From positions 1-64,000 of IMG/VR virus record IMGVR_UViG_3300045988_138952: a stretch of DNA of 64,000 bases; one strand, written 5' to 3'. The DNA is from a virus. This document shows positions 1 through 64,000 of this stretch, one piece after another (positions within the stretch are counted from its first letter, which is position 1; each line of letters starts with the position of its first letter). A program made the translations under genes and the position numbers. The notes below the pieces were generated by a model. It saw only the letters and a program-made list of their open reading frames with translations, had not been told where the DNA came from and ran no database searches.

Positions 1-699
1 ATCAACAGGATAGCGAGCAGCGAAAACGTGATTCAGTTCTTGCAGTCGCTACAACAGTCAGAGAAGCTGCCGCAAAAAAAAGAAAGGAACTTGAAGCAGA
101 GGGCGTTATTGAATAAATATCCTGACCCTGCACAATTCATACTTGATTACAATCCAGATTTGCAGTTCAAAATTGTCAGGTGTAAGGCGACTCACTCCGA
201 TTTAGCCATGAATTTTTCTATACCTACATTAGGATTATTGGCTTCGACTTATGGAGATGAAACTCCTTTAGAATGGTTGAAAATTCAATTCGGTACACTC
301 AATGACTTCGCAGAGGTATCTACCAAGATTGCTAAGGAGCAGCTTAATGAGTTAGCAGAGATATTTATTTCTGAGTATTATTACCTTAATGCAGCTGAGA
401 TATGCTTTTTCATTGCACGGTTTAAGTCTGGGAAATACGGACGATTCTATGGAGCTATAGACCCGATGAAGATTACAAGCGCTATGCTTGACTATATCAA
501 GGAACGCCGCATTGACATTGAGCGTTACGAACGTGAGCAATACCGACTACAGCGCCAAAAGGAGATAGAAGAGCGCGGTAGCAACGGAATTTCCTATGTC
601 GAGTATCTTGAACGTGAACGTAAGCTTGTGGAAAGTGGAGATGCAGAAGCCATGAAACGAGCGGCAAATCGTGTATGTAGTATCAGTTTACGTAAGTAG
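1..699 (+). CDS. hypothetical early-region protein, 5' end cut by window edge
   Basis: Frame open from nt 1 (track ORF begins at GTG 28); 223+ aa with Glu/Arg-rich coiled-coil-like tail; no motif I can name. Confidence 0.55.
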   Translation: MNRIASSENVIQFLQSLQQSEKLPQKKERNLKQRALLNKYPDPAQFILDYNPDLQFKIVRCKATHSDLAMNFSIPTLGLLASTYGDETPLEWLKIQFGTLNDFAEVSTKIAKEQLNELAEIFISEYYYLNAAEICFFIARFKSGKYGRFYGAIDPMKITSAMLDYIKERRIDIERYEREQYRLQRQKEIEERGSNGISYVEYLERERKLVESGDAEAMKRAANRVCSISLRK

Positions 700-726
700 T
701 GGCGAAAGCATAAATTTGACAATAAT

Positions 727-918
727 ATGAGACTTACAATATGTTGGACGACAAGAGGCAGGCAAAGACGCTTTTACTATGATATATGCAAAAAGTTTGG
801 CATATCGGATTACATGAGTGTTAATCATGAGACGCCATGCGATATAAGGGATGAAGATATGGAACTGTTAAAGGAATGCGAAAAACGAGGGTTTATCCAA
901 ATAAGAAACAAACGGTAA
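727..918 (+). CDS. small hypothetical protein (63 aa)
   Basis: Track ORF, same strand and tight spacing with neighbours. Confidence 0.35.
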   Translation: MRLTICWTTRGRQRRFYYDICKKFGISDYMSVNHETPCDIRDEDMELLKECEKRGFIQIRNKR

Positions 919-924
919 ATAATC

Positions 925-1092
925 ATGGACATAGAGATTGAAAAGAAAATCGAACAATTGGAATGGCAGCGTGACAATGCAATGCGCATACGCTGCCCGT
1001 TGGTGGCAAGGAAGTATCAGCGCATGATTGATGAACTTGCAAAAGAGAGCAAAAACAAGAATATGAACAAGGCAGAACAGGCAAGGCAATGA
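925..1092 (+). CDS. small coiled-coil protein (55 aa, below track cutoff)
   Basis: ATG 925; stop overlaps next start in ATGA at 1089-1092, suggesting translational coupling. Confidence 0.4.
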   Translation: MDIEIEKKIEQLEWQRDNAMRIRCPLVARKYQRMIDELAKESKNKNMNKAEQARQ

Positions 1093-1721
1093 CCACCGAC
1101 ACGGCAAATCAGATAATCAGCAAATATGAGAGTCTTGTAGTTCTGTGCACCTACAACATATTGCTCACGAACGACATCTGTTGCGGGCAGGTTATCGAGT
1201 GTCTGCATGCGATGAAGAGAACGCCTTATTACAAACAGGCATTCAAGCGGTATTTGAATGATGCCGATAAGGCAAGAAAGGAATACGAGCGTACTGTAAA
1301 CAGCGTTATCGGTTCAGACCAGAGCGAGTTTTTCGCCGACTGCAACGACAAGTATACGGAAGAAGTGAACAAGCACGTGGATATGTTGTATTGGCAATTC
1401 AAGCAGGTTCTTGACGATAACGGCATATCCCATTCCGCAGAGATTGCAAGGTTCGAACTTGCAAGGACATTGTGTGATTACGCCTGCATCCAGTTTGACG
1501 AAAGGATTAAAGAGCTTCGGAAGAAAGATGCACGGTTCAACGGGTTCACGTTGGAATATTTGAAGCTTTCAAATGTGGCAAGGATGATGAACCTTGCTTC
1601 CGATAGTTTGAAAATCGGGAAAACGGTCAATATGAACACAGAGCGGTGTACGGCGGCGTTTGATGTGCTGGTAAGAAAACTGTCGGATGCGGATAATATT
1701 GCCAACGCGATAAAAGTTTAG
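1089..1721 (+). CDS. hypothetical protein (210 aa)
   Basis: Track ORF, coupled to upstream ORF; no recognisable motif. Confidence 0.55.
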   Translation: MTTDTANQIISKYESLVVLCTYNILLTNDICCGQVIECLHAMKRTPYYKQAFKRYLNDADKARKEYERTVNSVIGSDQSEFFADCNDKYTEEVNKHVDMLYWQFKQVLDDNGISHSAEIARFELARTLCDYACIQFDERIKELRKKDARFNGFTLEYLKLSNVARMMNLASDSLKIGKTVNMNTERCTAAFDVLVRKLSDADNIANAIKV

Positions 1722-1809
1722 TGAGATGAAACCTATTTATAACCTTATAACTTTCCTCATGGACTGGCTCTCGGTAGAGGTTAGGGCGAATGAAGAGTGG
1801 TTCTGAATT

Positions 1810-3435
1810 ATGGAAATGAAGAAAAGCGAATTGACACACGGCTCTCTGTTTAGCGGCATTGGTGGCCCGGAAATAGCTGCCGAGATAATGGGCTGGAAAA
1901 ACGTGTTCCATTGTGAAATAAACCCGTTCGGGAGAAAAATACTTGATTATTGGTTTCCAAACAGCAAAAGTTATGAAGACATCACGAAAACAGATTTTAC
2001 AGAGTGGCGGGGAAAAATCAATGTCCTCACCGGAGGGTTCCCCTGCCAGCCTTTTTCTTGTGCCGGACAGAGAAAGGGAGCGGAAGATGACCGCTACCTC
2101 TGGCCGGAAATGCTACGAGCGATACGGGAGATTCAGCCCGATTGGGTTGTTGGTGAAAACGTTGCTGGAATCCTCTCGATGGTACAACCCGGCAGTGAAA
2201 CTGCGTTGGGACGTGAAAAATCTCTGTTCGGAGAGGTTGACCGAAAAAGAATATTGCATCGGCAGGAATACGTCGTCGAAACAGTGTGTAACGACCTTGA
2301 ACGTGAAGGATATTCCGTCCAACCGGTTGTTATTCCGGCTTGTGCCGTCGGAGCGCCGCACAGAAGGGATCGTGTCTTCTTTATTGCGAGAAGAATACAA
2401 GACAATAACAACAACATCGGGAGTGGATATACTTGTAGATTCGGAAGATTTTCCGTTTCTGAATCAATGGAAATGGAAGATAAACAATTCAGGGTATGTT
2501 TACAGAACAATCAGAGCGAAAGAAGATGGAAAGAAATGGAAGACTATCTTGATGCACAGATTGATTTGCTGTCCGAAGGAAAACGAGGAAGTGGACCATA
2601 TCAACAGATGCAAAACGGACAACAGAAAGCAAAATCTTCGGATATTAGCTCATTGGGAAAATCTTCACAATCGGAAGAAAGGTTCAGGAGTAAGGAAACC
2701 GAAGGGACGGAACAAATGGCATGCGATAATCTATGTGAACAGGAAAAGGATTCACCTCGGATTTTTCGATACAAAAGAGGAGGCGATGAATGCAAGGTTG
2801 AATGCGGAGAGAAAATTGTTGCCCACCGTGCAGATGCAGGGGTTGAAGGTATGCAACGAAAATGGGAAGAAAACATTCTATCCGGTAGAGCTGCTTCCGA
2901 CACCGACAGCCATAGATGGAGGGACGGGAAGAATCAACAAGTCACTATCGCCGAACGCAAAGGAACGGCCAACATTGGCACTTTCCGCGAAGATGGGGCT
3001 GCTTCCGACACCCATGGCGAGCGACATACACCATGCAAAGCGGGTGAAGGACTTGAAAAATGCAGGTGCAAAAACGATGGCGAGTCGAAGAAACGGAAGC
3101 AATCGTCCGAATGGACTAATGGATTTTCACGGAATGTTACCTACACCAACGGCAAGTTGCCACAATCCCGGAACGGCAAAGGACCGGAAAGACGGCAGTC
3201 CCCGGACATCAGAACTGAATCATTTGTGTGCCCGCCTGATTGGGAAAACTTCCCTACTCAATCCCCTGTTTGTAGCCGAGATGATGGGATTTCCACCAGA
3301 TTGGACGGTATTGCCTTTTCAAAGTGGCGGCAGGAATCGATAAAGGCATACGGCAATGCGATTTCACCACAGGTTATATATGAAATTTTTAGAGCAATAA
3401 ATATTGTAGAAAATGGAAGAATGGAAAACTATTGA
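1810..3435 (+). CDS. DNA (cytosine-5)-methyltransferase; only the N-terminal 200 aa and C-terminal 60 aa look like MTase in this frame
   Basis: Motif I FSGIGG, IV GGFPCQPFS, VI GENV, VIII HRRDRVFFIA (1810-2400); motif X YGNAISPQV near 3350-3380. The middle 280 aa is low-complexity E/K/R/G/S sequence. Confidence 0.8.
   Translation: MEMKKSELTHGSLFSGIGGPEIAAEIMGWKNVFHCEINPFGRKILDYWFPNSKSYEDITKTDFTEWRGKINVLTGGFPCQPFSCAGQRKGAEDDRYLWPEMLRAIREIQPDWVVGENVAGILSMVQPGSETALGREKSLFGEVDRKRILHRQEYVVETVCNDLEREGYSVQPVVIPACAVGAPHRRDRVFFIARRIQDNNNNIGSGYTCRFGRFSVSESMEMEDKQFRVCLQNNQSERRWKEMEDYLDAQIDLLSEGKRGSGPYQQMQNGQQKAKSSDISSLGKSSQSEERFRSKETEGTEQMACDNLCEQEKDSPRIFRYKRGGDECKVECGEKIVAHRADAGVEGMQRKWEENILSGRAASDTDSHRWRDGKNQQVTIAERKGTANIGTFREDGAASDTHGERHTPCKAGEGLEKCRCKNDGESKKRKQSSEWTNGFSRNVTYTNGKLPQSRNGKGPERRQSPDIRTESFVCPPDWENFPTQSPVCSRDDGISTRLDGIAFSKWRQESIKAYGNAISPQVIYEIFRAINIVENGRMENY
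1943..3343 (+). CDS. overlapping +1-frame ORF: HNH_3 + AP2 homing-endonuclease-like core, then three LLPTPxA repeats and an MGFPPDWT motif
   Basis: HNH: LMHRLI..VDHINRCKTDNRKQNLRILAHWENLHN. AP2-like: SGVRKPKGRNKWHAIIYVNRKRIHLGFFDTKEEA (core about 2423-2821, possible GTG start 2423). Then ELLPTPTAIDGG, GLLPTPMASD, GMLPTPTASC, LNPLFVAEMMGFPPDWT. True start unknown. Confidence 0.6.
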   Translation: MIIGFQTAKVMKTSRKQILQSGGEKSMSSPEGSPASLFLVPDRERERKMTATSGRKCYERYGRFSPIGLLVKTLLESSRWYNPAVKLRWDVKNLCSERLTEKEYCIGRNTSSKQCVTTLNVKDIPSNRLLFRLVPSERRTEGIVSSLLREEYKTITTTSGVDILVDSEDFPFLNQWKWKINNSGYVYRTIRAKEDGKKWKTILMHRLICCPKENEEVDHINRCKTDNRKQNLRILAHWENLHNRKKGSGVRKPKGRNKWHAIIYVNRKRIHLGFFDTKEEAMNARLNAERKLLPTVQMQGLKVCNENGKKTFYPVELLPTPTAIDGGTGRINKSLSPNAKERPTLALSAKMGLLPTPMASDIHHAKRVKDLKNAGAKTMASRRNGSNRPNGLMDFHGMLPTPTASCHNPGTAKDRKDGSPRTSELNHLCARLIGKTSLLNPLFVAEMMGFPPDWTVLPFQSGGRNR

Positions 3436-3504
3436 AGGAAATGAGGGAGATATATGGGAAGAAGAAGTACAAAATTTAGTGTTTTCAGACAATGAAGAGA
3501 AGTC

Positions 3505-3903
3505 ATGAGAAAAGCAGACAGAATAATCAGAGACAGACATTCCCGTATCCCGGACAAATACAAGAAGATTGACACTACGGTCAACGGGGATGTAGAAAGC
3601 CTTGCCGAACAACACAAGGAAGTGGAAAGAAGACTATTCCCTCTACGCCTTAACAAGACCACTGTTATTTACGTCACAAAAGACAAACAGAATGAAGCAT
3701 ATGCAGCGAAAGCACGTAAACGGATGGGGATAACAGAACCGAAGAAACCTTTTGTCGACCCACTTTCGGAAGAAAACATTACCAAGTTGTACAAGGAAGA
3801 AAAGATACCACCCCGCAGAATGGCTGAAATGTTGGATGTGAGTGTGAGGACGATATACCTAAGATTGGCTAAGTATGGACTTACAAAAGTTAAATGCAGA
3901 TAA
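3505..3903 (+). CDS. DNA-binding protein with C-terminal helix-turn-helix
   Basis: C-terminal RRMAEMLDVSVRTIYLRLAKYGL resembles sigma-70 region 4 / terminase-small type HTH. Confidence 0.5.
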   Translation: MRKADRIIRDRHSRIPDKYKKIDTTVNGDVESLAEQHKEVERRLFPLRLNKTTVIYVTKDKQNEAYAAKARKRMGITEPKKPFVDPLSEENITKLYKEEKIPPRRMAEMLDVSVRTIYLRLAKYGLTKVKCR

Positions 3904-3904
3904 T

Positions 3905-4057
3905 ATGAAAGAGAATAATATTTTAAACAAAGAGATTTATGCAGAGGCTATGATAGCAGCCTCTAAGGTTGATTTCCTTGAAAGCAAGGATGAGATTAAG
4001 ATGTATGCCACTTCGTTGTATAACGCGATGATATGGGGTAGAAAAGTAAAATATTAA
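3905..4057 (+). CDS. small hypothetical protein (50 aa)
   Basis: In-frame ATG 3905 just after upstream stop; the track ORF start 3875 would overlap the previous gene. Confidence 0.3.
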   Translation: MKENNILNKEIYAEAMIAASKVDFLESKDEIKMYATSLYNAMIWGRKVKY

Positions 4058-4088
4058 GTTTTTTATTTGGTGTTATAGAAATTAGAGG

Positions 4089-4096
4089 TATATTTG
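4089..4096 (+). promoter_or_regulatory. Bacteroides-type -7 promoter box TATATTTG
   Basis: Exact TAnnTTTG match in an intergenic region upstream of the antirepressor gene. Confidence 0.5.
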
Positions 4097-4129
4097 CAGC
4101 GTTCAACTTTTATCCAAAGGCAAGCGGAA

Positions 4130-4153
4130 GCCTGCCATAAGCGGGCATTTTTT
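4130..4153 (+). terminator. promoter-proximal intrinsic terminator inside a long-range inverted repeat
   Basis: GCCTGC-cataa-GCGGGC followed by T6. Flanked by arms 4101-4122 and 4220-4239 (11 bp + 6 bp complementary). Confidence 0.5.
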
Positions 4154-4333
4154 ATGCTTGCGAGTTTGACGCTACAATATAGTGGCTGCCACCCCCATAG
4201 GTATAGTTAATGCTATATCTGCCTTTGGATAGGTTGAACAATGGGACAGGGCAGCCTTTTTCTTTGCCCTATCCGAAAAGCCGGATATGGGCAGGCTACC
4301 AGCCCTATAATGCCAATAAAGTTCAATAAATCT

Positions 4334-5224
4334 ATGGCACAGTTAAATGGAAATTACTTAAACGGCACAAACATTGCTGTATTGGGTACGTCTGCTCACG
4401 AAACGAGCGAAATTATGGTTTACGAACACCCTCTATTCGGTAAAGTTCGCATGTTTATAAAAAATGAAAAGGCTTGGTTTTGCGGAATGGATATTGCAAC
4501 CTCTTTGCAGTATTCAAATACGCGTGACGCTATCGCAAGACACTGTAAATCACAGGGCGTCGTGATTCACGACGTCATAGATTCAATGGGAAGAACACAG
4601 CAAATGAAGTTTATCAGCGAAGGTAACATCTACCGGCTAACCGCCAAAAGCCAAATGCCGAAAGCTGATGAGTTTGAGAGTTGGATATTTGATGATGTTG
4701 TCCCGTCAGTAATTAATACCGGGAGCTATTCTCTCCAACCCCAACTTCCAAATTTCAATAATCCGGCAGAGTCTGCGCGGGCATGGGCGGACCAATACGA
4801 GAAGAACCAAATGCTTTCTTTAGAAGTAAAGAAGAAAGAAGAGGAAAAACAGGCTATCATAGAGGAAACAAAACCAGCTGTAATATTCAAAGACTGCGTG
4901 ACTGGCTCAGCTACAAACATTCTTGTAGGAGACCTCGCAAAACTCATTACCCAAAACGGATATAACATCGGAGAAATAAGGCTTTACGACTGGATGGTAG
5001 AGAACAAATACCTTATCAGAAAGCAAAGATACAGCAAGTCGAAGGATAAATACATAAATGACTATATGCCCACACAGCGGGCTATCGAAATGGGATTGTT
5101 CTTTGTAAGGGAAAGACCCATAGTGTCAGGTGATAGTCCCATATTCATAAAACATACATGTTATGTGACCGGGAGAGGACAAGTATATTTCTTGAATAAG
5201 TTTAAAACATTAATAGGAGCATAA
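4334..5224 (+). CDS. phage antirepressor, BRO-N domain plus KilAC/ANT C-terminal domain
   Basis: N-terminal FGKVRMFIKNEKAWFCGMDIATSLQYSNTRDAIARHC (BRO-N like). C-terminal LAKLITQNGYNIGEIRLYDWMVENKYLI..TQRAIEMGLF (KilAC like). Start may instead be 4241. Confidence 0.8.
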   Translation: MAQLNGNYLNGTNIAVLGTSAHETSEIMVYEHPLFGKVRMFIKNEKAWFCGMDIATSLQYSNTRDAIARHCKSQGVVIHDVIDSMGRTQQMKFISEGNIYRLTAKSQMPKADEFESWIFDDVVPSVINTGSYSLQPQLPNFNNPAESARAWADQYEKNQMLSLEVKKKEEEKQAIIEETKPAVIFKDCVTGSATNILVGDLAKLITQNGYNIGEIRLYDWMVENKYLIRKQRYSKSKDKYINDYMPTQRAIEMGLFFVRERPIVSGDSPIFIKHTCYVTGRGQVYFLNKFKTLIGA

Positions 5225-5226
5225 TT

Positions 5227-6072
5227 ATGAAAAGAGATGCAAGAACTCCGTTTTATGACATTATGTGCAGGGTAGAAGAAGATTGTACCTTAGCTATCTA
5301 TTTTAATAAAGTTATTAACGAACTCGATATAGTAAAGATATTATTTGCTCCAAAAACATTTGAAGATACCAAGGAAGAAAATAGAGACTTTGCTGAACGG
5401 TTTTATCAGAGTTGTTTATGGGAACTGTGGTTTTATCGCTCTTTATCAAGGCTTCATGAATGGGATGATACCCTCAATAAATACTTTTCTGAATACGAAG
5501 GGAAGTGGGAATTTTATGCTTGTTCAAAAAGACTTGAAGCTATCAAGGAATATGGAGGTGAAGAAACTGATTACAATGAGGACGGTAGCATAAAAACGTT
5601 AAGCCTAACTGAAGATGATTTGAGGTATCATACAGTTCTTGGCGAAATGGTGCAAGATGATTGGAGGGATATTGTGCAAGAAACTACCTGTGCCGATTTA
5701 CAGTACATGATTTCTTGTTTGAAAACTCATGCAAGTTTTTCTTTATCCGATGCTTTTAAGGAATGTTTCGGAAAAGAAATTGCTACTTATAAGCAAGATG
5801 AAAACGGCAATATGGTTCCAATGAGTTTTGCGGATAAGGCTATGGATAAGGCAGTAGAGCAATATACGGCTGACGGAATGGCTATTGGTATTACATTGGT
5901 TTGCGAATTTATCCAACGCATAATCAGGGATATTAGGGCAATGGATAAGTTCAGTGACAATAGAGACAAACTTATCCAAATACACAAGGACGTAAGAAAT
6001 ATCCTTGATTTTAACCTCGATGAAGTTTCCTATGTAGAGGAAATGCTCGAAGAGGAACGTAAAAACAAATAA
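5227..6072 (+). CDS. acidic hypothetical protein (281 aa)
   Basis: Track ORF, D/E rich, 3 nt after upstream stop. Confidence 0.6.
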   Translation: MKRDARTPFYDIMCRVEEDCTLAIYFNKVINELDIVKILFAPKTFEDTKEENRDFAERFYQSCLWELWFYRSLSRLHEWDDTLNKYFSEYEGKWEFYACSKRLEAIKEYGGEETDYNEDGSIKTLSLTEDDLRYHTVLGEMVQDDWRDIVQETTCADLQYMISCLKTHASFSLSDAFKECFGKEIATYKQDENGNMVPMSFADKAMDKAVEQYTADGMAIGITLVCEFIQRIIRDIRAMDKFSDNRDKLIQIHKDVRNILDFNLDEVSYVEEMLEEERKNK

Positions 6073-6202
6073 CATCAAGCTTTGCTCGCTTTATAAACGA
6101 GGTGGGCAAGCTTTATTCAATTCGTTCCCAAACTACAAAATTATAGTTTGGCTGATTTACAACGAATTACATTTTAAATAAAAGACTAAACAAATATTCA
6201 TC

Positions 6203-6436
6203 ATGGAAAGAAATACAACACCCGCTAAGAAGAAATACGACCTTAGCGCAATAGACGAATTATTCAAAGACTGCATATCTCCCGAAGAATTACGGGAAGA
6301 GCTTATTGAACTGGCTTTTGATTATGTGCAATACGTAGATGACGGGAATACAGATTTTGTCAAATCGAACATGAGCACCATATATGTATTGTGCTGTGCC
6401 CTACAAAAAGTAAAAGAATTAGAGACACCAAGCTAA
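6203..6436 (+). CDS. hypothetical protein (77 aa)
   Basis: Track ORF followed by inverted repeat CCAATGGA..TCCATTGG (6468-6510). Confidence 0.5.
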   Translation: MERNTTPAKKKYDLSAIDELFKDCISPEELREELIELAFDYVQYVDDGNTDFVKSNMSTIYVLCCALQKVKELETPS

Positions 6437-6568
6437 TACCCTCACCAAAACAGCAAGCGGTATAATCCAATGGAGAACCCGTTCAAAGCGTTCTAAACGT
6501 TCCATTGGATAACCCGGAAAAGGCGGCAATAGTCCATGTAAAGGACATTGTCCGCCAATTCAAGCAGT

Positions 6569-6739
6569 TCATCTATGTAATCCCTTTTTCGCATCACGTT
6601 CAAGTTTTCTACGTTGTTGGCGGTTTATACCATTTGCTATGGCAAGGCTGTTCAGCGTCTCTTTCTGTTCGGGAGAAAGCATGTTATATATTTCTTCCCG
6701 TGATTTGCCTGATAAAATGGCTTGTACTATTTTCCACAT
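6569..6739 (-). CDS. small basic protein (56 aa, below track cutoff)
   Basis: ATG 6739 overlaps the stop of the upstream minus-strand gene by 13 nt (6727-6739); hand translation MWKIVQAILSGKSREEIYNMLSPEQKETL... Confidence 0.35.
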   Translation of the reverse strand: MWKIVQAILSGKSREEIYNMLSPEQKETLNSLAIANGINRQQRRKLERDAKKGLHR

Positions 6740-7149
6740 AAGCTACGTCTACAATGTTCACACAAAAATTTCTTCGCTACCGGGAACATCTTCTGTCCCA
6801 CATATCCGCTAAGGTACTGCGCCTCTTCTCCATACGGGTCGATGCCGAACGCCCGTGAGATATGCCGGCATAGATGCCCCTTTTCATGGTCGAAAGAGTT
6901 CTGAAACTCTGCCGGGGAAGAGGTAAGGGCTATAACCATTACGGTTTGCCTGTTTCGGATATTGGAGTAAGTGATACCCGTATTCAGATTGCAGGAGCGC
7001 ATGTTCTTATAGGCATTCACCAAATCCAGCCCCCTGCATCCCACCCGCTGAAGGTCAGCGATGATACGGTCGGTATAATAGCAGTCCACCGCATAATATA
7101 CACGCACTTTCCAATCATAATCCGGTATGTAAAATTCCTGTATTATCAT
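6727..7149 (-). CDS. small HExxH metallopeptidase-like protein (140 aa)
   Basis: HEKGH motif; same layout as ORF 27599-27991 (HEIFH). Confidence 0.55.
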   Translation of the reverse strand: MIIQEFYIPDYDWKVRVYYAVDCYYTDRIIADLQRVGCRGLDLVNAYKNMRSCNLNTGITYSNIRNRQTVMVIALTSSPAEFQNSFDHEKGHLCRHISRAFGIDPYGEEAQYLSGYVGQKMFPVAKKFLCEHCRRSLCGK

Positions 7150-7152
7150 AGG

Positions 7153-7572
7153 CTACATCATCTGTTCCCACATGATAGGATTGCCGGAGCCTATGCAGTC
7201 GGCATAGAACCGTGTGAAAGGCATTCCATTGTAAGCGTCCACATCATCTATGTAATCCTTAATGAACAATGCGAGATGGGCTTCGTCAGTGATAGAACTT
7301 TTGTAGTAATCCGACTTCGCCATGTTTGCCACGTAAACGCTGTCGTACCCTGCGTCCTTCTCCAAGTTTATACTGTACTTTTTAAGAAGTTCCTCTACCT
7401 GCTCTTTGCTGATTGGTTCAAGTTTTTCCTCCTTGCCCGTAGATTTGTTTTCCATCTTCATGCGGGAAACAGCCCATAGGCACATCTTCTTGCTGAAATG
7501 CCATCCGTACTGGCTGAGATAGTCAGCCATTGCAGGCGGTATTCTGTCGTATGTATCTAATCTTTGTTTCAT
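7153..7572 (-). CDS. hypothetical protein (139 aa)
   Basis: Track ORF, 3-nt spacing to downstream gene. Confidence 0.6.
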   Translation of the reverse strand: MKQRLDTYDRIPPAMADYLSQYGWHFSKKMCLWAVSRMKMENKSTGKEEKLEPISKEQVEELLKKYSINLEKDAGYDSVYVANMAKSDYYKSSITDEAHLALFIKDYIDDVDAYNGMPFTRFYADCIGSGNPIMWEQMM

Positions 7573-7623
7573 ATTTTCCTGATTTTAAGTGATTGGCAAA
7601 AGAGGGGAATAATCCCCTCTCCA

Positions 7624-7956
7624 TTACATAAACTCTCCGTTGGCGCGTCTGCGTCTGCGTTCGCCCATATCATCACCGTAAGGCTGTGAATCGCGGCGTT
7701 CGTTGTAAACCGGATATTCCGGGAAGTAACCCGGCATACGACGTTCTCCCATATCCGAGCCGCCGCTATAGCTTCCACCGCGTGAACCACCGCTGTTACG
7801 ATAGCCCATTTCACCGCCCTGCATCTCACGCATGGCTTTCTCGTAACCATGACGACAACCCTCTCTATAGGCTTCTTCCATAGGATTACCGCCTCTCATA
7901 CCGAAGTCACGGTCATATTCTCCGCGTCCTTCTTCCAATATTTCCCACATTCCCAT
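7624..7956 (-). CDS. Gly/Arg-rich hypothetical protein
   Basis: ATG 7956 lies 1 nt after the upstream stop (7958); repeated MGERR motif, low complexity. Confidence 0.5.
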   Translation of the reverse strand: MGMWEILEEGRGEYDRDFGMRGGNPMEEAYREGCRHGYEKAMREMQGGEMGYRNSGGSRGGSYSGGSDMGERRMPGYFPEYPVYNERRDSQPYGDDMGERRRRRANGEFM

Positions 7957-7957
7957 A

Positions 7958-8500
7958 TTATTTCTTTGTTTTAGATGTTTCAGCAACTCCGAGCTGTTCC
8001 ATAAGCCGTTTGTTCAAATCCATAAGGTCGGACATATTTTTGCTCATTTCTGCCATTTGCCCTTTCAGAGAGGATATTTCCTGTTCCTGACGTTGTTTCT
8101 CTGCAAATTCGGGGTTCAAGAGCGTCAGCATCTTGTCACATCCCGCAATGACGGAATTGTGGAAGTCCATGCTGTTGATGATGTCTATGCTTTTCTGTTT
8201 CATAGAAGCGACCTCGTTATTCATCGCATCACGAGAGCATGACACTACGATATTGCCGTTCTGTCCGAAGTCGGCTATATCCATGCCGGCAGGTAGATTT
8301 TGGAAAGTCGTGTTCTGCCCGTTGATACAGACAACGACATCCACAACCATTTCCATTTGGGGCAACTGTCCCATAGGGGATGCCATAGGATATTTCGGCT
8401 TAGGAGCGGAAACGCTGACTACCGGACCGTATTCGATAAACGGGTTAGCATCCTTATGAAGTATATACAACTGGTTATTGGTACGAAGTGATTGAAACAT
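7958..8500 (-). CDS. hypothetical protein with C-terminal coiled coil (180 aa)
   Basis: Track ORF. Confidence 0.6.
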   Translation of the reverse strand: MFQSLRTNNQLYILHKDANPFIEYGPVVSVSAPKPKYPMASPMGQLPQMEMVVDVVVCINGQNTTFQNLPAGMDIADFGQNGNIVVSCSRDAMNNEVASMKQKSIDIINSMDFHNSVIAGCDKMLTLLNPEFAEKQRQEQEISSLKGQMAEMSKNMSDLMDLNKRLMEQLGVAETSKTKK

Positions 8501-8566
8501 ATTGGTTTGATTTTAAAGGGGTGTGGCTATTCCCATTTTGGAAATAACCACAAAGCCCCATGTTAA

Positions 8567-8989
8567 CTACTTGCTCTTTTGAGCGGTTGCTTCTGCTGTC
8601 GGAGTCGGTGTCGATGCGGTTGTCGGACGATACCCACCGTTAACAAGGAACAGTTCGTTGGTGTACTTGTTATAGTGGATTTCGTAGATACCCGTTCCGG
8701 CAAGGTTGCCGACAGTCACCGGCTCATTGTTGTAAGCCAGCAACGGTCTTGTATCCCCATTAGTCCCTATCAGTATCGGGAGTGTAGCAGTCGTACCGGC
8801 AGGTATCGCCTGGCGGAGACTGACATAGAAACCGCCTACATAGCTTCTGTTACGGAACGCATGGTTAGGCAGCTCTAAAGTCACGTTCTCCGTGCCGACC
8901 GTTACGGCTACCGTAGGAAGGGTATTGAAATTAGCCCTTCCAATAGTAGGGAACAAGAAAGGAAATCCTGTAAAAAAGTTAGGCCACAT
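8567..8989 (-). CDS. hypothetical protein, possibly structural (140 aa)
   Basis: Track ORF; beta-rich sequence with Thr/Pro/Ala tail. Confidence 0.55.
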   Translation of the reverse strand: MWPNFFTGFPFLFPTIGRANFNTLPTVAVTVGTENVTLELPNHAFRNRSYVGGFYVSLRQAIPAGTTATLPILIGTNGDTRPLLAYNNEPVTVGNLAGTGIYEIHYNKYTNELFLVNGGYRPTTASTPTPTAEATAQKSK

Positions 8990-9012
8990 AATTACCCCCT
9001 TTCTTACCGGAA

Positions 9013-9996
9013 TTAACCCCAGTAGTTGTTACAACCACAACCGCTACGCCCATACATTGCATCACCGGCGTAAGCACCGAAAGCCGCAGCACGAGCTATC
9101 TCAGGGTTAAATGCTTGCAATTGCGGGTATGGCACTGCTACCGTAGGTGGCATCTTGCATTTTATTCCATCGACATCGGACTGCAATGCCTGCAAGCCTG
9201 CTGCCAAAGGAGCAATCTGTTGTCCTACTGAATTCAGGATAGTAGCATTCTGGTTACGTTGGGAGATTTCAGCGGTCAAAGTGGCTTTTTCTGCTGTAAG
9301 AGCCGCAATCTTGTCCTGCAATGCTTGGTTCTGCATAGCGTCCAACTTTGCAAGGATAGCATTGGTATTGGCGGTCGCACCGTCACGCAATGAAAGTGCA
9401 TTCTGATTGGCTGTGTTGACAAGCGCGTTGGTCTGATTGCACATCGCAAGCTGGTTCTCATAGCCCATTGTGGTAATGGCGTTCTGAGTCTTGCAGCAAC
9501 AATCTGCAATCTGAGTAAGAACAGCCTGATTTCCGGACTGGAATGCGTTGATGATTTGCTGGCTTGACATGCCCACCTGATTTCCTACATTGGCGATAAG
9601 TCCCTGGATGTTGCACAGGGCGCTCTGTAACTGTTGGGTAGAGCAGTTCAAAGAAGAAGCAAGCTGGTTGATGGCATTGCCATTGCCCTGAATGGCTGAC
9701 ATCAGGTATTCACGACCGACATCACCGTTAAGCTCGGCAGGCAGACCTCCACCATTGCCAAAGCGGTTGCCGAAGCCGTTACCGCCCCAACAGAACCACA
9801 AAAGGATAATCCAGATGAACCACCACGAGCCGCCCCATTGGTCTTGGCTGCCACGTCCCTGGTTCAGTAAAGCGAGAAGTCCGGGGTCTACACCCTTGCT
9901 TCCCATCAAGTTGGGCAACATAGCCATGATGTCAAATTTGCTTCCGCCACCATTTCCGTTGTTCCCGTCTTGGTTGAAGACATACGTTCTTTCCAT
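9013..9996 (-). CDS. membrane protein with Trp/Gly-rich TM segment and long Asn/Gln/Ala-rich, Cys-containing region
   Basis: WWFIWIILLWFCWGGNGFGN hydrophobic segment; CCCK and CGCNNYWG motifs. Confidence 0.6.
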   Translation of the reverse strand: MERTYVFNQDGNNGNGGGSKFDIMAMLPNLMGSKGVDPGLLALLNQGRGSQDQWGGSWWFIWIILLWFCWGGNGFGNRFGNGGGLPAELNGDVGREYLMSAIQGNGNAINQLASSLNCSTQQLQSALCNIQGLIANVGNQVGMSSQQIINAFQSGNQAVLTQIADCCCKTQNAITTMGYENQLAMCNQTNALVNTANQNALSLRDGATANTNAILAKLDAMQNQALQDKIAALTAEKATLTAEISQRNQNATILNSVGQQIAPLAAGLQALQSDVDGIKCKMPPTVAVPYPQLQAFNPEIARAAAFGAYAGDAMYGRSGCGCNNYWG

Positions 9997-10069
9997 AGAG
10001 ATTTATATTTTGTATTACGGTCAAAATCAACCGCATCACAAAAGTATAAATACGCAATCTGCCATGAAA

Positions 10070-10363
10070 TCAGTTGTTTCCCAACGCTTTCCTAATGTTT
10101 TCCCAATATATTCTCAACATTTTCCCGCCTTCCATGCGTTCTTGGAAATTGGAAATCATGTAGTTTATCGCGCGTTTGGTCTTGTGAATTTTAGGAGCTA
10201 TCTGTGAAGGATACATTCCCCTTTCGACAAGCAACTGTACAAGCAAATAGCGGGCGTCTACGGTTCCCGTATCCTTATCCGAAGATAGTATTCGGCTGGC
10301 GGGTATTTCGGTCTCCTGCGCCACGAGATTAATTGTTTCGGCAAAGATTTCTGACTTACACAT
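10070..10363 (-). CDS. DnaA C-terminal-domain-like HTH protein
   Basis: SRILSSDKDTGTVDARYLLVQLLVERGMYPSQIA resembles DnaA domain IV-type small phage proteins (from memory). Confidence 0.45.
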   Translation of the reverse strand: MCKSEIFAETINLVAQETEIPASRILSSDKDTGTVDARYLLVQLLVERGMYPSQIAPKIHKTKRAINYMISNFQERMEGGKMLRIYWENIRKALGNN

Positions 10364-10384
10364 AGTTTTTCTGAATTTTATATT

Positions 10385-10496
10385 TATCTTTGCCCTGCCA
10401 CATAAAATATTTGATTATATACGAACAAAGCATAAGATACCGTGTTGAAGATATTAAAGCCTCCAACGTGCGGTGTCTTATGCTTATCATGTTTTT
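10385..10496 (+). promoter_or_regulatory. TATCTTTG promoter box followed by long hairpin and T5 (possible short antisense or small RNA)
   Basis: Box 10385-10392; arms GCATAAGATACCGTG (10430-10444) and CGTGCGGTGTCTTATGC (10467-10483); T5 at 10492-10496. Confidence 0.35.
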
Positions 10497-10597
10497 ATGT
10501 GGCAATATTAACGTGAAACGTTGGGGGCTTTCTTTTTACTCTAAGCCCCCGAAAGAGTGTCAGCTACAAGCCAACTTCTACATCGTTAATTTCTTTT

Positions 10598-11059
10598 TTA
10601 CCATACAAATAGATTATAACTTATTCCTGCGCCTACGTACATGCCGCCCGGATACCCATACCCAGCCTGCAACCCTAATCCCCAACGCTTCTTCTTCGGT
10701 TTGATGGGAACCGGATGATAGATGTCATTTGTTACTGTCTGATAAACAGTTCTTGGATACACAGTCATACTATCCAGCCGTGGGGCTACATATCCGCTCA
10801 CCACCGCACGATACAAGCTATCTTCATACACAACCCGTTTGCGATGAAGCAGGGTATCACCTATACGCACTGTATCATTCGGCAATATCTGCCAAAAGAC
10901 CGCTATCGGTGCGGAGATAAGAACCGTATCAGTCTTGACAACCGTCTGTATCTTTGTTTCGGTACGGATTTCTGCCGGCAAAGGCTCGAGCGGGCGGAAC
11001 CACGCCGCCACACAAGCGATTGCCAGCAATACAACTAATAACCAGGGTAGTTTTTTCAT
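10598..11059 (-). CDS. signal-anchored or lipoprotein-like protein, possible lysis accessory (spanin-like)
   Basis: N-terminal MKKLPWLLVVLLAIAC; Gly/Tyr-rich C-terminus; adjacent to a small two-TM ORF. Confidence 0.45.
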   Translation of the reverse strand: MKKLPWLLVVLLAIACVAAWFRPLEPLPAEIRTETKIQTVVKTDTVLISAPIAVFWQILPNDTVRIGDTLLHRKRVVYEDSLYRAVVSGYVAPRLDSMTVYPRTVYQTVTNDIYHPVPIKPKKKRWGLGLQAGYGYPGGMYVGAGISYNLFVW

Positions 11060-11262
11060 AACTTCAACAAATAATGATTAACAACCATGCCTGCACATAT
11101 TGCGACAGCTCCACACAGCAAGTCTGCTTTGTTCCATTTGCCGTTATAGTAGTGGCAACGGTCGCTGTTCTCCTTGATAAAGAGCATCAGTAGTGCAGTG
11201 CTGCCACCGAATACTATAGCGGTGGATAGATAGACCACCGCACCTAAGATGTTATTTCTCAT
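11056..11262 (-). CDS. small two-TM membrane protein (68 aa), holin-like
   Basis: Internal ATG 11262 of track ORF 11056-11451; two hydrophobic helices; ATGA-type overlap with downstream gene. Confidence 0.45.
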   Translation of the reverse strand: MRNNILGAVVYLSTAIVFGGSTALLMLFIKENSDRCHYYNGKWNKADLLCGAVAICAGMVVNHYLLKL

Positions 11263-11332
11263 AACAATTAGTATATTTATGATATTAATTTCATCCCGGA
11301 CTGTGAAGTGCCGGGATGAATTTGTGTTAACC

Positions 11333-13690
11333 TCATTGGAAAGTAGGATCAACCCCATTATCCAACACTTCAATACTAACTTCAAGACCGCTTGTGTTTT
11401 CTGCGACTGAAATCGTATTAGTCCACTTTCTCGGCACATCACTTTCCACAATCAAATGGTCTCCCATATTAATCATCGTATGACAAGTCAAATGTATGGA
11501 TGCAAGTGCGGTACATATATCCTGTACAGACATATCGTCAGTAGTGGCCACACTCCACGGCTTATTGGTGTATGAGATACCTTCTACCTCATTGTCTATA
11601 TTTTCGCTTCTGAATAATGTAGTGGTATACTCTTTCAGAGTAATAACTCCATTGGTAGGAGAGCCTGTAAAAGAGATTTTTATTTTTTCCCTGGTGCCAT
11701 AATCAGTGCACACCTTAACCCCTTCATCGAAATAAGCACTCCCGACAAACGGGAATACAGGCTTAATCATAGATATATTATTTCTCCAGGTTTTAAGCAG
11801 AGAAGTATATTGCGTATTAGTATCAACGACGACAAGCAGCCCTTTGTCTGCATAATCTTTGATGGCATTTAAAATCCTCTCTCTGTCTGTCGTAGTAGCG
11901 GTATCATGGGCATACAGAGCAAGATGCTTTTTATACTTGACCGCTTCATCAAGTAAAGACAATGAATAATCTGCCAACTCTGCATTATCCATTCCGTGCC
12001 TTGGGATATACCATCTATTAGTGCTGGCAGTGATAAACCTGGCTTCACCGTTGAAATACCTCTGGCTGATTGTTCCGATGGAATAATTATAATACTTGGA
12101 TAATATTACAGCACTATGGGCATCCATATAATTCTCAGGAGGACACCAACCCTCGGTTTTCAGCCCTTGAGAAATAAAGTATTCTTTGGCCGATTTGATT
12201 GTATCTTCAAACTCAGCATCACTGAAGTTATTGCTACCTTTATGTGTGGCCCAGCCATGAGCAATAAAACCATTCCCGGCTTGTATTAACGACTTGAATT
12301 TCTCCTTGTCCTGGATAGACCTGTTTTTATATATAAAGGCATTAAGGCAACAGGTAATTGGAATACCCATTGGATTCGCCACGTCACACCAGGAAAAAAA
12401 GGCATCAATGTAATCCAGCATTATACTGACTGATGCTGTTTCTTGTACTGTCGGTATGTGCGTGTCTAATTTGTTTAACAACTTTATCTCTTTATTGGTC
12501 TCTTCTATTTTTTCATCAATAGTTGGAAAAGTGTATGATATAGATACAGTTGCATCCAAATCATATCCCTTATAAATTATATAAGGATAGTCAGATGGTG
12601 ACGGCGCAACAATCTGTTTGCTGCCTGATTCAACCTTTTTACTTCTGTATATCTCTTGTACCCCATCCGTTTTATTATCACTTGACTTGCTGAAATAAAC
12701 CTCAGTCCAAGTTGCTTTAGTATTAGCATAGTCAACATTCAAGGTACTGTTGTCAGGAAATGTATTCTCTAATGACTGAAACTGCATCTTAAATGGATAT
12801 ATATCAACATTTATCTCTTTGCCGCCAATACTATCCTGTATGTCAGAGATAATTTGGCTCTGCTCTTCTATTTTCTGATTAACATTTTCATAAACCTTAT
12901 TGATGTCGTCAAATATGTTTTTATTCTCACCGGCAGATATTGTCGTTTTAATGCTGCTGTCATCTGCTGCCTTAAAAAGTATATATGGATATTCTGACCT
13001 GTTAGGAGCTTTACCTGTTTTACTAATAGTTTCATGATTCATCCCTTTAACGACAAAATCAAGATAGAAGTATTGTTGGCCTTGATATGGAGATACAGAC
13101 GAGAACGCCAAGAATATAGTTTGCTTATTCGGGTTATCAATGTGAATGGTACAATCTTTCCCTTCGGGGAAAATATTCTCAAGGGATTGCCAAACTGCTG
13201 ATGAAGACAGTTCTAATGTTATCTCTTTGTCGTAAGTTCCATCTGTATCAATCTTATCGGCGTTTAAGTTGAATATATCGTTGTCAATTCGTTCAATCAT
13301 TGCCTGATTGGGTATTTGCTTCCAGCTGCCGATATTTGTAAACGTCCCGTCCTGGAACTCCCACGTTTCTACCTTGCCGTCCGAATTGATGAATGACACC
13401 TTCAGTCCGATGTTTCTAAGTTCCTGCGGGACTTGGGCTATAGCGCCTTCCAGACTGTACTTGTTACTCCCGCCAATTCCCGAAGTAGGATGCTGGACGG
13501 AAACATTATACTCGGTGATGTAGTTCATATAGTCAGTGTTGCCACCAGTGCCACCACCAGTGCCGATGTATTCCTTCAATGTAGCGGTACTCATTGAGCC
13601 ATTGCTACTACCTTGCTGAAAAGGTATCAGCTCGTTTCCTGTTAAGTTCTCCTTTTGAGGGAGTTCTCCTATTTGTAATCCTTCTGCCAT
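11333..13690 (-). CDS. tail fibre / receptor-binding protein with internal duplicated domain and possible carbohydrate-esterase-like C-terminal half
   Basis: N-terminal LQIGELPQKENLTGNELIPFQQG fibre-type start. Duplicated 115-135 aa modules (SLENIFPEG..EYPYILFK and SLENTFPDN..DYPYIIYK). HGWATH, RWYIPRHG and LALYAHD motifs are reminiscent of the NodB/CE4 fold (tentative). Confidence 0.7.
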   Translation of the reverse strand: MAEGLQIGELPQKENLTGNELIPFQQGSSNGSMSTATLKEYIGTGGGTGGNTDYMNYITEYNVSVQHPTSGIGGSNKYSLEGAIAQVPQELRNIGLKVSFINSDGKVETWEFQDGTFTNIGSWKQIPNQAMIERIDNDIFNLNADKIDTDGTYDKEITLELSSSAVWQSLENIFPEGKDCTIHIDNPNKQTIFLAFSSVSPYQGQQYFYLDFVVKGMNHETISKTGKAPNRSEYPYILFKAADDSSIKTTISAGENKNIFDDINKVYENVNQKIEEQSQIISDIQDSIGGKEINVDIYPFKMQFQSLENTFPDNSTLNVDYANTKATWTEVYFSKSSDNKTDGVQEIYRSKKVESGSKQIVAPSPSDYPYIIYKGYDLDATVSISYTFPTIDEKIEETNKEIKLLNKLDTHIPTVQETASVSIMLDYIDAFFSWCDVANPMGIPITCCLNAFIYKNRSIQDKEKFKSLIQAGNGFIAHGWATHKGSNNFSDAEFEDTIKSAKEYFISQGLKTEGWCPPENYMDAHSAVILSKYYNYSIGTISQRYFNGEARFITASTNRWYIPRHGMDNAELADYSLSLLDEAVKYKKHLALYAHDTATTTDRERILNAIKDYADKGLLVVVDTNTQYTSLLKTWRNNISMIKPVFPFVGSAYFDEGVKVCTDYGTREKIKISFTGSPTNGVITLKEYTTTLFRSENIDNEVEGISYTNKPWSVATTDDMSVQDICTALASIHLTCHTMINMGDHLIVESDVPRKWTNTISVAENTSGLEVSIEVLDNGVDPTFQ

Positions 13691-13711
13691 ATCTTTTTAT
13701 TTTTTATCATT

Positions 13712-13918
13712 TTATTTTTTGTTATCTGCAAGTAATATCGGCTCTTCGTTAGCCAACAATAACGGAGTGCCATCCGATAATAATAAATACCTTCCATCAG
13801 GGGATGGGTTTGGTCCCGGTTTATTATCCTTGATATATGAATACCCTATAGTAAGTATACCGATAGTAGGAATACCGATTGTCGGGATGCTGATGTTGGG
13901 GATAGTGATTGGGTTCAT
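13712..13918 (-). CDS. small hypothetical protein with IPTIG repeats
   Basis: Track ORF between two structural genes. Confidence 0.4.
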   Translation of the reverse strand: MNPITIPNISIPTIGIPTIGILTIGYSYIKDNKPGPNPSPDGRYLLLSDGTPLLLANEEPILLADNKK

Positions 13919-13921
13919 AGG

Positions 13922-14212
13922 CTATCCCTCTTTAATCATTTTGGCTTCCAATACTTCGGTAGCGCTCTTGATTGTGACGTTTATGCCATTCGCTATCCCT
14001 GCGATACGGAAAATCGTATTGGACGCACCGTTATATTGGGATGCGTTGGGATAAAGAGGGGCGGGCTCCAAATCATCAATTCCTGCGAAAGCGGTCACAT
14101 ATCCGCCCTTGTTCTTTATCTGTATGGTAACGGGATTACCGTCACTGACAAACGTTGCGTAATACGCTGTTTTGCCTTCTTCTTGTTGAAATGATAAAAC
14201 TTCTGCTGCCAT
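13922..14212 (-). CDS. hypothetical protein (96 aa)
   Basis: Track ORF. Confidence 0.5.
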   Translation of the reverse strand: MAAEVLSFQQEEGKTAYYATFVSDGNPVTIQIKNKGGYVTAFAGIDDLEPAPLYPNASQYNGASNTIFRIAGIANGINVTIKSATEVLEAKMIKEG

Positions 14213-14224
14213 GATGTTTACTTT

Positions 14225-14659
14225 TTAGAGTTTCAATACTTGGTTTCTGTTTCCTTCTCTTCGGTGACTGACGTGTACCCATGAGAAGTTTTTCTCATCA
14301 ATAACCTGGTCAAAGGGAAGTTTCAATTCTTGTATAAGATTAAACAGTCTTTTGTTCTCTTTCGGGGTATTTGGAGTACCGACAATATCGGCAGCACATC
14401 CGTTCATGTGGTCGCTCGTTTTAGAGCCGCCTACTGCTTTATTAAGAGCAGGGCAACGGTATCCGCTTGTCACTGTGATAGGTTTTCCGTAAGCCTCTCT
14501 TAACGGGTCGAGGACATTGTCAACCAACGCTTGTGCATTGGGAAGCAGTTCTTGCGGCAATCTGTTATCTATAGCTTTCTTATCAGCCGTTTCGCTTTTA
14601 ACCAGTTCTGCAATTGTAAAGTATCTCATGTTATTTCTCTTTTCTAAAATATTTGTCAT
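14225..14659 (-). CDS. endolysin, peptidase M15 (VanY / L-Ala-D-Glu peptidase type)
   Basis: SGYRCPALNKAVGGSKTSDHMNGCAADI and WVHVSH zinc-ligand motifs. Confidence 0.85.
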   Translation of the reverse strand: MTNILEKRNNMRYFTIAELVKSETADKKAIDNRLPQELLPNAQALVDNVLDPLREAYGKPITVTSGYRCPALNKAVGGSKTSDHMNGCAADIVGTPNTPKENKRLFNLIQELKLPFDQVIDEKNFSWVHVSHRREGNRNQVLKL

Positions 14660-14810
14660 AAACTAAACGAGCCACCCATCCGGCAACAACACCGACACCG
14701 AATGATACAACAGTAGTCAGGTTCACCCAAAACGGTGTGTAGTGCATGTAAAGCATAACTCCCACGATGATAGCGATAACAATCGCTGCGATAATCAGTT
14801 TCTTTTTCAT
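14631..14810 (-). CDS. holin-like two-TM protein (59 aa, below track cutoff)
   Basis: Hand translation MKKKLIIAAIVIAIIVGVMLYMHYTPFWVNLTTVVSFGVGVVAGWVARLVYDKYFRKEK; overlaps the endolysin start. Confidence 0.5.
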   Translation of the reverse strand: MKKKLIIAAIVIAIIVGVMLYMHYTPFWVNLTTVVSFGVGVVAGWVARLVYDKYFRKEK

Positions 14811-14821
14811 TTTGTTACTCC

Positions 14822-15469
14822 TTATCTTTCATTCAAATTGTGATAAAATTCTAATCTTATATTCGCATAGACCGACTCTACATTCGTGTATGTCCTCCCG
14901 TTGTTCGCTCCGTTTTCATTGTAAATCTCCGCTTCAACGGCTTTGGCAACCTGTTCTATCCATTTCCTTTCCGTGTATTCGGAAAGCCTGTTCCCACGAT
15001 ACGAAAAGCAGTCAAGTTTTGAATTCCTGTCCTCGTGTATGTTTGTAAGCAATGTACGTATCTTTCTTGCAGTAGCTTCCTTGTCTGATATATGGTTTTC
15101 TTCACGCACTTTCTTGATAATACGGCACACCTTCTCAACGGAAAGGTCGAAGAATACATTGCTTAGCGTTTTTATACGCAGCTGCGTTTCGGGCATGAGA
15201 CTTTCCGATAGCACGTTCAACCGCTCGTTCTGCGCGCGGGTTTCTTCCAATAGCTGCCTCATGGTGTCCTTATAGTCTTGGTTTATCTCTTTCTGTGATG
15301 TCATAAGCTGGTTTACCATATTCATAAACCAACGGAAACACGCCACCATCAACAAGGCTGATAACACAAGGAAAAAACCTGCGGTTATAGCCATCATTCC
15401 GAAATCACTAATACCCTTTCCTGTTTGAAGGGCTGCATTTACAACTTCTGTGTCCATGTTATCGTTCAT
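14822..15469 (-). CDS. membrane-anchored coiled-coil protein (215 aa)
   Basis: One TM (MMAITAGFFLVLSALLMVACF) then charged helical region. Confidence 0.55.
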   Translation of the reverse strand: MNDNMDTEVVNAALQTGKGISDFGMMAITAGFFLVLSALLMVACFRWFMNMVNQLMTSQKEINQDYKDTMRQLLEETRAQNERLNVLSESLMPETQLRIKTLSNVFFDLSVEKVCRIIKKVREENHISDKEATARKIRTLLTNIHEDRNSKLDCFSYRGNRLSEYTERKWIEQVAKAVEAEIYNENGANNGRTYTNVESVYANIRLEFYHNLNER

Positions 15470-15555
15470 TTGTCAATTATTCATATCTTTGTGTCTCTTA
15501 TCAAATAAGCGAACTACTGTCATTCCGTTTTGCTCGTGAGAGTAGGACGGGATTT

Positions 15556-16017
15556 TCATATCTTGCCGTAATATCTGAACCATGCGCCCCACTTTCGCTC
15601 TTTCAGATAGTTCGGATTATCCTGGTTGAGTTTGGCTTCCATTTCAAAGGCGCTTGCATAATAGGCATTGGCGTTCACTTTCCCATCACCGATTTGTTTG
15701 TCCTTGAACAAATGATATATAAAACTGATAAACCATTCCACACCGTACATTATATAGTACAAGGTGGGAATAAGAAGCATCCACCACCAGCTCACATACA
15801 GAGAAAGGAAAACCGCCGGTATCGTAGCAATTTCCATACATTCCTTGAACTGGAGCTGATGAATACGCTCCTCACGTTGTGCCTCAATAGGCAAACTTGC
15901 ATGTTTGGTAATGATGAAACCAAAGAACATCATCGTACCGTAGTTCTTGAACAGAATGGCTTTAGCGAGCCAATTCTCATAAAATACTTTTACTCTCATA
16001 ATCAAAAAAGTAAACAC
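15556..16017 (-). CDS. multi-pass membrane protein (153 aa)
   Basis: Track ORF with several hydrophobic segments. Confidence 0.5.
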   Translation of the reverse strand: MFTFLIMRVKVFYENWLAKAILFKNYGTMMFFGFIITKHASLPIEAQREERIHQLQFKECMEIATIPAVFLSLYVSWWWMLLIPTLYYIMYGVEWFISFIYHLFKDKQIGDGKVNANAYYASAFEMEAKLNQDNPNYLKERKWGAWFRYYGKI

Positions 16018-16043
16018 TTTGTTATTTTATTAATATTATTGTT

Positions 16044-16504
16044 TTACGCATTCATTAGAACACAAACCAAACCGAAAATCCCTGTACTATCTGCAATATC
16101 AAATACACTATCGCCATTATTAACGACAGAATCAGTTATTTCTATAACAAAATTATTGGCTACAGACTCCTTTTTTGTAATAGCTCTTATTGGAGTATTA
16201 TCTTCATTAAAAAGACTAATAGCAGTAGGTGCTCTAAATGAATACCATTCGATATGTTGTTTTTTTATTTCAGTTCTTACTGAATCTCGATATAAATAAA
16301 TAGGGATACTACTAAGATTGCAAATAAGAACAAGTTGTACATTAATTTCTTTATGTACTAAATCATCTGCAAATTTGATATTATCAACAAGTTGTTTAAT
16401 ATCAAATTCTTTGCCAGCAATAAGTTGATTTCCAATACGAATACTCGTATTACTTATACCTACTCTTACCCCCCCCCGTTAATATCTTTCGTATCTTTAT
16501 CCAT
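16044..16504 (-). CDS. hypothetical protein requiring a -1 shift (or G10) at a G9 tract; OFF as assembled
   Basis: ATG 16504, 12 codons, G9, TAA at 16468-16466. The -1 frame from 16469 is open for 141 codons to stop 16046-16044. Confidence 0.5.
16469..16477 (-). repeat. G9 homopolymer (C9 on plus strand) followed directly by 0-frame TAA
   Basis: Counted directly: ..gatattaac GGGGGGGGG taagag.. Confidence 0.95.
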
Positions 16505-16515
16505 ATCAATTGTAT

Positions 16516-16898
16516 TTATTTCTTTATTACTAAAACTAAATAAGAACCATAACCAGTAAAATTAAATAATACATTATTTGCTTTTGCTGTAATAGTATCA
16601 TTAGCTTCTCCGTTATCGGCATCACCAAAACGAAAATCATATACAATATCTGTATTAGTAGTTATTTTCCAATTGGAATAACTATATAAAAAGGAAATAC
16701 TATTTGAAGCAACATTAACTGTATTATTATCTATATTAAAAGATTTAGTTTCTTGCGAATTATTAACTATAATACACGCAGAACCAGGGTCATTAAAGAA
16801 ACCATCTTCATAATTAACTGTTACCCCCCCCCTAATATCTCAGTATTACCAATAAACAATCCTGCATTATTAGAACCAACTTTTAAATTACTATCCAT
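16516..16898 (-). CDS. hypothetical protein requiring a -1 shift (or G10) at a G9 tract; OFF as assembled
   Basis: ATG 16898, 25 codons, G9, TAA at 16823-16821. The -1 frame from 16824 is open for 102 codons to stop 16518-16516. Confidence 0.5.
16824..16832 (-). repeat. G9 homopolymer (C9 on plus strand) followed directly by 0-frame TAA
   Basis: Counted directly: ..gagatatta GGGGGGGGG taacag.. Confidence 0.95.
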
Positions 16899-16910
16899 AT
16901 CTTTAAGTTT

Positions 16911-18656
16911 TTATTCAATTACAGCATACATTGTAGAATTATCTTTAGTACCGATACTATCATATTCAGTTTTAGTACGTTTAACAACTCTTTGTAGATT
17001 ATCGGAAGTGAGTATATCTTCTATAGAGGCAGCGCAGTCTTCATCATTGGGCATTAGTTTAAATCCCATACGCTTGGAAACAGGACCGTTATTAATATAA
17101 TAACTGATATTGCATTGCAAGTTATATTCTTCAGTTTCAGGGTCGTGAAAAGAGTAAATGCTACTAAGTTCAATACAATTATCTTTGCTATTATAACTGT
17201 GAAAATAATACTTGGTGTGGTTCGCTATAATATCCTGGATTATTTCTTTCAGATTATCAACCGAACCAAAGATGGTGTTTATAAGGTCTATTGCTTCCCT
17301 GTCTCTTTCGTTTTTATTGGTAACAAGATAAGTGCCCACAGAAACGTTAATAACCTTACCATAACCGATATTATTCGCATACTCCTTCGTCGCTATATTC
17401 GCCACTATTCCCGCAGGGGTTTCAGTAGTTGGACTAACACTTTGGTCGCCTGGTGCATATGTATCAGTATGAAGAATAACTTTTGCTTCATGAGAAGCAT
17501 AAAAGTGGTATTTGCCACCACCTCGTACAAAAACATAGCATGTATCAAAGTGGCTCAAATTACCTAAACCCCTCACAGGGTCTATATCTGCATGAACGAA
17601 ATCTGATAAGTATATAGTAATATTGCTATCACGATTAACGCCCCAAGCATTCGGAGCAAATTCCCAAATTTTACGAGTAGAAAAACCTCTCTCATGTTGA
17701 GACCATGACGGTTTTGTACCGCTATCTAATGATACCAGCACTTCTACTCGTATGTTCATTCTTTCTCCAGCAGCAATCGTAACCGGATACCATGTATTTT
17801 CATCCAACCCCGAAGTGTCAATCTCTGTAAGCTGCATCATGTAGCCAACACTACGAGCGCTTGAAATACTGTCATCGACATATTTCTTATCAGGAACTTC
17901 CGCCCAATCCCCATTCTTACGACCGTATGCCTTTCCATCAGTTGGCGCTTCGTCTATGCCGCCAATCTTCCCCTGGCTTACCCATTCACCGTTCACCCAT
18001 GCGTAGTAATCATAAGGAGCTTCCGTACCTACAGCCATGAACCCGTCAACTGCCGAACCATCAGGAACAGCGGATTTCAAGGCTTCAAGGGTGGCGTATT
18101 CGCCGGCTACACGGAAAGAGCTTCCCGGCTCGCCCTTGCAATAAATATCCGTCTTGTCGAAACTTTCCGTATTCTTGTTGTACACATAGACATAGTGGTC
18201 TTTGCCGATGTATGTCGGATTGTTGGCAATCTTTTCGGCTTCCTGGGCGGCTACATTAGCGGCTGTGGCTTTTTCTTCGGCATTGGATGCAGCGTTGTTT
18301 GCGGATTGGGTAGCCGCTTCTGCTCCTTCTTTAGCTGCGTTGACATCGGATGCAGCTTGTGCCGCCAGTCCTGCTTTCTCATTGGCGGAATTTGCGGCTG
18401 TCTGTGCTGCTGTGGCGTTGCTTTCTGCTTTAGTAGCGGCTGCATTTGCTTTATCGGCAGCTTCCAAAGCGGGAGCGGCTAACAATTCAAGTGGGGCACG
18501 TACAATCTTCGGCATGTCCTTCCCCTCTACTTCTTGATATGCGGGCAGAGATGTGATACCGTCCAAACTTTCCGCTTCCGGCACATCGCCAACACCTTGT
18601 GAACCTTTTTTTAGCTCATCTTCTATTTCTCGTAAATCCTGTTCTGTCCAAGCCAT
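16911..18656 (-). CDS. tail fibre protein (581 aa)
   Basis: Ala-rich coiled-coil repeat region (AADKANAAATKAESNATAAQTAANSANEKAG...) followed by a beta-rich C-terminal domain; position after the Tal-like gene. Confidence 0.7.
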   Translation of the reverse strand: MAWTEQDLREIEDELKKGSQGVGDVPEAESLDGITSLPAYQEVEGKDMPKIVRAPLELLAAPALEAADKANAAATKAESNATAAQTAANSANEKAGLAAQAASDVNAAKEGAEAATQSANNAASNAEEKATAANVAAQEAEKIANNPTYIGKDHYVYVYNKNTESFDKTDIYCKGEPGSSFRVAGEYATLEALKSAVPDGSAVDGFMAVGTEAPYDYYAWVNGEWVSQGKIGGIDEAPTDGKAYGRKNGDWAEVPDKKYVDDSISSARSVGYMMQLTEIDTSGLDENTWYPVTIAAGERMNIRVEVLVSLDSGTKPSWSQHERGFSTRKIWEFAPNAWGVNRDSNITIYLSDFVHADIDPVRGLGNLSHFDTCYVFVRGGGKYHFYASHEAKVILHTDTYAPGDQSVSPTTETPAGIVANIATKEYANNIGYGKVINVSVGTYLVTNKNERDREAIDLINTIFGSVDNLKEIIQDIIANHTKYYFHSYNSKDNCIELSSIYSFHDPETEEYNLQCNISYYINNGPVSKRMGFKLMPNDEDCAASIEDILTSDNLQRVVKRTKTEYDSIGTKDNSTMYAVIE

Positions 18657-18658
18657 AA

Positions 18659-18955
18659 TTATTCCTGTTTATCGGTTGCTTCTTCCGGTTGATTGTTGAT
18701 AGCACGATTGAGCGCGTCAATGAAGAAAGGTTTGCAAAAAGCATTTGCATGCTCTTGTATCAAGGATACTTCTTCATCGGTATACTCTGTCTCTTCATTG
18801 GAGTTGTATATCTTCAAAGCGAGTGCATGCGATGCGATACCGTTACCGTTCCGGTATAATACATTCGCAAAATTCTCTCTACAATCTATATTTTCACAAT
18901 GCTTACGGGTAATGTCCGTAGCAATCAGTAATTGTTTAAAATTTATCTTTTTCAT
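18659..18955 (-). CDS. hypothetical protein (98 aa)
   Basis: Track ORF between the Tal-like and fibre genes. Confidence 0.5.
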   Translation of the reverse strand: MKKINFKQLLIATDITRKHCENIDCRENFANVLYRNGNGIASHALALKIYNSNEETEYTDEEVSLIQEHANAFCKPFFIDALNRAINNQPEEATDKQE

Positions 18956-18973
18956 GAGTTATAATTATTAGTA

Positions 18974-21900
18974 TTATCCACAGTAAAAATGAACCCAATA
19001 ACTGCCGTCAAAAACGAAAAAGCAGGATATTTGACTGATTGAAGAAGCGTTCGTTGTGCCTCTGTTATTGGAATTCATTAGGTTTCCTTTTACCCAAACA
19101 TTCCGGTTCAATTGGTTCTTCAAATATACAATCCGACCCGTAACAGCCGAACTTGGAAGAAACAGGGTAGGGTCAAATCTTATATCCGGTCCTCCATATA
19201 TGATAATATCATCGGTATCACTGACTGTATAGCTCGGTGGGGCAGACATTATACTGCTGCCTAAATTGCGGACGCCCGCAGCAAATCCGGAAGCCTGCAA
19301 TCTGTTTATTCTTACCGATTCACCGCTCCTGGCATTTAATTCTACATTGCCCAATGCTTCTATCGCACAAGTATCATATCCAGCCTGAGCTATTACTCTT
19401 ACACCGATTGAATGGTCACCGTAGGCACTCAGACTAAGTGCCGTAATCCCATCTCCACGAATACCGCACATTACCCCGGAAGAGACATTCACTTCAAAAA
19501 ATTTTCCACCATTCTTGCCTATCCTCAATGTCGCAGTCGGATTTTCCTTTTCGTTTTCAAGTCCTCTGTCGGTTATTTTGAATGCACCGATATACCCGCT
19601 ATCTGCTGTTATATCTCCCGTAAAAAAGCCATTATGACATTCGATAGAGCCATCTTCGTGTATCTTGATATTTCCATTGGCGGTAATTATACCTTCCAAC
19701 TTAATATGTTGCGACTTTAACGTTATACTTTCCGCCGACACATTAAACAAGGACGAAGCTTTTACTCCATTTTCAAACTCCGCAGCAGCCCAAATCTTGA
19801 CACCATCCGCAGTGGTTAACCATCCCGCGCTTTTGCTTTCAAGATTGGATGTTCTTTTTGCCACAGCTTCAATCTTTTCATTGGTTTGGCTTAGCTGGGT
19901 TTCAAACTTTGTTATCATATCCTCGTAGGCATTATCGGTCAATGCTAACGAATGTATGTATATATCCCCCGTAAACTTCAATTCAAAGTCGCCCGTTCCG
20001 TCCCATGTGCCGGAATACTCTTTCATTCCGTATTCCTCGCCCGGTTCAAGACGTTCAGTGAAATGCAGGTTCTGACCGGGAAATCCTATTGTCAGCGTTC
20101 CGGCTGTAGCTACCCTGTACCGGAAAGAGATAAAGAACTTCTTCGGTTCTTCTCCTTCCTCATAGGTAGGCTTATTGGCTAAGTCCGCATTGGACTGTTT
20201 TATTCCGGAAGAAAGAATACGAAGCACGTTTCTATCCCCGTCTCTGATAATGGCAGCCATAGCATCCTTGCGGGAATAGAACTTGTCGTTAACCAATAAG
20301 AACTTCCCGTTTACAGTAAAGAAACGAACATTGTTCTTTGTCTCCCAACCGTTCGTATTGCTTGCAAATGATGCGTTATACAGATAATTATCCTTTGCCT
20401 GCACCTCGTCAAGCACTTTGGAGATTTCAGAGTAAATCAAATCTTCCAATATCTTGAACTGGGTCATAATGTTTATTCCCGTTTTCAAGATAAAGTCTCC
20501 CATGAACTTATTGCCTTGCGGACTGATAACCGTCACTTCCTTGCCTGCTAAAGAATAGGAATCTATCCCGGCATACTGATGGATACTCGGTGCATCATCG
20601 CCATACACGGACAAGGTGATTGCGTTCTGACGCTTCTTGTCTGTTCTGTTGCCGAGTTGTACAAGGCTATCGCCTTCCTGCGGTATGTCGCTGTTTGCGT
20701 CACAGTCCGTTTTGCTAAGGTCTATATAATCCTCGCCAACACCGACACATAAGCGCCAATAGTAACGGTTGGATACATTCTCATAGACACCCGGTTTGAT
20801 ATTGAACTCCTGGAAACGTATTTGGTCTCCTTCCTTGAACGGGTTTTCAACGGCTGTTTCTTTATCATCAACCAACAGATAGCATCGCCAAAAACCTCCA
20901 TGTTCTTCTACTTTGCCGCATTTCATTCCGGCGGCAGTAAACATGTAGTTTCCGCCTGCATAAGAGAGTTTCTTTATCTCCAGTTCGGAGAACATCGCCT
21001 TGATACGCACAAAGAGTTCGTCCACTTCAATGTAGGATTTACCCGTCTTGCTGTCTACTTTAATGACAAAGCCTTCACCGAGAGCACCGGAAGAAAAGTT
21101 CATGGACTGGATGTAGTCTGAAAACAATCCACCTAAGAACTTTATTAAATAGCTGGTTTGGTCTGGTTTGGTTTTATTCAAAAACAGCTTTTCTCCAAAG
21201 GCTTTAATGATTGATTCCACTTGTTGGGTAGTTAATCCTCCACCGCCTTGCCCGCCTACAATTGAGTCTATCTGATTCTGTATCTTTTCTAAAGTTCCTA
21301 CCGCTTTGTCATTGCGAAGGGTAATATCATGCGTTGGGATGAGAGCGTCTCCTTCCTTTATTGTAAGGCTGTCAATAATAATGCTCCCGTTGATGTTTAA
21401 GTCTTCATCCTCGAATAACATTAAATCACCTTCCTTTATACTGTCATGCAGTTCCGGGTGACGCGCCATAAATATTTCGTCTACTTTAGGCTCGTAAGTA
21501 TATCTTACATAATCATTTTTTGCAAGATATTCTTTGGAAGCTGTTAGCAATCTTTGGGAAGCGGCTTTTATATACACATCCGGCATATCAATGCCCAAAA
21601 GCACAAATTTATCTCCGGCCTTGATAGTAAAATCCTTATATGGGAAATAAAGATTCAAACCTTCATCATAGACTCTGTTGCATGTCAAGACCCACATGTC
21701 ACCTTGTTTTACGGGCTTGTCTGCATCTCTAAGTATTTCAAATTCACGTCCACCACACATTCCGCCTTTCATGGATATGGTGGGAGTTTCATCGGTAAAG
21801 TAATCGTTTATGTCAAATCCAATGTCTTTGAGATATATTTTGAACGGTGTGATGGTTTCCCCCTCTTCAAAGTAGCCATCATCCGCGATTGGCGTATTAT

Positions 21901-23203
21901 CCTTATTCACAGAATCGGAAACGATTTCATCCAACGCTCCGGTAGCATTTACGATTATTCCCGCGTCTTTCAACTGCTGTGCCGTCATTCCTTCCATAGA
22001 CGGATATATTTCCGGCAAAGAAGTATCGCTCCCGTCAAAGAAAACCGAACCTTCCCGAACTCCGATAATATCTATGTTTTTACTATCAAGGTATGGGTCA
22101 AGTGTCTTTTCTGGAAAATCAGGAAGCATCAAGTTTTTAACAGCCATATTATTGGGGACTAATGCTCCGGAAGGTCTTTTGTACTTTCTTGGAACATTGT
22201 CCGTCTCAATGCCTTTTTCTATCCGCATCTTTGCGCCTATGCGGACGTTGTCCTTGTCGGCTTCGCTATTCAACAAAACGTAGCATTTCCCAAGAAAGCT
22301 ACCTCTTCTCATTTTATAAGAGTGCCCATTAATTGTCACATCATACAATGCTGTGTCGGATAGGAATTTCATATAAAAAGGAAGAGTCACAACAGCGCCG
22401 TCTATCAAATGTGTATTAGGGTCATATCCGTAAGATACATCCTCGATGGGAGCTTCGACAATAGGACTTCCATATGTTGTATAATAGTTGTACGGTAAGT
22501 TTTTGGTACCACCATATGCTCTTAGGCGGGTAATTATCTTCTGTGACGAGTCCGCGGTTTTTTGTATGGAGTACAGCCCTTTTCCCTTTCCATACCCGAA
22601 CATGTTTCCTACTGCAATTCCGGCAGTGCCTATTGTTATCGTTCGCCCCCTTATGATAAAGTTTGCCTTAAACTCGCTATTTACTAAAGCGAGTGCGTCC
22701 CAAACGTTTATACTGCTTATTGATATGGATTTGTTAGTCTCATTAACATATTCGGGATGCACCGTAACCGTCCATTTTTGCTCTCCTTTATAGATACGGT
22801 CAAGGTTCACCTGTATTCTTTCTGCGAGAGCATTTATGCTTTCAGCGTAAAAACTGAATGTAGGTAGGGAAGAGTAGTGAATTAAGTTATCCTCTTTTAC
22901 ATAGTCCAGGAATTCGCATCTTGTCAGTTCATCTGCAAGAGAGTTGAAAACTACGTTCTCATATTTGAAAGCCTCTCCGTATGTATTTTTGGAGGCTTGC
23001 TTCAATTCAGTAGGGTCGTAGTTTATTTCAAATCTTTCTCCGCGATATATCAGATAGTCCCCGACTGTAAAATCAATCGGAGTGGGGGACGTAACGGTAA
23101 TGTTAACGGAACAAGCTCCCATGAACTCTCCGTTATACTCTAACTTGTTAGCGACACATCGTTGCATCCGCCCGTCTTTGCTGTATATTATAAACCGTCC
23201 CAT
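18974..23203 (-). CDS. large tail-tip / baseplate protein (Tal-like, 1409 aa)
   Basis: Size and position immediately after the Dit-like gene; overlapping ATGs. Confidence 0.65.
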   Translation of the reverse strand: MGRFIIYSKDGRMQRCVANKLEYNGEFMGACSVNITVTSPTPIDFTVGDYLIYRGERFEINYDPTELKQASKNTYGEAFKYENVVFNSLADELTRCEFLDYVKEDNLIHYSSLPTFSFYAESINALAERIQVNLDRIYKGEQKWTVTVHPEYVNETNKSISISSINVWDALALVNSEFKANFIIRGRTITIGTAGIAVGNMFGYGKGKGLYSIQKTADSSQKIITRLRAYGGTKNLPYNYYTTYGSPIVEAPIEDVSYGYDPNTHLIDGAVVTLPFYMKFLSDTALYDVTINGHSYKMRRGSFLGKCYVLLNSEADKDNVRIGAKMRIEKGIETDNVPRKYKRPSGALVPNNMAVKNLMLPDFPEKTLDPYLDSKNIDIIGVREGSVFFDGSDTSLPEIYPSMEGMTAQQLKDAGIIVNATGALDEIVSDSVNKDNTPIADDGYFEEGETITPFKIYLKDIGFDINDYFTDETPTISMKGGMCGGREFEILRDADKPVKQGDMWVLTCNRVYDEGLNLYFPYKDFTIKAGDKFVLLGIDMPDVYIKAASQRLLTASKEYLAKNDYVRYTYEPKVDEIFMARHPELHDSIKEGDLMLFEDEDLNINGSIIIDSLTIKEGDALIPTHDITLRNDKAVGTLEKIQNQIDSIVGGQGGGGLTTQQVESIIKAFGEKLFLNKTKPDQTSYLIKFLGGLFSDYIQSMNFSSGALGEGFVIKVDSKTGKSYIEVDELFVRIKAMFSELEIKKLSYAGGNYMFTAAGMKCGKVEEHGGFWRCYLLVDDKETAVENPFKEGDQIRFQEFNIKPGVYENVSNRYYWRLCVGVGEDYIDLSKTDCDANSDIPQEGDSLVQLGNRTDKKRQNAITLSVYGDDAPSIHQYAGIDSYSLAGKEVTVISPQGNKFMGDFILKTGINIMTQFKILEDLIYSEISKVLDEVQAKDNYLYNASFASNTNGWETKNNVRFFTVNGKFLLVNDKFYSRKDAMAAIIRDGDRNVLRILSSGIKQSNADLANKPTYEEGEEPKKFFISFRYRVATAGTLTIGFPGQNLHFTERLEPGEEYGMKEYSGTWDGTGDFELKFTGDIYIHSLALTDNAYEDMITKFETQLSQTNEKIEAVAKRTSNLESKSAGWLTTADGVKIWAAAEFENGVKASSLFNVSAESITLKSQHIKLEGIITANGNIKIHEDGSIECHNGFFTGDITADSGYIGAFKITDRGLENEKENPTATLRIGKNGGKFFEVNVSSGVMCGIRGDGITALSLSAYGDHSIGVRVIAQAGYDTCAIEALGNVELNARSGESVRINRLQASGFAAGVRNLGSSIMSAPPSYTVSDTDDIIIYGGPDIRFDPTLFLPSSAVTGRIVYLKNQLNRNVWVKGNLMNSNNRGTTNASSISQISCFFVFDGSYWVHFYCG

Positions 23204-23673
23204 TATGCCGTAAGAATAATTTGTGTTTTAGGGTCGGTTACCCGAAATGTAATGTTGAAAGTTACGACATCTCCCTCATCCGTCTTGCGGACAAAAAGGT
23301 CGGGTTTTATAGATTTAAAATAAACCCCCTGTCTGCCTATTTGGGTATAGGTGTCATAAACTTTTAATTCTGTTCCGTAACCGTCTTTTCCTATCAGATA
23401 GTCCAGGAAGGCGACAATCTTTTCATTGGCTGTTCCCATATCACCTTTATAGGCAAACTCTACTTCTATATCATAGGCTTGCACGTAGAGTTCTTCGGGG
23501 AAAAAGGTGTCTTCTCCGTCTTGGTCTATCCAGTCCCTTTTGGGCAAATCCTTAATATCTCCATATACAGTAAAAGGAAAGTCCTTGCACACAATCCCCC
23601 ATTGGGATTTGGTGTCAATAACAGGACTCCCCAGCTTACTTTTCTGAAAATAGATACTGTAAGGCTTTGCCAT
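23203..23673 (-). CDS. distal tail protein (Dit)-like
   Basis: 156 aa, directly upstream of and overlapping the Tal-like gene; assigned by position only. Confidence 0.5.
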   Translation of the reverse strand: MAKPYSIYFQKSKLGSPVIDTKSQWGIVCKDFPFTVYGDIKDLPKRDWIDQDGEDTFFPEELYVQAYDIEVEFAYKGDMGTANEKIVAFLDYLIGKDGYGTELKVYDTYTQIGRQGVYFKSIKPDLFVRKTDEGDVVTFNITFRVTDPKTQIILTA

Positions 23674-23702
23674 GTGTTATTTTGAGTTTGTGTTGTAAAA
23701 AC

Positions 23703-23748
23703 AAAAAGAGCCAATCAACGGCATGCCCGTTAATCAGCTCTTTGGCTT
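23703..23748 (-). terminator. conserved late-leader terminator element, copy 1
   Basis: Minus strand CAAGCCAAAGAGCTGATTAACGGgcatgCCGTTGATTGGCTCTTTTTG, 30 nt upstream of the Dit ATG; near-identical flanks to 40158-40203. Confidence 0.6.
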
Positions 23749-23763
23749 GTTATATCAATACTG

Positions 23764-23771
23764 CAAATATA
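23764..23771 (-). promoter_or_regulatory. -7 promoter box TATATTTG (minus strand)
   Basis: Plus strand caaatata; about 16 nt upstream of the terminator element. Confidence 0.45.
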
Positions 23772-23851
23772 TGGTGTATTTTCTAAATAATCAAGTAAAA
23801 GGTTAGAAAATTGATATAGTTATCCGGCTTACATTATATTTGCAATGAATA

Positions 23852-24025
23852 CTACCTTTCGGGTGACACGATTTTCATGTAGGGGTTCTTTACCCGCTTC
23901 TCTTTGAGCTTCCTTTCAAGTTTTTCCATCCTTTCGTACATCAGTTCAATATCTTCGGATAAGTGCAATAATTGAAGTTTGAGGAGCTTGTTCTCTTTCT
24001 GCAAGTTATGTATCTTTTCTTCCAT
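23852..24025 (-). CDS. small coiled-coil protein (57 aa, below track cutoff)
   Basis: Hand translation MEEKIHNLQKENKLLKLQLLHLSEDIELMYERMEKLERKLKEKR... Confidence 0.35.
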   Translation of the reverse strand: MEEKIHNLQKENKLLKLQLLHLSEDIELMYERMEKLERKLKEKRVKNPYMKIVSPER

Positions 24026-24366
24026 GATGAATATTTGTTTTAGTCGTTATTCCTGCCATCTGCCCGCCAGCCGTATTACTGACGGGGTATCATAACGTGA
24101 ACGTTGGTCGAACCTCAACGTGCATCTATGCTAACATGTGGCAATATTTCCTTATTAAGGCTTCTAAGGTCGAAATCTGACTTAGAGGCGCTTGGGTTGT
24201 ATTTTGATATAGACATAGGGGCAAGAAGCGCCATTATTTCCAGCTTCTCCTGCTGTATATCGAGTATTACTTCATCCAGTATTTCTTAATTCTTCCATTT
24301 TCGTTTTGGATATAGTTGTGGCTGTCGGGCATTGGAACCGACTGCCGGATGATTAAAATAGCGTGA

Positions 24367-24684
24367 TTAGTATTTTTTCATGCAGCTAACGAATAAGGCT
24401 ATGATAGATATAAGGACGCCTACAATGGCAAGTATTAAATTCCAATTGATAGGATTGTGTAAGTTGGGGTTAACGGCAAGATAGTGCTTGCCCTCTTCGG
24501 TGAGTTTGACACTCCATACATAACCGCCAACCACATAATTGGCTTTCACCAATCCTTTCCTCTCAATGGAACGGATGGAAGCAGTAAATACATGCTTCGG
24601 GTATGTTGCCGGGCATTCTCCGCCAAACTCTGCAACAATCCGAAATGCTTGTTTCTCTTCCTTTGACAACCTTATCCGTTCCAT
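24367..24684 (-). CDS. membrane-anchored winged-helix-like protein (105 aa)
   Basis: Soluble N-terminal domain plus C-terminal TM LILAIVGVLISIIALFVSC. Confidence 0.5.
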   Translation of the reverse strand: MERIRLSKEEKQAFRIVAEFGGECPATYPKHVFTASIRSIERKGLVKANYVVGGYVWSVKLTEEGKHYLAVNPNLHNPINWNLILAIVGVLISIIALFVSCMKKY

Positions 24685-24744
24685 AACCTACTCGTTTTCT
24701 GCAAATTTACTAAATACTACGCAAATATGTGTTGTTGTGCTATA

Positions 24745-25509
24745 CTATTTTATAGGCGAAATCTTTCTGTCAGAAGGCTTTCCGCCAAATAGATGGTTGA
24801 TGTAGGCAAGACCTTTTGGTTTGCAAAACACCTTTTGGCATAATATGTCTGGGTGGTTGTCTCTGCGTATTGGCGGCAACAGCGTCATTTCAAAGTAGCC
24901 TGCGTCAATATACTTTTGTTTCGGTTCGTTCCTGTCTTTAAAGAATATGCCCGCATCCCTTAGCTTCCCGAAAAGGGTGTTCCTCCCAAAACCGAGATTG
25001 AGTATCTTTGCGGCTTGACCTATGTCTACTTTGCCCTCTGCTTTGAAAGCGGCTTCGGCAAAATCGGCTTTAGGCTGGAGTTTGGTAATCTTTGCATCTT
25101 TCTGCTCGATTTGCTTTTGTTGCTGCTCTGTTTCAATACGGAGTTGTTCCTTTTCCTTTTCAGAAGCTACTAACGCTTCCAATGCCTCAAGATAAGTTTG
25201 TGGAGTCTTGATAACTTTTTTCTCATTTTCGAGGTATTCTAAACGGTTGATTATTCTTTCGCGCAGAACCGCATCATAACCTGATGCAAGAATAAGACAA
25301 CCTTTAGGGGTGAGATTAAAACAAGGGCTTTGCCTATTAGATTTGTCAGTGTAAGAGGTCTCCACAAAATTGTGGGCAGCTACTCCTTGTTTGAGTAAGT
25401 TCCTGATGTCTCGTAAGATAGCATCATGCCTTTTACCCGTGACCTCTGCTATTTGAAGAGAGGTCATACCTTTCTGATTTGGAATTAACTCATTCGTTGT
25501 GTCAAGCAT
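24745..25509 (-). CDS. Rha-family regulatory protein fused to KilAC/ANT domain (second antirepressor-type gene)
   Basis: MTSLQIAEVTGKRHDAILRDIRNLL (Rha-like) and AAKILNLGFGRNTLFGKLRDAGIFF..YIDAGYFEM (KilAC-like). Start moved to internal ATG 25509. Confidence 0.8.
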   Translation of the reverse strand: MLDTTNELIPNQKGMTSLQIAEVTGKRHDAILRDIRNLLKQGVAAHNFVETSYTDKSNRQSPCFNLTPKGCLILASGYDAVLRERIINRLEYLENEKKVIKTPQTYLEALEALVASEKEKEQLRIETEQQQKQIEQKDAKITKLQPKADFAEAAFKAEGKVDIGQAAKILNLGFGRNTLFGKLRDAGIFFKDRNEPKQKYIDAGYFEMTLLPPIRRDNHPDILCQKVFCKPKGLAYINHLFGGKPSDRKISPIK

Positions 25510-25525
25510 ATTATAACGAATTATG

Positions 25526-25618
25526 ATAAAAAGAAACCCTCCGTAGGTGTGCTTGACACAACATACGCAGGGCATAGAAGTCGCAGATTGTTTCCTTTCT
25601 GCCACCTTAGAGGGTTTC
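25526..25618 (-). terminator. promoter-proximal long hairpin with T5 in the antirepressor leader
   Basis: Minus strand arms GAAACCCTCTAAGGTG / CACCTACGGAGGGTTTC followed by TTTTT; ends 17 nt before ATG 25509. Confidence 0.5.
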
Positions 25619-25685
25619 CCAATATCTTGTACAAAATTTGTTCGCTTTATTTTGCCCAAGAGTTATTATGTTGTATCAAGCACCG

Positions 25686-25693
25686 CAAAGATA
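25686..25693 (-). promoter_or_regulatory. -7 promoter box TATCTTTG (minus strand)
   Basis: Plus strand caaagata. Confidence 0.45.
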
Positions 25694-25823
25694 GCCCTTA
25701 TCTTTGAAATAGCAAACTTCTTATAAGAAAATTAATTAATTTCGTTTGTTTTCTAAGTTGTTATGCAAATATATAGAAAATTGACCGATTTGTCTAATTT
25801 AGTACATTATAAAAACAATAAAC

Positions 25824-26393
25824 ATGTTATATAACATGCTATATATAACGACAATGGATGTTAATAAAGAAGTATCTTTGCTACATGTTTTAATAAATAA
25901 TAAAAGTAGTATGGAAGATTTTATAATGGGACTTATTTACATCTTCTCATTTATATGGGGGATTCTTAGTATTATACTTTTCTTTAAAGTATGGGGAATG
26001 ACAAATAGGGTAATTGACATTCAAAATCTATTTGAAAAGCATTCTAAGAACGTTGATGATAAATTAGGGGTTTTGATTTCAACATTAGAAAAGATGAAAG
26101 AAATGCCAAAAATAGAATTAAATCCTAATAAAGTGGAAATAAAACAGCCGGAAGATTGTGAGGCAGATGTGGTTAAAAACACTAATATGAGTGTAAGAAA
26201 AAGAAGAGAAGCTAAAGTGTTGTCGCAAAAAATAGAAAAGGAAATTGATAAATCTTCTAATGAGTTTAAGCAAAAATTACATAAGTGGCAGGTTTTAAAA
26301 GAAAAAGGTTTTATAGAACAAGCTATTGAAGAATACCAAGAATATACAGGTCTTGATTATGATGAAGCTGTTGAATTTATTAAAGATTTGTAA
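25824..26393 (+). CDS. membrane protein, start uncertain
   Basis: TM LIYIFSFIWGILSIILFFKVWG then charged region; AT-rich island. Confidence 0.45.
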   Translation: MLYNMLYITTMDVNKEVSLLHVLINNKSSMEDFIMGLIYIFSFIWGILSIILFFKVWGMTNRVIDIQNLFEKHSKNVDDKLGVLISTLEKMKEMPKIELNPNKVEIKQPEDCEADVVKNTNMSVRKRREAKVLSQKIEKEIDKSSNEFKQKLHKWQVLKEKGFIEQAIEEYQEYTGLDYDEAVEFIKDL

Positions 26394-26423
26394 TTAGTAT
26401 TTATGTTTTAATTTTAGATTAAT

Positions 26424-27446
26424 ATGAGCCAAGAACAACAGAATAATGGTATGTCAGAAATTGGGGGTATAATATTAGGGGCAGGTATATTGATGGCAGC
26501 TATTGCAATATTTTCAGGTCATTATATTTTAGGAGGGGCTTTAGGAGGGGTTGCTATTGCCATATCTAAGGCTGTGAGTAAATCAGATAATGAAAAAGAA
26601 AGAGAAGAAAGGCAACAAGAATTGCGAAGAAAAAAAGAATTGGAAGATGAAAAAAGAAAGGAAAAGGAAGAAGCAGAAAAAGAAGAAAGAATAAAAAAAT
26701 ATGGTGAAATATCTTATGAATATCAGTCCAAATGTCCGTATTCCAAAATAGAGGTGTATGAAGCAACCAAAGTTGTATATCTTAAATATGGAGAAGAAAC
26801 ATGGATGTTTAATTTCTCTGATGTCATAAAAGTAGATATATATGAGGACGGACGAATTAGTTCGTCTACTACTTCTGCAAGCGGGACTTCAAAAGCTAAA
26901 ACCTCAAGCATGCTGGGTAGGGCGGCCGTAGGAGGTGTACTTTTAGGCGGCACAGGAGCGGTAATCGGAGGGGCTACAGGTAAAAGAGGGATTGAAGGAA
27001 CTTCTACTACAAAAACGCAAGAAGTGGTTATTTACTCAATGGTTATAACGATTAACAACCTATCAATGCCAACCATTCAAATAAAAGCGAAGTATGAAGA
27101 AGCCAAAGAGTTTATAAAGAGAGTAAGTTCCATATTGTCTATCATAATAGAAAGGCAAGATAAAGATGCTGACGACGATGCTAAAATACAGATATTACAT
27201 GAGGGGAATGAATATTCAGAAGTGAATATTGATATATTAAAATTATTATCTGATACTTATGGGGAAGGTAGAATAAAAGGCCTACCGAAAGCTCTTGAAT
27301 TGTACAAAGAAAAAGTAAACAAAGATGGTTCTAATTTTACTGAATATTTGGAAGAAATAGTGACATTAGATGATGAGATATTGTCGAATAACGAAAAGAA
27401 TGTTTTATTGTCTGATATATCATTTATAAAACGCATGAATAAATAA
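26424..27446 (+). CDS. membrane protein with Glu/Lys-rich coiled coil and glycine-zipper segment (340 aa)
   Basis: N-terminal TMs, EKEREERQQELRRKKELEDEKRKEKEEAEKEE, then GRAAVGGVLLGGTGAVIGGATG. Confidence 0.55.
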   Translation: MSQEQQNNGMSEIGGIILGAGILMAAIAIFSGHYILGGALGGVAIAISKAVSKSDNEKEREERQQELRRKKELEDEKRKEKEEAEKEERIKKYGEISYEYQSKCPYSKIEVYEATKVVYLKYGEETWMFNFSDVIKVDIYEDGRISSSTTSASGTSKAKTSSMLGRAAVGGVLLGGTGAVIGGATGKRGIEGTSTTKTQEVVIYSMVITINNLSMPTIQIKAKYEEAKEFIKRVSSILSIIIERQDKDADDDAKIQILHEGNEYSEVNIDILKLLSDTYGEGRIKGLPKALELYKEKVNKDGSNFTEYLEEIVTLDDEILSNNEKNVLLSDISFIKRMNK

Positions 27447-27475
27447 ATGTTTTGTATTTAATATCACATCAAGTC

Positions 27476-27504
27476 AAGCGGAGTTTCTCCGCTTTTCTTG
27501 TTTT
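27476..27504 (+). terminator. intrinsic terminator
   Basis: AAGCGGAG-ttt-CTCCGCTT followed by a T-rich tract. Confidence 0.6.
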
Positions 27505-27598
27505 GTGGCATATCGCTTGTTCTACCGATTATGGTAATAATTGCCACAATATTATAAATATGAGAAAGCATGGGAAAAAGTCAAAAGACATCCAAGCA

Positions 27599-27991
27599 CT
27601 ACGCAGACCGAACATCGTCAGAGAAAGAAATAGGCAGCATCGCTAAAATCTTTTTCGTAAGAAACTCAATTAAGTAGGAATAAGCTTCGTCACTATCACT
27701 GGTTAAGTTTATTCCTGCTTTTTCCAATGTAAAGTTGGCGATGTGAAATATCTCGTGCGCTAATATTGACAATCCTTTTATGTCTTTCGGCAAATTTGGC
27801 ATATACAAAATCATTTGTCCGCCAGGCAATAAAAAACTTTTTCCCTTTTCTTCTCCACTAATCATAGAAACGATTTCAGAAGACTTCTCGCACCCGAATA
27901 TCTTTGATAGTCTTGCCTTCAAATGCTTTTTTTCTCCAAAATGAACCATTACATCCCGGTCATAAATGTCTATGCTTATTATCTTATTCAT
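27599..27991 (-). CDS. small HExxH metallopeptidase-like protein (130 aa), paralogue of 6727-7149
   Basis: HEIFH motif followed by an ..EAYSYL.. segment, which aligns by eye with HEKGH..EEAQYLSGY. Confidence 0.55.
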   Translation of the reverse strand: MNKIISIDIYDRDVMVHFGEKKHLKARLSKIFGCEKSSEIVSMISGEEKGKSFLLPGGQMILYMPNLPKDIKGLSILAHEIFHIANFTLEKAGINLTSDSDEAYSYLIEFLTKKILAMLPISFSDDVRSA

Positions 27992-28154
27992 AACGAATAT
28001 GATGTTTGTGCTTTATATATAATAATGCAAATATAACTAAAAATAATCAAGATGCTGTTCTTCGGCATATGAATTATAATTAATCGGATTTGTTAAAAAG
28101 CTGATTTATCGGATATTTATTTGTTTATTTGTTTGTTCTTTCGTTCGTTCTTTC

Positions 28155-28162
28155 TATATTTG
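28155..28162 (+). promoter_or_regulatory. -7 promoter box TATATTTG
   Basis: Exact TAnnTTTG 19 nt upstream of ATG 28181. Confidence 0.4.
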
Positions 28163-28180
28163 TGCATTAATATAATACAA

Positions 28181-28423
28181 ATGGGTAATTGGAGTGAAAG
28201 GCAAGAAGTAAAGAAAGAGGGCAAGGAAAAGGATAAGGTAAGACGTGAAAAACTTGCAGGATATTTCTTTGATTTATCTAAACTAATATTTGCGGCACTT
28301 GTTTTAGGAGGTATAACTCCTTTGTTTACCAATGTGACAAACGGAATAAACTGGAGTACTATTACATTAGGAACTATATCTACATATATGTTTGCTAACT
28401 TTGCTAATAGGATTTTAAAATGA
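28181..28423 (+). CDS. small membrane protein (80 aa)
   Basis: Lys/Glu-rich N-terminus then two hydrophobic segments. Confidence 0.5.
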   Translation: MGNWSERQEVKKEGKEKDKVRREKLAGYFFDLSKLIFAALVLGGITPLFTNVTNGINWSTITLGTISTYMFANFANRILK

Positions 28424-28430
28424 ATATAAT

Positions 28431-28535
28431 ATGGATACGCTAACGGCAATATTTTTAATAACGGCTATTGTGAGTGTTACATTAGTTGTTTGGTCTCACA
28501 CCAAATCGGGCAAGAAGTGGCTTGCAAGCTTGTAA
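28431..28535 (+). CDS. 34-aa single-TM peptide
   Basis: Hand translation MDTLTAIFLITAIVSVTLVVWSHTKSGKKWLASL. Confidence 0.3.
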   Translation: MDTLTAIFLITAIVSVTLVVWSHTKSGKKWLASL

Positions 28536-28581
28536 GCAGAAGGATAAAAAAGGGAACAGATAAATTCAATATCAAAACAAT

Positions 28582-28782
28582 ATGGAGAGTGTAATGGAAA
28601 GCAAGAAAGCAAAGTGTTCTTCAAAGCATCCACACCGTATAAAGTCTAAAGGCGATAGACTGGGATGGACGTTGAGAAGCGAAGTCAAGCACTCTTCCTT
28701 GCGTGAAATTATCGGAGAGGGAAGAATCGTTAGTAACTCTTGCTGTTTCATTTCAGCCAATACAAAAAGAATTATGCAATAA
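28582..28782 (+). CDS. small basic protein (66 aa)
   Basis: Track ORF followed by hairpin AGCCAG..CCTGGCT plus T-run at 28782-28810. Confidence 0.3.
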   Translation: MESVMESKKAKCSSKHPHRIKSKGDRLGWTLRSEVKHSSLREIIGEGRIVSNSCCFISANTKRIMQ

Positions 28783-28791
28783 AGCCAGACA

Positions 28792-29298
28792 TTAAGCCTG
28801 GCTTTTTCTTTGCATGACATCCCCAGCGGTTTCCACAATACAATCTTCTCCATGAATGTAAACATATACCGATGCTATATCCTTTTGGATAACATTTACT
28901 TTTGCCCGGTCGTACACGTTAATGAATACCTTGCAATACTGTGAACAGTCAATGGTTACTTCGCTGTCATGGCGCACGTAAATATCACATACGGAAAAGC
29001 CATCAAATAGGAGAGTACCTTTACAATTTCCGTTCAAAACAGAAATTTGTGACATGTTGCGTTTCTGCACATCTTCATCCACAAAAATATTATTCTTGTG
29101 GAGAAGGTCTTTGTCGAAGTGTTCTTTTATGAAAGTGTTGGTAGGGTAATTGTGCTTAATGGCAAAATCAATCCCATGCAGATACTTGTCAATTAATCCT
29201 TGTTGGGTAGGATTCCCCCATGCGTGTTGCCACGGTTGGCATAAACCAAACGTAATAGCTTGGTTCAGTAATGTTTTGCTTAAATCCTTTTCGTTCAT
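28792..29298 (-). CDS. hypothetical protein downstream of tape measure (168 aa)
   Basis: Track ORF, 6 nt after the tape measure stop. Confidence 0.55.
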   Translation of the reverse strand: MNEKDLSKTLLNQAITFGLCQPWQHAWGNPTQQGLIDKYLHGIDFAIKHNYPTNTFIKEHFDKDLLHKNNIFVDEDVQKRNMSQISVLNGNCKGTLLFDGFSVCDIYVRHDSEVTIDCSQYCKVFINVYDRAKVNVIQKDIASVYVYIHGEDCIVETAGDVMQRKSQA

Positions 29299-29304
29299 AA
29301 CATA

Positions 29305-32300
29305 TTATATTTTGATTTTTCTACCACTTCTGTCTATTACTATACTTAGCATATCTCTAACTTCTTGTACTAAAGCAACGTTTGCTTCGGTATTTTGGGC
29401 ACTTCTTAACGTATTATTGGCTATCGCCCTCAATTGAGTAAGTTGTTGTTCGGCTATAACATTATATTTCGGAAGAATCTCGTTTCCCCACTTTTCAAGC
29501 AAAGCGCGTTTTACACTTACATCTGCACGAATACCGTTTATGTAAGAAGCTAAAATATTGGCGGTTTCTTCTGTAATGTTTTCTTGTATCCCTTTGGAAA
29601 GAGTGTTTGAAGCGCTTGTCTCTTCAAGGCTTATTCCCATTTTTTTTGCAGCAGCATTTAGATAATCCCATATTTTCTTTGAGTCTGATATTGTCCCTCG
29701 AAGGCTTCCAAGTTGCTGCATTAGTCCGGTAGCCTCTTGTTCCGTCAGATTTGTACCCCCAGCGGAACTGTCTGTAAATATACCTTTATCTCCAAACAGA
29801 TAATCTCTTAGCTTATTCATGGCAGGTTTTATGACATTCAGAGAAATCATCTCCTTTATGACATTGCGCATTATATCAGCCACCGTATCATCAAAAGCCT
29901 TTGCTGCATCTTCTCCGTTGGCGAACGCATTGACTAACGCTTCTGATATTTGGTCTGACCATCCCTTTAAGTCTATACCGAATTGTTCGCTTGCCAAATC
30001 TTCATAGAAATACTTGATTTGCTCGCCTAACTCGATATACTGCTGCTTGTAGTCCTCTATTTTAGAAGCATCCGAATCTTTCTTGTCTTGTTCCGCCTTC
30101 ATTTGCTTTTGCACCTCTTCTTGTTGCTTTTGAAGATTTGCAATCATCTCTTTGGATTGACTTTGGGTAACAGCACCCAATTGCCGTTCTATGACAGATT
30201 GAAGGTTCTTATAGTCGTTGGAAAGCTTTTTCACTTCCAGTTGCGAACGTTGGATTGCTTTATCCAGCTTCTTGTCATGGGCTTTGGCTATGCTTCCTAT
30301 TATTCCGGTAATACCGCTGACTACACCTGTAGCCCCTTGCATGATAGCCATCGGATTGCCGGAAGATATACCAGCGAAAAGGGTAGCTCCGCTTTGAGCT
30401 GTATTCAATAATCCACCCGCAACTTCTTGTACAGCGCTTAGAGTGTCTCCCATACTATCATTCCCTAAGGCATCAAATGCTGACCCTAAATCTCCCAAAG
30501 TGCCGATAAGAAGATTAGCCATGTCGACAATATCTCCAAAGCCTACTTGAACTTTATCGGAAGCCTCATTTTGTTCATCCTGCGCATCTGTTACTTCTTT
30601 TTCCGCATCTGCCAACGTTTTTAATTTTGGAGTTAATTTATCGACGACTTTAGCCTGATAAGATAAGCCGCCATCCGTTTTCTTGGTTTCCGTATGGCTC
30701 GTTTCAGAAACACCAGTAGTAACTTCACCGCCATCCTGGATAAACCCAAGTTCTTTTTGAGCCTTTTTCAGTTTTTCAGTGGCTTCCGCATACTCTTTTA
30801 TTCCGTCTGATAATGTCTTGAAAGGGTTTCTGCTTTCACTTTCGTCACGTAGCTTTTTTAATACATTGACAAGCTCTTTAAACTCGTTGACTTTTAGACT
30901 TTGCCCGGTCGTATTTTTAAACTCTTCCAGGTTCTTGATTAGCCTGCTAAGAGTTGCAGAAGAAAGTCTGTCAAGGTCGTCAAAGGTCTTAGCCCAGTCT
31001 TCCGAACTCTTGAATTGTTCAAATTTGGTAGATGCAGCATCTTCGCTCGCTTTCTTTTTCCTTTGTGCTATAAGTCTGTCGGTCGCTTCTTCGCCTAATT
31101 GACCTCTTTGGCTTTCAATATCTGCCAAGTCTTTTTGAAGATTACGTTCAATATCCTTTATCCTTTGGGCATAATCTTTATAATCCTCAATCATGCCTAA
31201 AAGGTTTTCAAGGCTTTCTGAACGCATTTTCTTACTTTCCTCGTTGATTGATTGGTATAGTTTCAGAATTACTCCTTCTCCAAACTGCTTCTTTACATCA
31301 TCCTCTTTCATGGCAAGGACATCTGTAACGGAGAATTTACTTCCTGTATTTTCAAGCGCTTTGGAAAGTTGGTTGCGCAAATCATCTACTACACTTTTGA
31401 ATGAGACCTCTCCGCCGAAAGCGATGTTCATGGAAAGAGATTTGTTGCCGGAAGCATTGAATAGCTTCTTATATAAATCCCACTTTTCTCCGGTTTGGGA
31501 AACGTACTTCTCTATCTCCTTTAAGGCATTATCTACTTCTTTCTTCGCACTGTCAATTCCCGCCTTGTCAATCTTGACACCAAGAGAAATGTATAAATCT
31601 TCCTGCTTCTCTTTGCTTCGGTCTAACTGCCCTTGAATGTATTTGTAAGCCTTGCTTGGGTCTTTTAAGTCCAAATTGACCCCGTTCTTATCAAAGATAG
31701 GGGCAAATTCAGAAATGCCCTTCACCCTTTGGGATGCGACTTCTTCTCCTTCTATCTTTCTCCATTTCTCATAGCTGGAAACGGCTTTATCTATGAGGTC
31801 GGTACGGGCTTCCCATTGTTCGGCAATAGGGTCTTTCGTGTTTTGGGTCTCTTTGGTTACACGCCCGAATGTTTTTAGTATTTCATCTGTAGCATTCTTT
31901 AACAGCTTGGCTTTATCTATACTTTTACGAGTTTCTTCATTCCATTCGCCCTCTTTTTTAGTCCATTCGCTAAGAGTAGAGGACGCATCCTCATTAGCAC
32001 CGATTATATTTTCTATGTATTTTTGCAGACCACCTTCTGCATCAGGCTTTAGCCTTTCTATACCGAATTTTTCATACAATTCGGTCGCTTTCTTGAACCA
32101 GGCAGAATTCTTGTCATCTTTCTTTATCTTGTAAGTTGAATAATTTTCTAATGCGTCATTCAGTGTTTTTTGAGCTTGCGATAAAACCTCTTCTTGTTTT
32201 TTTATATCTTCATCTAAGGACTCTATGACATTCTCATACCCGTCCAGTGATTGATAATATTCTCTGCGAGATTTCAATCTGTTAAGTTCTCTTTGAGCTT

Positions 32301-34152
32301 CATTTCTATTATTGGTCGCGCCGATTACAAGCCCTGCGCTTTTGACTTTTTCTCTTTCTTTTGATGCAGATAACACTTTTTGGATGGCTTGATATTCCCC
32401 TTCTAAAAGAAATTGTTCAAATTTCATATTCTCAAAGAGAGAGGGATATATTTTTTGAAGGTTTAGATATGCCCTTCTTTGAGCATCAATCCCGTTTGTT
32501 TTATCGAATATTCGAGAAATATATCCTTTAGCCTTACTTTCCTCTTCTTTAATCTTCTCTATGTTTTTTGAGAACTCAATATTTAGTTTTTTTGTTTTTT
32601 CAGCAACTGTTTCAACTTTTTCTTGGAATACAGTCAATGTTGTAACTATAGCGCCTAATGTGGTTATCCAAAATACCCACGGATTGACTTTCATTGCTGA
32701 GTTAAGTGCCCATTGTGCTACTGCGGCTGCTTTGGTGACTTTGACTCCTTTGTTTAACCATGTATAATACGCTTGCATTTGACTGATTGCAAAAGAAGAC
32801 TTTTGTGCTACATTTACAGCTATCACAGCCGTTTTATAAGAGCCATAAATTCCTACAAGTCTACCAAGTATATCTGCGACAGCCTCCCAATGTTTCATTA
32901 AATCAGTAAGCAGCTCTAAACTATCTGAAAGTACACCGCTATTGCCTTCCGCAATGTCAGCCATCATGACATCCCATGCGTCCTGCAAGTTGCTCCATTT
33001 GCCAGCAAGGCTTTCTGCAAGAGCTTCCTGCATGTTGTAGAATTTGCCGCCTTCATCGGTCAGCTCCCAAAGAACATCTTTCACCATGCCGAAGCTGACC
33101 TCTTTCCGGCTGATTTTATCGAATACGTCTCCGGCGGAAGTTACCACTCCCGTAAGCTTAGTAAACCGTTTCGCCAACTCGTCCACCAACGGAATACCAG
33201 CCTCGGTAAACTGCCTCAATTCCTGCCCACGGAGAAAAGCTGCACTGCGCACCTGCCCGTACGCCAATATGATACGTCCCATATCGACACCCACACCTGC
33301 GGAAATGTCGGCAAGTCGTTTGGTCGTATCGTAAAGCTCTTCATACGGAATGCTGTATGCGGAAAGTTGCTTGGTGTATGAAGCCAGTTCTTTAAACTGA
33401 AACGGAGAGACAACCGCTAAATCCTTAATGCGGTTGAATATGGTTTCCGCCTTCATACTATCTCCAAGAATGGAGGTAAGGGCAATGTGTTGTTTCTGAA
33501 ACTCTCCGCCAATAGTATATAATCCCCTTACAAAACGCTCTATGGTGTATATGGAATACACATTGGCGATTTGATTTTTCAATTCCCTGGCTATCCGTGA
33601 TTGAGAAGATAGAGCCGTGTTTTCCTTTGTCATGGCGGCATTGTGTGTGCCGGAAGCTCTTGCAGCCTGCATCCGAGCATTGGTGAGTCTTTGTTCGGCG
33701 AGCGCTGCCCTTTCTGCCATTTTTGCCTGAATATCAAGAATGCGTTGCTGTCTTACATCGCTCGCTGTTGTGTTATATTTATATCCAGCTTTTTGTAATG
33801 CCTGTTTGACGGCATCACTGACTTTAGCCTTATCTACGACTATGTTTATTTTGTATTTTTTCTTATTTACAGCACTGGATATACTATCTCTAAGAGAAGC
33901 ATCGTCTATTTTCAGTTTTGCTTTAACTTCGGAGGGAATGTTAATTTTATTGACCCCTACATTGACTTTGAATATCTTACTTTTAAGTGCATTGTCTATC
34001 GACTCTCTAATAATTTGTCTGTCTACCTTAACTCCCAATTTAGTGTTAAGTTTGACTTGCTTTTCAACGAGTTTCTTTTTTATCTGTTCATAATCCTGCT
34101 CCGTGCAGTCTTTCAAGTGAACGCTAAAATTGAGTGAACCTAAGTCTGCCAT
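29305..34152 (-). CDS. tail tape measure protein (1615 aa)
   Basis: Length, long helical/coiled-coil composition with hydrophobic core segments, position after the chaperone pair. Confidence 0.9.
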   Translation of the reverse strand: MADLGSLNFSVHLKDCTEQDYEQIKKKLVEKQVKLNTKLGVKVDRQIIRESIDNALKSKIFKVNVGVNKINIPSEVKAKLKIDDASLRDSISSAVNKKKYKINIVVDKAKVSDAVKQALQKAGYKYNTTASDVRQQRILDIQAKMAERAALAEQRLTNARMQAARASGTHNAAMTKENTALSSQSRIARELKNQIANVYSIYTIERFVRGLYTIGGEFQKQHIALTSILGDSMKAETIFNRIKDLAVVSPFQFKELASYTKQLSAYSIPYEELYDTTKRLADISAGVGVDMGRIILAYGQVRSAAFLRGQELRQFTEAGIPLVDELAKRFTKLTGVVTSAGDVFDKISRKEVSFGMVKDVLWELTDEGGKFYNMQEALAESLAGKWSNLQDAWDVMMADIAEGNSGVLSDSLELLTDLMKHWEAVADILGRLVGIYGSYKTAVIAVNVAQKSSFAISQMQAYYTWLNKGVKVTKAAAVAQWALNSAMKVNPWVFWITTLGAIVTTLTVFQEKVETVAEKTKKLNIEFSKNIEKIKEEESKAKGYISRIFDKTNGIDAQRRAYLNLQKIYPSLFENMKFEQFLLEGEYQAIQKVLSASKEREKVKSAGLVIGATNNRNEAQRELNRLKSRREYYQSLDGYENVIESLDEDIKKQEEVLSQAQKTLNDALENYSTYKIKKDDKNSAWFKKATELYEKFGIERLKPDAEGGLQKYIENIIGANEDASSTLSEWTKKEGEWNEETRKSIDKAKLLKNATDEILKTFGRVTKETQNTKDPIAEQWEARTDLIDKAVSSYEKWRKIEGEEVASQRVKGISEFAPIFDKNGVNLDLKDPSKAYKYIQGQLDRSKEKQEDLYISLGVKIDKAGIDSAKKEVDNALKEIEKYVSQTGEKWDLYKKLFNASGNKSLSMNIAFGGEVSFKSVVDDLRNQLSKALENTGSKFSVTDVLAMKEDDVKKQFGEGVILKLYQSINEESKKMRSESLENLLGMIEDYKDYAQRIKDIERNLQKDLADIESQRGQLGEEATDRLIAQRKKKASEDAASTKFEQFKSSEDWAKTFDDLDRLSSATLSRLIKNLEEFKNTTGQSLKVNEFKELVNVLKKLRDESESRNPFKTLSDGIKEYAEATEKLKKAQKELGFIQDGGEVTTGVSETSHTETKKTDGGLSYQAKVVDKLTPKLKTLADAEKEVTDAQDEQNEASDKVQVGFGDIVDMANLLIGTLGDLGSAFDALGNDSMGDTLSAVQEVAGGLLNTAQSGATLFAGISSGNPMAIMQGATGVVSGITGIIGSIAKAHDKKLDKAIQRSQLEVKKLSNDYKNLQSVIERQLGAVTQSQSKEMIANLQKQQEEVQKQMKAEQDKKDSDASKIEDYKQQYIELGEQIKYFYEDLASEQFGIDLKGWSDQISEALVNAFANGEDAAKAFDDTVADIMRNVIKEMISLNVIKPAMNKLRDYLFGDKGIFTDSSAGGTNLTEQEATGLMQQLGSLRGTISDSKKIWDYLNAAAKKMGISLEETSASNTLSKGIQENITEETANILASYINGIRADVSVKRALLEKWGNEILPKYNVIAEQQLTQLRAIANNTLRSAQNTEANVALVQEVRDMLSIVIDRSGRKIKI

Positions 34153-34153
34153 G

Positions 34154-34605
34154 TTAATTATTGTTTTGCGCCTTTTTGATAGCGTTAATGCCGTTTACCA
34201 TAAAATCATTGAGGGAAATTCTTTGTCCTTTCATTTCCTGCTCTTTTCTCTTTTCTTCCCACTTCCTTTTTAAATCTTCCATTTCTTTGGCTGTGTGCGT
34301 TTTTTGTTCTGTGTCTGCTTTGTCATACACTACAATCGGGGCGTCACACATAAAAAGTTCATATTGGGCGCATGTCAATACCCAGTCCATATGCCAGTTG
34401 GGGATATTAACCATGCCCCAAAGAAGAATTAACGGTCGTGTCAGTTCCGGATGTTTTTCTCCGTTTGCAAATGCTGCTCCTGCCGAAGTTCTTGAAGGAT
34501 ACGTTCTGCTTCCTTTCTCGTCATCGTCATTATCGTGTCTCTCATTCCGGTCAGTAATGTGAAAGCATTCAAGTATTCCAGTCTTTGAGATTCCACTTTT
34601 TTTTT
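34154..34605 (-). CDS. tail assembly chaperone -1 frameshift extension (GT-like product)
   Basis: A AAA AAA is in phase with the G frame at 34605-34597. The -1 frame is open by hand translation from 34597 into track ORF 34154-34414. Confidence 0.6.
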
Positions 34606-34917
34606 ACCTATAAAAAGTATTCCGTACAATTCGTCATCTGTGTATTTTTTCCATAGCATACGCCAGTATATCCAATGGAAAAGTCTTATCTTCCACCAAT
34701 TATTCAGAATAATGAGAGAGGCACATTTGGCAGTAACTTCATCCTCGCTTTTGCAGGAATGTAAGACATGGGTCAATTTTCGTATTGTTCCACGGTGCAG
34801 CCATTTTATGCCGAACTTTTTTCCTCTTATCGTAATATAATCTATGCTGTTCTCCAGCACGTCGTCGAGTGTTTTCTGCTCTGCTGTGGTAGGTTGATTT
34901 ATTGTTTTATCGTTCAT
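34441..34917 (-). CDS. tail assembly chaperone (G-like)
   Basis: Position between the major tail protein and tape measure; contains an A9 slippery run. Confidence 0.65.
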   Translation of the reverse strand: MNDKTINQPTTAEQKTLDDVLENSIDYITIRGKKFGIKWLHRGTIRKLTHVLHSCKSEDEVTAKCASLIILNNWWKIRLFHWIYWRMLWKKYTDDELYGILFIGKKKVESQRLEYLNAFTLLTGMRDTIMTMTRKEAERILQELRQEQHLQTEKNIRN

Positions 34918-34980
34918 ATTGTGTTATTGTGATGTGTGAAAAAGGAGAAGGCGGCGGCAATAACGCACACCGCCATATTT

Positions 34981-35247
34981 TTAAATCAAAGAACCGTCCT
35001 GGGTAACTTCCACCGCACTGAACTCATTGGCGGTGAATACGCTGACTGTAGCAGTTCTTTTTGCTCCGCTATTCTCGTCGACTTTGACCGTCACCACTTT
35101 CCCGCTAACCGAGGTTTTGCACCATGTTTCCGTTGATGAAGCAGAGACAGAGCTTTCCTTGGTTGTTGCGGTAATGGTTTTCCCTGTATTATCTGCCGCG
35201 CTGGTAAAAGACAGGGACGCTGGAGCTACGGTCAGTCGGCTTTTTTT
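34981..35247 (-). CDS. BACON/Ig-like domain reached by -1 frameshift from the major tail protein
   Basis: No start codon. -1 frame after A AAA AAA (35247-35241) reads SRLTVAPASLSFTSAADNTGKTITATTKESSVSASSTETWCKTSVSGKVVTVKVDENSGAKRTATVSVFTANEFSAVEVTQDG. Confidence 0.6.
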   Translation of the reverse strand, partial: KKSRLTVAPASLSFTSAADNTGKTITATTKESSVSASSTETWCKTSVSGKVVTVKVDENSGAKRTATVSVFTANEFSAVEVTQDGSLI

Positions 35248-35801
35248 GTCAAGAAAGCGATATTATCTTCGGAAGAGGAGCCGGACGAAGCACCATCTTC
35301 AAGTTCAATAGTTCCGCTAAGCGCAAAAGCGAATGGGGTAGTGGACGCATTCTCAAACAAGGGGCGTGCGTAAACGGCCATTCTTTTTACAAGCAGACAT
35401 TTTTCTCCGTCGTCACTTATAAGCGCAAATCCTACGTTCAGTTTCTTGCTGTTTAGCACAGCAGAGAATCCCTTGAATTGCTGGTTGTTGATAGTCGCTT
35501 GCGCAATTTCAGTGGTTTTCCCAAGAAAATATTCTACCAATTCCTTGCTTACACTTGGAACGGTAGCAGCGAAAGTAATATCTCCTGCTGTACTGGTGAC
35601 AGCCCAATCTGCTTGCAGACCGTGCACCTTTGTACGGTTTAATGTCGGTTCTGCTTGGGACAAGGAAAGGGTATCTACGGTAACGGGCAAATCAAAATCC
35701 GGAGTTACCGTGGCAAAATTTGCAATGCCACCCTTTACCAACATAATGGATGAAAGACCGCTAAATACATCTTTCAATTCCTGCTTTGTTTTCATTGCCA
35801 T
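35232..35801 (-). CDS. major tail protein
   Basis: 189 aa, position upstream of the chaperone pair; ends with a slippery A AAA AAA. Confidence 0.7.
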   Translation of the reverse strand: MAMKTKQELKDVFSGLSSIMLVKGGIANFATVTPDFDLPVTVDTLSLSQAEPTLNRTKVHGLQADWAVTSTAGDITFAATVPSVSKELVEYFLGKTTEIAQATINNQQFKGFSAVLNSKKLNVGFALISDDGEKCLLVKRMAVYARPLFENASTTPFAFALSGTIELEDGASSGSSSEDNIAFLTKKAD

Positions 35802-35832
35802 AATAAATAGTTTTAATCGTTTTATTTTATGT

Positions 35833-36237
35833 TTACTTTATCACAAGGTCAGCCCTTATCAATGTTGCGCTGAACCCTAATCCGTCATTTCCTTTCAAGG
35901 TCAATTTGGGGTTTGAGGCACTTATGAAATTGTCGCTGATGGGGAATAGGGAAAGAAAATCTCCTACAATAGTGTCCATTTGTTCCAAATCTTCCGCACC
36001 TCCCTTTTTCTGTCTGACATACACTTCAATGGCGCAATAGGTACGGATATTTCCAAATCCGCTGCCATAGGTCATGGAAGACAACAAGCCGGGCAATGAC
36101 ACCACAATGAAATTATCCATTTGCTTAGGCACAGCAGCGGGACGGTCATTTGTGAACACATTCTCACTTACTGTCTTTGCTGCGTCAAACAATGATTTAA
36201 GCGCGTCTTTGTATTTAAAATCCTGTTCGTACCCCAT
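35833..36237 (-). CDS. head-tail joining / tail completion protein (by position)
   Basis: 134 aa, between the capsid and tail genes. Confidence 0.45.
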   Translation of the reverse strand: MGYEQDFKYKDALKSLFDAAKTVSENVFTNDRPAAVPKQMDNFIVVSLPGLLSSMTYGSGFGNIRTYCAIEVYVRQKKGGAEDLEQMDTIVGDFLSLFPISDNFISASNPKLTLKGNDGLGFSATLIRADLVIK

Positions 36238-36238
36238 A

Positions 36239-36781
36239 TCATTTCATTGGTTTAAAGGTCATTTTAGCAATGCTTTCCGCGTAATCAAATGTATCTGACA
36301 ATACATTTAACCCCTTCTTTGACTCCAAGTAGTTAGAATATTCCGTACCTGTACACATCACTAATCCTATGCCGTCACTTGGAGTTTTATATGCTTTGAG
36401 GAAATTTACAGAAGTGGTTAAACCGTACTCCCCGTTGGTGTCAACCAAGTTGTATTTTTTTATGGGAATAAACTTACCACTTTCGTAACTTTGGACCATT
36501 ATCACGCCAATACCGTCTCCTCTGCTAAGCTTGGGGCGGGTGGGATTTTTTAATCCTTGTGTCACGACGGCGGTAATTATACGAGATAACCCACCTCTAT
36601 AATAAATTCCAACAGCTAATGAAGTTAGAGTATTTCCGGTTACATTATGGTACTTGGCTGATACTACTCCGTCTTGCAGAAGTCTGATTCCGATTTCTGT
36701 TATTCTATCCAGCAAATATTCATCAATGATATTTCTCATCTTTTTTTTGCCTTCTTCCAAGACTTTAGCATTATCTCCCAT
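36239..36781 (-). CDS. head-tail connector protein (by position)
   Basis: 180 aa, tight spacing. Confidence 0.45.
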   Translation of the reverse strand: MGDNAKVLEEGKKKMRNIIDEYLLDRITEIGIRLLQDGVVSAKYHNVTGNTLTSLAVGIYYRGGLSRIITAVVTQGLKNPTRPKLSRGDGIGVIMVQSYESGKFIPIKKYNLVDTNGEYGLTTSVNFLKAYKTPSDGIGLVMCTGTEYSNYLESKKGLNVLSDTFDYAESIAKMTFKPMK

Positions 36782-36785
36782 TTCC

Positions 36786-37109
36786 CTAATTCTTAGCCAG
36801 ATTGAAATACAGCGTTGTTCCCATTTCCGTAGGATAACAATCCGTTACTACGCATGATTCAAAACTTCCTCCGTAATCGGTAACATCCACAAGGTCTCCC
36901 GCAATGATACCCTTCACAAGTCCAGGAATGTCTATTGCATAATCACTCTTTATGACATTACTTTTTGTAAATGTCCTAAGACTTGTGCTTCCGTACTTGT
37001 TGCATTTCCCTACATACAATACGGTCTCGTTCCCTTCGTCAAAAGATGTTTCTCCGGAAATACGATACACTTTGCATGTATGCGGAAAACGTGGATTATT
37101 TACTTTCAT
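36786..37109 (-). CDS. head-tail connector protein (by position)
   Basis: 107 aa, overlapping the start of the neighbouring gene. Confidence 0.45.
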   Translation of the reverse strand: MKVNNPRFPHTCKVYRISGETSFDEGNETVLYVGKCNKYGSTSLRTFTKSNVIKSDYAIDIPGLVKGIIAGDLVDVTDYGGSFESCVVTDCYPTEMGTTLYFNLAKN

Positions 37110-37507
37110 AGCGGATACCTTTTATTCATGTTCATACCCAAGTTGACAATTCTGACAGATGATTTACGGACGTTCTCTCCATACAATGCGTATATGTCAT
37201 TTGCCATTTGCCGAAGGTTACGTTTGTCATAGGCAGAGCTTTGTGTACCACCCTCCTTGTGCTTCCATACACCATTGGCATCCTCTACGCTTCCAGTTAC
37301 GCTCGGTGTACTTGCGCACCACATATAAAGGTCTGCCCGGCACAAGTCTTTCTGGCGTTTTTCCAACGTGCTGACATCCGTCCCCGGTGCAATTCCCCTG
37401 TCAATCAGTATGGTGGAAATAGCACTGTCCGTAACTTCAAAACCGACACAACCACGGAGATATTCCTCTATGGTAGTGCCAGTATTTGTATTTTGAGAAT
37501 CCTTCAT
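37106..37507 (-). CDS. head-tail connector protein (by position)
   Basis: 133 aa, directly after the capsid gene. Confidence 0.45.
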   Translation of the reverse strand: MKDSQNTNTGTTIEEYLRGCVGFEVTDSAISTILIDRGIAPGTDVSTLEKRQKDLCRADLYMWCASTPSVTGSVEDANGVWKHKEGGTQSSAYDKRNLRQMANDIYALYGENVRKSSVRIVNLGMNMNKRYPL

Positions 37508-37509
37508 GG

Positions 37510-38715
37510 TTATTTACCTTTAATGTTCAAGTAGTAGAACCAGCGAACCTTATTAGGAACAACCAATCCGGTCACTTCTGATTTGATTACCTGCGTCATG
37601 GTTTCATCATTGAATACCTGACGTATCAGAGTGCGGCCGCCGTCATACAATGCCGTACGGGCACCCGGTGTTTCCATGAAAATAGGACGTCCACATTGTA
37701 CATCACCCAGGTCTTCATTTGGAACATATGCCAATACTCCCTCTTCAAAGCTTTGCAAATTCTTGTATTGTATAGCTTTGGAAGATTTGTCATATTTCTC
37801 CACTACGGATATTGAATCGACAATTCTGATTTCAGCACCGATACGCGTTTCAATGAAAGTTTTGATTGTTTCATCGGGGACAAGATTAGCAAATGCCAAC
37901 TGCATGCCTTTATCGGAAATATCCGGGCGTGTCGCAACTGTGTACATTTGGCGGAAATACGGAAGGTTAATCAAATCCTCAAAGGTCGTCTTGGAGCATT
38001 CCCAGTGACCAGCAGGGGCAAAATCCTTTTCTTGGGAATCGCGTCTTACCTGCCTCATGACTTTTATCGGGTCTATTGTAGTACCCAAAGCTTCTTTCTG
38101 CACCGCTTCGCTTTCCGGCTTCTTATACCAGATAGAATCCTTGATATTCTTTTTAGGCACACCGAAATCTATAGTCAATGCAATGCCAAGCGGGTTGTTA
38201 GCTGCGTCAATGATTAGCTTACCTTTGTTGGATACAACTTGATTTCGTTGGTATAGGAATGTATTGTAGTTACCACCAAGTAAGCTGTCCACTCCATTAA
38301 ACAGAAGCTCCATTATTGTAGACTCAATTTCCGGAGTGGTACTGCCGATGGCATCCATCAGCATCATTTTTTCTCTTAGGATTTTGCGGCTCAGTACAAT
38401 CTCATGCTTGAAGGTTGGCAATCCACCCATTTGCAGGGACATTCCGTCTGTAGATTTGGTTGCACCATCACTGTCAATATCCACATAGGTAGCCAGCGTG
38501 TATGCACGGACTGTTGCTTCTATCTGCTCATATGTGGGATTCAGAGGAATATTAGGATTTAACGGGAAACCCATTTGGGAGAACGTTTGTTCCGCATTGT
38601 ATTTTTCGGCAAACATGTCATTAATCCATGCTTCCAGCGGTTTATTCCCAGTATATCCCAATGCTGCAAGACCTTTCCCTACAATGTCGTAAAATTCTTT
38701 GTTTCTTGTGTACAT
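37510..38715 (-). CDS. major capsid protein (lambda gpE-like class suspected)
   Basis: 401 aa, preceded by decoration-like and scaffold-like genes. Confidence 0.75.
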   Translation of the reverse strand: MYTRNKEFYDIVGKGLAALGYTGNKPLEAWINDMFAEKYNAEQTFSQMGFPLNPNIPLNPTYEQIEATVRAYTLATYVDIDSDGATKSTDGMSLQMGGLPTFKHEIVLSRKILREKMMLMDAIGSTTPEIESTIMELLFNGVDSLLGGNYNTFLYQRNQVVSNKGKLIIDAANNPLGIALTIDFGVPKKNIKDSIWYKKPESEAVQKEALGTTIDPIKVMRQVRRDSQEKDFAPAGHWECSKTTFEDLINLPYFRQMYTVATRPDISDKGMQLAFANLVPDETIKTFIETRIGAEIRIVDSISVVEKYDKSSKAIQYKNLQSFEEGVLAYVPNEDLGDVQCGRPIFMETPGARTALYDGGRTLIRQVFNDETMTQVIKSEVTGLVVPNKVRWFYYLNIKGK

Positions 38716-38730
38716 ATTATTCTCCTTTCT

Positions 38731-39450
38731 TTATTCGTCAGATTCACGCACAAATTCAATCATAGGCAGCTGTGCTTCTACCGATTTGGGAATGCCACCA
38801 CCGAACACCCTGTCTGCGTAAATTCTGCCTGCGCGTACAACTGCGCATGTTGCAAGGATACAGCCTTCAGGGATACATACGTCTTCAAATACAAGGCCGT
38901 TGACATCGGTTAGCTTTCCGCTGGCGGGAACTCCTTTGACAGTTTCCTCAATATCTCCCGTTACTCCGGTATTTCCTGGAATAAACATGTACGCGTAAAG
39001 TTGCGCAGCGGTTTTTTGTGTGAAAGTCACAGTAGCCCCACTACGTTTTACATCCCATTCTGCAAAAGAAGATTTTGCTCCTTCGATTTTGGTAGCTACC
39101 AGTTCTGGGGTACTTTCTGATGCGCTTGTTACGGCAACCGAATAGCTTTTTCCGCCTAACACAATAGACAAATCCCCGTTTCCGGATGCCTTTTTAGTGA
39201 TAGTAAGCGTCACTACTGCCTTTACATCAGTCACTCCATCTGCTGTAATTACCTCTACCTGTTTGCCTGCTCCATTGAATTTTACCATTGTGCCGGCATG
39301 TATAATATCACCAGGCTTTAATCCCATTCCGGCGACATCAATCATACCACCACCCTGATATAATTCTCTTACTCTTGACCAAACAGGAAAATTTCCGCCA
39401 AATCCCGACTGGGATTGACTGATAGTGTTGAAAGTTCCTAATTGTCTCAT
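38731..39450 (-). CDS. head decoration-like protein with inserted beta domain
   Basis: Position directly before the capsid gene; Gly-rich N-terminus; tentative. Confidence 0.4.
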   Translation of the reverse strand: MRQLGTFNTISQSQSGFGGNFPVWSRVRELYQGGGMIDVAGMGLKPGDIIHAGTMVKFNGAGKQVEVITADGVTDVKAVVTLTITKKASGNGDLSIVLGGKSYSVAVTSASESTPELVATKIEGAKSSFAEWDVKRSGATVTFTQKTAAQLYAYMFIPGNTGVTGDIEETVKGVPASGKLTDVNGLVFEDVCIPEGCILATCAVVRAGRIYADRVFGGGIPKSVEAQLPMIEFVRESDE

Positions 39451-39471
39451 TCTTTGTCTGTTTTAATGTGT

Positions 39472-40134
39472 TTATTGTTTTCGAGGAAGTTTTCCTTGCG
39501 CTCTTAGCCGGTCTTTGAATGCTTCACGGCGGCTTTTTGCCTGTTCTTCTCCGGTTTCTGCATATTGGTTGATACTTGGGGAAGCGCCATTCCCGAAAAT
39601 TGCCTTGTATCTTTTTTCATAATTGCGTTTGGCGCAACTGACAATTTCTTCCACTTCCATATCTTTGGTAATTTTCACGTCAGATATGGCGATATTCAGG
39701 ATTTCATCGTTACAGATATTTTTGCCCCCGTTTTCAATTTGAGATTTCAACAAGTCCATAGACTGGACTTTTAAGTCATTGATTGACGCGGCGTTTTTCT
39801 CCACCTCTCTCTCTTCCTTCAAAAGCAAAATCTCATTTTCCATTTCCTTTAGCTTGTCGGCAAGGACGTTATCTCCTGCTCCTTCTCCTGAGTCAGGAGA
39901 ACTCTGTTGAGGTTTGTAGTTTTTCTTAAAACTCTCAACTTGTGTTGCGACATCGTGATTGTACTGCCCTTGCATTCCTTGAAGAAAAGATGTCGCCTTG
40001 CTATAATAAGCGTCATCAGGCTCCACCCCTTCTGCTACCGGATTCAATTCTATGTACTTCATTAATGTCTGTGACGAAAGACTGGTTTGTCCTAATCTGG
40101 TCGTCAGTTCGGATAAGATTTGTTCTTTCTCCAT
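39472..40134 (-). CDS. scaffolding protein
   Basis: 220 aa, helical and charged, first gene of the capsid block. Confidence 0.55.
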   Translation of the reverse strand: MEKEQILSELTTRLGQTSLSSQTLMKYIELNPVAEGVEPDDAYYSKATSFLQGMQGQYNHDVATQVESFKKNYKPQQSSPDSGEGAGDNVLADKLKEMENEILLLKEEREVEKNAASINDLKVQSMDLLKSQIENGGKNICNDEILNIAISDVKITKDMEVEEIVSCAKRNYEKRYKAIFGNGASPSINQYAETGEEQAKSRREAFKDRLRAQGKLPRKQ

Positions 40135-40157
40135 CGTGTTTATTTAGTTTGTGTTAT

Positions 40158-40203
40158 AAAAAAAAAGAGCCTATCAGTGCTTTGTGCACTAATAAGCTCT
40201 TAG
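40158..40203 (-). terminator. conserved late-leader terminator element, copy 2
   Basis: Minus strand CAAGCCTAAGAGCTTATTAGTGCacaaaGCACTGATAGGCTCTTTTTTTTT, 24 nt upstream of the scaffold ATG. Confidence 0.6.
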
Positions 40204-40222
40204 GCTTGCATATGTAAAATTG

Positions 40223-40399
40223 CTATTCTTCTATTCTGACGCTGATAAAATTACGACATCTTCGGCATACAGTCCTAAACAATACGCTACCGTGTATTAT
40301 TTTTACATCGGTCAACTTTTGCCCGCACACCGGACATGTTACAAAATTCCCTTTTTCGCTGGTCTGTTTTTCATCCAGCTTAGCGTCTATCTTTATCAT
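40223..40399 (-). CDS. Com-like zinc-ribbon protein (58 aa, below track cutoff)
   Basis: CPVCGQKL-x18-CRRCRNF, two CxxC pairs in the layout of the Mu Com family. Confidence 0.55.
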   Translation of the reverse strand: MIKIDAKLDEKQTSEKGNFVTCPVCGQKLTDVKIIHGSVLFRTVCRRCRNFISVRIEE

Positions 40400-40418
40400 A
40401 TCACATGATTTAGTATTG

Positions 40419-40426
40419 CAAATATA
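40419..40426 (-). promoter_or_regulatory. -7 promoter box TATATTTG (minus strand)
   Basis: Plus strand caaatata, 20 nt upstream of the Com-like ATG. Confidence 0.45.
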
Positions 40427-40500
40427 TAGTATATTTTCTAAAATACAATGCTTTATATGTATTTTTATATGAGAAATATTAGAAAATTTATAATAAATCG

Positions 40501-40508
40501 TATATTTG
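40501..40508 (+). promoter_or_regulatory. -7 promoter box TATATTTG for the terminase operon
   Basis: Exact TAnnTTTG in the divergent intergenic region. Confidence 0.5.
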
Positions 40509-40538
40509 CATTATATATAACTCATAGAGCTGTGATTC

Positions 40539-40586
40539 AAGCCGGAGTGTGCGGATTTATACTGCATACGCCGGCTTATTTTTTTT
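40539..40586 (+). terminator. promoter-proximal intrinsic terminator abutting the terminase start codon
   Basis: AAGCCGG..25 nt..CCGGCTT, then A and T8; ATG at 40587. Confidence 0.6.
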
Positions 40587-42200
40587 ATGGAACACGACAA
40601 GATTGTATATACGAAAAAGGGGGAGGGTGTATTCAGTTATGAATACATAGACAGGTTGCGTAATTTGAAAAATGATTTCAATGTTATAGCTCAATCCGGC
40701 GGGCAGGAGAACTCATTAGCTTCCGATGCCGACATTGTTATTATGGGAGGGAATCGTGGCGGTTCAAAAACATTTACTTTATTAATGGAATCCTTGCCAG
40801 ACATTAAAAATCCACGTTTTAATGCCGTTCTTCTGCGTAACGAGAAAGATGACCTTAGAGATATGATTAACACGTCGTATCTTATTTACTCCCAATTTGG
40901 AACTTATAACCGTTCTATATCGGATATGACTTGGAATTTTGGAGAAAACGCTGGAAAACTGTGGTTTTCTTATTTTGCTGATAATTTTGAGGATTTCAAG
41001 AAGCGCTTTCAAGGTAAACAGTTCTGTTATATCGGTATAGACGAAATAACCCATTGTTCTTATGACAAGTTTAAATACCTTATCACTTGCAACCGTAACG
41101 CTTATGGTATTAAAAACCGTTTTTGGGGTACTTGTAATCCGGACCCGGATAGCTGGGTGCGCGTTTTTATAGATTGGTGGATAGGAGAGGATGGGAATCC
41201 TATACCAGAACGCGATGGAAAGAAAAGATATTGTTTTATGGATGGAGATTCTCCCAATAATATATTTTGGGGAGACACGCCAGAAGAGGTATATGAACAA
41301 TGTAAATCCATCATAGACCCTCTTTGGAATGATGCTTACAAAAAATTGGGATTTAATAAGAAAACAATGTTTGTCAAGTCAGTCGTCTTTATACGGGCAC
41401 GTTTGGAGGATAATATCAAATTGATTGAGGCTGACTCAAATTATGCGGCTAATCTTGCCCAGCAGGATGAAGAATCCCGCGCTCGCGACCTCGAAGGAAA
41501 TTGGAATTTTAAAGCGGCTGGAGACGATATTCTTAAAATCGAACACATGGAGCGGTTCTTCAACAACTCCGCCCAATATGGAGATAATAAGCGAAGGGTA
41601 TCATGTGATATTGCATATGAAGGTGGAGATAATCTTGTCTTGTGGCTTTGGATTGGGAACCATATAGAGGACGTATATGTAAGTCGGGATAACTCCAAGC
41701 GGACGGAAGAGTGCGTCGCATATAAGTTGCGTGAATGGGGAGTCCTGGAGAAAGACTTTGTTTTTGACTTGAATGGACCTGGACAGGATTTTAAGGGCAA
41801 ATTCCCAGACGCGGTCAAGTTTAATAATATGGCAGCTCCTATCCCAACGACAAAAGCTGACGAACAATCTATAAAATATATCTATTCTTCCCTGAAATCA
41901 CAATGCGCTGATATTCTCGTTAAGAAGATTAAGAATGATGAAATTTCGATTAACCCCGATTTGTTGTCGCGTAAGTTTTCAGGAAACGGATATTCAGATA
42001 TGACACTTTATAATATCCTGATGAAAGAACGCAAAGCCATCCGGGATGCAGACACAGATAAAGGCTTCTCTTTAATTAAAAAGGAAGTGATGAAAAAGTA
42101 CGTCGGCCATTCTCCCGACTTTATAGAGGCTATGATTTACAGACAGATTTTTGATATAAGAAAACAACACACTAAACCAAAAGGATTATGGAGAATATAA
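40587..42200 (+). CDS. terL: terminase large subunit
   Basis: Walker A-like GGNRGGSKT, Walker B IGIDEITH, C-terminal nuclease-like CDIAYEGGDN. Confidence 0.9.
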   Translation: MEHDKIVYTKKGEGVFSYEYIDRLRNLKNDFNVIAQSGGQENSLASDADIVIMGGNRGGSKTFTLLMESLPDIKNPRFNAVLLRNEKDDLRDMINTSYLIYSQFGTYNRSISDMTWNFGENAGKLWFSYFADNFEDFKKRFQGKQFCYIGIDEITHCSYDKFKYLITCNRNAYGIKNRFWGTCNPDPDSWVRVFIDWWIGEDGNPIPERDGKKRYCFMDGDSPNNIFWGDTPEEVYEQCKSIIDPLWNDAYKKLGFNKKTMFVKSVVFIRARLEDNIKLIEADSNYAANLAQQDEESRARDLEGNWNFKAAGDDILKIEHMERFFNNSAQYGDNKRRVSCDIAYEGGDNLVLWLWIGNHIEDVYVSRDNSKRTEECVAYKLREWGVLEKDFVFDLNGPGQDFKGKFPDAVKFNNMAAPIPTTKADEQSIKYIYSSLKSQCADILVKKIKNDEISINPDLLSRKFSGNGYSDMTLYNILMKERKAIRDADTDKGFSLIKKEVMKKYVGHSPDFIEAMIYRQIFDIRKQHTKPKGLWRI

Positions 42201-43672
42201 GTACACGACAGATTATGGTACGCCGTCCGTTTCGGAGAATATTGCCAAATGGATACAAACAAGCAGTAGGGGTTATATCTGGCAGCTTGTCCGTTAATGA
42301 GCCTTTAGACAATCCAACATATCAGATAATAACTCAAATGGATTTTTTGAGGGAATTTGAGCCGTCCGGACATGCTATAAATGACCCATTGGTATATCCG
42401 GACAGATTAAGACAAGACCCTGAAACAAAAGAGTGGTTTAGAGAGTCCGTTATCAGATGTGCTTTTGCGTTTCAGAGGATTATAACAATCAAACACCTGG
42501 TTCATCTTTGTGGAAACGACATTCAATTTGAGCTGGAAGGGGATACCGAAAATGAAAAAGTAAAGGATACATTTTTTAAGTTTCGAACCGGATGGGCTGT
42601 AAAGGACATGGAGATAGCATGGTATGAAGCGGCAAAATCCGTAAAGATAACGGGGGACACAGCATTTGTAGGTTATCTCCGAAAAGGAATTTTCTATTGG
42701 AAAGTCCTTTCTTTTGAGAAAGGAGATACGTTATATCCCCATTTCGATAATGTTACAGGGGAGCTTACATTGTTTGCCCGTTCCTATTCCGATTTTGACA
42801 ATAATGGAAATACAGTTACAGACTGGCTTGAAGTTTGGGATGAGAAATATCTCCGTCGCTTTAGAAAAGGGAAAGGGGCGTACAACAAAATAAAGCAAGT
42901 GATAAAGAACTTGTTTGGATTAAGCGGATACGAACTCATATCTTCTCAGGAACATGGCTTTACATTTATCCCTGTGGCTTATCACAGAAATGAAGCCGGC
43001 GCTTGTTGGTCTCCTTCACAAGACAGCATAGAGCAATACGAACTTGCTTTCTCGCAATTGTCACAAAACAATACAGCTTACGCCTTCCCGATTATGTATT
43101 TCAAAGGAGAGGGAGATAGTATTAATATAGAGGGAGGGATTGATGGCACTATAAAGTGTATATCAATGGGACCGGATGATGAAGCCGGTTATCTTAACAA
43201 GCAAGATGTTTCCACTGCCTTTACCAAGCAGCTTGATACTTTATACAAGTTAATTTATGAGCAGTCTTTTGCGGTAATTCCACCGGAAGTAAGAAGCGGA
43301 GACCTTCCAGGTGTAGCCATAAAGCTGCTTTATTCTCCTGCTTTTGAAAATGCCATGAAGGATGCCCAAGAATATAACCATCTCATTGACGATATGGTAA
43401 AGATATTCACTTATGGCTATGGGGTGGAAACCGAAAATCTTATTGACTTGCAAAATTTGAATGTATATGCCTGGATAAAGCCGTATATACATCTGAATGA
43501 ATCTGAACTTCTACAAAATCTTGCAGTTGCTGTTCAAAACGGGTTCTTGTCCCGGCAGACCGCAAATGAGCAAATTCAGATGTACAGCAATCCTCGCGAC
43601 TGGGATAGGATTATGAAAGAAAAGAAGGAAGAACAGCAGGCTGACATTCTTTATGAATTGAAATCCCAGTAA
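42188..43672 (+). CDS. portal protein
   Basis: 494 aa, overlaps the terminase stop; canonical position. Confidence 0.8.
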   Translation: MENISTRQIMVRRPFRRILPNGYKQAVGVISGSLSVNEPLDNPTYQIITQMDFLREFEPSGHAINDPLVYPDRLRQDPETKEWFRESVIRCAFAFQRIITIKHLVHLCGNDIQFELEGDTENEKVKDTFFKFRTGWAVKDMEIAWYEAAKSVKITGDTAFVGYLRKGIFYWKVLSFEKGDTLYPHFDNVTGELTLFARSYSDFDNNGNTVTDWLEVWDEKYLRRFRKGKGAYNKIKQVIKNLFGLSGYELISSQEHGFTFIPVAYHRNEAGACWSPSQDSIEQYELAFSQLSQNNTAYAFPIMYFKGEGDSINIEGGIDGTIKCISMGPDDEAGYLNKQDVSTAFTKQLDTLYKLIYEQSFAVIPPEVRSGDLPGVAIKLLYSPAFENAMKDAQEYNHLIDDMVKIFTYGYGVETENLIDLQNLNVYAWIKPYIHLNESELLQNLAVAVQNGFLSRQTANEQIQMYSNPRDWDRIMKEKKEEQQADILYELKSQ

Positions 43673-43725
43673 ATATTCGCCACAGATAATGGAGTTGAAC
43701 ATAATCCGGAAGGAGATGACAAGCA

Positions 43726-44508
43726 ATGAAGCAACCTACAAAAAAACAGATACAGGATGCCAAGGATTTCATAAAATTACGTTTGCAGGCTGAAATATCT
43801 ATGCAAAGTCATTTGGAGGAGCTTCTTGTACAAGCGGCAAAAGAGATTATAGATATATCATTCAAGTATGATATTCAGCCTGCAATGTTCCGGTTCTCTG
43901 CAAATGAGAACTTAAAGCGGGACGTAAGCGAAGTACTCCGTAAGTTGCGTGAGTTAATTTACGATTACACGGAAACTCTTTCTGTATATGACAGAAAGGA
44001 GGAAAGAGATGCCATTGTCGCTTTTATAAACAGGGAAGACCACGGAAAGACATTATCAGAGCGTATTAGCATTTATTGCAACCGATTTCAGTATGAAGTG
44101 GAAGCTACCATTGCAGCCGGTCTGATAGCCGGAATCGGAAAAGATAAAATAAAGGATAGCGTAAGGTCTTATCTTAATTCACCTTATACCAATCCTTATT
44201 TTAAACGGGCGGTCTATAATGGCGGGGCTGCTGCCACACGTATTAAAACAGATGGTGTGAGTTATGGAGTAGGGAAGTCTAATTCCGCTTACAACTCGTT
44301 AAATACCCTTACCCGCTTCGCCGTAGGTTCTGCATGGATGTTGTTTTGGGGGCTTGAACATAAGGATAAAGGATATACGGGCTTTTATTCGTACCGTGGG
44401 AGCAGTTACCCATGCTCTTATTGCGACAGCATGGTTGGCTATCATCCCATATCCGACTATCAGAACCAGTGGCATATAAGATGCTGCTGCTATTTTGTGT
44501 TTGTATAA
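43726..44508 (+). CDS. head morphogenesis protein (SPP1 gp7 / Mu F-like)
   Basis: Position after portal; C-terminal Cys/His cluster PCSYCDSMVGYHP..WHIRCCC. Confidence 0.6.
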   Translation: MKQPTKKQIQDAKDFIKLRLQAEISMQSHLEELLVQAAKEIIDISFKYDIQPAMFRFSANENLKRDVSEVLRKLRELIYDYTETLSVYDRKEERDAIVAFINREDHGKTLSERISIYCNRFQYEVEATIAAGLIAGIGKDKIKDSVRSYLNSPYTNPYFKRAVYNGGAAATRIKTDGVSYGVGKSNSAYNSLNTLTRFAVGSAWMLFWGLEHKDKGYTGFYSYRGSSYPCSYCDSMVGYHPISDYQNQWHIRCCCYFVFV

Positions 44509-44525
44509 TTAAAAATCATAATAAT

Positions 44526-45083
44526 ATGTTGAGAGGGAAGGAAGAAAAAATAACATTCAGTAAAGGATTGGGTTCTGAATGCAGAAAAGCGGGAATCAGT
44601 ATAAAAGAGAAGGCTTTTGCCGACCTTTTAGCGTTAGGATGGAAAGACAAGGACGCCTATCTTATTTCCGGTCTTTACAATCCGGTATATAACCTGGAGA
44701 TAAACAAGAAGAACATGAATACCCTTTTGTCCGACGACAAAGACTTCATGGACTATTTGACCTCTGCAAGCAGAAAGATTAAACGCAGGCAAAAAGAGAG
44801 CGAGAAAGAGGATGATATATCGGTAGATGGTATCAGTGAGGAAGATATTGCTTCCGAGCTATCAAAAGAAAACCAACTTCGTAAACTTATCGCTGCCCGT
44901 AAGAAATATGCCGGGAAAGAGGGATGCAAGGAATGGATAGACCTTACTAAAATGATAGCAGACATTACGCAAATCAAAAAGGACGAAACAAAGGAAGAGG
45001 ACACCACTGTGCATTTCTATCTGCCACTTTCATGCAATAATTGCTCCTTGTATCTTGCCGCTAAAAAGAAAGCCGGGAAGTGA
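44526..45083 (+). CDS. hypothetical charged protein (185 aa)
   Basis: Internal ATG of track ORF 44412-45083; followed by hairpin AAGCCGGG..CCCGGCTT. Confidence 0.45.
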   Translation: MLRGKEEKITFSKGLGSECRKAGISIKEKAFADLLALGWKDKDAYLISGLYNPVYNLEINKKNMNTLLSDDKDFMDYLTSASRKIKRRQKESEKEDDISVDGISEEDIASELSKENQLRKLIAARKKYAGKEGCKEWIDLTKMIADITQIKKDETKEEDTTVHFYLPLSCNNCSLYLAAKKKAGK

Positions 45084-45184
45084 TACCCGGCTTAAGAAGT
45101 GTATTTCTGCTATATCAATTCGTGTAAGTATTTACTGCCGCATTTTGCGATAAAATATGTTCTTCCCGAACTCATTTTCCATAG

Positions 45185-45553
45185 CTAAATTCTTATTCCT
45201 AAAGAAACTGCAAACATTGGGGATTTTTTTTCTGTCTCCGCATCGGCTGTTTCATATTCCTTAATGGAAGCATCTATATGAATTCCGCCATACTGATATG
45301 AGAAGGATAAAAGCATTGATTCTATTTTCCTTTCCAACTCCTCTTTGTCTTTTCTTATCTGATAGCAAAAGTCTCTTTCATTTATCTGCTTACCTTTATC
45401 TAACGGTAGTACTGAAGCTATATCGGAGGGATAGTAATATTTTCCGTTTTCTCCTAAATATCTAACATTGTATCCGTTCTTGTCAAATAACGCATTCTCT
45501 ATCGCTTTCAATTTTCCCCCATTTTTAAGAGTTATTAGTATTGGCTCATTCAT
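45185..45553 (-). CDS. hypothetical protein (122 aa)
   Basis: Track ORF. Confidence 0.5.
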   Translation of the reverse strand: MNEPILITLKNGGKLKAIENALFDKNGYNVRYLGENGKYYYPSDIASVLPLDKGKQINERDFCYQIRKDKEELERKIESMLLSFSYQYGGIHIDASIKEYETADAETEKKSPMFAVSLGIRI

Positions 45554-45923
45554 GATTATCCTCCATTTCCTTCTTCATCTCATACATCTTCCTTTCCTCC
45601 TCAATAATTTTGGTGTCCTCTTCGTCAGAAATAGGCTTGGCGTTTGCACGGTCAAGGGCGTTTCCGACTGCCTTCAACACATCCACCTGCAACTCTGCGT
45701 CAATGCAGTTTGCCACATACTGCGTATTGCGTATTATAAGCATCGGCAGATTGTCTACCTTATCTTCTATTGGGGCATTGTCGAGCAGCATGAACATCAC
45801 ACTTCCTGCCCCATATTCAACAGAGAAGTCCCCGCTTACGGTCGATACCTTGATAAAGGGCAAATCTCCCTTCTTGTACTTGACAAAAGTCATGTTCCCG
45901 ATTTGTGTCTTTCCGAAATCCAT
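45546..45923 (-). CDS. hypothetical protein (125 aa)
   Basis: Track ORF overlapping the downstream gene by 8 nt. Confidence 0.5.
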   Translation of the reverse strand: MDFGKTQIGNMTFVKYKKGDLPFIKVSTVSGDFSVEYGAGSVMFMLLDNAPIEDKVDNLPMLIIRNTQYVANCIDAELQVDVLKAVGNALDRANAKPISDEEDTKIIEEERKMYEMKKEMEDNHE

Positions 45924-45951
45924 AGTTTTGATATTTAATTAAGTAAATCTG

Positions 45952-47559
45952 TCAATCTTCATTCAAAAAATCATCGTCCGAGTACTCCCAACCTTCAAAC
46001 AGATTGGTCTTCGCCTCTTCCGCAATATTGGGAACGTGCCTCATGAAGTTATTTACAATATCCTCGTTGCCACACCACAGCGTATAGACATTGCTGTATC
46101 CCTTATCTGCACGTTTTTCCCGTACGTATCCGAGTGAAAGCATGTCAATGCCCAACTTCCTTTGCGAAACCGGGATGACACCGTTCTTTTTACAGAACCG
46201 TTCATAGTTCTTGTATATATCCGAGGATGTCAGCTCTATGGAACCGCTTCCTTCAAATTCTTCCGGTTGGCACTCTTTGTATTTGAAATATTCCGAAATG
46301 CTCCCGTCCACGAGTTTTCCATCCTTTCCCGTAACACTCGACCGTATCCGCTCCAGTTTCAAATCAATCTTCCCGCCCAAGTTCTCAGGCATCCGCCAAT
46401 TGTTCTTTTTAAGTTCGCACAGCCCTTTCACAATCCAAGCCATTATACCGGCATGTTCCGCTTTCATTCTTTCTGCAAGCATGGTGTCTCTCTTTTCCAC
46501 CGGTATTGTCTTGTCAAAGTTCAGCACCAGGGCGCGGCGCTGCATACTCTCGTCGTCAGGGTCGTCACGGTTCAGGAAATCTTTCGGCTGCCAGCGGTAG
46601 TTGGAATTACACAGCATAATAGGAGGTCTCTGCATCATTGTGATATTTCCACCTATTCCCCGACAGGCAATCGGCTCTCCACTGGATATTGCCTTGATGA
46701 TGCTCATGTCCTTGAAATCACCACGGTTGCTTTCCGTGCAGTACATAAGCCTTTTCCTTGACATAGAGTAGGCGGCGCGTAACTGCTCATCCCCACCTCT
46801 TGCAAACTGGCTCATCTTTATGTTTAGTATTTCATCCTCTCCAAACATATCCTTTAGAACCCGGTAAATAACACTTTTACCGTTCGCACCAGTACCTTGC
46901 AATATAAGGAAATATTCAAAGCTTATATTTTTCCTATTGACAAGGCAAGCACCGAGGAACATCTGCAATATCCTGCGCTTGTGCTTTTCCGGCAATACGC
47001 CGTCCAACTCTTCCGTAGGTATCCAGCTTTCTCCAAGAAAGCTTCTCCAGGTAGGACAATTAAAAATCTCCTTGCGGTCATACTTAAACGGATACATCTT
47101 CACGCAGTCAAACTTCGGAGAGTGCGGGTAAGTCTTTAAAGTATTCATGTCAACCACGCAATTAGTAAAGCACATAATGCTAAGGTCGGGTTGCAGCTCA
47201 TGGTCTCTAATGACATTGATTATCCGGTTCATGTAAGAATACATAATCTTATTAGTGCGGTCACGGGCGGCAACACCCATTTTCTCAAGCCACCTGTCTA
47301 CGGCATCATAGAGCACATTGTAGTCCATGTACTCGTATATCTTTCCTGTAAAAACATACAGCGGAACACGGTAATCGGCAATGTCTTTCGTTACAACACC
47401 ATACCCCTCCCGGAACAATCCTTCAAGACGCCTGCCGTATCTGTCTGTACGTTCCGGATTGCTTGTAACCAAAGATATATCCCTGAATGTAGAGGCGTAT
47501 TCGTCGCAATGTTGCGACAGCAGACCGAGCACATAATCCTTTAATTCCCTTCTATTCAT
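45952..47559 (-). CDS. P4/D5-family primase-helicase (NTPase)
   Basis: Walker A GTGANGKS in the context LILQGTGANGKSVIYRVL, typical of phage/plasmid primase P4-family C-terminal domains. Confidence 0.8.
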   Translation of the reverse strand: MNRRELKDYVLGLLSQHCDEYASTFRDISLVTSNPERTDRYGRRLEGLFREGYGVVTKDIADYRVPLYVFTGKIYEYMDYNVLYDAVDRWLEKMGVAARDRTNKIMYSYMNRIINVIRDHELQPDLSIMCFTNCVVDMNTLKTYPHSPKFDCVKMYPFKYDRKEIFNCPTWRSFLGESWIPTEELDGVLPEKHKRRILQMFLGACLVNRKNISFEYFLILQGTGANGKSVIYRVLKDMFGEDEILNIKMSQFARGGDEQLRAAYSMSRKRLMYCTESNRGDFKDMSIIKAISSGEPIACRGIGGNITMMQRPPIMLCNSNYRWQPKDFLNRDDPDDESMQRRALVLNFDKTIPVEKRDTMLAERMKAEHAGIMAWIVKGLCELKKNNWRMPENLGGKIDLKLERIRSSVTGKDGKLVDGSISEYFKYKECQPEEFEGSGSIELTSSDIYKNYERFCKKNGVIPVSQRKLGIDMLSLGYVREKRADKGYSNVYTLWCGNEDIVNNFMRHVPNIAEEAKTNLFEGWEYSDDDFLNED

Positions 47560-48112
47560 TGTAAGTCGCTCATTTTGTGTTTAAAAGAACATAACGCATG
47601 CTCCTATAGGCGCATTTTATGAAAATAACCTTTTTTCTTTTATCTGTAAAGGCTAAATACATATATCTATGTTCTTTATCTTCATTATGCAAATATACAA
47701 CTATCTGATTATAAAACAAGTAAATTTTCTAATTAATATGCGTTAAAACATAGAAAATTACCCAATAATCATCCATATAGTGCAAAAATGTAAAAATACA
47801 ATGGTTGACTTGTTGTAAAATATCATTACAAATTGGTAGAAAATGGAGAAAATAAAAAATTTTTAGGCGAGGTGACTACGCCGATTTCCTTACAAAAATA
47901 AAGGGGTGGGGGGTGGCTCTTTGCAGGGTGTTTGCAATGTATTTTGTTGTATAATAGCGGTTTGCGGTTTACATTATACATATAATATAAAGTTTGTGTT
48001 TGTTTACATTGTTGTCGCTCGTCAGTCCTGGACATAAAGTAAAGGCTATCACGGCGCAGCCAAAGACACCCAATCCGGTAAATAAATAAAATCAATATCA
48101 CATGTATGTATT

Positions 48113-48283
48113 ATAGATAATATCTATTAATCATTGTGCTTTGTTAGCGTCCTATGCTTATTCGTGTTGTCTATATATATATCTTGTAATATAGATTAAA
48201 TCTATTACGGCAGACACTCCGTCAAGAACCTGCATATATTTATATTATCTATATGTTTTATTGTTAATATAGATTATTTCTAT
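48113..48283. repeat. three palindromic sites ATAGAT-N3-(A/T)TCTAT at exact 78-bp spacing
   Basis: Sites begin at 48113, 48191 and 48269, in a 1.2 kb AT-rich non-coding region next to the primase gene. Confidence 0.6.
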
Positions 48284-48782
48284 TGTATTTAAAGTGTTTA
48301 TTATGTTTGTTGTGGTATTATATATTTACATATTCTTATGGCTGTGTTTTATGTTGTAAGTGTTTTATATATAGTGTATTATGTTGTATCTGTTGTATGT
48401 TTTATAATATGATTATTTTATGAAAATATTTTGCAATATTCTTTGCTGTTTACAAAATAATTCGTACATTTGTAATGTAAGAAAGAGATAGATATAAGGT
48501 CCTGGTTCTTACAGGCGTGTTATTAAGTGTTGGAATAAAAAAGAGAGCCTTAACACTGCAATGTTAAGACCCTCGTAGGTTGGGAATACTTAAAGAAGTA
48601 CCCCCCCAAGCGGAGGCAAAAGTACTTCTTTAATTTCTCACCTGCAAATATTCTTCCATTTATTTACATACTTGATACAAATACGTTTTAGTCTTATTGT
48701 GTTAGGCTTCTGGTATCGTGTTGTATTGGTTTACGTGTACGCGCTATAATGTTGAATCATTAACAATTTAAACTATAGCATT

Positions 48783-50015
48783 ATGAAAGCAATGAATTTC
48801 TACACCGCAAACGGTTGGGCTGGTTCGAACTATGACAGTAATTTAAGTACAAAGGAAATCGCCGCAAAGGTCAGGGCTTTTGCAAAGAAGAATTTCCCGG
48901 ACTTTAAATTCTCTGTACGTTCTGAATGGAGTATGTACACGGATTCAATGTATGTTGAGCTGAAAGAAGGCACTTGCATTCCTTTCGTTGAAGGTTCAAG
49001 AAGTGCAGAACGTGGCTATATGTCCACGATGAACACCGTAAAGGGATGGGAAGATGAGTTAACGCCGGAAATGTTCAAAGTGTTGGACGCTGTTACGACT
49101 TACGCAAGTTCTTTCCGTTACGATGATAGCGACGGTATGCAGGATTATTACGACACTAATTTTTATTTAAAGATAAAAGTGAGTGATGAATATAAGGTTG
49201 TAGAACCGAAAGCAAAGAAAAGCAGCGTTAAGACTGAAAAGGTTGAGGAAGCCAAAGAAGTGGAAGCCGTGACGGTTGAAGGTCTGGAAATCGTGGACTA
49301 TTCAGAAAAGGCGGTTGCTGTGTTTGGCGATACGAAGGCTATAAAAGAGCACTTAAAGGAACTGGGCGGACGCTTTAACCCTTCTTTAAATTATAACGGA
49401 GAAAAGCGTGCCGGCTGGATATTCAGCAAGAAACAAGCGGACAAGGTGAAAGAACTGATAACGCCTACAGGGTTGCCGGCGCTTCCTGAAGAAATATATA
49501 TCCCGGAACTTGCGGAGGAAACGGGACCATTTGAAAATATCCATTTAATCGAAACGGACAACTTTAACGGCGTGCGCTATTATGATATTGAAGGCGCGGG
49601 AATCATAACCAGCGCGAAAGTACGTGCAGATATACAGCCGGGCGATGTTTTCAATGTATATACGGATGGAGAACGTAAGTTTCGCGTAACCTATGACGGT
49701 GTGAGCGTGAAAAGCAGCTTAAAAAAAGATTTACCCGGTATAATTGAGTTTAACGACAAGATAGAATCGGGCACGCTTAGCGCCTCATCACATTACACCC
49801 CGCTTGCGGAGGGTGTGGAATTTTACGAGAAGAAAGTAAAAGGAAAGCGTTACACCGTAAAGGATAAGCCGTTAACACCTGGATATTATGGCGTATTAGA
49901 TAATTTGGACAACTGTATAATAGAATGCTATCCGACTAAGGAAGAAGCCGCAAAAGGGGCGGAGATGCTTAACACACATATAGGCGAAAACGGACGGTTA
50001 AGAAGTATTATATAA
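48783..50015 (+). CDS. hypothetical protein (410 aa), possibly a polyvalent-protein-type domain
   Basis: Segment YSEKAVAVFGDTKAIKEHLKELGGRFN..GWIFSKKQADKV recalls a domain seen in conjugative/phage polyvalent proteins (memory only). Confidence 0.55.
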   Translation: MKAMNFYTANGWAGSNYDSNLSTKEIAAKVRAFAKKNFPDFKFSVRSEWSMYTDSMYVELKEGTCIPFVEGSRSAERGYMSTMNTVKGWEDELTPEMFKVLDAVTTYASSFRYDDSDGMQDYYDTNFYLKIKVSDEYKVVEPKAKKSSVKTEKVEEAKEVEAVTVEGLEIVDYSEKAVAVFGDTKAIKEHLKELGGRFNPSLNYNGEKRAGWIFSKKQADKVKELITPTGLPALPEEIYIPELAEETGPFENIHLIETDNFNGVRYYDIEGAGIITSAKVRADIQPGDVFNVYTDGERKFRVTYDGVSVKSSLKKDLPGIIEFNDKIESGTLSASSHYTPLAEGVEFYEKKVKGKRYTVKDKPLTPGYYGVLDNLDNCIIECYPTKEEAAKGAEMLNTHIGENGRLRSII

Positions 50016-50034
50016 TTATATAGGAGGATATAAT

Positions 50035-50259
50035 ATGAAGGCTAACGATATTGTTATAAATGAACGCGAATTGCTTAATACAAAAATATATAATCCGGGA
50101 TTTGGTAGTATCAAAAGTATTCCGTGTACAATGGTGTTGCGGTTGATGGATACAGAGGAATACGGGTGCGACTATTGCGGGGCCTTGAATCTGGTTTTAG
50201 AACTGTTCCCAGAAATCGACCGGGCGGAGCTTGAAAAAGAGTTAGACCAGTTCGTATAA
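50035..50259 (+). CDS. hypothetical protein (74 aa)
   Basis: Track ORF with AGGAGG 8 nt upstream. Confidence 0.5.
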   Translation: MKANDIVINERELLNTKIYNPGFGSIKSIPCTMVLRLMDTEEYGCDYCGALNLVLELFPEIDRAELEKELDQFV

Positions 50260-50348
50260 ATGTATGTTCTTTGTTATGTTATTGTTATTCGGTGCCGTGT
50301 TGTTTATCAGCGGTACCGATATAGAGAGAATCAAGGAATTTATAAACG

Positions 50349-50621
50349 ATGAATCAGATAAATTTTAAGGATATGGATACTACAGTAATAAACGATACAA
50401 AACGGATTATTTCACAAATGAATACGGGCAACGAATGCGATTATATGGAGGCGGGATATTTGTATTACGGAATGGGGTTGTACGGGTATTCCAACGATGT
50501 GATAAAATCCGGGTGCGAATACACAAAAGGCAAAAATGATTTGTTTTCTCATCTGGTGCCTACAATTGAAAATGTATCGAAATTCATTGCTTACATACAT
50601 AAGGAGCTGGGAATACTATAA
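50349..50621 (+). CDS. hypothetical protein (90 aa)
   Basis: Track ORF. Confidence 0.5.
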   Translation: MNQINFKDMDTTVINDTKRIISQMNTGNECDYMEAGYLYYGMGLYGYSNDVIKSGCEYTKGKNDLFSHLVPTIENVSKFIAYIHKELGIL

Positions 50622-50728
50622 CTATAATTATTCCGGCGTGGAGGACAGCAAGCGGAGCGACACCGCCGCCGGGAACTATTTACTAACTTAAAAACATACA
50701 GGTATTAACGAATTAAAATAAAACAATC

Positions 50729-50995
50729 ATGCAAACAATCATCGTAACAGTAAACCAGCAGGGCGAAAAAACAGCCCTGCAAATAGATGACAAGGTAATA
50801 GCAACCATAGCAAAGGATAGTTTCAATAAAGGGCGTTATTGCGGCTCTTTCGGAGCTTTCGGTTGTTGCAATAACAGCCGTTACCCTGATGCTGTGGAAT
50901 TTATATCGGGGTGCATAGAAAATCACTTTGCCGGTTTTGGTTTGAATGTGATATTTGAATATAGCCAAAACGAATTTAATATAAGGAGGAAATAA
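50729..50995 (+). CDS. hypothetical protein (88 aa)
   Basis: Track ORF. Confidence 0.5.
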   Translation: MQTIIVTVNQQGEKTALQIDDKVIATIAKDSFNKGRYCGSFGAFGCCNNSRYPDAVEFISGCIENHFAGFGLNVIFEYSQNEFNIRRK

Positions 50996-50996
50996 T

Positions 50997-51137
50997 ATGT
51001 ATTTAGGTTTTATTCTTTGGGCAATTGTTCTGGTAGTAATACTATGGAACATCAACCCGGCGCTGGTTATTACGTCAGCTTTAATAGGAATCGCTATGGC
51101 GATAGGAAAAACAAAAGACAATAAATCAGGTGAATAA
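50997..51137 (+). CDS. 46-aa two-TM peptide
   Basis: Hand translation MYLGFILWAIVLVVILWNINPALVITSALIGIAMAIGKTKDNKSGE; AAGGAGG upstream. Confidence 0.4.
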   Translation: MYLGFILWAIVLVVILWNINPALVITSALIGIAMAIGKTKDNKSGE

Positions 51138-51138
51138 T

Positions 51139-51981
51139 ATGGAGACTTTAAAGGAAGTGTTTTTGAAGAAATACCCGCAATACGGAAAGGTGTTGCGGGT
51201 GTATGAAGAGGTTAACGAAGTGGAATGTACATTCGACAGCATAACAAAACCGAGGTTGTACAACTTTGTTCAGGCTCTTAATGAAAGGGTGGCCACCAAT
51301 AGCGCTAAAACCTATTGCGCTATGCTTAAATCAATTCTTAACCTGTACAGCGATATGTATTCTTTTCCAAAAGGTTTTGAGGCTATATTGACCTTAAAAA
51401 AGGACGCTACGCAAAGTACGTGGCTAACGGATGACGAGATAAAAACGTTATTGGCGTATAATCCTATTAATGAAACGGAGCGCACTGTAAAAAATTGCTT
51501 TTTGCTCGGTTGCCTTACAGGCGCCAGACATTCGGATTATATAGAATTTACAGAGGACAACATAGTAGACGGAAGGCTGATATATGTTTCACGGAAAACC
51601 AAGATTAAAGCGGAGATACCGGCGGCTCCTGCTGTGCTCCGGATATTGAAAGAAAACCGGGAATACGGCATCAATGAACGAAAGGTTTCGGATGTGACCT
51701 TTAATGACACGATAAGAAGCATATGCCGGCGATGTGGGATAAGCAAGCGTATAAAGCTGTACCAGGCGGGCGAATATATAACCGGTGAAAAGTGGGAATT
51801 TATTTCCTCGCATTCCGCCCGGAAGTCTTGCGCAACCAACTTATATTTAAGAGGTGCGGACTTGTATTCTATCAGCCGGATGTTAGGGCATTCCAGTGTA
51901 ACGATGACTGAAACGTATATATGCTGCGGGCTGCGTGAATTATCAGATAAAATAATGGGATATTTCAACGGGTTTAAATAA
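51139..51981 (+). CDS. tyrosine recombinase (short, Xer-like)
   Basis: ARHSDY, HSARKS and LGHSSVTMTETY catalytic R-H-R-Y signature. Confidence 0.8.
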   Translation: METLKEVFLKKYPQYGKVLRVYEEVNEVECTFDSITKPRLYNFVQALNERVATNSAKTYCAMLKSILNLYSDMYSFPKGFEAILTLKKDATQSTWLTDDEIKTLLAYNPINETERTVKNCFLLGCLTGARHSDYIEFTEDNIVDGRLIYVSRKTKIKAEIPAAPAVLRILKENREYGINERKVSDVTFNDTIRSICRRCGISKRIKLYQAGEYITGEKWEFISSHSARKSCATNLYLRGADLYSISRMLGHSSVTMTETYICCGLRELSDKIMGYFNGFK

Positions 51982-52058
51982 TATGCTTTAAAACATGCTG
52001 TATAAGATGAATTAAAGAAGGATAAACGGTATTTTTGCAAACAATTAAAAACAAGGTT

Positions 52059-52259
52059 ATGAAAACTTACGATGTATATTTCAATGACTCCAATGATTCT
52101 AATAACAAGGGTTTTAACGAATCATTCGAGTACTGCAAAAATTATATAGAAGCCTATAATGGTACCAATGAATCATATTTCGGGGATTATAAGGGAGGAA
52201 TCGTCTCAATCGTGTGTAATGAAACCGGAGAAGAGGTTTACTCAGAGGATATAAGATAG
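52059..52259 (+). CDS. hypothetical protein (66 aa)
   Basis: Internal ATG of track ORF. Confidence 0.4.
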   Translation: MKTYDVYFNDSNDSNNKGFNESFEYCKNYIEAYNGTNESYFGDYKGGIVSIVCNETGEEVYSEDIR

Positions 52260-52260
52260 A

Positions 52261-52500
52261 ATGGCACAAGAAAGTAAATACGCATACGACGAAGATAATG
52301 TAAAGGCTATTGTTCATTGGGCTTTAACGGCTCAATTACCTGCTCAAATAGAGTTGAGCGAGTCGGAGAATATATTGGATGTCAAGAAATACGTACAGGC
52401 GAATATACACGATATAAACCAGCATTTCCCCGACCCGTTTTATAACCCGTCAATTGACAGGCTGTACAGATTAAAAGAATTTATTGAAGGGCGAGAATGA
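52261..52500 (+). CDS. hypothetical protein (79 aa)
   Basis: Track ORF. Confidence 0.45.
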   Translation: MAQESKYAYDEDNVKAIVHWALTAQLPAQIELSESENILDVKKYVQANIHDINQHFPDPFYNPSIDRLYRLKEFIEGRE

Positions 52501-52506
52501 TTTTAT

Positions 52507-52557
52507 AACCCAGTGGGTTGTTGCGCTTGTTTTGGGTTGAATTTAACCCACTGGGTT
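52507..52557. terminator. perfect 13-bp inverted repeat between convergent genes
   Basis: AACCCAGTGGGTT (52507-52519) and AACCCACTGGGTT (52545-52557). Confidence 0.5.
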
Positions 52558-52564
52558 GTTTGGA

Positions 52565-53698
52565 TTATAACTTGCTGTCCATCTTTTCAAATTCTTCCTG
52601 CACGGACTTATTCAACACCTTCGCGTATATCTGGGTTGTCTTTATATCTGTATGTCCCATCATTTTGGCAAGGTTTTCGATTGATACGCCCATATTCAGA
52701 GCCATTACCGCAAAACTGTGTCTTGCCATGTGGGAATGAAGGCTTTGCTTTATTCTTGCAATTTCCTGAACGACTTTCAACCTTAAATTATATTGGTAAT
52801 TGCTTATTATCGGTAGCTTGAAGTCGTATTTTCTCAATATTTCCATTGCGGGCTTTAGGAGCATAAGAAAGTATTCTTCTTCTGTTTTTATTCTAATATC
52901 TCTAATAAAAAATTTGCTTCCTTTCTTGATTACTCCGCAGAAATCGAATTTGGATAAATCTGCATAAGACAGACCGGTGAAGCATTGGAAGACAAATAAG
53001 TCCCTAACCTTACTAATGCTTTCTGATGTTATTTCTAAGTTCTGTATTTGCTTTATTTGGTCCATGGTAAGGTATTTTATTCCTTCGCTTTTCCCACGGT
53101 CAAATTTGAGTCTATTATATGGGTTGTCTTTTAACAACTCATATTTAATAGCTTCGTTTATATATCTTTTCAAGCGTTTGTGATAGCCATGAACGGTTGT
53201 CTGTTTATTATATTTCTTATGTAGGAAATCATCATAATACATTATGTTGGCCGTTGTTATGTCGGAAAAATAAACGATTCTACCAAATTCTTCCAGAGAG
53301 TTTATTAATGTAGCATGGGTGTTTAAAGTTCCCTTTCTTAAATCTGTTCTTTCGCTTACCCGGCGCTTTATGAAGTCAAGAAAACTCTCTTTCTGCTGTG
53401 AATACTTTAGGAAATGCTCCAGCTTTTCAAAGTTAAAGGGTTCCTTGTTCTTTATAAGTGAGTTGATAAATTCGTTTATATTCTGTATCTGCGCATCGAG
53501 TCTTTCGTTCAGGTCTATGGACTGAACTGTATTCTTGACTTTGTTTTTTTCGCTCCATTGGTCGGAATATAGCCTAACGCCTGTACTAATCCATTTCCTT
53601 TTCCGTTCAAATAATATTTCTATCTGAACGGTTCCTTTTGTTGTCTTGCTTGCTGTGTGTTTCCGGTCAAACACAAATCTTACTGTTGGGTACTTCAT
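52565..53698 (-). CDS. int: site-specific integrase (tyrosine recombinase, Bacteroides phage/CTn type)
   Basis: 377 aa; HMARHSFAVMALNMG and MGHTDIKTTQIYAKV catalytic motifs; N-terminal arm-binding-like region. Confidence 0.9.
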   Translation of the reverse strand: MKYPTVRFVFDRKHTASKTTKGTVQIEILFERKRKWISTGVRLYSDQWSEKNKVKNTVQSIDLNERLDAQIQNINEFINSLIKNKEPFNFEKLEHFLKYSQQKESFLDFIKRRVSERTDLRKGTLNTHATLINSLEEFGRIVYFSDITTANIMYYDDFLHKKYNKQTTVHGYHKRLKRYINEAIKYELLKDNPYNRLKFDRGKSEGIKYLTMDQIKQIQNLEITSESISKVRDLFVFQCFTGLSYADLSKFDFCGVIKKGSKFFIRDIRIKTEEEYFLMLLKPAMEILRKYDFKLPIISNYQYNLRLKVVQEIARIKQSLHSHMARHSFAVMALNMGVSIENLAKMMGHTDIKTTQIYAKVLNKSVQEEFEKMDSKL

Positions 53699-53712
53699 AA
53701 TTTAAAAGATTT

Positions 53713-53964
53713 GGTATCACACAAGGGTATCACATTTGTTGCACATTTCATGAAATACAATGAAATATAGTGAACTAAAATGAAACAAATATAGAACCGC
53801 GTTTGTTCGTATAAATCATTGATAATTACATAATATGCTGATAATAAGAAAAAAGGGGTTACATTTCTGTAATCCCTTGCTGTGATTCGCTTGGGATTGT
53901 GTTATAAAACTTATTTATTTGATTATCACATTGTTATATAGGTTTATTACTGCATGGTATCACA
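53713..53964. repeat. GGTATCACA direct repeats (candidate integrase arm-type or regulator sites)
   Basis: Exact copies at 53713, 53726 and 53956, plus ATTATCACA at 53922; region immediately upstream of int. Confidence 0.4.
53859..53886 (-). terminator. intrinsic terminator (minus strand)
   Basis: GGGATTACA-gaaa-TGTAACCCC followed by T6 on the minus strand. Confidence 0.6.
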
Positions 53965-54277
53965 ATAGTATCTTTTTTATTTTGCTAATCTGTTCTTCGT
54001 ATTTCCAGGTATCATCTATCATATTGCCTTTCCCAGAACATAGCCACTTAACATTAAGCATAGGGAATGCTTCGGAAATCCGGGATATTATATCACTTCC
54101 TATCGTTCCTCTGCCTTTTCCACTTTTATCCGAATTACTGATATATCCATTTCCTATATTACAGTATACTTCAAAGGAGCTATATCCTTTTACAATTTTC
54201 AGTTCATACCTTGCATAGTGAGCAAATGTCTTTAGCCTGTCTATCGCCCTTTCGTTTTGTTCTGTATTTTTTTTCAT
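53960..54277 (-). CDS. CI-type HTH protein (single domain)
   Basis: ISRISEAFPMLNVKWLCSGKGNM, the same W-L-x-x-G-x-G ending as the repressor domains. Confidence 0.55.
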   Translation of the reverse strand: MKKNTEQNERAIDRLKTFAHYARYELKIVKGYSSFEVYCNIGNGYISNSDKSGKGRGTIGSDIISRISEAFPMLNVKWLCSGKGNMIDDTWKYEEQISKIKKILL

Positions 54278-54403
54278 TAAATATTTAGTAATAATTTTAT
54301 TTCACAAAAACATGCTTAATAACATATTAATATTCAAAACATTTATTGAACAATGATGTTATATGTTATACAAACTATCATTTTTAATAAACAAAGTAAT
54401 ATC

Positions 54404-54613
54404 ATGGAAGAAGTTAACCTTTCTGCGCCCTGTATGATGAAGCAAATTAAAATTCTTACGCAACAATTACTACGACTATCCGAGGACCTTGAATTGGCCC
54501 ACGAAAGAATTTCCGTATTGGAAAAAGACTTTGAAACGCATAAATCTGAACTGCACCATAAACATCCGGTTTATAAAATGAATATATTACATTCAAAAGT
54601 TACCGGATTTTAA
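54404..54613 (+). CDS. small coiled-coil protein
   Basis: Internal ATG of track ORF; divergent from 53960-54277. Confidence 0.4.
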   Translation: MEEVNLSAPCMMKQIKILTQQLLRLSEDLELAHERISVLEKDFETHKSELHHKHPVYKMNILHSKVTGF

Positions 54614-54652
54614 GAATAAGCAAGAACCGCCCCTACAAAATAGGGGTTGTTC

Positions 54653-55363
54653 TTAAGCTGTCTTTTTTTCTTCCAATACATTTTTTACGTCTAAAAGCGC
54701 TTGTTCAAGTTCGTCTCTTGCTTTCGCAATAGTCTGTTCAAGCTCGTTAAACTGTTTTTTCAGTTTACCAAAAAGCCTTTCGTATCTTGAAACGGTTGTT
54801 TCATACAGCCTTGACAGCTCATCGCAAGAGAGAGACACGGAATCTGTGTCCTGCTGACTCGAACCGCTATCTTCATCTTCTATGAACATAGGTCCTTTGC
54901 CGGTGAGGATGTAGTTGGCGTTGACTTGGGGGTATGCTTCGCAAAGCTGAGCTATTATATCACCAGATATAGCCTTAGTAACCCCTTTTTTGTAATGGGA
55001 TATTTTAGCTTGTGCATTTTTCACGCCACAATCTTTTTCAAGCAAATATGGACTAATCTTTAAGCACTCCATAACCTCTAAAAAGCGTTCACTTGCAGCC
55101 ACGATGATACTTTCACCAATATTTTCTTCGTTCTCATTTTTAGAAAAAGGTTGTCCTTCTCCTGTAATAAGCCACACCCGGCTATATTCAGGAAATACTG
55201 ATAATATTTTATCCGCATAATTAGCACTTATGGCTTTTATTTTCCCATCACGAATATCATACAATGGCTGTGCCCTCTTAATCCCCATCAACTGAGATAA
55301 CTTAGAAAGAGTCACTTTCTCATTATCAGTGATAAACTCTAATATTTCCCTACTGTTCATCAT
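54653..55363 (-). CDS. CI-like repressor with two HTH domains and C-terminal coiled coil
   Basis: LSQLMGIKRAQPLYDIRDGK..YSRVWLITGEG and LEKDCGVKNAQAKISHYKKG..NANYILTGKGPMF. Start moved to ATG 55363. Confidence 0.7.
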   Translation of the reverse strand: MMNSREILEFITDNEKVTLSKLSQLMGIKRAQPLYDIRDGKIKAISANYADKILSVFPEYSRVWLITGEGQPFSKNENEENIGESIIVAASERFLEVMECLKISPYLLEKDCGVKNAQAKISHYKKGVTKAISGDIIAQLCEAYPQVNANYILTGKGPMFIEDEDSGSSQQDTDSVSLSCDELSRLYETTVSRYERLFGKLKKQFNELEQTIAKARDELEQALLDVKNVLEEKKTA

Positions 55364-55369
55364 AATAAT

Positions 55370-55410
55370 ACTGTATTTATTTGGAGATACAGTAAAATAC
55401 TGTATCTTTG
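55370..55410 (+). promoter_or_regulatory. operator/promoter module O1: three TACTGTAT half-sites overlapping TATCTTTG
   Basis: TACTGTAT (55370), GATACAGTA-aaa-TACTGTATC (55386-55406), -7 box at 55403-55410. Confidence 0.6.
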
Positions 55411-55413
55411 CAC

Positions 55414-55518
55414 CCGTTGCAAGTAGAGAGGCAACAGACACATGATTAAACAATCGCCCTAACGTGGGCTTTTCTATATGGAAATCCGTTGCCTCTCTAC
55501 TTTAGCAACGGATTTTTT
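55414..55518 (+). terminator. attenuator: terminator hairpin plus upstream complementary (anti-terminator-like) segment
   Basis: Terminator AAATCCGTTGC..GCAACGGATTT + T6 (55482-55518). Segment 55414-55435, CCGTTGCAAGTAGAGAGGCAAC, is complementary to the terminator 5' arm and loop. Confidence 0.55.
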
Positions 55519-55539
55519 ATTTTATAAAGTACAATCGGT

Positions 55540-55910
55540 TATTGTTTCCGCTTTACGAGCTACTGCGGAGGGCTATCGGGGAAAATACGTTCGACCAATA
55601 ACAGATTTAAAACAACCTTCCGAAGCTTCACGGTGAAAGCCCGTGAGGGGATGCACGAAAGAAGGCAGTCGATTGAAATAAGCAGACTGGTGCGCAGGTG
55701 CAGGTTACGAGATAACCAACTCTGTAAAAGCTGAAAGCCGAGATTGGAAGCACCCAATTCAGAGCCGATGGGGTCGATACCTAACTTATACTGGTAATTT
55801 GCCATCGAATTATCCCTGAACCGTTAGAGAGAAAAAACGCTCTCTACGGGTAAGGGGATGATTCACTCAAAAATCAACGTTTCCTTCAAACCTGGTAATT
55901 TGTAAGTTAA
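55540..55910 (+). ncRNA. candidate structured RNA of unknown class
   Basis: No credible ORF. Several GC-rich hairpins (CTTCACGG-tgaaagc-CCGTGAGG; CAGTC..GACTG; ATCCCT..CCGTTAGAGAG..CTCTCTACGG..AGGGGAT). Strand not established. Confidence 0.35.
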
Positions 55911-55953
55911 CATAAAGTATAATAATTACTTGATTAAATAATAACTACATATT

Positions 55954-56145
55954 ATGAAGAAAATAACAAAGATTGAAATTATAATGTCAGTAGATGAAGA
56001 TTCTGATTTGTATTCAAGAGATATATTTTTAAACGGGGAAAAAGTTTTTCACGATGAGTTCAAAAAAAATCTCTTAAATACAAAAGACTTTATTCATGAG
56101 TTTGCAAATAAGCTAATAAACGGATTTAAGAATGATAGACCATAG
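55954..56145 (+). CDS. hypothetical protein (63 aa)
   Basis: Track ORF in AT-rich island. Confidence 0.4.
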   Translation: MKKITKIEIIMSVDEDSDLYSRDIFLNGEKVFHDEFKKNLLNTKDFIHEFANKLINGFKNDRP

Positions 56146-56514
56146 CCATTTAAAAAACATTTGCGGCCACCCGGTCATCGAAAATATAGACAAAATCAAA
56201 GCTATTTTTGCTATACGAACGGATTTTATGGTGGCTTTCTTGCTTTTATTTGACAAGTTCCTATCATATTCATCTCTCTCAATCTGTTCTATTAGGTTGT
56301 CAAAGTGTTTAGTATCAATAAGCCGTTTGGCTTCTTGGGTGACTTGCAAATCTCCATATCCAATATTTTTGCCTGCTCCTAAACTTTTTAGCTTCTCAAA
56401 AACTACTGTACCACTACTACCAAATAATTCTTCGCACTTCTTTTGGGAAATGCTTTTGTTCCTAATAATGTATTCGGTAGCAGATTTGCACATCAAAATC
56501 AAATTTTTATCCAT
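56113..56514 (-). CDS. hypothetical protein with C-terminal TM (133 aa)
   Basis: Track ORF; IAKIALILSIFSMTGW hydrophobic tail. Confidence 0.5.
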   Translation of the reverse strand: MDKNLILMCKSATEYIIRNKSISQKKCEELFGSSGTVVFEKLKSLGAGKNIGYGDLQVTQEAKRLIDTKHFDNLIEQIERDEYDRNLSNKSKKATIKSVRIAKIALILSIFSMTGWPQMFFKWLWSIILKSVY

Positions 56515-56564
56515 AAAATTATATTATCAATTAACCGATTGTACAACATTTCAAAGAACGAATT

Positions 56565-56801
56565 ATGATTAATAAAAAAATTCAATTCAAAGCAGACGGC
56601 ACACCTATTAAAGATGAATGCTATCTTCAGTATGAGAGAGAATGGCTTGACCTAAGAAGAAGGGCAGCAGAGTTTGGTCGCTTTTTACAATCAGAACTTG
56701 ATAAGCGGTTTGATTTGTCTAAGAGCGAATGGTGCAAATTACATAGTCATTTGATTACCGAGTATTCCTCTGACAGCAAAATGCTTGACCACATCCTTTA
56801 A
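56565..56801 (+). CDS. hypothetical protein (78 aa)
   Basis: Track ORF. Confidence 0.45.
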   Translation: MINKKIQFKADGTPIKDECYLQYEREWLDLRRRAAEFGRFLQSELDKRFDLSKSEWCKLHSHLITEYSSDSKMLDHIL

Positions 56802-56915
56802 TGTTTCTATGGCTATTGATTTTACCATATCAATAGCCTTTTGTTTTGTTTCTCTCTCATTATCACATTAATTTATTAATTATGAAATCAATATATCAAA
56901 TCTACGCGGACACAT

Positions 56916-57509
56916 TTAAGGCTCGTTCTTTATTGGAACAACCGAAAGCAAGTTTACTAAAGGGACAACGCCCTCAACCCTTGAAATGTCCATTGCTGAA
57001 AGAAGCGTGTCCATTAAAGAATCAATTTGAAATTTATGAAATTTCTCCGACATTAAAATTGGTTTTCTTGCAATTAAAATATTAACTATGCTCGTACATT
57101 CATTCTGCTTTCCTAAGCTACATAAATGATATATAGATGATATTCCATGAAGATACAACTGAAATATATCAGAATTGCTTTTCTCTTTTTTATTATCATA
57201 CATCATAAACATTGCAGATTGAAATTCAAACAGATTGTTTGTTGAACGTATGTATATATCCCTTTCTTGCTTGTTTATTTCCTTTCTTAAGTCTTTTATA
57301 TCTTTTAATTCCTCCTTTATATTTATAGTGGTATATATCTGCCACCCGATAAGCACCGTTATAAGCAACGCTAATACTCCTACTATTATCCCTTGGTAGT
57401 CCATTCCCAATTCGGAAGTGTGCGGATAGGTTCTACATAGAGCTGCCACAGATACCATGATAGATATTGCAGACAATATTAGCGTTATTGTATTTCTATA
57501 CTTATCCAT
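56916..57509 (-). CDS. two-TM membrane protein (197 aa), candidate superinfection-exclusion/abortive-infection-type moron
   Basis: Two N-terminal TMs, then a soluble domain; location inside the immunity region. Function is inference only. Confidence 0.45.
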   Translation of the reverse strand: MDKYRNTITLILSAISIMVSVAALCRTYPHTSELGMDYQGIIVGVLALLITVLIGWQIYTTINIKEELKDIKDLRKEINKQERDIYIRSTNNLFEFQSAMFMMYDNKKEKSNSDIFQLYLHGISSIYHLCSLGKQNECTSIVNILIARKPILMSEKFHKFQIDSLMDTLLSAMDISRVEGVVPLVNLLSVVPIKNEP

Positions 57510-57564
57510 ATCTATTTAATAATTAAACATATACGCAAAACATGTTTTATAACATACATTTATT

Positions 57565-57604
57565 TACTGTATTAGTATTGTTAATACAGTATTTTACTGT
57601 ATCT
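57565..57604 (+). promoter_or_regulatory. operator/promoter module O2 (duplicate of O1)
   Basis: TTACTGTAT (57565), ATACAGTA-ttt-TACTGTATC, TATCTTTG at 57597-57604. Confidence 0.6.
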
Positions 57605-57756
57605 TTGCGTCGTTGTTAGAACGAAAGAACGACAACAACAAGACATAAAAAATAGAAGCAACCATAAAAGCCGCTTGTATTTGTTTTTATGTCGGCGAAT
57701 ATAGCTATTTTCTATGAAAAAACAAATAAAGTGAGAAAATTTATATAATAGATAAT

Positions 57757-57963
57757 ATGAAAATAACAAGAGAAGATATTTTGAAGATTAAACCAGGGAC
57801 TTCGCTTACTGTACGTCTAAGTGATTACAGAGCTTGCGATTCGGCGAGAGCTGTTGCTTATAGAGCCGCATTAGCAGACCCAAGACCGGATGTAGAGAGG
57901 TATAAGGTGTCTATTAATACGAAAACATGGGAAATTACAATTACAGCCGTTAAAAAGTTATGA
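57757..57963 (+). CDS. hypothetical early protein (68 aa)
   Basis: First ORF after O2. Confidence 0.5.
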   Translation: MKITREDILKIKPGTSLTVRLSDYRACDSARAVAYRAALADPRPDVERYKVSINTKTWEITITAVKKL

Positions 57964-58208
57964 CTCGCACAGAAGCAAGAATATTAGCAGAAGAACTGTA
58001 CAAACTTATGCGCAAGGATGTGAAAAGGATTGTAGAGGAAACAGTGATTGAATGTTTGGATGAATGGGTTGGGGTAGGAGAGGCTGCTAATATTCTTGGG
58101 TGCAGTGTTGGTACTTTATATAACAATATATCTAATATTCCTCATACAAAGAACGGCAGACTTCTTCGATTTAAGAAATCGGAATTGATTAAATATTTGG
58201 AAAGATGA
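57960..58208 (+). CDS. excisionase/MerR-type HTH protein
   Basis: WVGVGEAANILGCSVGTLYNNISNIPHTKNGRLLRFKKSEL. Confidence 0.6.
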   Translation: MTRTEARILAEELYKLMRKDVKRIVEETVIECLDEWVGVGEAANILGCSVGTLYNNISNIPHTKNGRLLRFKKSELIKYLER

Positions 58209-58441
58209 AAACCTACGATTTAAACAGAGCCTCTCGGCTTGCTCTTCGGATTGCTCTAATAATAGCAATCATGGCGGGATGTATATACAGCAGCCGTGTA
58301 GAATACAACGATGATGTATTATCCGGCATGAGTTCCGATAAGTATGACTTCATCAGAAGCCGGATAAACGACAGCTCACGGTCGGCGGTAGTATCCGAGT
58401 ATATGAGTAACAAGCAGTATTACGACAGTCTTGACTATTAA
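58205..58441 (+). CDS. small membrane protein (78 aa)
   Basis: Track ORF with an N-terminal TM. Confidence 0.45.
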   Translation: MKTYDLNRASRLALRIALIIAIMAGCIYSSRVEYNDDVLSGMSSDKYDFIRSRINDSSRSAVVSEYMSNKQYYDSLDY

Positions 58442-58466
58442 AACCGCGTTGTGTGAACAACGCTCC

Positions 58467-58576
58467 TTCCTCTTAGCTCAGCCAGGCAGAGCATCGCTAT
58501 GGTTACTTGTTCGAAGGTTTAGTATCCGGTAATTTCCGGTTAGCGAAGGTCGCACGTTCGAGTCGTGCAGAGGGAG
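58467..58576 (+). tRNA. tRNA-like gene with a 43-nt anticodon loop region (36 nt longer than normal)
   Basis: Acceptor TTCCTCT/AGAGGGA; U8 A9; D arm GCTC-AGCCAGGCA-GAGC; anticodon stem TCGCT/AGCGA enclosing 58499-58541; variable AGGTC; T arm GCACG-TTCGAGT-CGTGC. No encoded CCA. Confidence 0.6.
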
Positions 58577-58970
58577 CAAAATACATAGTTCTTTGACGTA
58601 TTGAATGTGAAATAAGGTTTAAGTATTTGATATTTAGACTTATTTCAATATAACCGAGGATTGCGGATAGCGGAAACGCGGGGACTCCGTATAGGCTTGG
58701 TTATCGTAATTGTCTCTTCGCACCGAAATGTCCTACGGTAGAGAGTATGCGGTTTGGGCACCCGTATCGCAAGAGACAAAGGTCATAAAGACAACATAGG
58801 CGTCCGATACAGTCTTAAATCGGTATAAAGTATGCGGTGGTAATGAAAGGCGCCCGTACACGCTTATTATATATACTCCCTTCCCGTCAAATTCGGGCAC
58901 GCTGAAAGCTAAACACGTATTGTTGCATTGAAGGGAGCCAATATTTATTAATCTTTAAATATATAGAATT

Positions 58971-59261
58971 ATGATTGGGAAAAAAGTAATTATTAGAGCA
59001 GACAGAGCGGGCGTATTTTACGGAGTATTGAAAGAAAAAAATGGTAGTGAGGTTACATTGACAGACTGCCGAAGATTGTGGTGTTGGTATGGGGCTGCAT
59101 CTATCAGCCAATTAGCTGTTGAGGGAACGAAAAGACCTAATGATTGTAAATTTACATTAGTTGTACCGATAATCTCTATTTCGGGGGTTATAGAAATAAT
59201 TCCTTGTACAGATGAAGCGATAAAATCCATTGAGGAGGTAGCCGTATGGAAGAACAGATAA
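58971..59261 (+). CDS. hypothetical protein (96 aa)
   Basis: Track ORF overlapping the next start. Confidence 0.5.
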   Translation: MIGKKVIIRADRAGVFYGVLKEKNGSEVTLTDCRRLWCWYGAASISQLAVEGTKRPNDCKFTLVVPIISISGVIEIIPCTDEAIKSIEEVAVWKNR

Positions 59262-60019
59262 GAAAGTTTCTTAGTATATACTCTGGCGATGGCTCTGGCG
59301 ATGGCTATGGCTATGGCTATGGCTATGGCTATGGCGATGGCTCTGGCGATGGCTCTGGCTCTGGCTATGGCTATGGCGATGGCTCTGGCTATGGCGATGG
59401 CTCTGGCGATGGCGATGGCTCTGGCGATGGCTCTGGCGATGGCTCTGGCGATGGCTCTGGCGATGGCGATGGCTCTGGCTATGGCGATGGCTCTGGCTAT
59501 GGCGATGGCTCTGGCGATGGCTATGGCTCTGGCGATGGCTATGGCTATGGCTATGGCTATGGCGATGGAATTAAAACATTCAATGGCGACAAAGCATATA
59601 TCATTGATGATATTCCTACAATTATCAAGCATGTTCATGACAATGTAGCTAAAGGATATATACTGAACGATGACTTTACATTGACTGAGACATTTGTTGC
59701 AAAAAGGAATGGGAAATTCGCTCATGGAGAAACATTGCACGAGGCCTTTGCTTCGCTTCAAGAAAAATTGTATGACGATTCAACCGAGGAGGAAAGGTTG
59801 GAAGCTTTTAAAAAGCATTTTCAGGACTTTACTAAAAAGGTATCGGCTAAAGAATTGTTCCATTGGCATCATGTGCTGACCGGTTCGTGCAAGCAAGGAA
59901 GGCTGTCATTCTGTGCCAATAAGGGAATAGACATTGACAATGATACTTATACCGTACATGAGTTTATAGAATTAACTCAATATTCTTATGGCGGTGATAT
60001 AATCAGAAAATTGAAGTAA
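59246..60019 (+). CDS. protein with 94-residue Gly-Asp/Ser/Tyr dipeptide-repeat region and conserved-looking C-terminal domain
   Basis: GDGSGDGYGYGYGYGDGSG... then IKTFNGDKAYIIDDIPTIIKHVHDNVAKGYIL..FAHGETLHEA. Confidence 0.65.
   Translation: MEEQIRKFLSIYSGDGSGDGYGYGYGYGYGDGSGDGSGSGYGYGDGSGYGDGSGDGDGSGDGSGDGSGDGSGDGDGSGYGDGSGYGDGSGDGYGSGDGYGYGYGYGDGIKTFNGDKAYIIDDIPTIIKHVHDNVAKGYILNDDFTLTETFVAKRNGKFAHGETLHEAFASLQEKLYDDSTEEERLEAFKKHFQDFTKKVSAKELFHWHHVLTGSCKQGRLSFCANKGIDIDNDTYTVHEFIELTQYSYGGDIIRKLK
59282..59563 (+). repeat. hexanucleotide microsatellite (GGC GAT / GGC TCT / GGC TAT units)
   Basis: About 47 tandem 6-nt units; open in several frames on both strands, which generates artefactual track ORFs. 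Confidence 0.9.
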
Positions 60020-60167
60020 TATGTAATTATCCCGTGGCTCTCAATAGATGTTTGAGAGTAGTAAGGCAACCATCGGAACGCTCACGGGAACAAAAGCCTG
60101 TAAGGATGAAAATTCATGATAGCTTTTTAATGTAAACAGTCCCGTCTACGTGCTGGTCGGGAAACAC

Positions 60168-60271
60168 TGCGACATGGCGGAATGGTAGACGTAGCACTCT
60201 ATGATAGGAATGTCAAACCTTAGATGTGCGGAGCTTGACAACTCGTCCCGGTTCGAGTCCGGGTGTCGCAA
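60168..60271 (+). tRNA. type II (Leu-like) tRNA-like gene with a 28-nt anticodon loop region
   Basis: Acceptor TGCGACA/TGTCGCA; D region GCGGAATGGTAGACG; stem GCAC/GTGC enclosing 60198-60225; long variable arm GGAGCTTGACAACTCGT; T arm CCCGG-TTCGAGT-CCGGG; discriminator A. A CTTAGAT 7-mer abuts the 3' stem strand. Confidence 0.6.
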
Positions 60272-60308
60272 CATCTTCACTACAGATGAAGTATTTGTTT
60301 AGTCGTAG

Positions 60309-60339
60309 CCGGGCGGTCTGTGAAGATAGTCCGGTTTTT
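60309..60339 (+). terminator. intrinsic terminator after the tRNA-like gene
   Basis: CCGGGC..GTCCGG followed by T5. Confidence 0.55.
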
Positions 60340-60365
60340 ATTTGAAACCCATTAATAACAATTAT

Positions 60366-60842
60366 ATGAAAACATTACAATTAAGTGAACAAAAAGCCCG
60401 TGAACTATATCGGAGCGGTTCAAAAAAACCAAAAACAGTATTGGAAGAATCCTTTGGAAAAGATTTCTTTTCACAAGACGTTACAGAAAGAGTGAAAACC
60501 TACCTTGATGCTTGCCACGAGTTGGGAAGGGAACCACTCGATGAGAAAAAGCTATTGGAATTAGGCTTAACGGAACACGATATTGCTTACCAAAAGCTGA
60601 CTCTAATTATAGAAGCCCTAAACGAAGGTTGGAAAGCTGATGTATGCGATGCAAACGTGAGACGCTGGTATCCGTGGTTCGAGCCTAATGGGTCTCCTTC
60701 CTCTTTCGCTTTCGGCGTTTCGCTTTGCGCTTCTGCGTGTGCGAATGCGGGTAGCGGGTCTCGCCTTTGTTTGAAAAGCGAAAAGCTTTCCAATTATTGC
60801 GGGAAGCAATTCATTGATTTGTGGAAACAATTTATTCTATAA
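60366..60842 (+). CDS. hypothetical protein, paralogue A
   Basis: EALNEGWKADV..SPSSFAFGVS..AGSGSRLCLKSEKLSNYCGKQFIDLWK shared with the next ORF. Confidence 0.55.
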   Translation: MKTLQLSEQKARELYRSGSKKPKTVLEESFGKDFFSQDVTERVKTYLDACHELGREPLDEKKLLELGLTEHDIAYQKLTLIIEALNEGWKADVCDANVRRWYPWFEPNGSPSSFAFGVSLCASACANAGSGSRLCLKSEKLSNYCGKQFIDLWKQFIL

Positions 60843-60860
60843 CCCTATAAACTTACAATT

Positions 60861-61334
60861 ATGACTTTAAATGTAGATAAAAAGAACGCTTTAAAGGCTT
60901 GGAGAGAAGCGGACAATAAAGGAAAGCAGATGCTTGAAAATCTATACGGCAAAGAAATATTTGCCAATCAAAACGTAATGGATAGAATCAAAACGTTTGA
61001 AGACGCAATGGAAGAAACAGGAAGAAAAGGTGTCCCTGATTTTTCAGATTTACCCAAAGACATGCGCAGGCATTTCATTGCGTTATATAAAATGGAAGTT
61101 ATTACGGAAGCTCTGAATGAAGGCTGGAAAGCAGACTGGGATAACTCGGATGAGAACAGGTATTATCCCTATTTCATTATGTCTCCTTCCTCTTTCGCTT
61201 TCTACGCTTCGTCTTTCGCTATTGCGTTTGCGAGTGCGGGTAGCGGGTCTCGCCTTTGTTATAAAACACGCGAACTTGCGGCATATTCGGCAAAACAATT
61301 TATTGACATTTGGAAAGACATCCAGATAGGATAA
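60861..61334 (+). CDS. hypothetical protein, paralogue B
   Basis: EALNEGWKADW..SPSSFAFYAS..AGSGSRLCYKTRELAAYSAKQFIDIWK. Confidence 0.55.
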   Translation: MTLNVDKKNALKAWREADNKGKQMLENLYGKEIFANQNVMDRIKTFEDAMEETGRKGVPDFSDLPKDMRRHFIALYKMEVITEALNEGWKADWDNSDENRYYPYFIMSPSSFAFYASSFAIAFASAGSGSRLCYKTRELAAYSAKQFIDIWKDIQIG

Positions 61335-61382
61335 GCATACAAAGGTCGTCTGCCCTTGTCTCCTTCCTCTTAAAAATAAATT

Positions 61383-61946
61383 ATGGAACAAGAAATTTGG
61401 AAAGATATAATTGGATATGAAGGGATATATCAAATATCCAGTTTAGGTAGAGTAAAATCTGTGAGCAGATATGTAAACCATATAAATGGAGTAAGACATG
61501 TTCATAGTAAAATTTTAAAGCCTAATAGTTGTTCTCTTTATTTAAATATTAGTCTTAGTAGAAAATGTGTAATGAATAGATTCACTATACATAGGCTTGT
61601 AGCTAAAGCTTTTATTCCTAACCCTAATAATCTTCCACAAGTTAATCATAGAGACGGTAATAAATTTAATAATAAAGTAGAAAATCTTGAATGGTGTTCT
61701 TCCTCTGATAATCAAAAACACGCATATAGAATTGGGTTAAAAAAAACTCCTAATTTAGGCAGATTCGGCAGTCTAAATCATTCATCTAAAGTTATAATAC
61801 AATATAGTTTAACAGGAGTGCCAATTCAAGAATACGGAAGCACAAGAGAGGCTTCCAGAGTTACTAAAATAAATCAAGGAACTATAGCAGCATGCGCAAG
61901 AGGGGAAAGAGCATCAGCCGGTTCTTATAAATGGAGATATAAATAA
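61383..61946 (+). CDS. free-standing HNH homing endonuclease (NUMOD4 + HNH_3 type)
   Basis: WKDIIGYEGIYQISSLGRVKS; HRLVAKAFIPNP..VNHRDGNKFNNKVENLEWCSSSDN. Confidence 0.8.
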   Translation: MEQEIWKDIIGYEGIYQISSLGRVKSVSRYVNHINGVRHVHSKILKPNSCSLYLNISLSRKCVMNRFTIHRLVAKAFIPNPNNLPQVNHRDGNKFNNKVENLEWCSSSDNQKHAYRIGLKKTPNLGRFGSLNHSSKVIIQYSLTGVPIQEYGSTREASRVTKINQGTIAACARGERASAGSYKWRYK

Positions 61947-62060
61947 CCAAATTCAGCCGCAGAAAAGGTCAGAGCTATTACCGTACTAAAAGCCGTGAGA
62001 GAAGCGAAGTGCGCACCGCTTCCCTTTAACCTTGTACGGGCGGTTTAAAAACACAATACA

Positions 62061-62297
62061 ATGGAAAATGAACTTGAAGAACTGTACAAGGAGCTGAACG
62101 AAGTCAAAGCTTGCGATTTGGACTATCTTCCCAAATACGGCTATTCTTCAAAAGAAGAAATCATTCAGCTTATAGAGGAAGATATTGAGGAGTTGCGCGC
62201 AGAGATGGAATGTAACCAATACGATTACACTCCTGCTGAACTTAAAGAAGAAAGAACTAATCTCTGCCTTAGTCAGGGGTTATCAAGATATTGTTGA
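62061..62297 (+). CDS. acidic hypothetical protein (78 aa)
   Basis: Track ORF. Confidence 0.45.
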   Translation: MENELEELYKELNEVKACDLDYLPKYGYSSKEEIIQLIEEDIEELRAEMECNQYDYTPAELKEERTNLCLSQGLSRYC

Positions 62298-62316
62298 ATT
62301 AAAAATTTATCATATT

Positions 62317-63171
62317 ATGGGATTAGAAAATTACGAAGTGCTTCCTATAGAAGCGCAGGATGTACAAATCGTACAGGTGGATGCGGTTGAACGCGCCAGT
62401 GTTGACAGTCAAGTGGCAACAGCTAAACAATATCCAAGAAGTATTAAAAGATGCGTTGACAATTCTATCGCTATAGCAACAATGGATGTTGAGACGGCGC
62501 AAAGCTGCGGGTATGCGTTACCTCGTGGTGGGAAACCTATTACCGGCCCATCTGTGCACCTCGCCAAGATTATTGTATCTAACTGGGGGAACATAAGGAC
62601 AGAAGCCAAGGTGGTTCAAATCACCGATAAGCAGATAATCAGTAGAGGAACCTGCTGGGATTTGGAAGCGAACGTAGCTTCCGCCTTTGAAGTTCGCAGA
62701 AGTATTGTCAATAGCAAAGGACAACGTTTTTCTGATGATATGATTACCGTTACTGGGAATGCAGCAAACAGTATTGCATACAGAAATGCGGTGTTTGCGG
62801 TCGTTCCAAAAGCGGTCGTTGAGAAAGTTTATAGGGCTGCGCGAAAGTTCATCACTGGCGATTTGTCTGATGAAGAAAAAATAATCAAGAGAAGAAAAGG
62901 AGCAATAGATTTTTTATTTGACGAATACGGAATTACAGGAGAGGAAACAATCAAATTGTGTGGTAAACAGACAATAAATCAGATTAAGGCGGATGAAATC
63001 GCACTACTTCTTGGAATTGTTCAGTCCCTGAAAGACGGAGATACTACTGTTGATGAACTTATGAAACCAATCAGAGGAAGTAAGGAAGCAAAGAAAGAAG
63101 CTATGAAAAAAGCAATGAAGCCAGTAATTGATAAGACAGCAGGTGAAATCTTTAGCCAGCCCGCACAATGA
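62317..63171 (+). CDS. putative single-strand annealing / recombination protein (family not recognised)
   Basis: Start moved to ATG 62317; overlaps and precedes the YqaJ-type exonuclease gene. Assigned by synteny only. Confidence 0.4.
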   Translation: MGLENYEVLPIEAQDVQIVQVDAVERASVDSQVATAKQYPRSIKRCVDNSIAIATMDVETAQSCGYALPRGGKPITGPSVHLAKIIVSNWGNIRTEAKVVQITDKQIISRGTCWDLEANVASAFEVRRSIVNSKGQRFSDDMITVTGNAANSIAYRNAVFAVVPKAVVEKVYRAARKFITGDLSDEEKIIKRRKGAIDFLFDEYGITGEETIKLCGKQTINQIKADEIALLLGIVQSLKDGDTTVDELMKPIRGSKEAKKEAMKKAMKPVIDKTAGEIFSQPAQ

Positions 63172-63836
63172 TAGAACAAGGTTCAAAGGAATGGCTGGTG
63201 TCCCGCTTGGGAAAGATAACTGGTAGCCGCATTGGTGACCTTATGACAAGCGGAAAGAGAGGGGAATTGTTTGGAAAGACAGCCCTTTCCTATATATATG
63301 AAGTCGCAGCAGAGCGTAATATTCTTCCTAAATATATTGAAGATGATTATCTGTTTGAGATATACCAAAACCAGGTAAGCATCAACAACAAGTTTATAGA
63401 GTTTGGGCATGATAATGAGGATTTCGCAGCCGAATGTTATCAGCTTGTTACCGGATGCGAACTTGAAGAGTGCGAAAGCATACAACATCCTACAATACCT
63501 TATTTCTCAGCTTCTCCCGACCGGATAGCGATTAGGAATGGCACAAGAAAGGTGGTAGAGGTGAAATGTCCTTTGCCTAAAACATTCATAGAATACATGG
63601 CAGAGGTTAAGGATAACAAAACTCTGAAAGCTGTTAATCCTAAATATTTCTACCAAGTACAAGCGGAGATGTCTTGTACGGGTTTGGGCAAAGCCGATTT
63701 TGTCGTTTTCTGCCCGTTCTTGAAGCATAGCATTCACATTGTAGAGATAACAAGAGATGAAGCTGTAATAGCCGAATTTGAGAAGCGTATAACCGAAGCA
63801 AATAAAATTATTAATCAAATACTCAATAAGAAATGA
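63168..63836 (+). CDS. YqaJ-like (lambda Exo fold) recombination exonuclease
   Basis: GSKEWLVSRLGKITGSRIGDLM and ASPDRI..VVEVKCP PD-(D/E)xK signature. Confidence 0.8.
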   Translation: MIEQGSKEWLVSRLGKITGSRIGDLMTSGKRGELFGKTALSYIYEVAAERNILPKYIEDDYLFEIYQNQVSINNKFIEFGHDNEDFAAECYQLVTGCELEECESIQHPTIPYFSASPDRIAIRNGTRKVVEVKCPLPKTFIEYMAEVKDNKTLKAVNPKYFYQVQAEMSCTGLGKADFVVFCPFLKHSIHIVEITRDEAVIAEFEKRITEANKIINQILNKK

Positions 63837-64000
63837 ATTTAACCGGAAACGTAAATTTGCTAAAGCTCGAAAAAGCGGGCATAGCAACAATCAAGAATAA
63901 GAAATGCGTTGTCATTCCTATAGAAGAAAACGACCTTTATGTAAGTATGGACGAGAACCTGAAAGCAAAAGCCGTCTATCTTAACGTTAATATTAATGAG
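63833..64000 (+). CDS. hypothetical protein, 3' end cut by window edge
   Basis: ATGA overlap with the exonuclease stop; open to the end of the window. Confidence 0.45.
   Translation, partial: MNLTGNVNLLKLEKAGIATIKNKKCVVIPIEENDLYVSMDENLKAKAVYLNVNINE

Follow-up and report, generated by a model that had tools for sequence, protein, structure and literature searches.

In the late region of a temperate Bacteroidales phage, two nearly identical hairpin sequences lie just in front of two blocks of virion genes, one preceding a Dit-like tail block and the other a scaffold-like gene and the head/tail block. This raises the question of whether they are ordinary transcription terminators or a dedicated RNA control point at the entry to the late genes. 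A sequence-only reading had proposed the latter, describing a conserved leader-terminator element of about 50 nt with a compensatory stem change. In order to answer this question, we analysed the window, a stretch of 64,000 nucleotides (positions 1 to 64,000 of IMG/VR record IMGVR_UViG_3300045988_138952), together with related phages and prophages.

Two late-leader hairpins in the window

We first examined the two sites and their surroundings. The features to which the text refers are as follows.
23692..23755, minus strand: type-I late-leader element, copy 1, before the Dit-like tail block; AAGCC box 23748..23744 (CC at 23745-23744), GAG 23740..23738, hairpin 23743..23705, U-run 23704..23694
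23759..23787, minus strand: putative promoter of copy 1, TTTAGAAAATACACCATATATTTGCAGTA, with a Bacteroidetes-type -7 box TAnnTTTG at 23771..23764
23203..23673, minus strand: first gene downstream of copy 1, a 156-aa protein ('Dit' by position only), followed by a 1409-aa tail protein (23203..18974)
40151..40214, minus strand: type-I late-leader element, copy 2, before the scaffold-like gene and head/tail block; CC 40204..40203, GAG 40199..40197, hairpin 40201..40165, U9 40164..40156
40223..40399, minus strand: 58-aa C4 zinc-ribbon gene (CPVCGQKL...CRRCRN), remotely Com-like, the first gene of the head operon, upstream of the terminator-like element
40414..40442, minus strand: putative promoter of the zinc-ribbon/head operon, the same box as copy 1
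39472..40134, minus strand: first structural gene downstream of copy 2, 220 aa, scaffold-like by position, followed by the major head protein at 38715..37510
40501..40586, plus strand: type-II leader of the TerL-portal operon; -7 box 40501-40508, AGAGCT box 40526-40531, hairpin 40539-40577 (AAGCCGG...CCGGCTT), U8 40579-40586, ATG 40587
48529..48588, minus strand: weak third type-I-like hairpin with a CC-UAC-GAG foot, a 14-bp stem and U6, upstream of an AT-rich repeat region and the primase/helicase operon

The observation of two conserved elements was confirmed. Both sequences are present as described, although the coordinates originally given were off by 2-6 nt, and the 45-mers run from 23705-23749 and 40164-40208 on the plus strand. 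On the minus strand, copy 1 reads CAAGCC-AA-AGAGCUGAUUAACGG-GCAUG-CCGUUGAUUGGCUCU-UUUUUGUUUUU, where the stretch from AGAGCUGAUUAACGG to CCGUUGAUUGGCUCU is the hairpin, and copy 2 reads CAAGCC-UA-AGAGCUUAUUAGUGC-ACAAA-GCACUGAUAGGCUCU-U9, where the hairpin spans AGAGCUUAUUAGUGC to GCACUGAUAGGCUCU. Both are hairpins of 16-17 bp followed by U-runs (U5GU5 and U9). The upper-stem change from ACGG/CCGU to GUGC/GCAC is compensatory, as had been proposed, and a further position changes from G.U to U-A. The two copies form one repeat family of the window, and their similarity is larger than first described, since it runs on through the U-run to the ATG (ACAACACAAACUnAAAUAACAC-AUGG). The promoter box is duplicated as well, with 23787..23759 and 40442..40414 being 90% identical, and these are the only two full matches of the extended motif in the window.

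The stem ends 31 nt (copy 1) and 30 nt (copy 2) before the ATG, and the TATATTTG box ends 14 nt before CAAGCC in copy 1. In copy 2 the zinc-ribbon ORF lies between promoter and element, and its stop is 21 nt before the hairpin and 17 nt before the CC box. The names 'Dit' and 'scaffold' are positional only; neither protein gave a family hit, and the 156-aa protein, for which we found 113 homologue clusters, gave no hit in Pfam or PHROG. The major head protein matches phrog_29.

To assess the structure, both elements were folded as RNA. The minus strand gave -26.2 and -23.9 kcal/mol with z scores of -5.3 and -6.0, and 0 of 200 shuffles were as good. The plus strand gave z scores of only -1.5 and -1.6, because the G.U pairs become A.C mismatches. 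The two sites were the top terminator-like sites of their 20-kb regions, and a stable stem followed immediately by a U-rich tract is what is expected of an intrinsic terminator; RNA 3' ends at the U-tracts were not mapped. A covariance model scored copy 1 at 77 bits (E 4e-16) and copy 2 at 68.4 bits (E 5e-14) on the minus strand, against 28 and 18 bits on the plus strand. It found no other strong hit in the window and none at E <= 0.01 in 843 kb of unrelated viral contigs, which excludes chance. A search of Rfam returned no matching family: the only window hit at or above the gathering threshold was c4-2 at 25530-25619, and E-value scans of both sites gave only noise.

The window holds more leader hairpins than the two first noticed. 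The TerL operon carries its own class (type II, z -4.2), whose layout also occurs before TerL in 8 relatives but which lacks the CC-N-GAG foot. The third type-I-like hairpin, at 48.5 kb, is weak (18.2 bits, E about 0.1); it was also picked up by the terminator scan and is conserved in close relatives.

Conservation and covariation in related phages

Conservation in relatives and recovery by a covariance model had been set out in advance as tests of the idea, and both came out in its favour. The element occurs before the homologous late genes in LoVEphage, Dulem virus 40 and well over 100 Bacteroidales prophage or virome loci, and is conserved in relatives down to about 34-40% identity of the downstream protein. 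The model recovered it only at the entry of late structural operons: 2 hits in LoVEphage, before Dit and before scaffold; 3 in the rearranged Dulem virus 40, before Dit, the TMP-like gene and scaffold; and one per locus right upstream of the Dit homologue in 48 of 53 loci and in 75 of 80 metagenome loci. A clade of more distant relatives (loci L488-L492) has the promoter but no hairpin before the Dit homologue. In the Dit copies of many lineages a TAnnTTTG box lies 19-30 nt upstream of the hairpin, although promoter activity was not assayed.

Across 27 distinct copies, 96.5% of cells are paired and 10 of 16 pairs show double, compensatory changes. The covariation score was 0.58 against 0.19 for shuffled alignments (0 of 500 shuffles reached it), and slid controls gave at most 56% paired. 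U.G pairs occur in 18/27 copies at two positions and fix the strand. A DNA site without any RNA role had been named as an outcome that would overturn the proposal; the covariation and the strand-specific G.U pairs argue against a purely DNA-level site.

While the upper stem covaries freely, the stem foot (AGAGC/GCUCU) and an unpaired 5' AAGCC box stay invariant, giving CC-N2-5-GAG in 31/31 distinct copies, each of which is followed by a U-run. In whole-genome scans this foot appears at all three such sites in the window, at two of the three model hits in Dulem virus 40 and at one of the two in LoVEphage, plus one spurious 9-bp site inside the window's TerL. Other terminators of the same genomes do not share it. 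The invariant foot and box argue against a generic terminator.

A remotely Com-like zinc-ribbon gene beside the element

The label 'Com-like', given to the small gene by the sequence-only reading, gained support. The SELEX-defined RNA motif of phage Mu Com is 5'-CC(N)2-3GAG-3', with the native site GAAUGCCUGCGAGCAUCCC (PMC6483171), and the invariant bases of the element resemble it. The spacing is 2-3 nt in 13 of the 31 copies but 4 nt in 17 and 5 nt in one, outside the range defined for Com, so that the comparison does not settle whether this is the Com motif. With only 5 fixed bases, a chance match to a pre-existing conserved box is also possible (roughly a few percent).

The zinc-ribbon family hits phrog_6417 ('translational regulator') in 9/9 members (best E 5e-5), Mu Com hits the same family at 2.8e-10, and both also hit phrog_5602. 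An hhalign comparison aligns the four Cys residues with those of Mu Com at E 1.3e-3 but with a probability of 18%, and a JGI record names one homologue 'phage FluMu protein Com'. However, Mu Com's own PHROG (13819) and the Pfam Com family (PF10122) are not hit, with only sub-threshold generic zinc-ribbon models appearing. The AF2 model is a predicted zinc ribbon (pLDDT 83), for which a fold search returns only generic zinc ribbons. Homology to Com is therefore weak, and these searches leave membership of the Com family undecided.

In 108 homologue clusters the order is always TerL<-|->Zn-ribbon->(tRNAs)->element->scaffold, and the zinc ribbon lies directly upstream of the element in all relatives examined, sometimes with tRNAs between. 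The order is kept down to 34-46% protein identity, in Paraprevotella, Bacteroides and lemur-gut phages.

Interpretation

Our findings support the interpretation that the element is a dedicated antitermination or RNA-binding control point rather than a generic terminator. The best explanation, which we hold to be about as likely as not, is that it is a cis-acting RNA in the leader of each late structural operon of a LoVEphage-like temperate phage. In this view it is a strong intrinsic terminator, a 15-18 bp hairpin plus a U-run, whose 5' foot carries the fixed recognition sequence AAGCC-N2-5-GAGC, with CC unpaired and GAG forming the lowest base pairs next to the U-run. Transcripts from the late promoters would stop at this hairpin. 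In the head operon, the part of the transcript before it encodes the Com-like protein and, in relatives, also carries tRNAs. Once accumulated, this protein would bind CC...GAG on the nascent RNA, as Mu Com binds its motif, and keep the foot of the stem from pairing, so that RNA polymerase reads through into the scaffold/capsid/tail genes. The same would happen in trans at the Dit-block copy, and at a TMP-block copy in Dulem virus 40. What the analysis establishes is the sequence, structure, strand, covariation, conservation and position of the element, its synteny with the zinc-ribbon gene and the motif match, whereas termination, protein binding and read-through are inferred, there being no transcript data. 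If the late promoters are constitutive, a regulator encoded upstream of its own terminator would always be on, and the model therefore also needs promoter control. Tentatively, a Com-family zinc-finger protein would act as a sequence-specific transcription antiterminator, holding open the foot of dedicated leader terminators in front of every virion-gene operon and forming a self-priming late switch in phages that are among the most prevalent temperate phages of the human gut.

Other explanations appear unlikely, but are not excluded. The same protein-RNA pair might work as in Mu, remodelling the leader to activate translation of the first late gene or to stabilise its mRNA, with the hairpin and U-run being incidental or merely ending the upstream zinc-ribbon/tRNA transcript. 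Com is an established translational activator acting on an adjacent hairpin (PMC6483171), the order regulator-site-target mirrors com-mom, the A/C-rich leader between U-run and ATG is also conserved between the copies, and in several relatives the ATG lies only 12-17 nt after the U-rich tail. However, the start codon is not sequestered in the window, the sequence between stem and ATG being unstructured; the U-run is kept in every copy; and the Dit copies sit directly after a promoter, where a strong terminator would block the gene whatever happens to translation. It is equally doubtful that the element is an unregulated leaky terminator, attenuator or 5' stabiliser, which insulates the late operons from upstream transcription (cargo and immunity genes, tRNAs) and sets a fixed read-through level or protects the mRNA 5' end, its conserved bases reflecting shared ancestry or terminator efficiency and not a binding site. 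The cargo region with the c4-2 RNA and antirepressor does lie just upstream of the Dit copy, tRNA arrays lie just upstream of the scaffold copy in LoVEphage and Dulem virus 40, and an A-rich 5' flank paired with the U-run is a common terminator feature. Against this, the promoter lies between the upstream genes and the hairpin, not after it, and the unpaired box and the AGAG foot are invariant across lineages in which the rest of the stem has turned over completely.

A somewhat less likely possibility is that the element is a loading or recognition site for a different antiterminator, such as a Q-, N- or put-like processive system, a phage factor outside the window or a host factor such as a NusG paralogue, the zinc ribbon being unrelated. 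A late promoter followed by a terminator is the logic of lambda pR'-tR', there is one element per operon start, and the window does not hold the whole early region. Yet no Q, N, sigma or NusG-like family was found among about 50 window ORFs scanned with Pfam or PHROGs, although the window may not hold the entire phage. The scaffold copies lie 0.2-1 kb from the promoter, after the zinc-ribbon gene and tRNAs, which does not fit promoter-bound Q loading, and the synteny with the zinc ribbon is strict. It is very unlikely that the short promoter-to-terminator transcript (about 60-70 nt at the Dit copy), or a processed 3' fragment at the scaffold copy, is itself a small RNA with the AAGCC box as its seed. 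A single-stranded conserved 5' box followed by a terminator hairpin is the usual sRNA layout, but no target complementarity was identified, and the element always abuts the first late gene, leaving no room for a separate promoter for that gene. Least likely of all is a DNA-level operator bound by a repressor or activator: the inverted repeat AAGAGC...GCTCTT is near-perfect at its outer ends, but the G.U pairs make it imperfect as DNA, the inner arms change sequence freely while keeping pairing, and the U-run is invariant.

Comparison with known systems

The closest known systems include com-mom of phage Mu. In both, a small C4 zinc-finger gene lies immediately upstream of, and on the same transcript as, its known or proposed RNA target, and a CC-N-GAG sequence (GCC-UGC-GAGC in Mu, GCC-AAA-GAGC here) adjoins a hairpin that gates, or here is proposed to gate, the downstream gene. 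What differs is that the hairpin here has the form of a canonical intrinsic terminator and not of a start-codon-sequestering structure, and that in Mu the motif controls translation, not termination. The motif sits at the single-strand/stem junction of a long hairpin, with the start codon 30-31 nt downstream of the stem and unpaired, rather than in the loop of a small hairpin, and its spacing is mostly 3-4 nt. There are 2-3 targets per genome, in front of structural operons rather than a DNA-modification gene, the hosts are Bacteroidota and the protein similarity is remote.

In lambdoid late control a late-operon promoter (pR') is likewise followed closely by an intrinsic terminator (tR', giving 6S RNA) that must be overcome for virion gene expression, and a short terminated leader transcript is expected. 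However, Q loads through a DNA site at the promoter and a sigma-dependent pause, tR' has no conserved recognition sequence and no Q homologue was found here among the about 50 window ORFs scanned, whereas the conserved sequence of the present element is in the terminator-like RNA itself and also occurs far from the promoter. In protein-dependent leader antitermination (BglG/SacY/LicT-RAT, HutP, ANTAR), an RNA-binding protein recognises a site overlapping the 5' half of a leader terminator and prevents its formation, as proposed here. Those systems stabilise an alternative antiterminator hairpin, while no conserved alternative pairing was found here, the only candidate being broken in one of the sequences compared (L203); the protein families are unrelated, and those operons are metabolic and not phage late genes. 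Lambda N-nut (boxA/boxB) and HK022 put also place a conserved RNA element, a single-stranded box plus a hairpin, at the start of each regulated phage operon, but nut and put are not terminators themselves and act processively on downstream terminators, whereas the element described here is followed directly by a U-run.

The two leader elements and their context

In order to confirm the two elements picked out by the sequence-only reading, we searched the window for both sequences and found that both are present, so that the observation itself holds, although their true spans are 23705-23749 and 40164-40208. Read on the minus (coding) strand, copy 1 is CAAGCC-AA-AGAGCUGAUUAACGG-GCAUG-CCGUUGAUUGGCUCU-UUUUUGUUUUU and copy 2 is CAAGCC-UA-AGAGCUUAUUAGUGC-ACAAA-GCACUGAUAGGCUCU-U9. 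As minus-strand RNA they fold at -26.2 and -23.9 kcal/mol (z -5.3 and -6.0), whereas as plus-strand RNA the z-score is only -1.5 and -1.6, because three G.U pairs become A.C mismatches. They are the best terminator-like sites in their 20-kb regions and together form a repeat family (D4) of the window. The similarity between the copies extends further than had been described, since it runs on to the ATG. The promoter box TTTAGAAAATAnAnnATATATTTGCA is duplicated as well (repeat family D19) and occurs in full only at these two places.

The window is a temperate Bacteroidales siphovirus. ORF prediction together with Pfam, PHROG and Rfam searches gave the following features, in which the names 'Dit' and 'scaffold', also used in the sequence-only reading, are positional only.

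40587-42200 (+): TerL, with the portal gene on the same strand
Divergent on the minus strand: zinc-ribbon ORF, scaffold-like gene, major head protein and head-tail genes
34152..29305 (-): tape measure
Cargo region of roughly 5 kb: a Rha/ANT antirepressor and an Rfam c4-2 RNA
24745-25659 (-): the Rha/ANT antirepressor ORF
25530-25619 (-): the c4-2 RNA (43.7 bits, above gathering), directly upstream of the antirepressor
'Dit' gene of 156 aa, followed by a 1409-aa tail protein
Further on: integrases and a CI-like HTH protein
59221-59634: a tandem repeat with 12- and 18-nt periods (about 20 copies), inside ORF 59246-60019
60692-60777 and 61181-61266: an 86-nt direct repeat, 86% identical, 489 nt apart in the early region

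The c4-2 RNA and the antirepressor make up a P1 immI-like module inside the variable cargo region that splits the tail genes. The TTG start of the antirepressor ORF overlaps the RNA, so the true start is probably near Met51. The junction between the tape-measure block and the Dit block is a hot spot for variable cargo, including reverse-strand genes (23750-29300 in the window, 6830-10000 in locus L214 and 3216-10000 in locus L248). In locus L129 the two blocks are adjacent, yet the promoter and the element are still present. The nearest named relatives are Bacteroides phage LoVEphage, BI-TP1, PV4-TP1 (52% on 'Dit') and Dulem virus 40 (39%).

Conservation of the element in related phages

Conservation in related phages, and recovery by a covariance model (CM), had been named in advance as tests of the element. 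The exact motif occurs at least 116 times in IMG/VR viral contigs, but only as 6 distinct cores, all from near-identical phages, and these were of no use for covariation. A first scan anchored on the Dit-like protein (113 clusters) was likewise swamped by close relatives. Re-ordering the alignment so that a distant homologue came first solved this, and recovered prophages in Bacteroides, Phocaeicola, Dysgonomonas and other Bacteroidales, together with virome and metagenome contigs. Upstream of the homologue the layout is kept almost everywhere, namely a TAnnTTTG promoter, 19-30 nt, an AAG(G)CC box, a 15-18 bp hairpin beginning AGAGC, a U-run and the ATG. One distant clade (loci L488-L492) has the promoter but no hairpin; whether it also lacks the zinc-ribbon gene was not tested. 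A scan with a 15-mer (AAGCCACAAGAGCTT), which served as a negative control, returned only chance matches, with 0 CM hits in 100 loci. The searches with the CM, which was built from 13 copies, bear out the conservation of the element.

Table. Hits of the covariance model, by search space
Window: 2 strong hits, 77 and 68 bits; the same sites score 28 and 18 bits on the other strand
53 related loci: one hit (46 bits or more) directly before the gene in 48
80 metagenome loci: one hit per locus in 75
LoVEphage: exactly 2 hits, before Dit and before scaffold
Dulem virus 40 (late genes in three separate blocks): 3 hits, before Dit, the 2045-aa TMP-like gene, and scaffold
843 kb of unrelated viral contigs: no hit

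The element also bears on the annotation of LoVEphage (L290 36439-36495; LoVEphage record 70795-71475). The annotated start of its scaffold-like CDS (71475) lies inside the element and its annotated TerL start (1207) lies inside the TerL leader hairpin, and both starts are probably annotated too far upstream.

Covariation of the stem and invariance of its foot

To determine whether pairing is maintained, we analysed an alignment of 27 distinct copies. Standard pairs are formed by 96.5% of cells, and 10 of 16 pairs show changes on both sides. The covariation score is 0.58 against 0.19 for shuffles (0 of 500 reach it), and slid controls give at most 56% pairing. U.G or G.U pairs dominate three positions, which fixes the functional strand as the late-gene transcript. 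By contrast, the lowest pairs (AGAGC/GCUCU), the unpaired AAG..CC box and the U-run do not vary. This is selection on an RNA hairpin, plus selection on specific bases at its 5' foot, and a generic terminator does not need the second kind of selection. The sequence-only interpretation, that the element is a dedicated control point and not a generic terminator, is supported in this respect.

Pairing of the 5' box with the 3' arm (GCCAA/UUGGC versus GCCUA/UAGGC) looked like covariation between the two window copies. Locus L203 and the L127-type copies break it, and it was therefore rejected as an antiterminator structure. GCUCUUU resembles the boxA core; it lies in the paired 3' arm, Bacteroides boxA was not examined, and the resemblance was not pursued.

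The zinc-ribbon gene upstream of copy 2

The 58-aa ORF between the promoter and copy 2 has 108 homologue clusters. In every context examined the order is TerL<-|->zinc ribbon->(0-8 tRNAs)->element->scaffold. This holds for LoVEphage, Dulem virus 40, loci L285-L288, and loci L493-L496 down to 34-46% identity, including a Paraprevotella clara prophage, and the element keeps AAG(G)CC-N-GAGC...GCUCU-Un throughout. The tRNA arrays of LoVEphage (8 genes, L289 17-858) and Dulem virus 40 (2 genes, L292 about 33500-33690) are inserted between the zinc-ribbon gene and the scaffold-copy element, in the part of the late head transcript that precedes the terminator-like hairpin.

Pfam, NCBIfam and PDB searches with the zinc ribbon gave only sub-threshold generic zinc-ribbon matches. 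In PHROGs, all nine tested members hit phrog_6417 'translational regulator' (best E 5e-5) and phrog_5602, and Mu Com hits the same two families (2.8e-10 and 0.008), besides its own phrog_13819. hhalign aligns the four cysteines of the family profile with those of Mu Com (E 1.3e-3, probability 18%), which leaves it undecided whether the protein belongs to the Com family. The AF2 model is a four-stranded zinc ribbon (pLDDT 83), and a BFVD fold search with it was not discriminating. 'Com-like' is thus a remote, moderately supported relationship. No Q, sigma or NusG-like gene was found among the about 50 window ORFs searched, and the window may not hold the entire phage.

Comparison with the Com RNA site

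SELEX and footprinting defined the Com RNA site as 5'-CC(N)2-3GAG-3', and the native Mu site is GAAUGCCUGCGAGCAUCCC, 14 nt before the mom start (PMC6483171). The invariant bases of the element are exactly CC and GAG. All 31 distinct copies carry CC-N(2-5)-GAG, with a spacing of 3 in 12 copies, 4 in 17, 2 in one and 5 in one, so that the copies are divided over whether they fall within the Com definition. GAG forms stem pairs 2-4. The core in Mu is GCC-UGC-GAGC, as compared to GCC-AAA-GAGC and GCC-UAA-GAGC in the window. Among hairpin-plus-U-run sites of the three complete or near-complete genomes, this foot occurs at covariance-model hits and at one weak third site.

Other leader hairpins in the window

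The weak third site is a type-I-like hairpin, resembling the class of copies 1 and 2, and the TerL-portal operon was found to have a leader of its own. Their parts are as follows.

40501-40586 (+): leader of the TerL-portal operon
40501-40508 (+): promoter (-7 box)
40526-40531 (+): AGAGCT box
40539-40577 (+): 39-nt hairpin AAGCCGG...CCGGCTT, followed by U8 abutting the ATG at 40587
48529-48660 (-): two consecutive hairpins after a TAnnTTTG-like box
48588..48529 (-): the weak third type-I-like hairpin, upstream of the replication module
48574..48543 (-): the stem-loop of this same hairpin, which is the second of the two, with U6 and a CC-UAC-GAG foot
48159-48284: iteron-like repeats in an AT-rich region

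The same layout as in the TerL leader (AGAGC box, N3-8, hairpin, U-run, ATG) precedes TerL in eight relatives, namely LoVEphage, Dulem virus 40 and loci L285, L286 and L493-L496. These hairpins are too heterogeneous in length to model with one CM, and none was built. All three late operons begin with a promoter-proximal terminator-like hairpin. The hairpin with the CC-UAC-GAG foot is a weak CM hit (18 bits), is conserved in close relatives, and lies upstream of the AT-rich region and the D5_N primase/helicase operon.

Discussion

Almost nothing is known about how Bacteroidota phages time their late genes, and Bacteroidota promoters and translation signals differ from the E. coli paradigm. The element gives a concrete and testable control point in a phage group reported as the most common inducible prophage in gut viromes (PMC12629997), and it also gives annotators a marker for the start of late operons in these phages.

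An intrinsic terminator needs its stem to close right up to the U-tract. A protein holding CC...GAG single-stranded would therefore prevent the last pairs from forming and allow read-through. In this view the regulator, which is encoded before the terminator of the head operon, can be made from terminated transcripts, and can then open its own operon and, in trans, the other copies. The tRNA arrays in the same pre-terminator segment in LoVEphage and Dulem virus 40 fit an 'early-late' segment. While the hairpin, its strand, its placement and its fixed foot rest on the sequences analysed, all of this mechanism is inference. It is weakened by the remote protein homology, the 4-nt spacing in most copies, the different structural context of the motif compared with Mu, and the need for additional promoter control. 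If the Com-like protein does open these terminators, the Com family would be extended from a single-gene translational activator in Mu to a regulator of whole late regulons acting on transcription, a new RNA family would be defined for Rfam, and a compact protein/RNA switch would become available for Bacteroides genetic engineering.

Other explanations have to be weighed against this hypothesis. A duplicated DNA site without an RNA role had been put forward beforehand as an outcome that would count against an RNA element, and such a DNA operator is disfavoured by the strand asymmetry and the covariation. An unregulated attenuator, insulator or 5' stabiliser is also possible, although an insulator is disfavoured by the promoter lying upstream of the hairpin and by the invariant unpaired box. 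Translational activation of the Mu kind is disfavoured by the free start region, but it cannot be excluded. The element may also serve a different antiterminator, or be part of a small RNA.

We found no Rfam family for the element, and the LoVEphage literature examined does not mention it and contains nothing on promoters or terminators. The parts are of known kinds, a leader terminator and a Com-type site, whereas the combination, the regulon-like distribution and the host phylum are new. The proposed logic resembles that of lambda pR'-tR'/Q, and the proposed molecular mode resembles RAT-type antitermination and Mu Com.

Follow-up and report, generated by a model that had tools for sequence, protein, structure and literature searches.

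Two tRNA-like phage genes carry conserved inserts of 43 and 28 nucleotides in place of the anticodon loop

We analyzed a 64,000-nucleotide stretch of viral DNA (IMGVR_UViG_3300045988_138952:1-64000; hereafter the window) from a temperate phage with two tyrosine integrases. Two tRNA-like genes lie on its plus strand between ORFs of the early region, at 58467-58576 (gene 1) and 60168-60271 (gene 2), and they are the sole tRNA-like genes in the genome. They bracket a slot of exchanged cassettes, one of which carries a tyrosine recombinase, and a DUF6948 protein with an Sm/LSm-like fold is encoded between them. A c4-type RNA is also present in the window. Re-reading the sequence bore out the anatomy that the original prediction had given for both genes. 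Each has a 7-bp acceptor stem, a D arm with G18 and G19, a TΨC-type T loop and a discriminator base, but neither has the canonical anticodon arm (5-bp stem, 7-nt loop, U33 and a purine at position 37), the loops measuring 43 and 28 nt, respectively.

Gene 1 has an Arg-type body without an encoded CCA. Its acceptor stem TTCCTCT/AGAGGGA (58467-58473/58569-58575) forms 7 bp, including one G·U, and is followed by the discriminator G at 58576. The D arm GCTC-AGCCAGGCA-GAGC (58476-58492) has GG in its loop, the variable loop is AGGTC (58547-58551), and the T arm is GCACG-TTCGAGT-CGTGC (58552-58568). The anticodon stem TCGCT/AGCGA (58494-58498/58542-58546) encloses the 43-nt insert region (58499-58541, plus strand), which we describe from its fold and from an alignment of 98 copies. 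In the predicted fold, an added A·T pair (58499/58541) extends the anticodon stem to 6 bp. An anticodon-loop-like heptamer, TTCCGGT (58534-58540), includes a CCGG at 58536-58539, the would-be C34 C35 G36 G37, which is predicted to pair with a second CCGG at 58526-58529. A leader hairpin, GCGTTGTGTGAACAACGC, lies on the plus strand 3 nt upstream of the gene (58446-58463); a terminator scan also flags a minus-strand terminator-like hairpin there.

Gene 2 has a class II Leu-type body, also without an encoded CCA. It consists of the acceptor stem TGCGACA/TGTCGCA (60168-60174/60264-60270), a Leu-type D arm GCG-GAATGGTAGA-CGT (60177-60192), a 17-nt variable arm (60230-60246), the T arm CCCGG-TTCGAGT-CCGGG (60247-60263) and the discriminator A73 (60271). 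The anticodon stem GCAC/GTGC (60194-60197/60226-60229) has 4 bp, or 5 if a U·U pair is counted. It encloses a 28-nt insert on the plus strand (60198-60225; fold z = -2.5, 93-copy alignment), which we call module A. Here UCUA (60198-60201) is predicted to pair with UAGA (60221-60224), the would-be U34 A35 G36 A37, around an inner helix UGAUA/UGUCA capped by a GGAA tetraloop (60207-60210), with AACCU as a bulge. The heptamer CTTAGAT (60219-60225) had been proposed as a proper 7-nt loop; it misses the frame of a canonical loop by one nucleotide, because the register of the covarying stem puts the nucleotide before GTGC at position 39. The two inserts are indeed dissimilar in sequence, as first reported, but they share an architecture in which the would-be anticodon and N37 are paired within the insert, so that the anticodon is masked in both predicted folds. 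A leader hairpin, TCCCG-N13-CGGGA, lies on the plus strand 5 nt upstream of gene 2 (60140-60162). Downstream, reading the same strand reveals a GC-rich hairpin followed by a T run (60309-60343), which is conserved in the 93-copy alignment and likely forms the 3' end of the transcript. The terminator scan did not call this hairpin, probably because its loop is long.

We then asked how tRNA detection tools treat the two loci. Default ARAGORN made no tRNA call on the window. With introns allowed, as the original prediction had proposed, it made exactly two calls, at the gene 1 and gene 2 loci, and none on 40 dinucleotide-shuffled versions of the window, totalling 2.56 Mb. The Rfam tRNA model (RF00005) reported neither locus, even at E ≤ 10, but covariance models that we built from ordinary phage tRNAs accepted both. 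A model of 45 tRNA-Leu genes detected gene 2 at 43.4 bits (E ∼ 1e-9) and scored 90 related scaffolds at 33-57 bits, and a model of 47 tRNA-Arg genes detected gene 1 at 24.5 bits (E ∼ 8e-5). The latter replaced a generic class-I model, whose match to gene 1 was weak (15 bits) and mis-registered. In both matches, the sole anomaly is the presence of 24 or 41 nt at 5 expected loop positions. In the gene 2 alignment, 97.8% of cells hold standard pairs, compared with 23-47% when the partners are slid. The tRNA bodies are thus intact around their anticodon regions.

Both genes, inserts included, were found in 99-107 IMG/VR contigs, and both are also intact in a prophage within a 484-kb Bacteroides scaffold (L268), more than 180 kb from either scaffold end. 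The homologous loci in related phages that had been suggested as a check therefore exist, with both genes present on ∼100 independent viral contigs. These contigs and the insert-bearing prophage rule out an assembly artefact and, as the inserts recur in 99-107 contigs, resequencing would not remove them. No insert-less copy was found among ∼110 copies of gene 1 and ∼109 of gene 2, and 1.2 Mb of related phage DNA gave 214 insert-bearing calls versus 0 uninterrupted tRNAs. Exon-exon junctions were absent from the viral collection and from the metagenome collection, the latter searched without a positive control.

Gene 1 and its leader hairpin form a near-invariant island in 98 copies, all 43 insert nucleotides included, amid highly polymorphic flanks, and every position of the insert has rare minor alleles at most. 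In gene 2, 25 of the 28 insert positions are invariant in 93 copies, and the three variable sites are a helix end, a wobble pair and a bulge. The inserts vary as little as the T arm and the tRNA core and, judged by these alignments, are under strong purifying selection. Diversity is low, with essentially two alleles per gene, so that evidence for covariation within the inserts is thin. In the surrounding helices, D-stem and anticodon-stem pairs of gene 2 vary by wobble or compensatory changes. In a second gene 1 allele, g1', a compensatory change has turned pair 31-39 from T-A into C-G; the insert of this allele, of 42-43 nt, is homologous to that of the window allele (g1) and keeps both CCGG blocks, and the g1 stem differs by a paired one-base-pair insertion. 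These compensatory changes were read directly from the sequences; an automatic count returned no double-sided changes because MAFFT misplaces indels next to the anticodon stems. Substitutions in the acceptor, D and anticodon stems preserve base pairing, which points to selection at the RNA level.

This pattern bears on whether the loci are decaying tRNA pseudogenes disrupted by insertions. Decay would account for their rejection by default tRNA finders and Rfam, and some alleles do have stem mismatches (T·C at 27-43, A·C at 29-41), while one contig holds a truncated 3' remnant only. However, decay sits badly with near-invariance in ∼100 genomes beside highly polymorphic flanks, with helices maintained by wobble and compensatory changes, and with retention of both genes in the prophage. 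Moreover, the sites that do vary, positions 16 and 20 of the D loop together with the variable loop, are known for tolerating change in tRNAs. As read from the alignments, conservation largely refutes the pseudogene explanation, which we rank as the least likely of all.

We further considered that the constraint could act on DNA, the loci being att sites, host tRNA remnants or recombinase landing pads and the inserts mere filler. tRNA genes are classic integration targets, the phage is temperate with two tyrosine integrases, and one of the cassettes exchanged in the slot between the genes carries a tyrosine recombinase. Yet the 3' halves of gene 1 and gene 2 have no match in 185,579 bacterial species genomes, and the prophage holds both genes unsplit, far from the scaffold ends, implying that attL and attR map elsewhere. 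We therefore reject an attP or host tRNA remnant, which the original prediction had named as grounds for its refutation. Both halves of each tRNA are present with their stems kept paired, arguing for RNA-level selection, and we hold a DNA-level explanation to be very improbable.

Relatives of gene 2 show that its arm is exchangeable. The whole anticodon/variable-arm module has been replaced by unrelated ones on a constant scaffold, with identical leader and trailer; the modules measure ∼28, 30, 60 and 110 nt, have different architectures and in some cases contain GNRA-capped hairpins. The upstream leader hairpin is retained whichever module type (A, B, C or D) follows, with low diversity in 93 copies. 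Module A remains unchanged while its closing stem changes. It was found solely within this scaffold, on 98 contigs of the same phage group, and the idea that the insert is a mobile element was rejected on this basis. Both loci combine an intact elbow with a non-canonical anticodon region carrying a selected or variable part, for which we use the term tRNA-like scaffold or mimic, a functional description with no curated family. The tRNA-like variant or decoy put forward in the original prediction appears to fit this modular swapping of the gene 2 arm.

A constant scaffold with a variable arm could also mean that the loci serve only as cis processing signals, a form of tRNA punctuation in which RNase P and RNase Z cut a polycistronic early transcript, the arm has drifted and expanded freely and the RNA, once excised, does nothing more. 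The acceptor/T-arm elbow is all that RNase P and RNase Z require, and this scaffold would supply it. The genes sit on the same strand between early-region ORFs and bracket the cassette-exchange slot, and RNase P matures the P1/P7 members of the class to which the c4-type RNA in the window belongs. However, drift predicts an arm that varies within a lineage, and the inserts are almost invariant, module A even staying constant while its closing stem changes. Punctuation also leaves the conserved pairing of the anticodon-like tetranucleotide unexplained, and a D arm with Leu-type identity features together with A73 exceeds what it needs. We find this explanation improbable.

We next examined whether the inserts could be introns. 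A single excision yields a canonical arm (5-bp stem, 7-nt loop, U33 and R37) in minority alleles only: g1' minus 43 nt is a flawless tRNA-Arg(CCG), and a minority gene 2 allele, g2A', minus 21 nt acquires anticodon CUA or UUA. No such arm results from one excision in the window alleles, with g1 left with a 6-bp stem or a 9-nt loop and g2A with 4 bp or a U·U pair, nor in modules B, C and D. Gene geometry does not appear to be held to a decoding standard. The in-silico spliced forms were all accepted by default ARAGORN. Rfam searches of the window inserts and of module types B, C and D (E ≤ 1-10) returned no known ribozyme or RNA family, and there was no Intron_gpI match to inserts that measure 19-43 nt, or up to ∼110 nt in relatives. 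In the predicted folds, 0-2 nt on the 5' side and 1 nt on the 3' side lie between the stem junction and the 4-bp anticodon-insert helix, so that no symmetric 3-4-3 bulge-helix-bulge (BHB) can be drawn. Pfam and PHROGs scans found no RNA ligase, splicing endonuclease (EndA/TSEN) or kinase among the phage genes tested, several tail-region and small ORFs lying outside the scan. DUF6948 was considered as machinery and set aside, as it is not specifically linked to tRNA-like genes; its partner protein had no fold match.

The main rival to our preferred explanation is that the loci encode a genuine tRNA-Arg(CCG) and a class II Leu-type tRNA, each with a short protein-spliced intron 5' of the anticodon. 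Removal would require a host or phage endonuclease and a ligase such as RtcB, with the site of cutting deciding whether gene 2 acquires a UAG, UUA or CUA anticodon. Several observations favor such introns: the bodies are complete tRNAs by covariance model, ARAGORN accepts each spliced form, g1' becomes perfectly canonical, and the anticodon-like heptamers beside the 3' stem strand are invariant. In the modelled folds, the helix between anticodon and insert recalls the A-I helix that eukaryotic pre-tRNAs form. Precedents exist in the introns of Lak megaphage tRNAs and in another phage, L161, where 71 nt are inserted at position 34/35 of a clean tRNA-Leu(UAA); the Sm/LSm-like protein encoded between the genes might be added. 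On the other hand, we know of no bacterial pathway that removes such introns, and the inserts have no BHB geometry, group I features or Rfam match. A canonical arm cannot be obtained by one excision from g1 or g2A, the dominant alleles, or from modules B, C and D, and no endonuclease, ligase or kinase was found among the phage genes scanned. Insertion position and junction motif differ between the two genes, no intron-less allele occurs anywhere in the collections searched, and the inserts are constrained like the tRNA core, unlike typical protein-spliced introns. The small intron offered in the original prediction is weakened accordingly, and we regard true short introns as possible rather than probable.

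A more specific proposal is that Bacteroides or its phages perform a protein-dependent tRNA splicing that is neither group I nor BHB, and that these genes are "pro-tRNAs." The codon-mimicking insert would mask the anticodon, and decoding would begin only after cutting and ligation, for example by an endonuclease and RtcB. Masking could allow escape from anticodon nucleases or timed decoding, possibly including stop-codon suppression, which comes into consideration because one gene 2 register gives a UUA or CUA anticodon. Recoding of stop codons in the phage is unsupported (TAA 42, TGA 13, TAG 10; coding density of 86% with the standard code). In the phage, 12% of Arg codons are CGG and 7% of Leu codons are CUA, proportions that by themselves say nothing about codon demand. 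We consider this proposal rather unlikely.

Processing substrates that release small RNAs, also suggested originally, are possible. The longest complementarity between the inserts and the phage genome is 10-11 nt, no more than for shuffled inserts, and an antisense RNA against the phage's own genes was ruled out by this chance-level complementarity.

Our preferred explanation, to which we assign a probability of roughly 0.45, is that both loci are tRNA-derived and make stable tRNA-shaped RNAs in which the anticodon arm has been rebuilt as a longer, lineage-specific hairpin module. The intact acceptor stem, D arm and T arm, along with the Leu-type variable arm and A73 of gene 2, would be recognized by the host enzymes that process tRNA ends, namely RNase P, RNase Z or exonucleases, and the CCA-adding enzyme. 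The RNAs would be cut out of the early rightward transcript, giving stable products of ∼107-113 nt. As made, these RNAs would not decode, since a codon-like tetranucleotide holds the would-be anticodon and N37 in a predicted 4-bp helix. Selection would act on the expanded arm as the functional part, which the tRNA body presents to tRNA-binding factors; the RNA would serve as a mimic of tRNA or as a scaffold and not as an adaptor in translation. We infer expression, processing by RNase P and RNase Z, stability and the candidate partners, which may be a tRNA-targeting nuclease, another protein or RNA, or LeuRS, an enzyme that does not read the anticodon.

Some observations run against the tRNA-shaped RNA explanation. 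The invariant heptamers UUCCGGU and CUUAGAU, directly 5' of the 3' stem strand, resemble good anticodon loops, and g1' turns into a faultless tRNA-Arg(CCG) once 43 nt are removed. Genuine pre-tRNA introns, too, typically pair with the anticodon. The phage uses CGG and CUA as minor codons, and phage-encoded tRNAs frequently serve codons of that sort. The clean short-insert tRNAs of L161 and Lak phages suggest that some removal pathway exists in nature. Finally, we identified neither a partner nor a target for the modules, and they are complementary to the phage genome only to the extent expected by chance.

Whichever explanation holds, the loci are common, strongly selected and experimentally tractable: the phage resides as a prophage in a culturable gut Bacteroides and has exactly two such genes. 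Should the inserts be removed, they would reveal a new bacterial or phage RNA cut-and-ligate pathway and offer an explanation for the Lak-phage introns. If they are retained, complete tRNA bodies would act as a chassis for swappable RNA modules, forming a new class of tRNA mimics with candidate functions in conflict over tRNA-targeting immunity. In either case, standard annotation (ARAGORN, tRNAscan-SE in bacterial mode, Rfam) misses such genes.

The original prediction held that inserts of this kind were undescribed in phage tRNAs. This stands for the 20-43-nt kind, which we did not find in the searchable literature, but not for phage tRNA introns as a whole. The sole precedent found in the literature on short tRNA introns or expanded anticodon arms in phages concerns Lak megaphages, whose tRNAs carry unexplained non-group-I introns of 79-114 nt at position 37/38 with a T-arm-like or tRNA-like minihelix (Devoto et al., 2019; PMC6784885). 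Both cases involve Bacteroidales gut phages, an interrupted anticodon loop, neither a group I intron nor an Rfam match, an insert that is nearly identical wherever present, and a removal mechanism that is likewise unexplained (PMC6784885). Lak phages, however, have intron-less alleles, exons that give canonical high-scoring tRNAs and ∼30 normal tRNAs (PMC6784885). The inserts described here differ in size (19-43 nt, up to ∼110 nt in relatives), position (5' of the anticodon-like triplet) and content, and are never absent. Their dominant alleles are non-canonical after excision, and the genes are the only tRNA-like ones in the genome. The resemblance is conceptual only. More broadly, similar short inserts occur in ∼1-2% of tRNA-like genes in the unrelated phages that we sampled.

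To our knowledge, bacteria are thought to interrupt tRNA genes solely with self-splicing group I introns, and short protein-spliced introns are therefore treated as an archaeal and eukaryotic hallmark. Group I introns, as in tRNA-Leu(UAA), tRNA-fMet and tRNA-Arg, share with our loci an interrupted anticodon loop in bacterial-type tRNA genes, and we found group I-type examples of ∼190 nt in two unrelated phages (L199 and L218). In contrast, a group I ribozyme core (P3-P9) takes about 200 nt or more; our inserts fall short of this by a factor of 5-10 and do not match Intron_gpI. The protein-spliced introns of archaea and eukaryotes are typically 14-100 nt and depend on proteins for removal (EndA/TSEN with RtcB or Trl1). 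Short inserts in the anticodon arm and pairing with the anticodon are common to both. The differences are that here neither junction has a 3-4-3 BHB, the insert lies 5' of the anticodon rather than at 37/38, the host is bacterial, the phage genes scanned include no EndA-like or ligase gene and the insert is strongly constrained.

tRNA-like structures also serve as processing or stability handles, as in the MALAT1 mascRNA, the gammaherpesvirus TMERs, the stable RNAs C and D of T4, the RNase P-processed c4 RNA of P1/P7 and engineered "tRNA scaffolds." By analogy, the two loci would share with these an elbow recognized by RNase P and RNase Z, a modified or cargo-bearing anticodon region, and a non-decoding product; a c4-type RNA occurs in the same phage. 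Natural handles, as far as we know, shorten the anticodon arm or append hairpins outside the tRNA, and none inserts a module into a complete tRNA that keeps synthetase-type identity features. A last comparison is with phage tRNAs that escape anticodon nucleases (T4/T5-type, PARIS, Retron-Eco7, Septu), which in the known cases do so by point substitutions while keeping a 7-nt loop and normal decoding. Like them, the genes described here are phage encoded and have an anticodon arm that departs from that of the host, and their lineage-specific variation would fit an arms race; unlike them, the loop itself is replaced by a structured module of 28-43 nt.

The two tRNA-like genes carry greatly expanded anticodon arms, and their sequence agrees with the description in the original prediction. 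Gene 1 (58467-58576, + strand) has an Arg-type body, with a 7-bp acceptor stem (TTCCTCT/AGAGGGA) and discriminator G, a D arm containing GG, a 5-bp anticodon stem (TCGCT/AGCGA) enclosing 43 nt, the variable loop AGGTC and the T arm GCACG-TTCGAGT-CGTGC. Gene 2 (60168-60271, + strand) is a class II gene with a Leu-type body: its acceptor stem is TGCGACA/TGTCGCA with A73, its 4-bp anticodon stem (GCAC/GTGC) encloses 28 nt, and a 17-nt variable arm precedes the T arm CCCGG-TTCGAGT-CCGGG. The D arm of gene 2, GCG-GAATGGTAGA-CGT, is the same sequence as in many ordinary phage tRNA-Leu genes. CCA is encoded by neither gene.

ARAGORN at default settings found no tRNA in the 64-kb window; with introns allowed, it returned exactly the two loci and nothing else, and made no call in 40 dinucleotide shuffles of the window. 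The Rfam tRNA model reported neither locus even at E<=10. The original prediction held that rejection of both genes by covariance models would count against them. Models that we trained on ordinary tRNAs from unrelated phages recognized both in unfiltered searches: the Leu model scored gene 2 at 43.4 bits (E about 1e-9), with all arms fitting and 24 nt at 5 expected loop positions, and the Arg model scored gene 1 at 24.5 bits (E about 8e-5), fitting the D arm, the UCGCU/AGCGA stem, the variable loop and the T arm, with 41 nt versus 5. A generic class-I model, too diffuse, gave gene 1 15 bits. In-silico spliced versions were all accepted by default ARAGORN.

Exact scans of IMG/VR located the 3' half of gene 2 in 107 contigs and that of gene 1 in 99, most of them carrying both genes and all from human-gut samples; GenBank phage records hold only two relatives, both unannotated and metagenomic. 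The phage is temperate and, besides two tyrosine integrases, one of which has a Bacteroidota-type Arm-DNA-bind_5 N-terminus, it encodes antirepressors, an HNH homing endonuclease, an excisionase-like HTH protein and, for recombination, a RecT/YqaJ pair. Between the two genes lies the coding sequence of a protein that shares 97% identity with one annotated in Bacteroides uniformis; identical copies of this protein occur on 200-484 kb contigs. Both tRNA-like genes are intact in the 484-kb scaffold, where more than 180 kb separates the prophage from each end. A search of 185,579 species, represented by one genome each, gave no match to either 3' half. This distribution excludes att sites and remnants of host tRNA genes, alternatives raised earlier, since both genes are intact in the prophage and their 3' halves are absent from those species; it also excludes an assembly artefact, given the 99-107 contigs and the prophage.

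Across 1.2 Mb of related phage loci, ARAGORN made 214 insert-bearing calls and none for an uninterrupted tRNA. Exon-exon junction patterns had no match in the viral collection, nor in the metagenome collection, which had no positive control. Among 98 copies of gene 1, the flanks are highly polymorphic on both sides, and the leader hairpin and the entire gene, all 43 insert positions included, are almost invariant. In 93 copies of gene 2, 25/28 insert positions are invariant and variation is concentrated at D-stem pairs 10-25 and 11-24 and anticodon-stem pairs 27-43 and 28-42, where the variants are wobble or compensatory changes; standard pairs fill 97.8% of cells versus 23-47% in slid controls. 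The minority allele g1' of gene 1 (116-117 nt, about 15 contigs) has a homologous insert of 42-43 nt and the same TTCCGGT heptamer adjoining the 3' strand; C-G replaces T-A at its pair 31-39, and the stem stays paired in its single-nucleotide variants. The minority allele A' of gene 2 has the stem ATAC/GTAT instead of GCAC/GTGC around a nearly identical insert. Together with the constant presence of the inserts, near-invariance and compensatory stem changes all but rule out pseudogenes, the least credible of all readings, and the same conservation pattern in both genes rules out neutral filler. A constraint acting at the DNA level is very improbable. Altogether, the data establish both loci as functional tRNA-shaped RNA genes under selection, in which the expanded anticodon arm is constrained as well.

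The inserts share no sequence, as originally described, yet in the predicted fold of each a codon-like tetranucleotide pairs over 4 bp with the would-be anticodon and N37, sequestering them. In gene 1, CCGG (58536-58539) pairs with CCGG (58526-58529), the latter containing the codon CGG; in gene 2, UAGA (60221-60224) pairs with UCUA (60198-60201), which contains CUA, and the arm forms an irregular 13-bp hairpin capped by a GGAA tetraloop (z = -2.5). No bulge-helix-bulge motif could be drawn at either insert, and neither showed complementarity to the phage genome beyond chance. A group I ribozyme was rejected, the inserts being far too short and matching no Rfam family.

In the main rival to the reading favoured below, and the less probable of the two, the inserts would be true short introns removed by a putative cut-and-ligate pathway from tRNAs that would then be charged. 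In its favour, the anticodon-like heptamers are invariant, the pairing resembles an A-I helix, and precedents exist in the Lak megaphages (Devoto et al., 2019; PMC6784885) and in unrelated phages such as L161. We enumerated all single contiguous excisions and kept those that left U33 and a purine at position 37 in a 7-nt loop on a 5-bp stem; solutions exist only for g1', which can yield a perfect tRNA-Arg(CCG) by loss of 43 nt directly 3' of the 5' stem strand, and for A', which yields CUA or UUA by loss of 21 nt. The window alleles have none: gene 1 gives a 6-bp stem or an 8-9-nt loop, its extra A.T pair being a paired indel relative to g1', and gene 2 gives a 4-bp stem or a U.U pair at 31-39. 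The heptamer CTTAGAT, proposed as a proper loop with anticodon UAG, is present in gene 2 but lies one nucleotide out of frame in the covarying stem register, so that the Leu(UAG) reading needs a 4-bp stem; reading in register gives a UUA anticodon. Nothing favours stop-codon recoding, and codon usage is uninformative on the need for these tRNAs. Pfam and PHROGs searches of the non-structural and most other phage genes detected neither a ligase for RNA nor a splicing endonuclease, a kinase/phosphatase or a CCA-adding enzyme. There is a realistic, if minor, chance that these genes point to a tRNA splicing route new to bacteria.

Gene 2 keeps its acceptor, D arm, T arm, leader hairpin and trailer unchanged in related phages, and on this scaffold they display unrelated modules for the anticodon and variable arm: A and A' span 28-30 nt; B, in 10 contigs, about 110 nt with GNRA-capped hairpins; C, in MT836332.1, about 60 nt; and D, in sequence L043, about 55 nt without a separate variable arm. 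Module A was never found outside the gene 2 scaffold. We favour, at a probability of roughly 0.45, a non-decoding tRNA mimic or scaffold, because it best explains the strict insert conservation, because the dominant alleles have non-canonical geometry and a paired one-base-pair indel, because architecturally unrelated modules share one scaffold, and because insert-less alleles are absent and no splicing machinery was found. Once expressed, such a gene would be processed by RNase P and RNase Z, with CCA addition, into a stable RNA of about 107-113 nt, whose expanded-arm module would be the working part and would meet putative partners. Pure processing punctuation is an improbable role. A third scaffold family is represented by a 130-nt class II tRNA-like gene with an insert (sequence L012, 4459-4588, - strand), present in one relative of this phage; its acceptor is GGATAAG/CTTATCC, its T arm is as in gene 2, and it scores 33.6 bits with the Leu model.

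The slot bracketed by gene 1 and gene 2 is a site of cassette exchange and a cargo hot spot. In the window it holds an Sm-like protein pair; in sequence L040 (6884-9331) the cassette there includes one more tyrosine recombinase, and in the prophage of the 484-kb scaffold (L268, 10808-12352) the slot holds an N6-adenine DNA methyltransferase. The window's DUF6948 (PF22253) protein (58971-59261, + strand, 96 aa) has a predicted Sm/LSm fold: the top 50 PDB matches of its AlphaFold2 model (pLDDT 84) are without exception archaeal SmAP or eukaryotic Lsm proteins, at probability 1.00 with target TM values reaching 0.73 and an rmsd near 1.9 Å, though with marginal E-values of 1e-3 to 6e-3. Gut phages and Bacteroidales MAGs contain 1,986 homologs, and the gene is not strictly linked to the tRNA-like genes. 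The protein would be a candidate phage RNA chaperone in a phylum that reportedly lacks Hfq. Its constant companion, an ORF overlapping its end (59246-60019, + strand), begins with a (GDGSGYG)n repeat that causes spurious miRNA matches in Rfam and varies in length, giving 173-259 aa across contigs; the 149-aa C-terminal domain, modelled with confidence (pLDDT 91), has no structural match in PDB.

The ~390-nt spacer after gene 1 (58577-58970, + strand) is non-coding and looks highly structured, with long-range stems and GNRA tetraloops and no Rfam match. Different contigs carry one of two unrelated ~300-nt cassettes there, each followed by a common ~70-nt hairpin element (58873-58941) that lies directly upstream of the gene 2 leader where the Sm-like pair is absent. 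TCCCG...CGGGA inverted repeats are enriched in the window, with 9 sites versus about 1 expected from shuffles (60030-60089 on the + strand, 60140-60162, 58882-58900, 4701, 6280, 11294, 11740, 46118 and 49501). The 60-nt element at 60030-60089 sits just 3' of an ORF stop and at cassette boundaries; it has conserved ends and a covarying inner hairpin (CTCTCAA/TTGAGAG versus TCCTCCA/TGGAGGG in sequence L002), and a related element takes gene 1's position in MT835900.1. The 60-nt element may be either a structured RNA or a site for attC-like recombination.

Elsewhere in the window, a c4-2 antisense-type RNA (25530-25619, - strand; RF02944, 43.7 bits against a gathering threshold of 41) and a Rha/KilAC antirepressor gene (24745-25575, - strand) overlap at the 5' end of the latter, an immunity arrangement of the P1/P7-like c4-ant type, here in a Bacteroides phage. 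The first ~100 nt of the HNH/NUMOD4 homing endonuclease gene (61383-61946, + strand) share 75-84% DNA identity with HNH genes of Enterococcus, Staphylococcus, Lactococcus and crAss-like phages, a pattern suggesting that the gene has recently moved horizontally between phyla.

In unrelated IMG/VR phages we found about 15 tRNA-like genes with 16-90 nt anticodon-arm inserts (L161, L168, L196, L212, L139, L155, L157, L184, L190, L194, L209 and L248) among about 900 normal tRNAs. The tRNA-Leu(UAA) gene of L161 is clean, encodes CCA and carries its 71-nt insert at position 34/35; two further sequences, L199 and L218, have group-I-type introns of ~190 nt. Short inserts may be a general feature of phage tRNA genes that has been under-reported. 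In the searchable literature we found neither inserts of 20-45 nt in tRNA genes of bacteria or phages nor tRNA bodies with swappable anticodon-arm modules. The present inserts fail the defining tests of both group I and bulge-helix-bulge introns. The nearest described phenomenon is the set of unexplained tRNA introns of Lak megaphages; compared with these, the inserts described here are of another size, position and content, are obligatory, and differ in how canonical their exons are.
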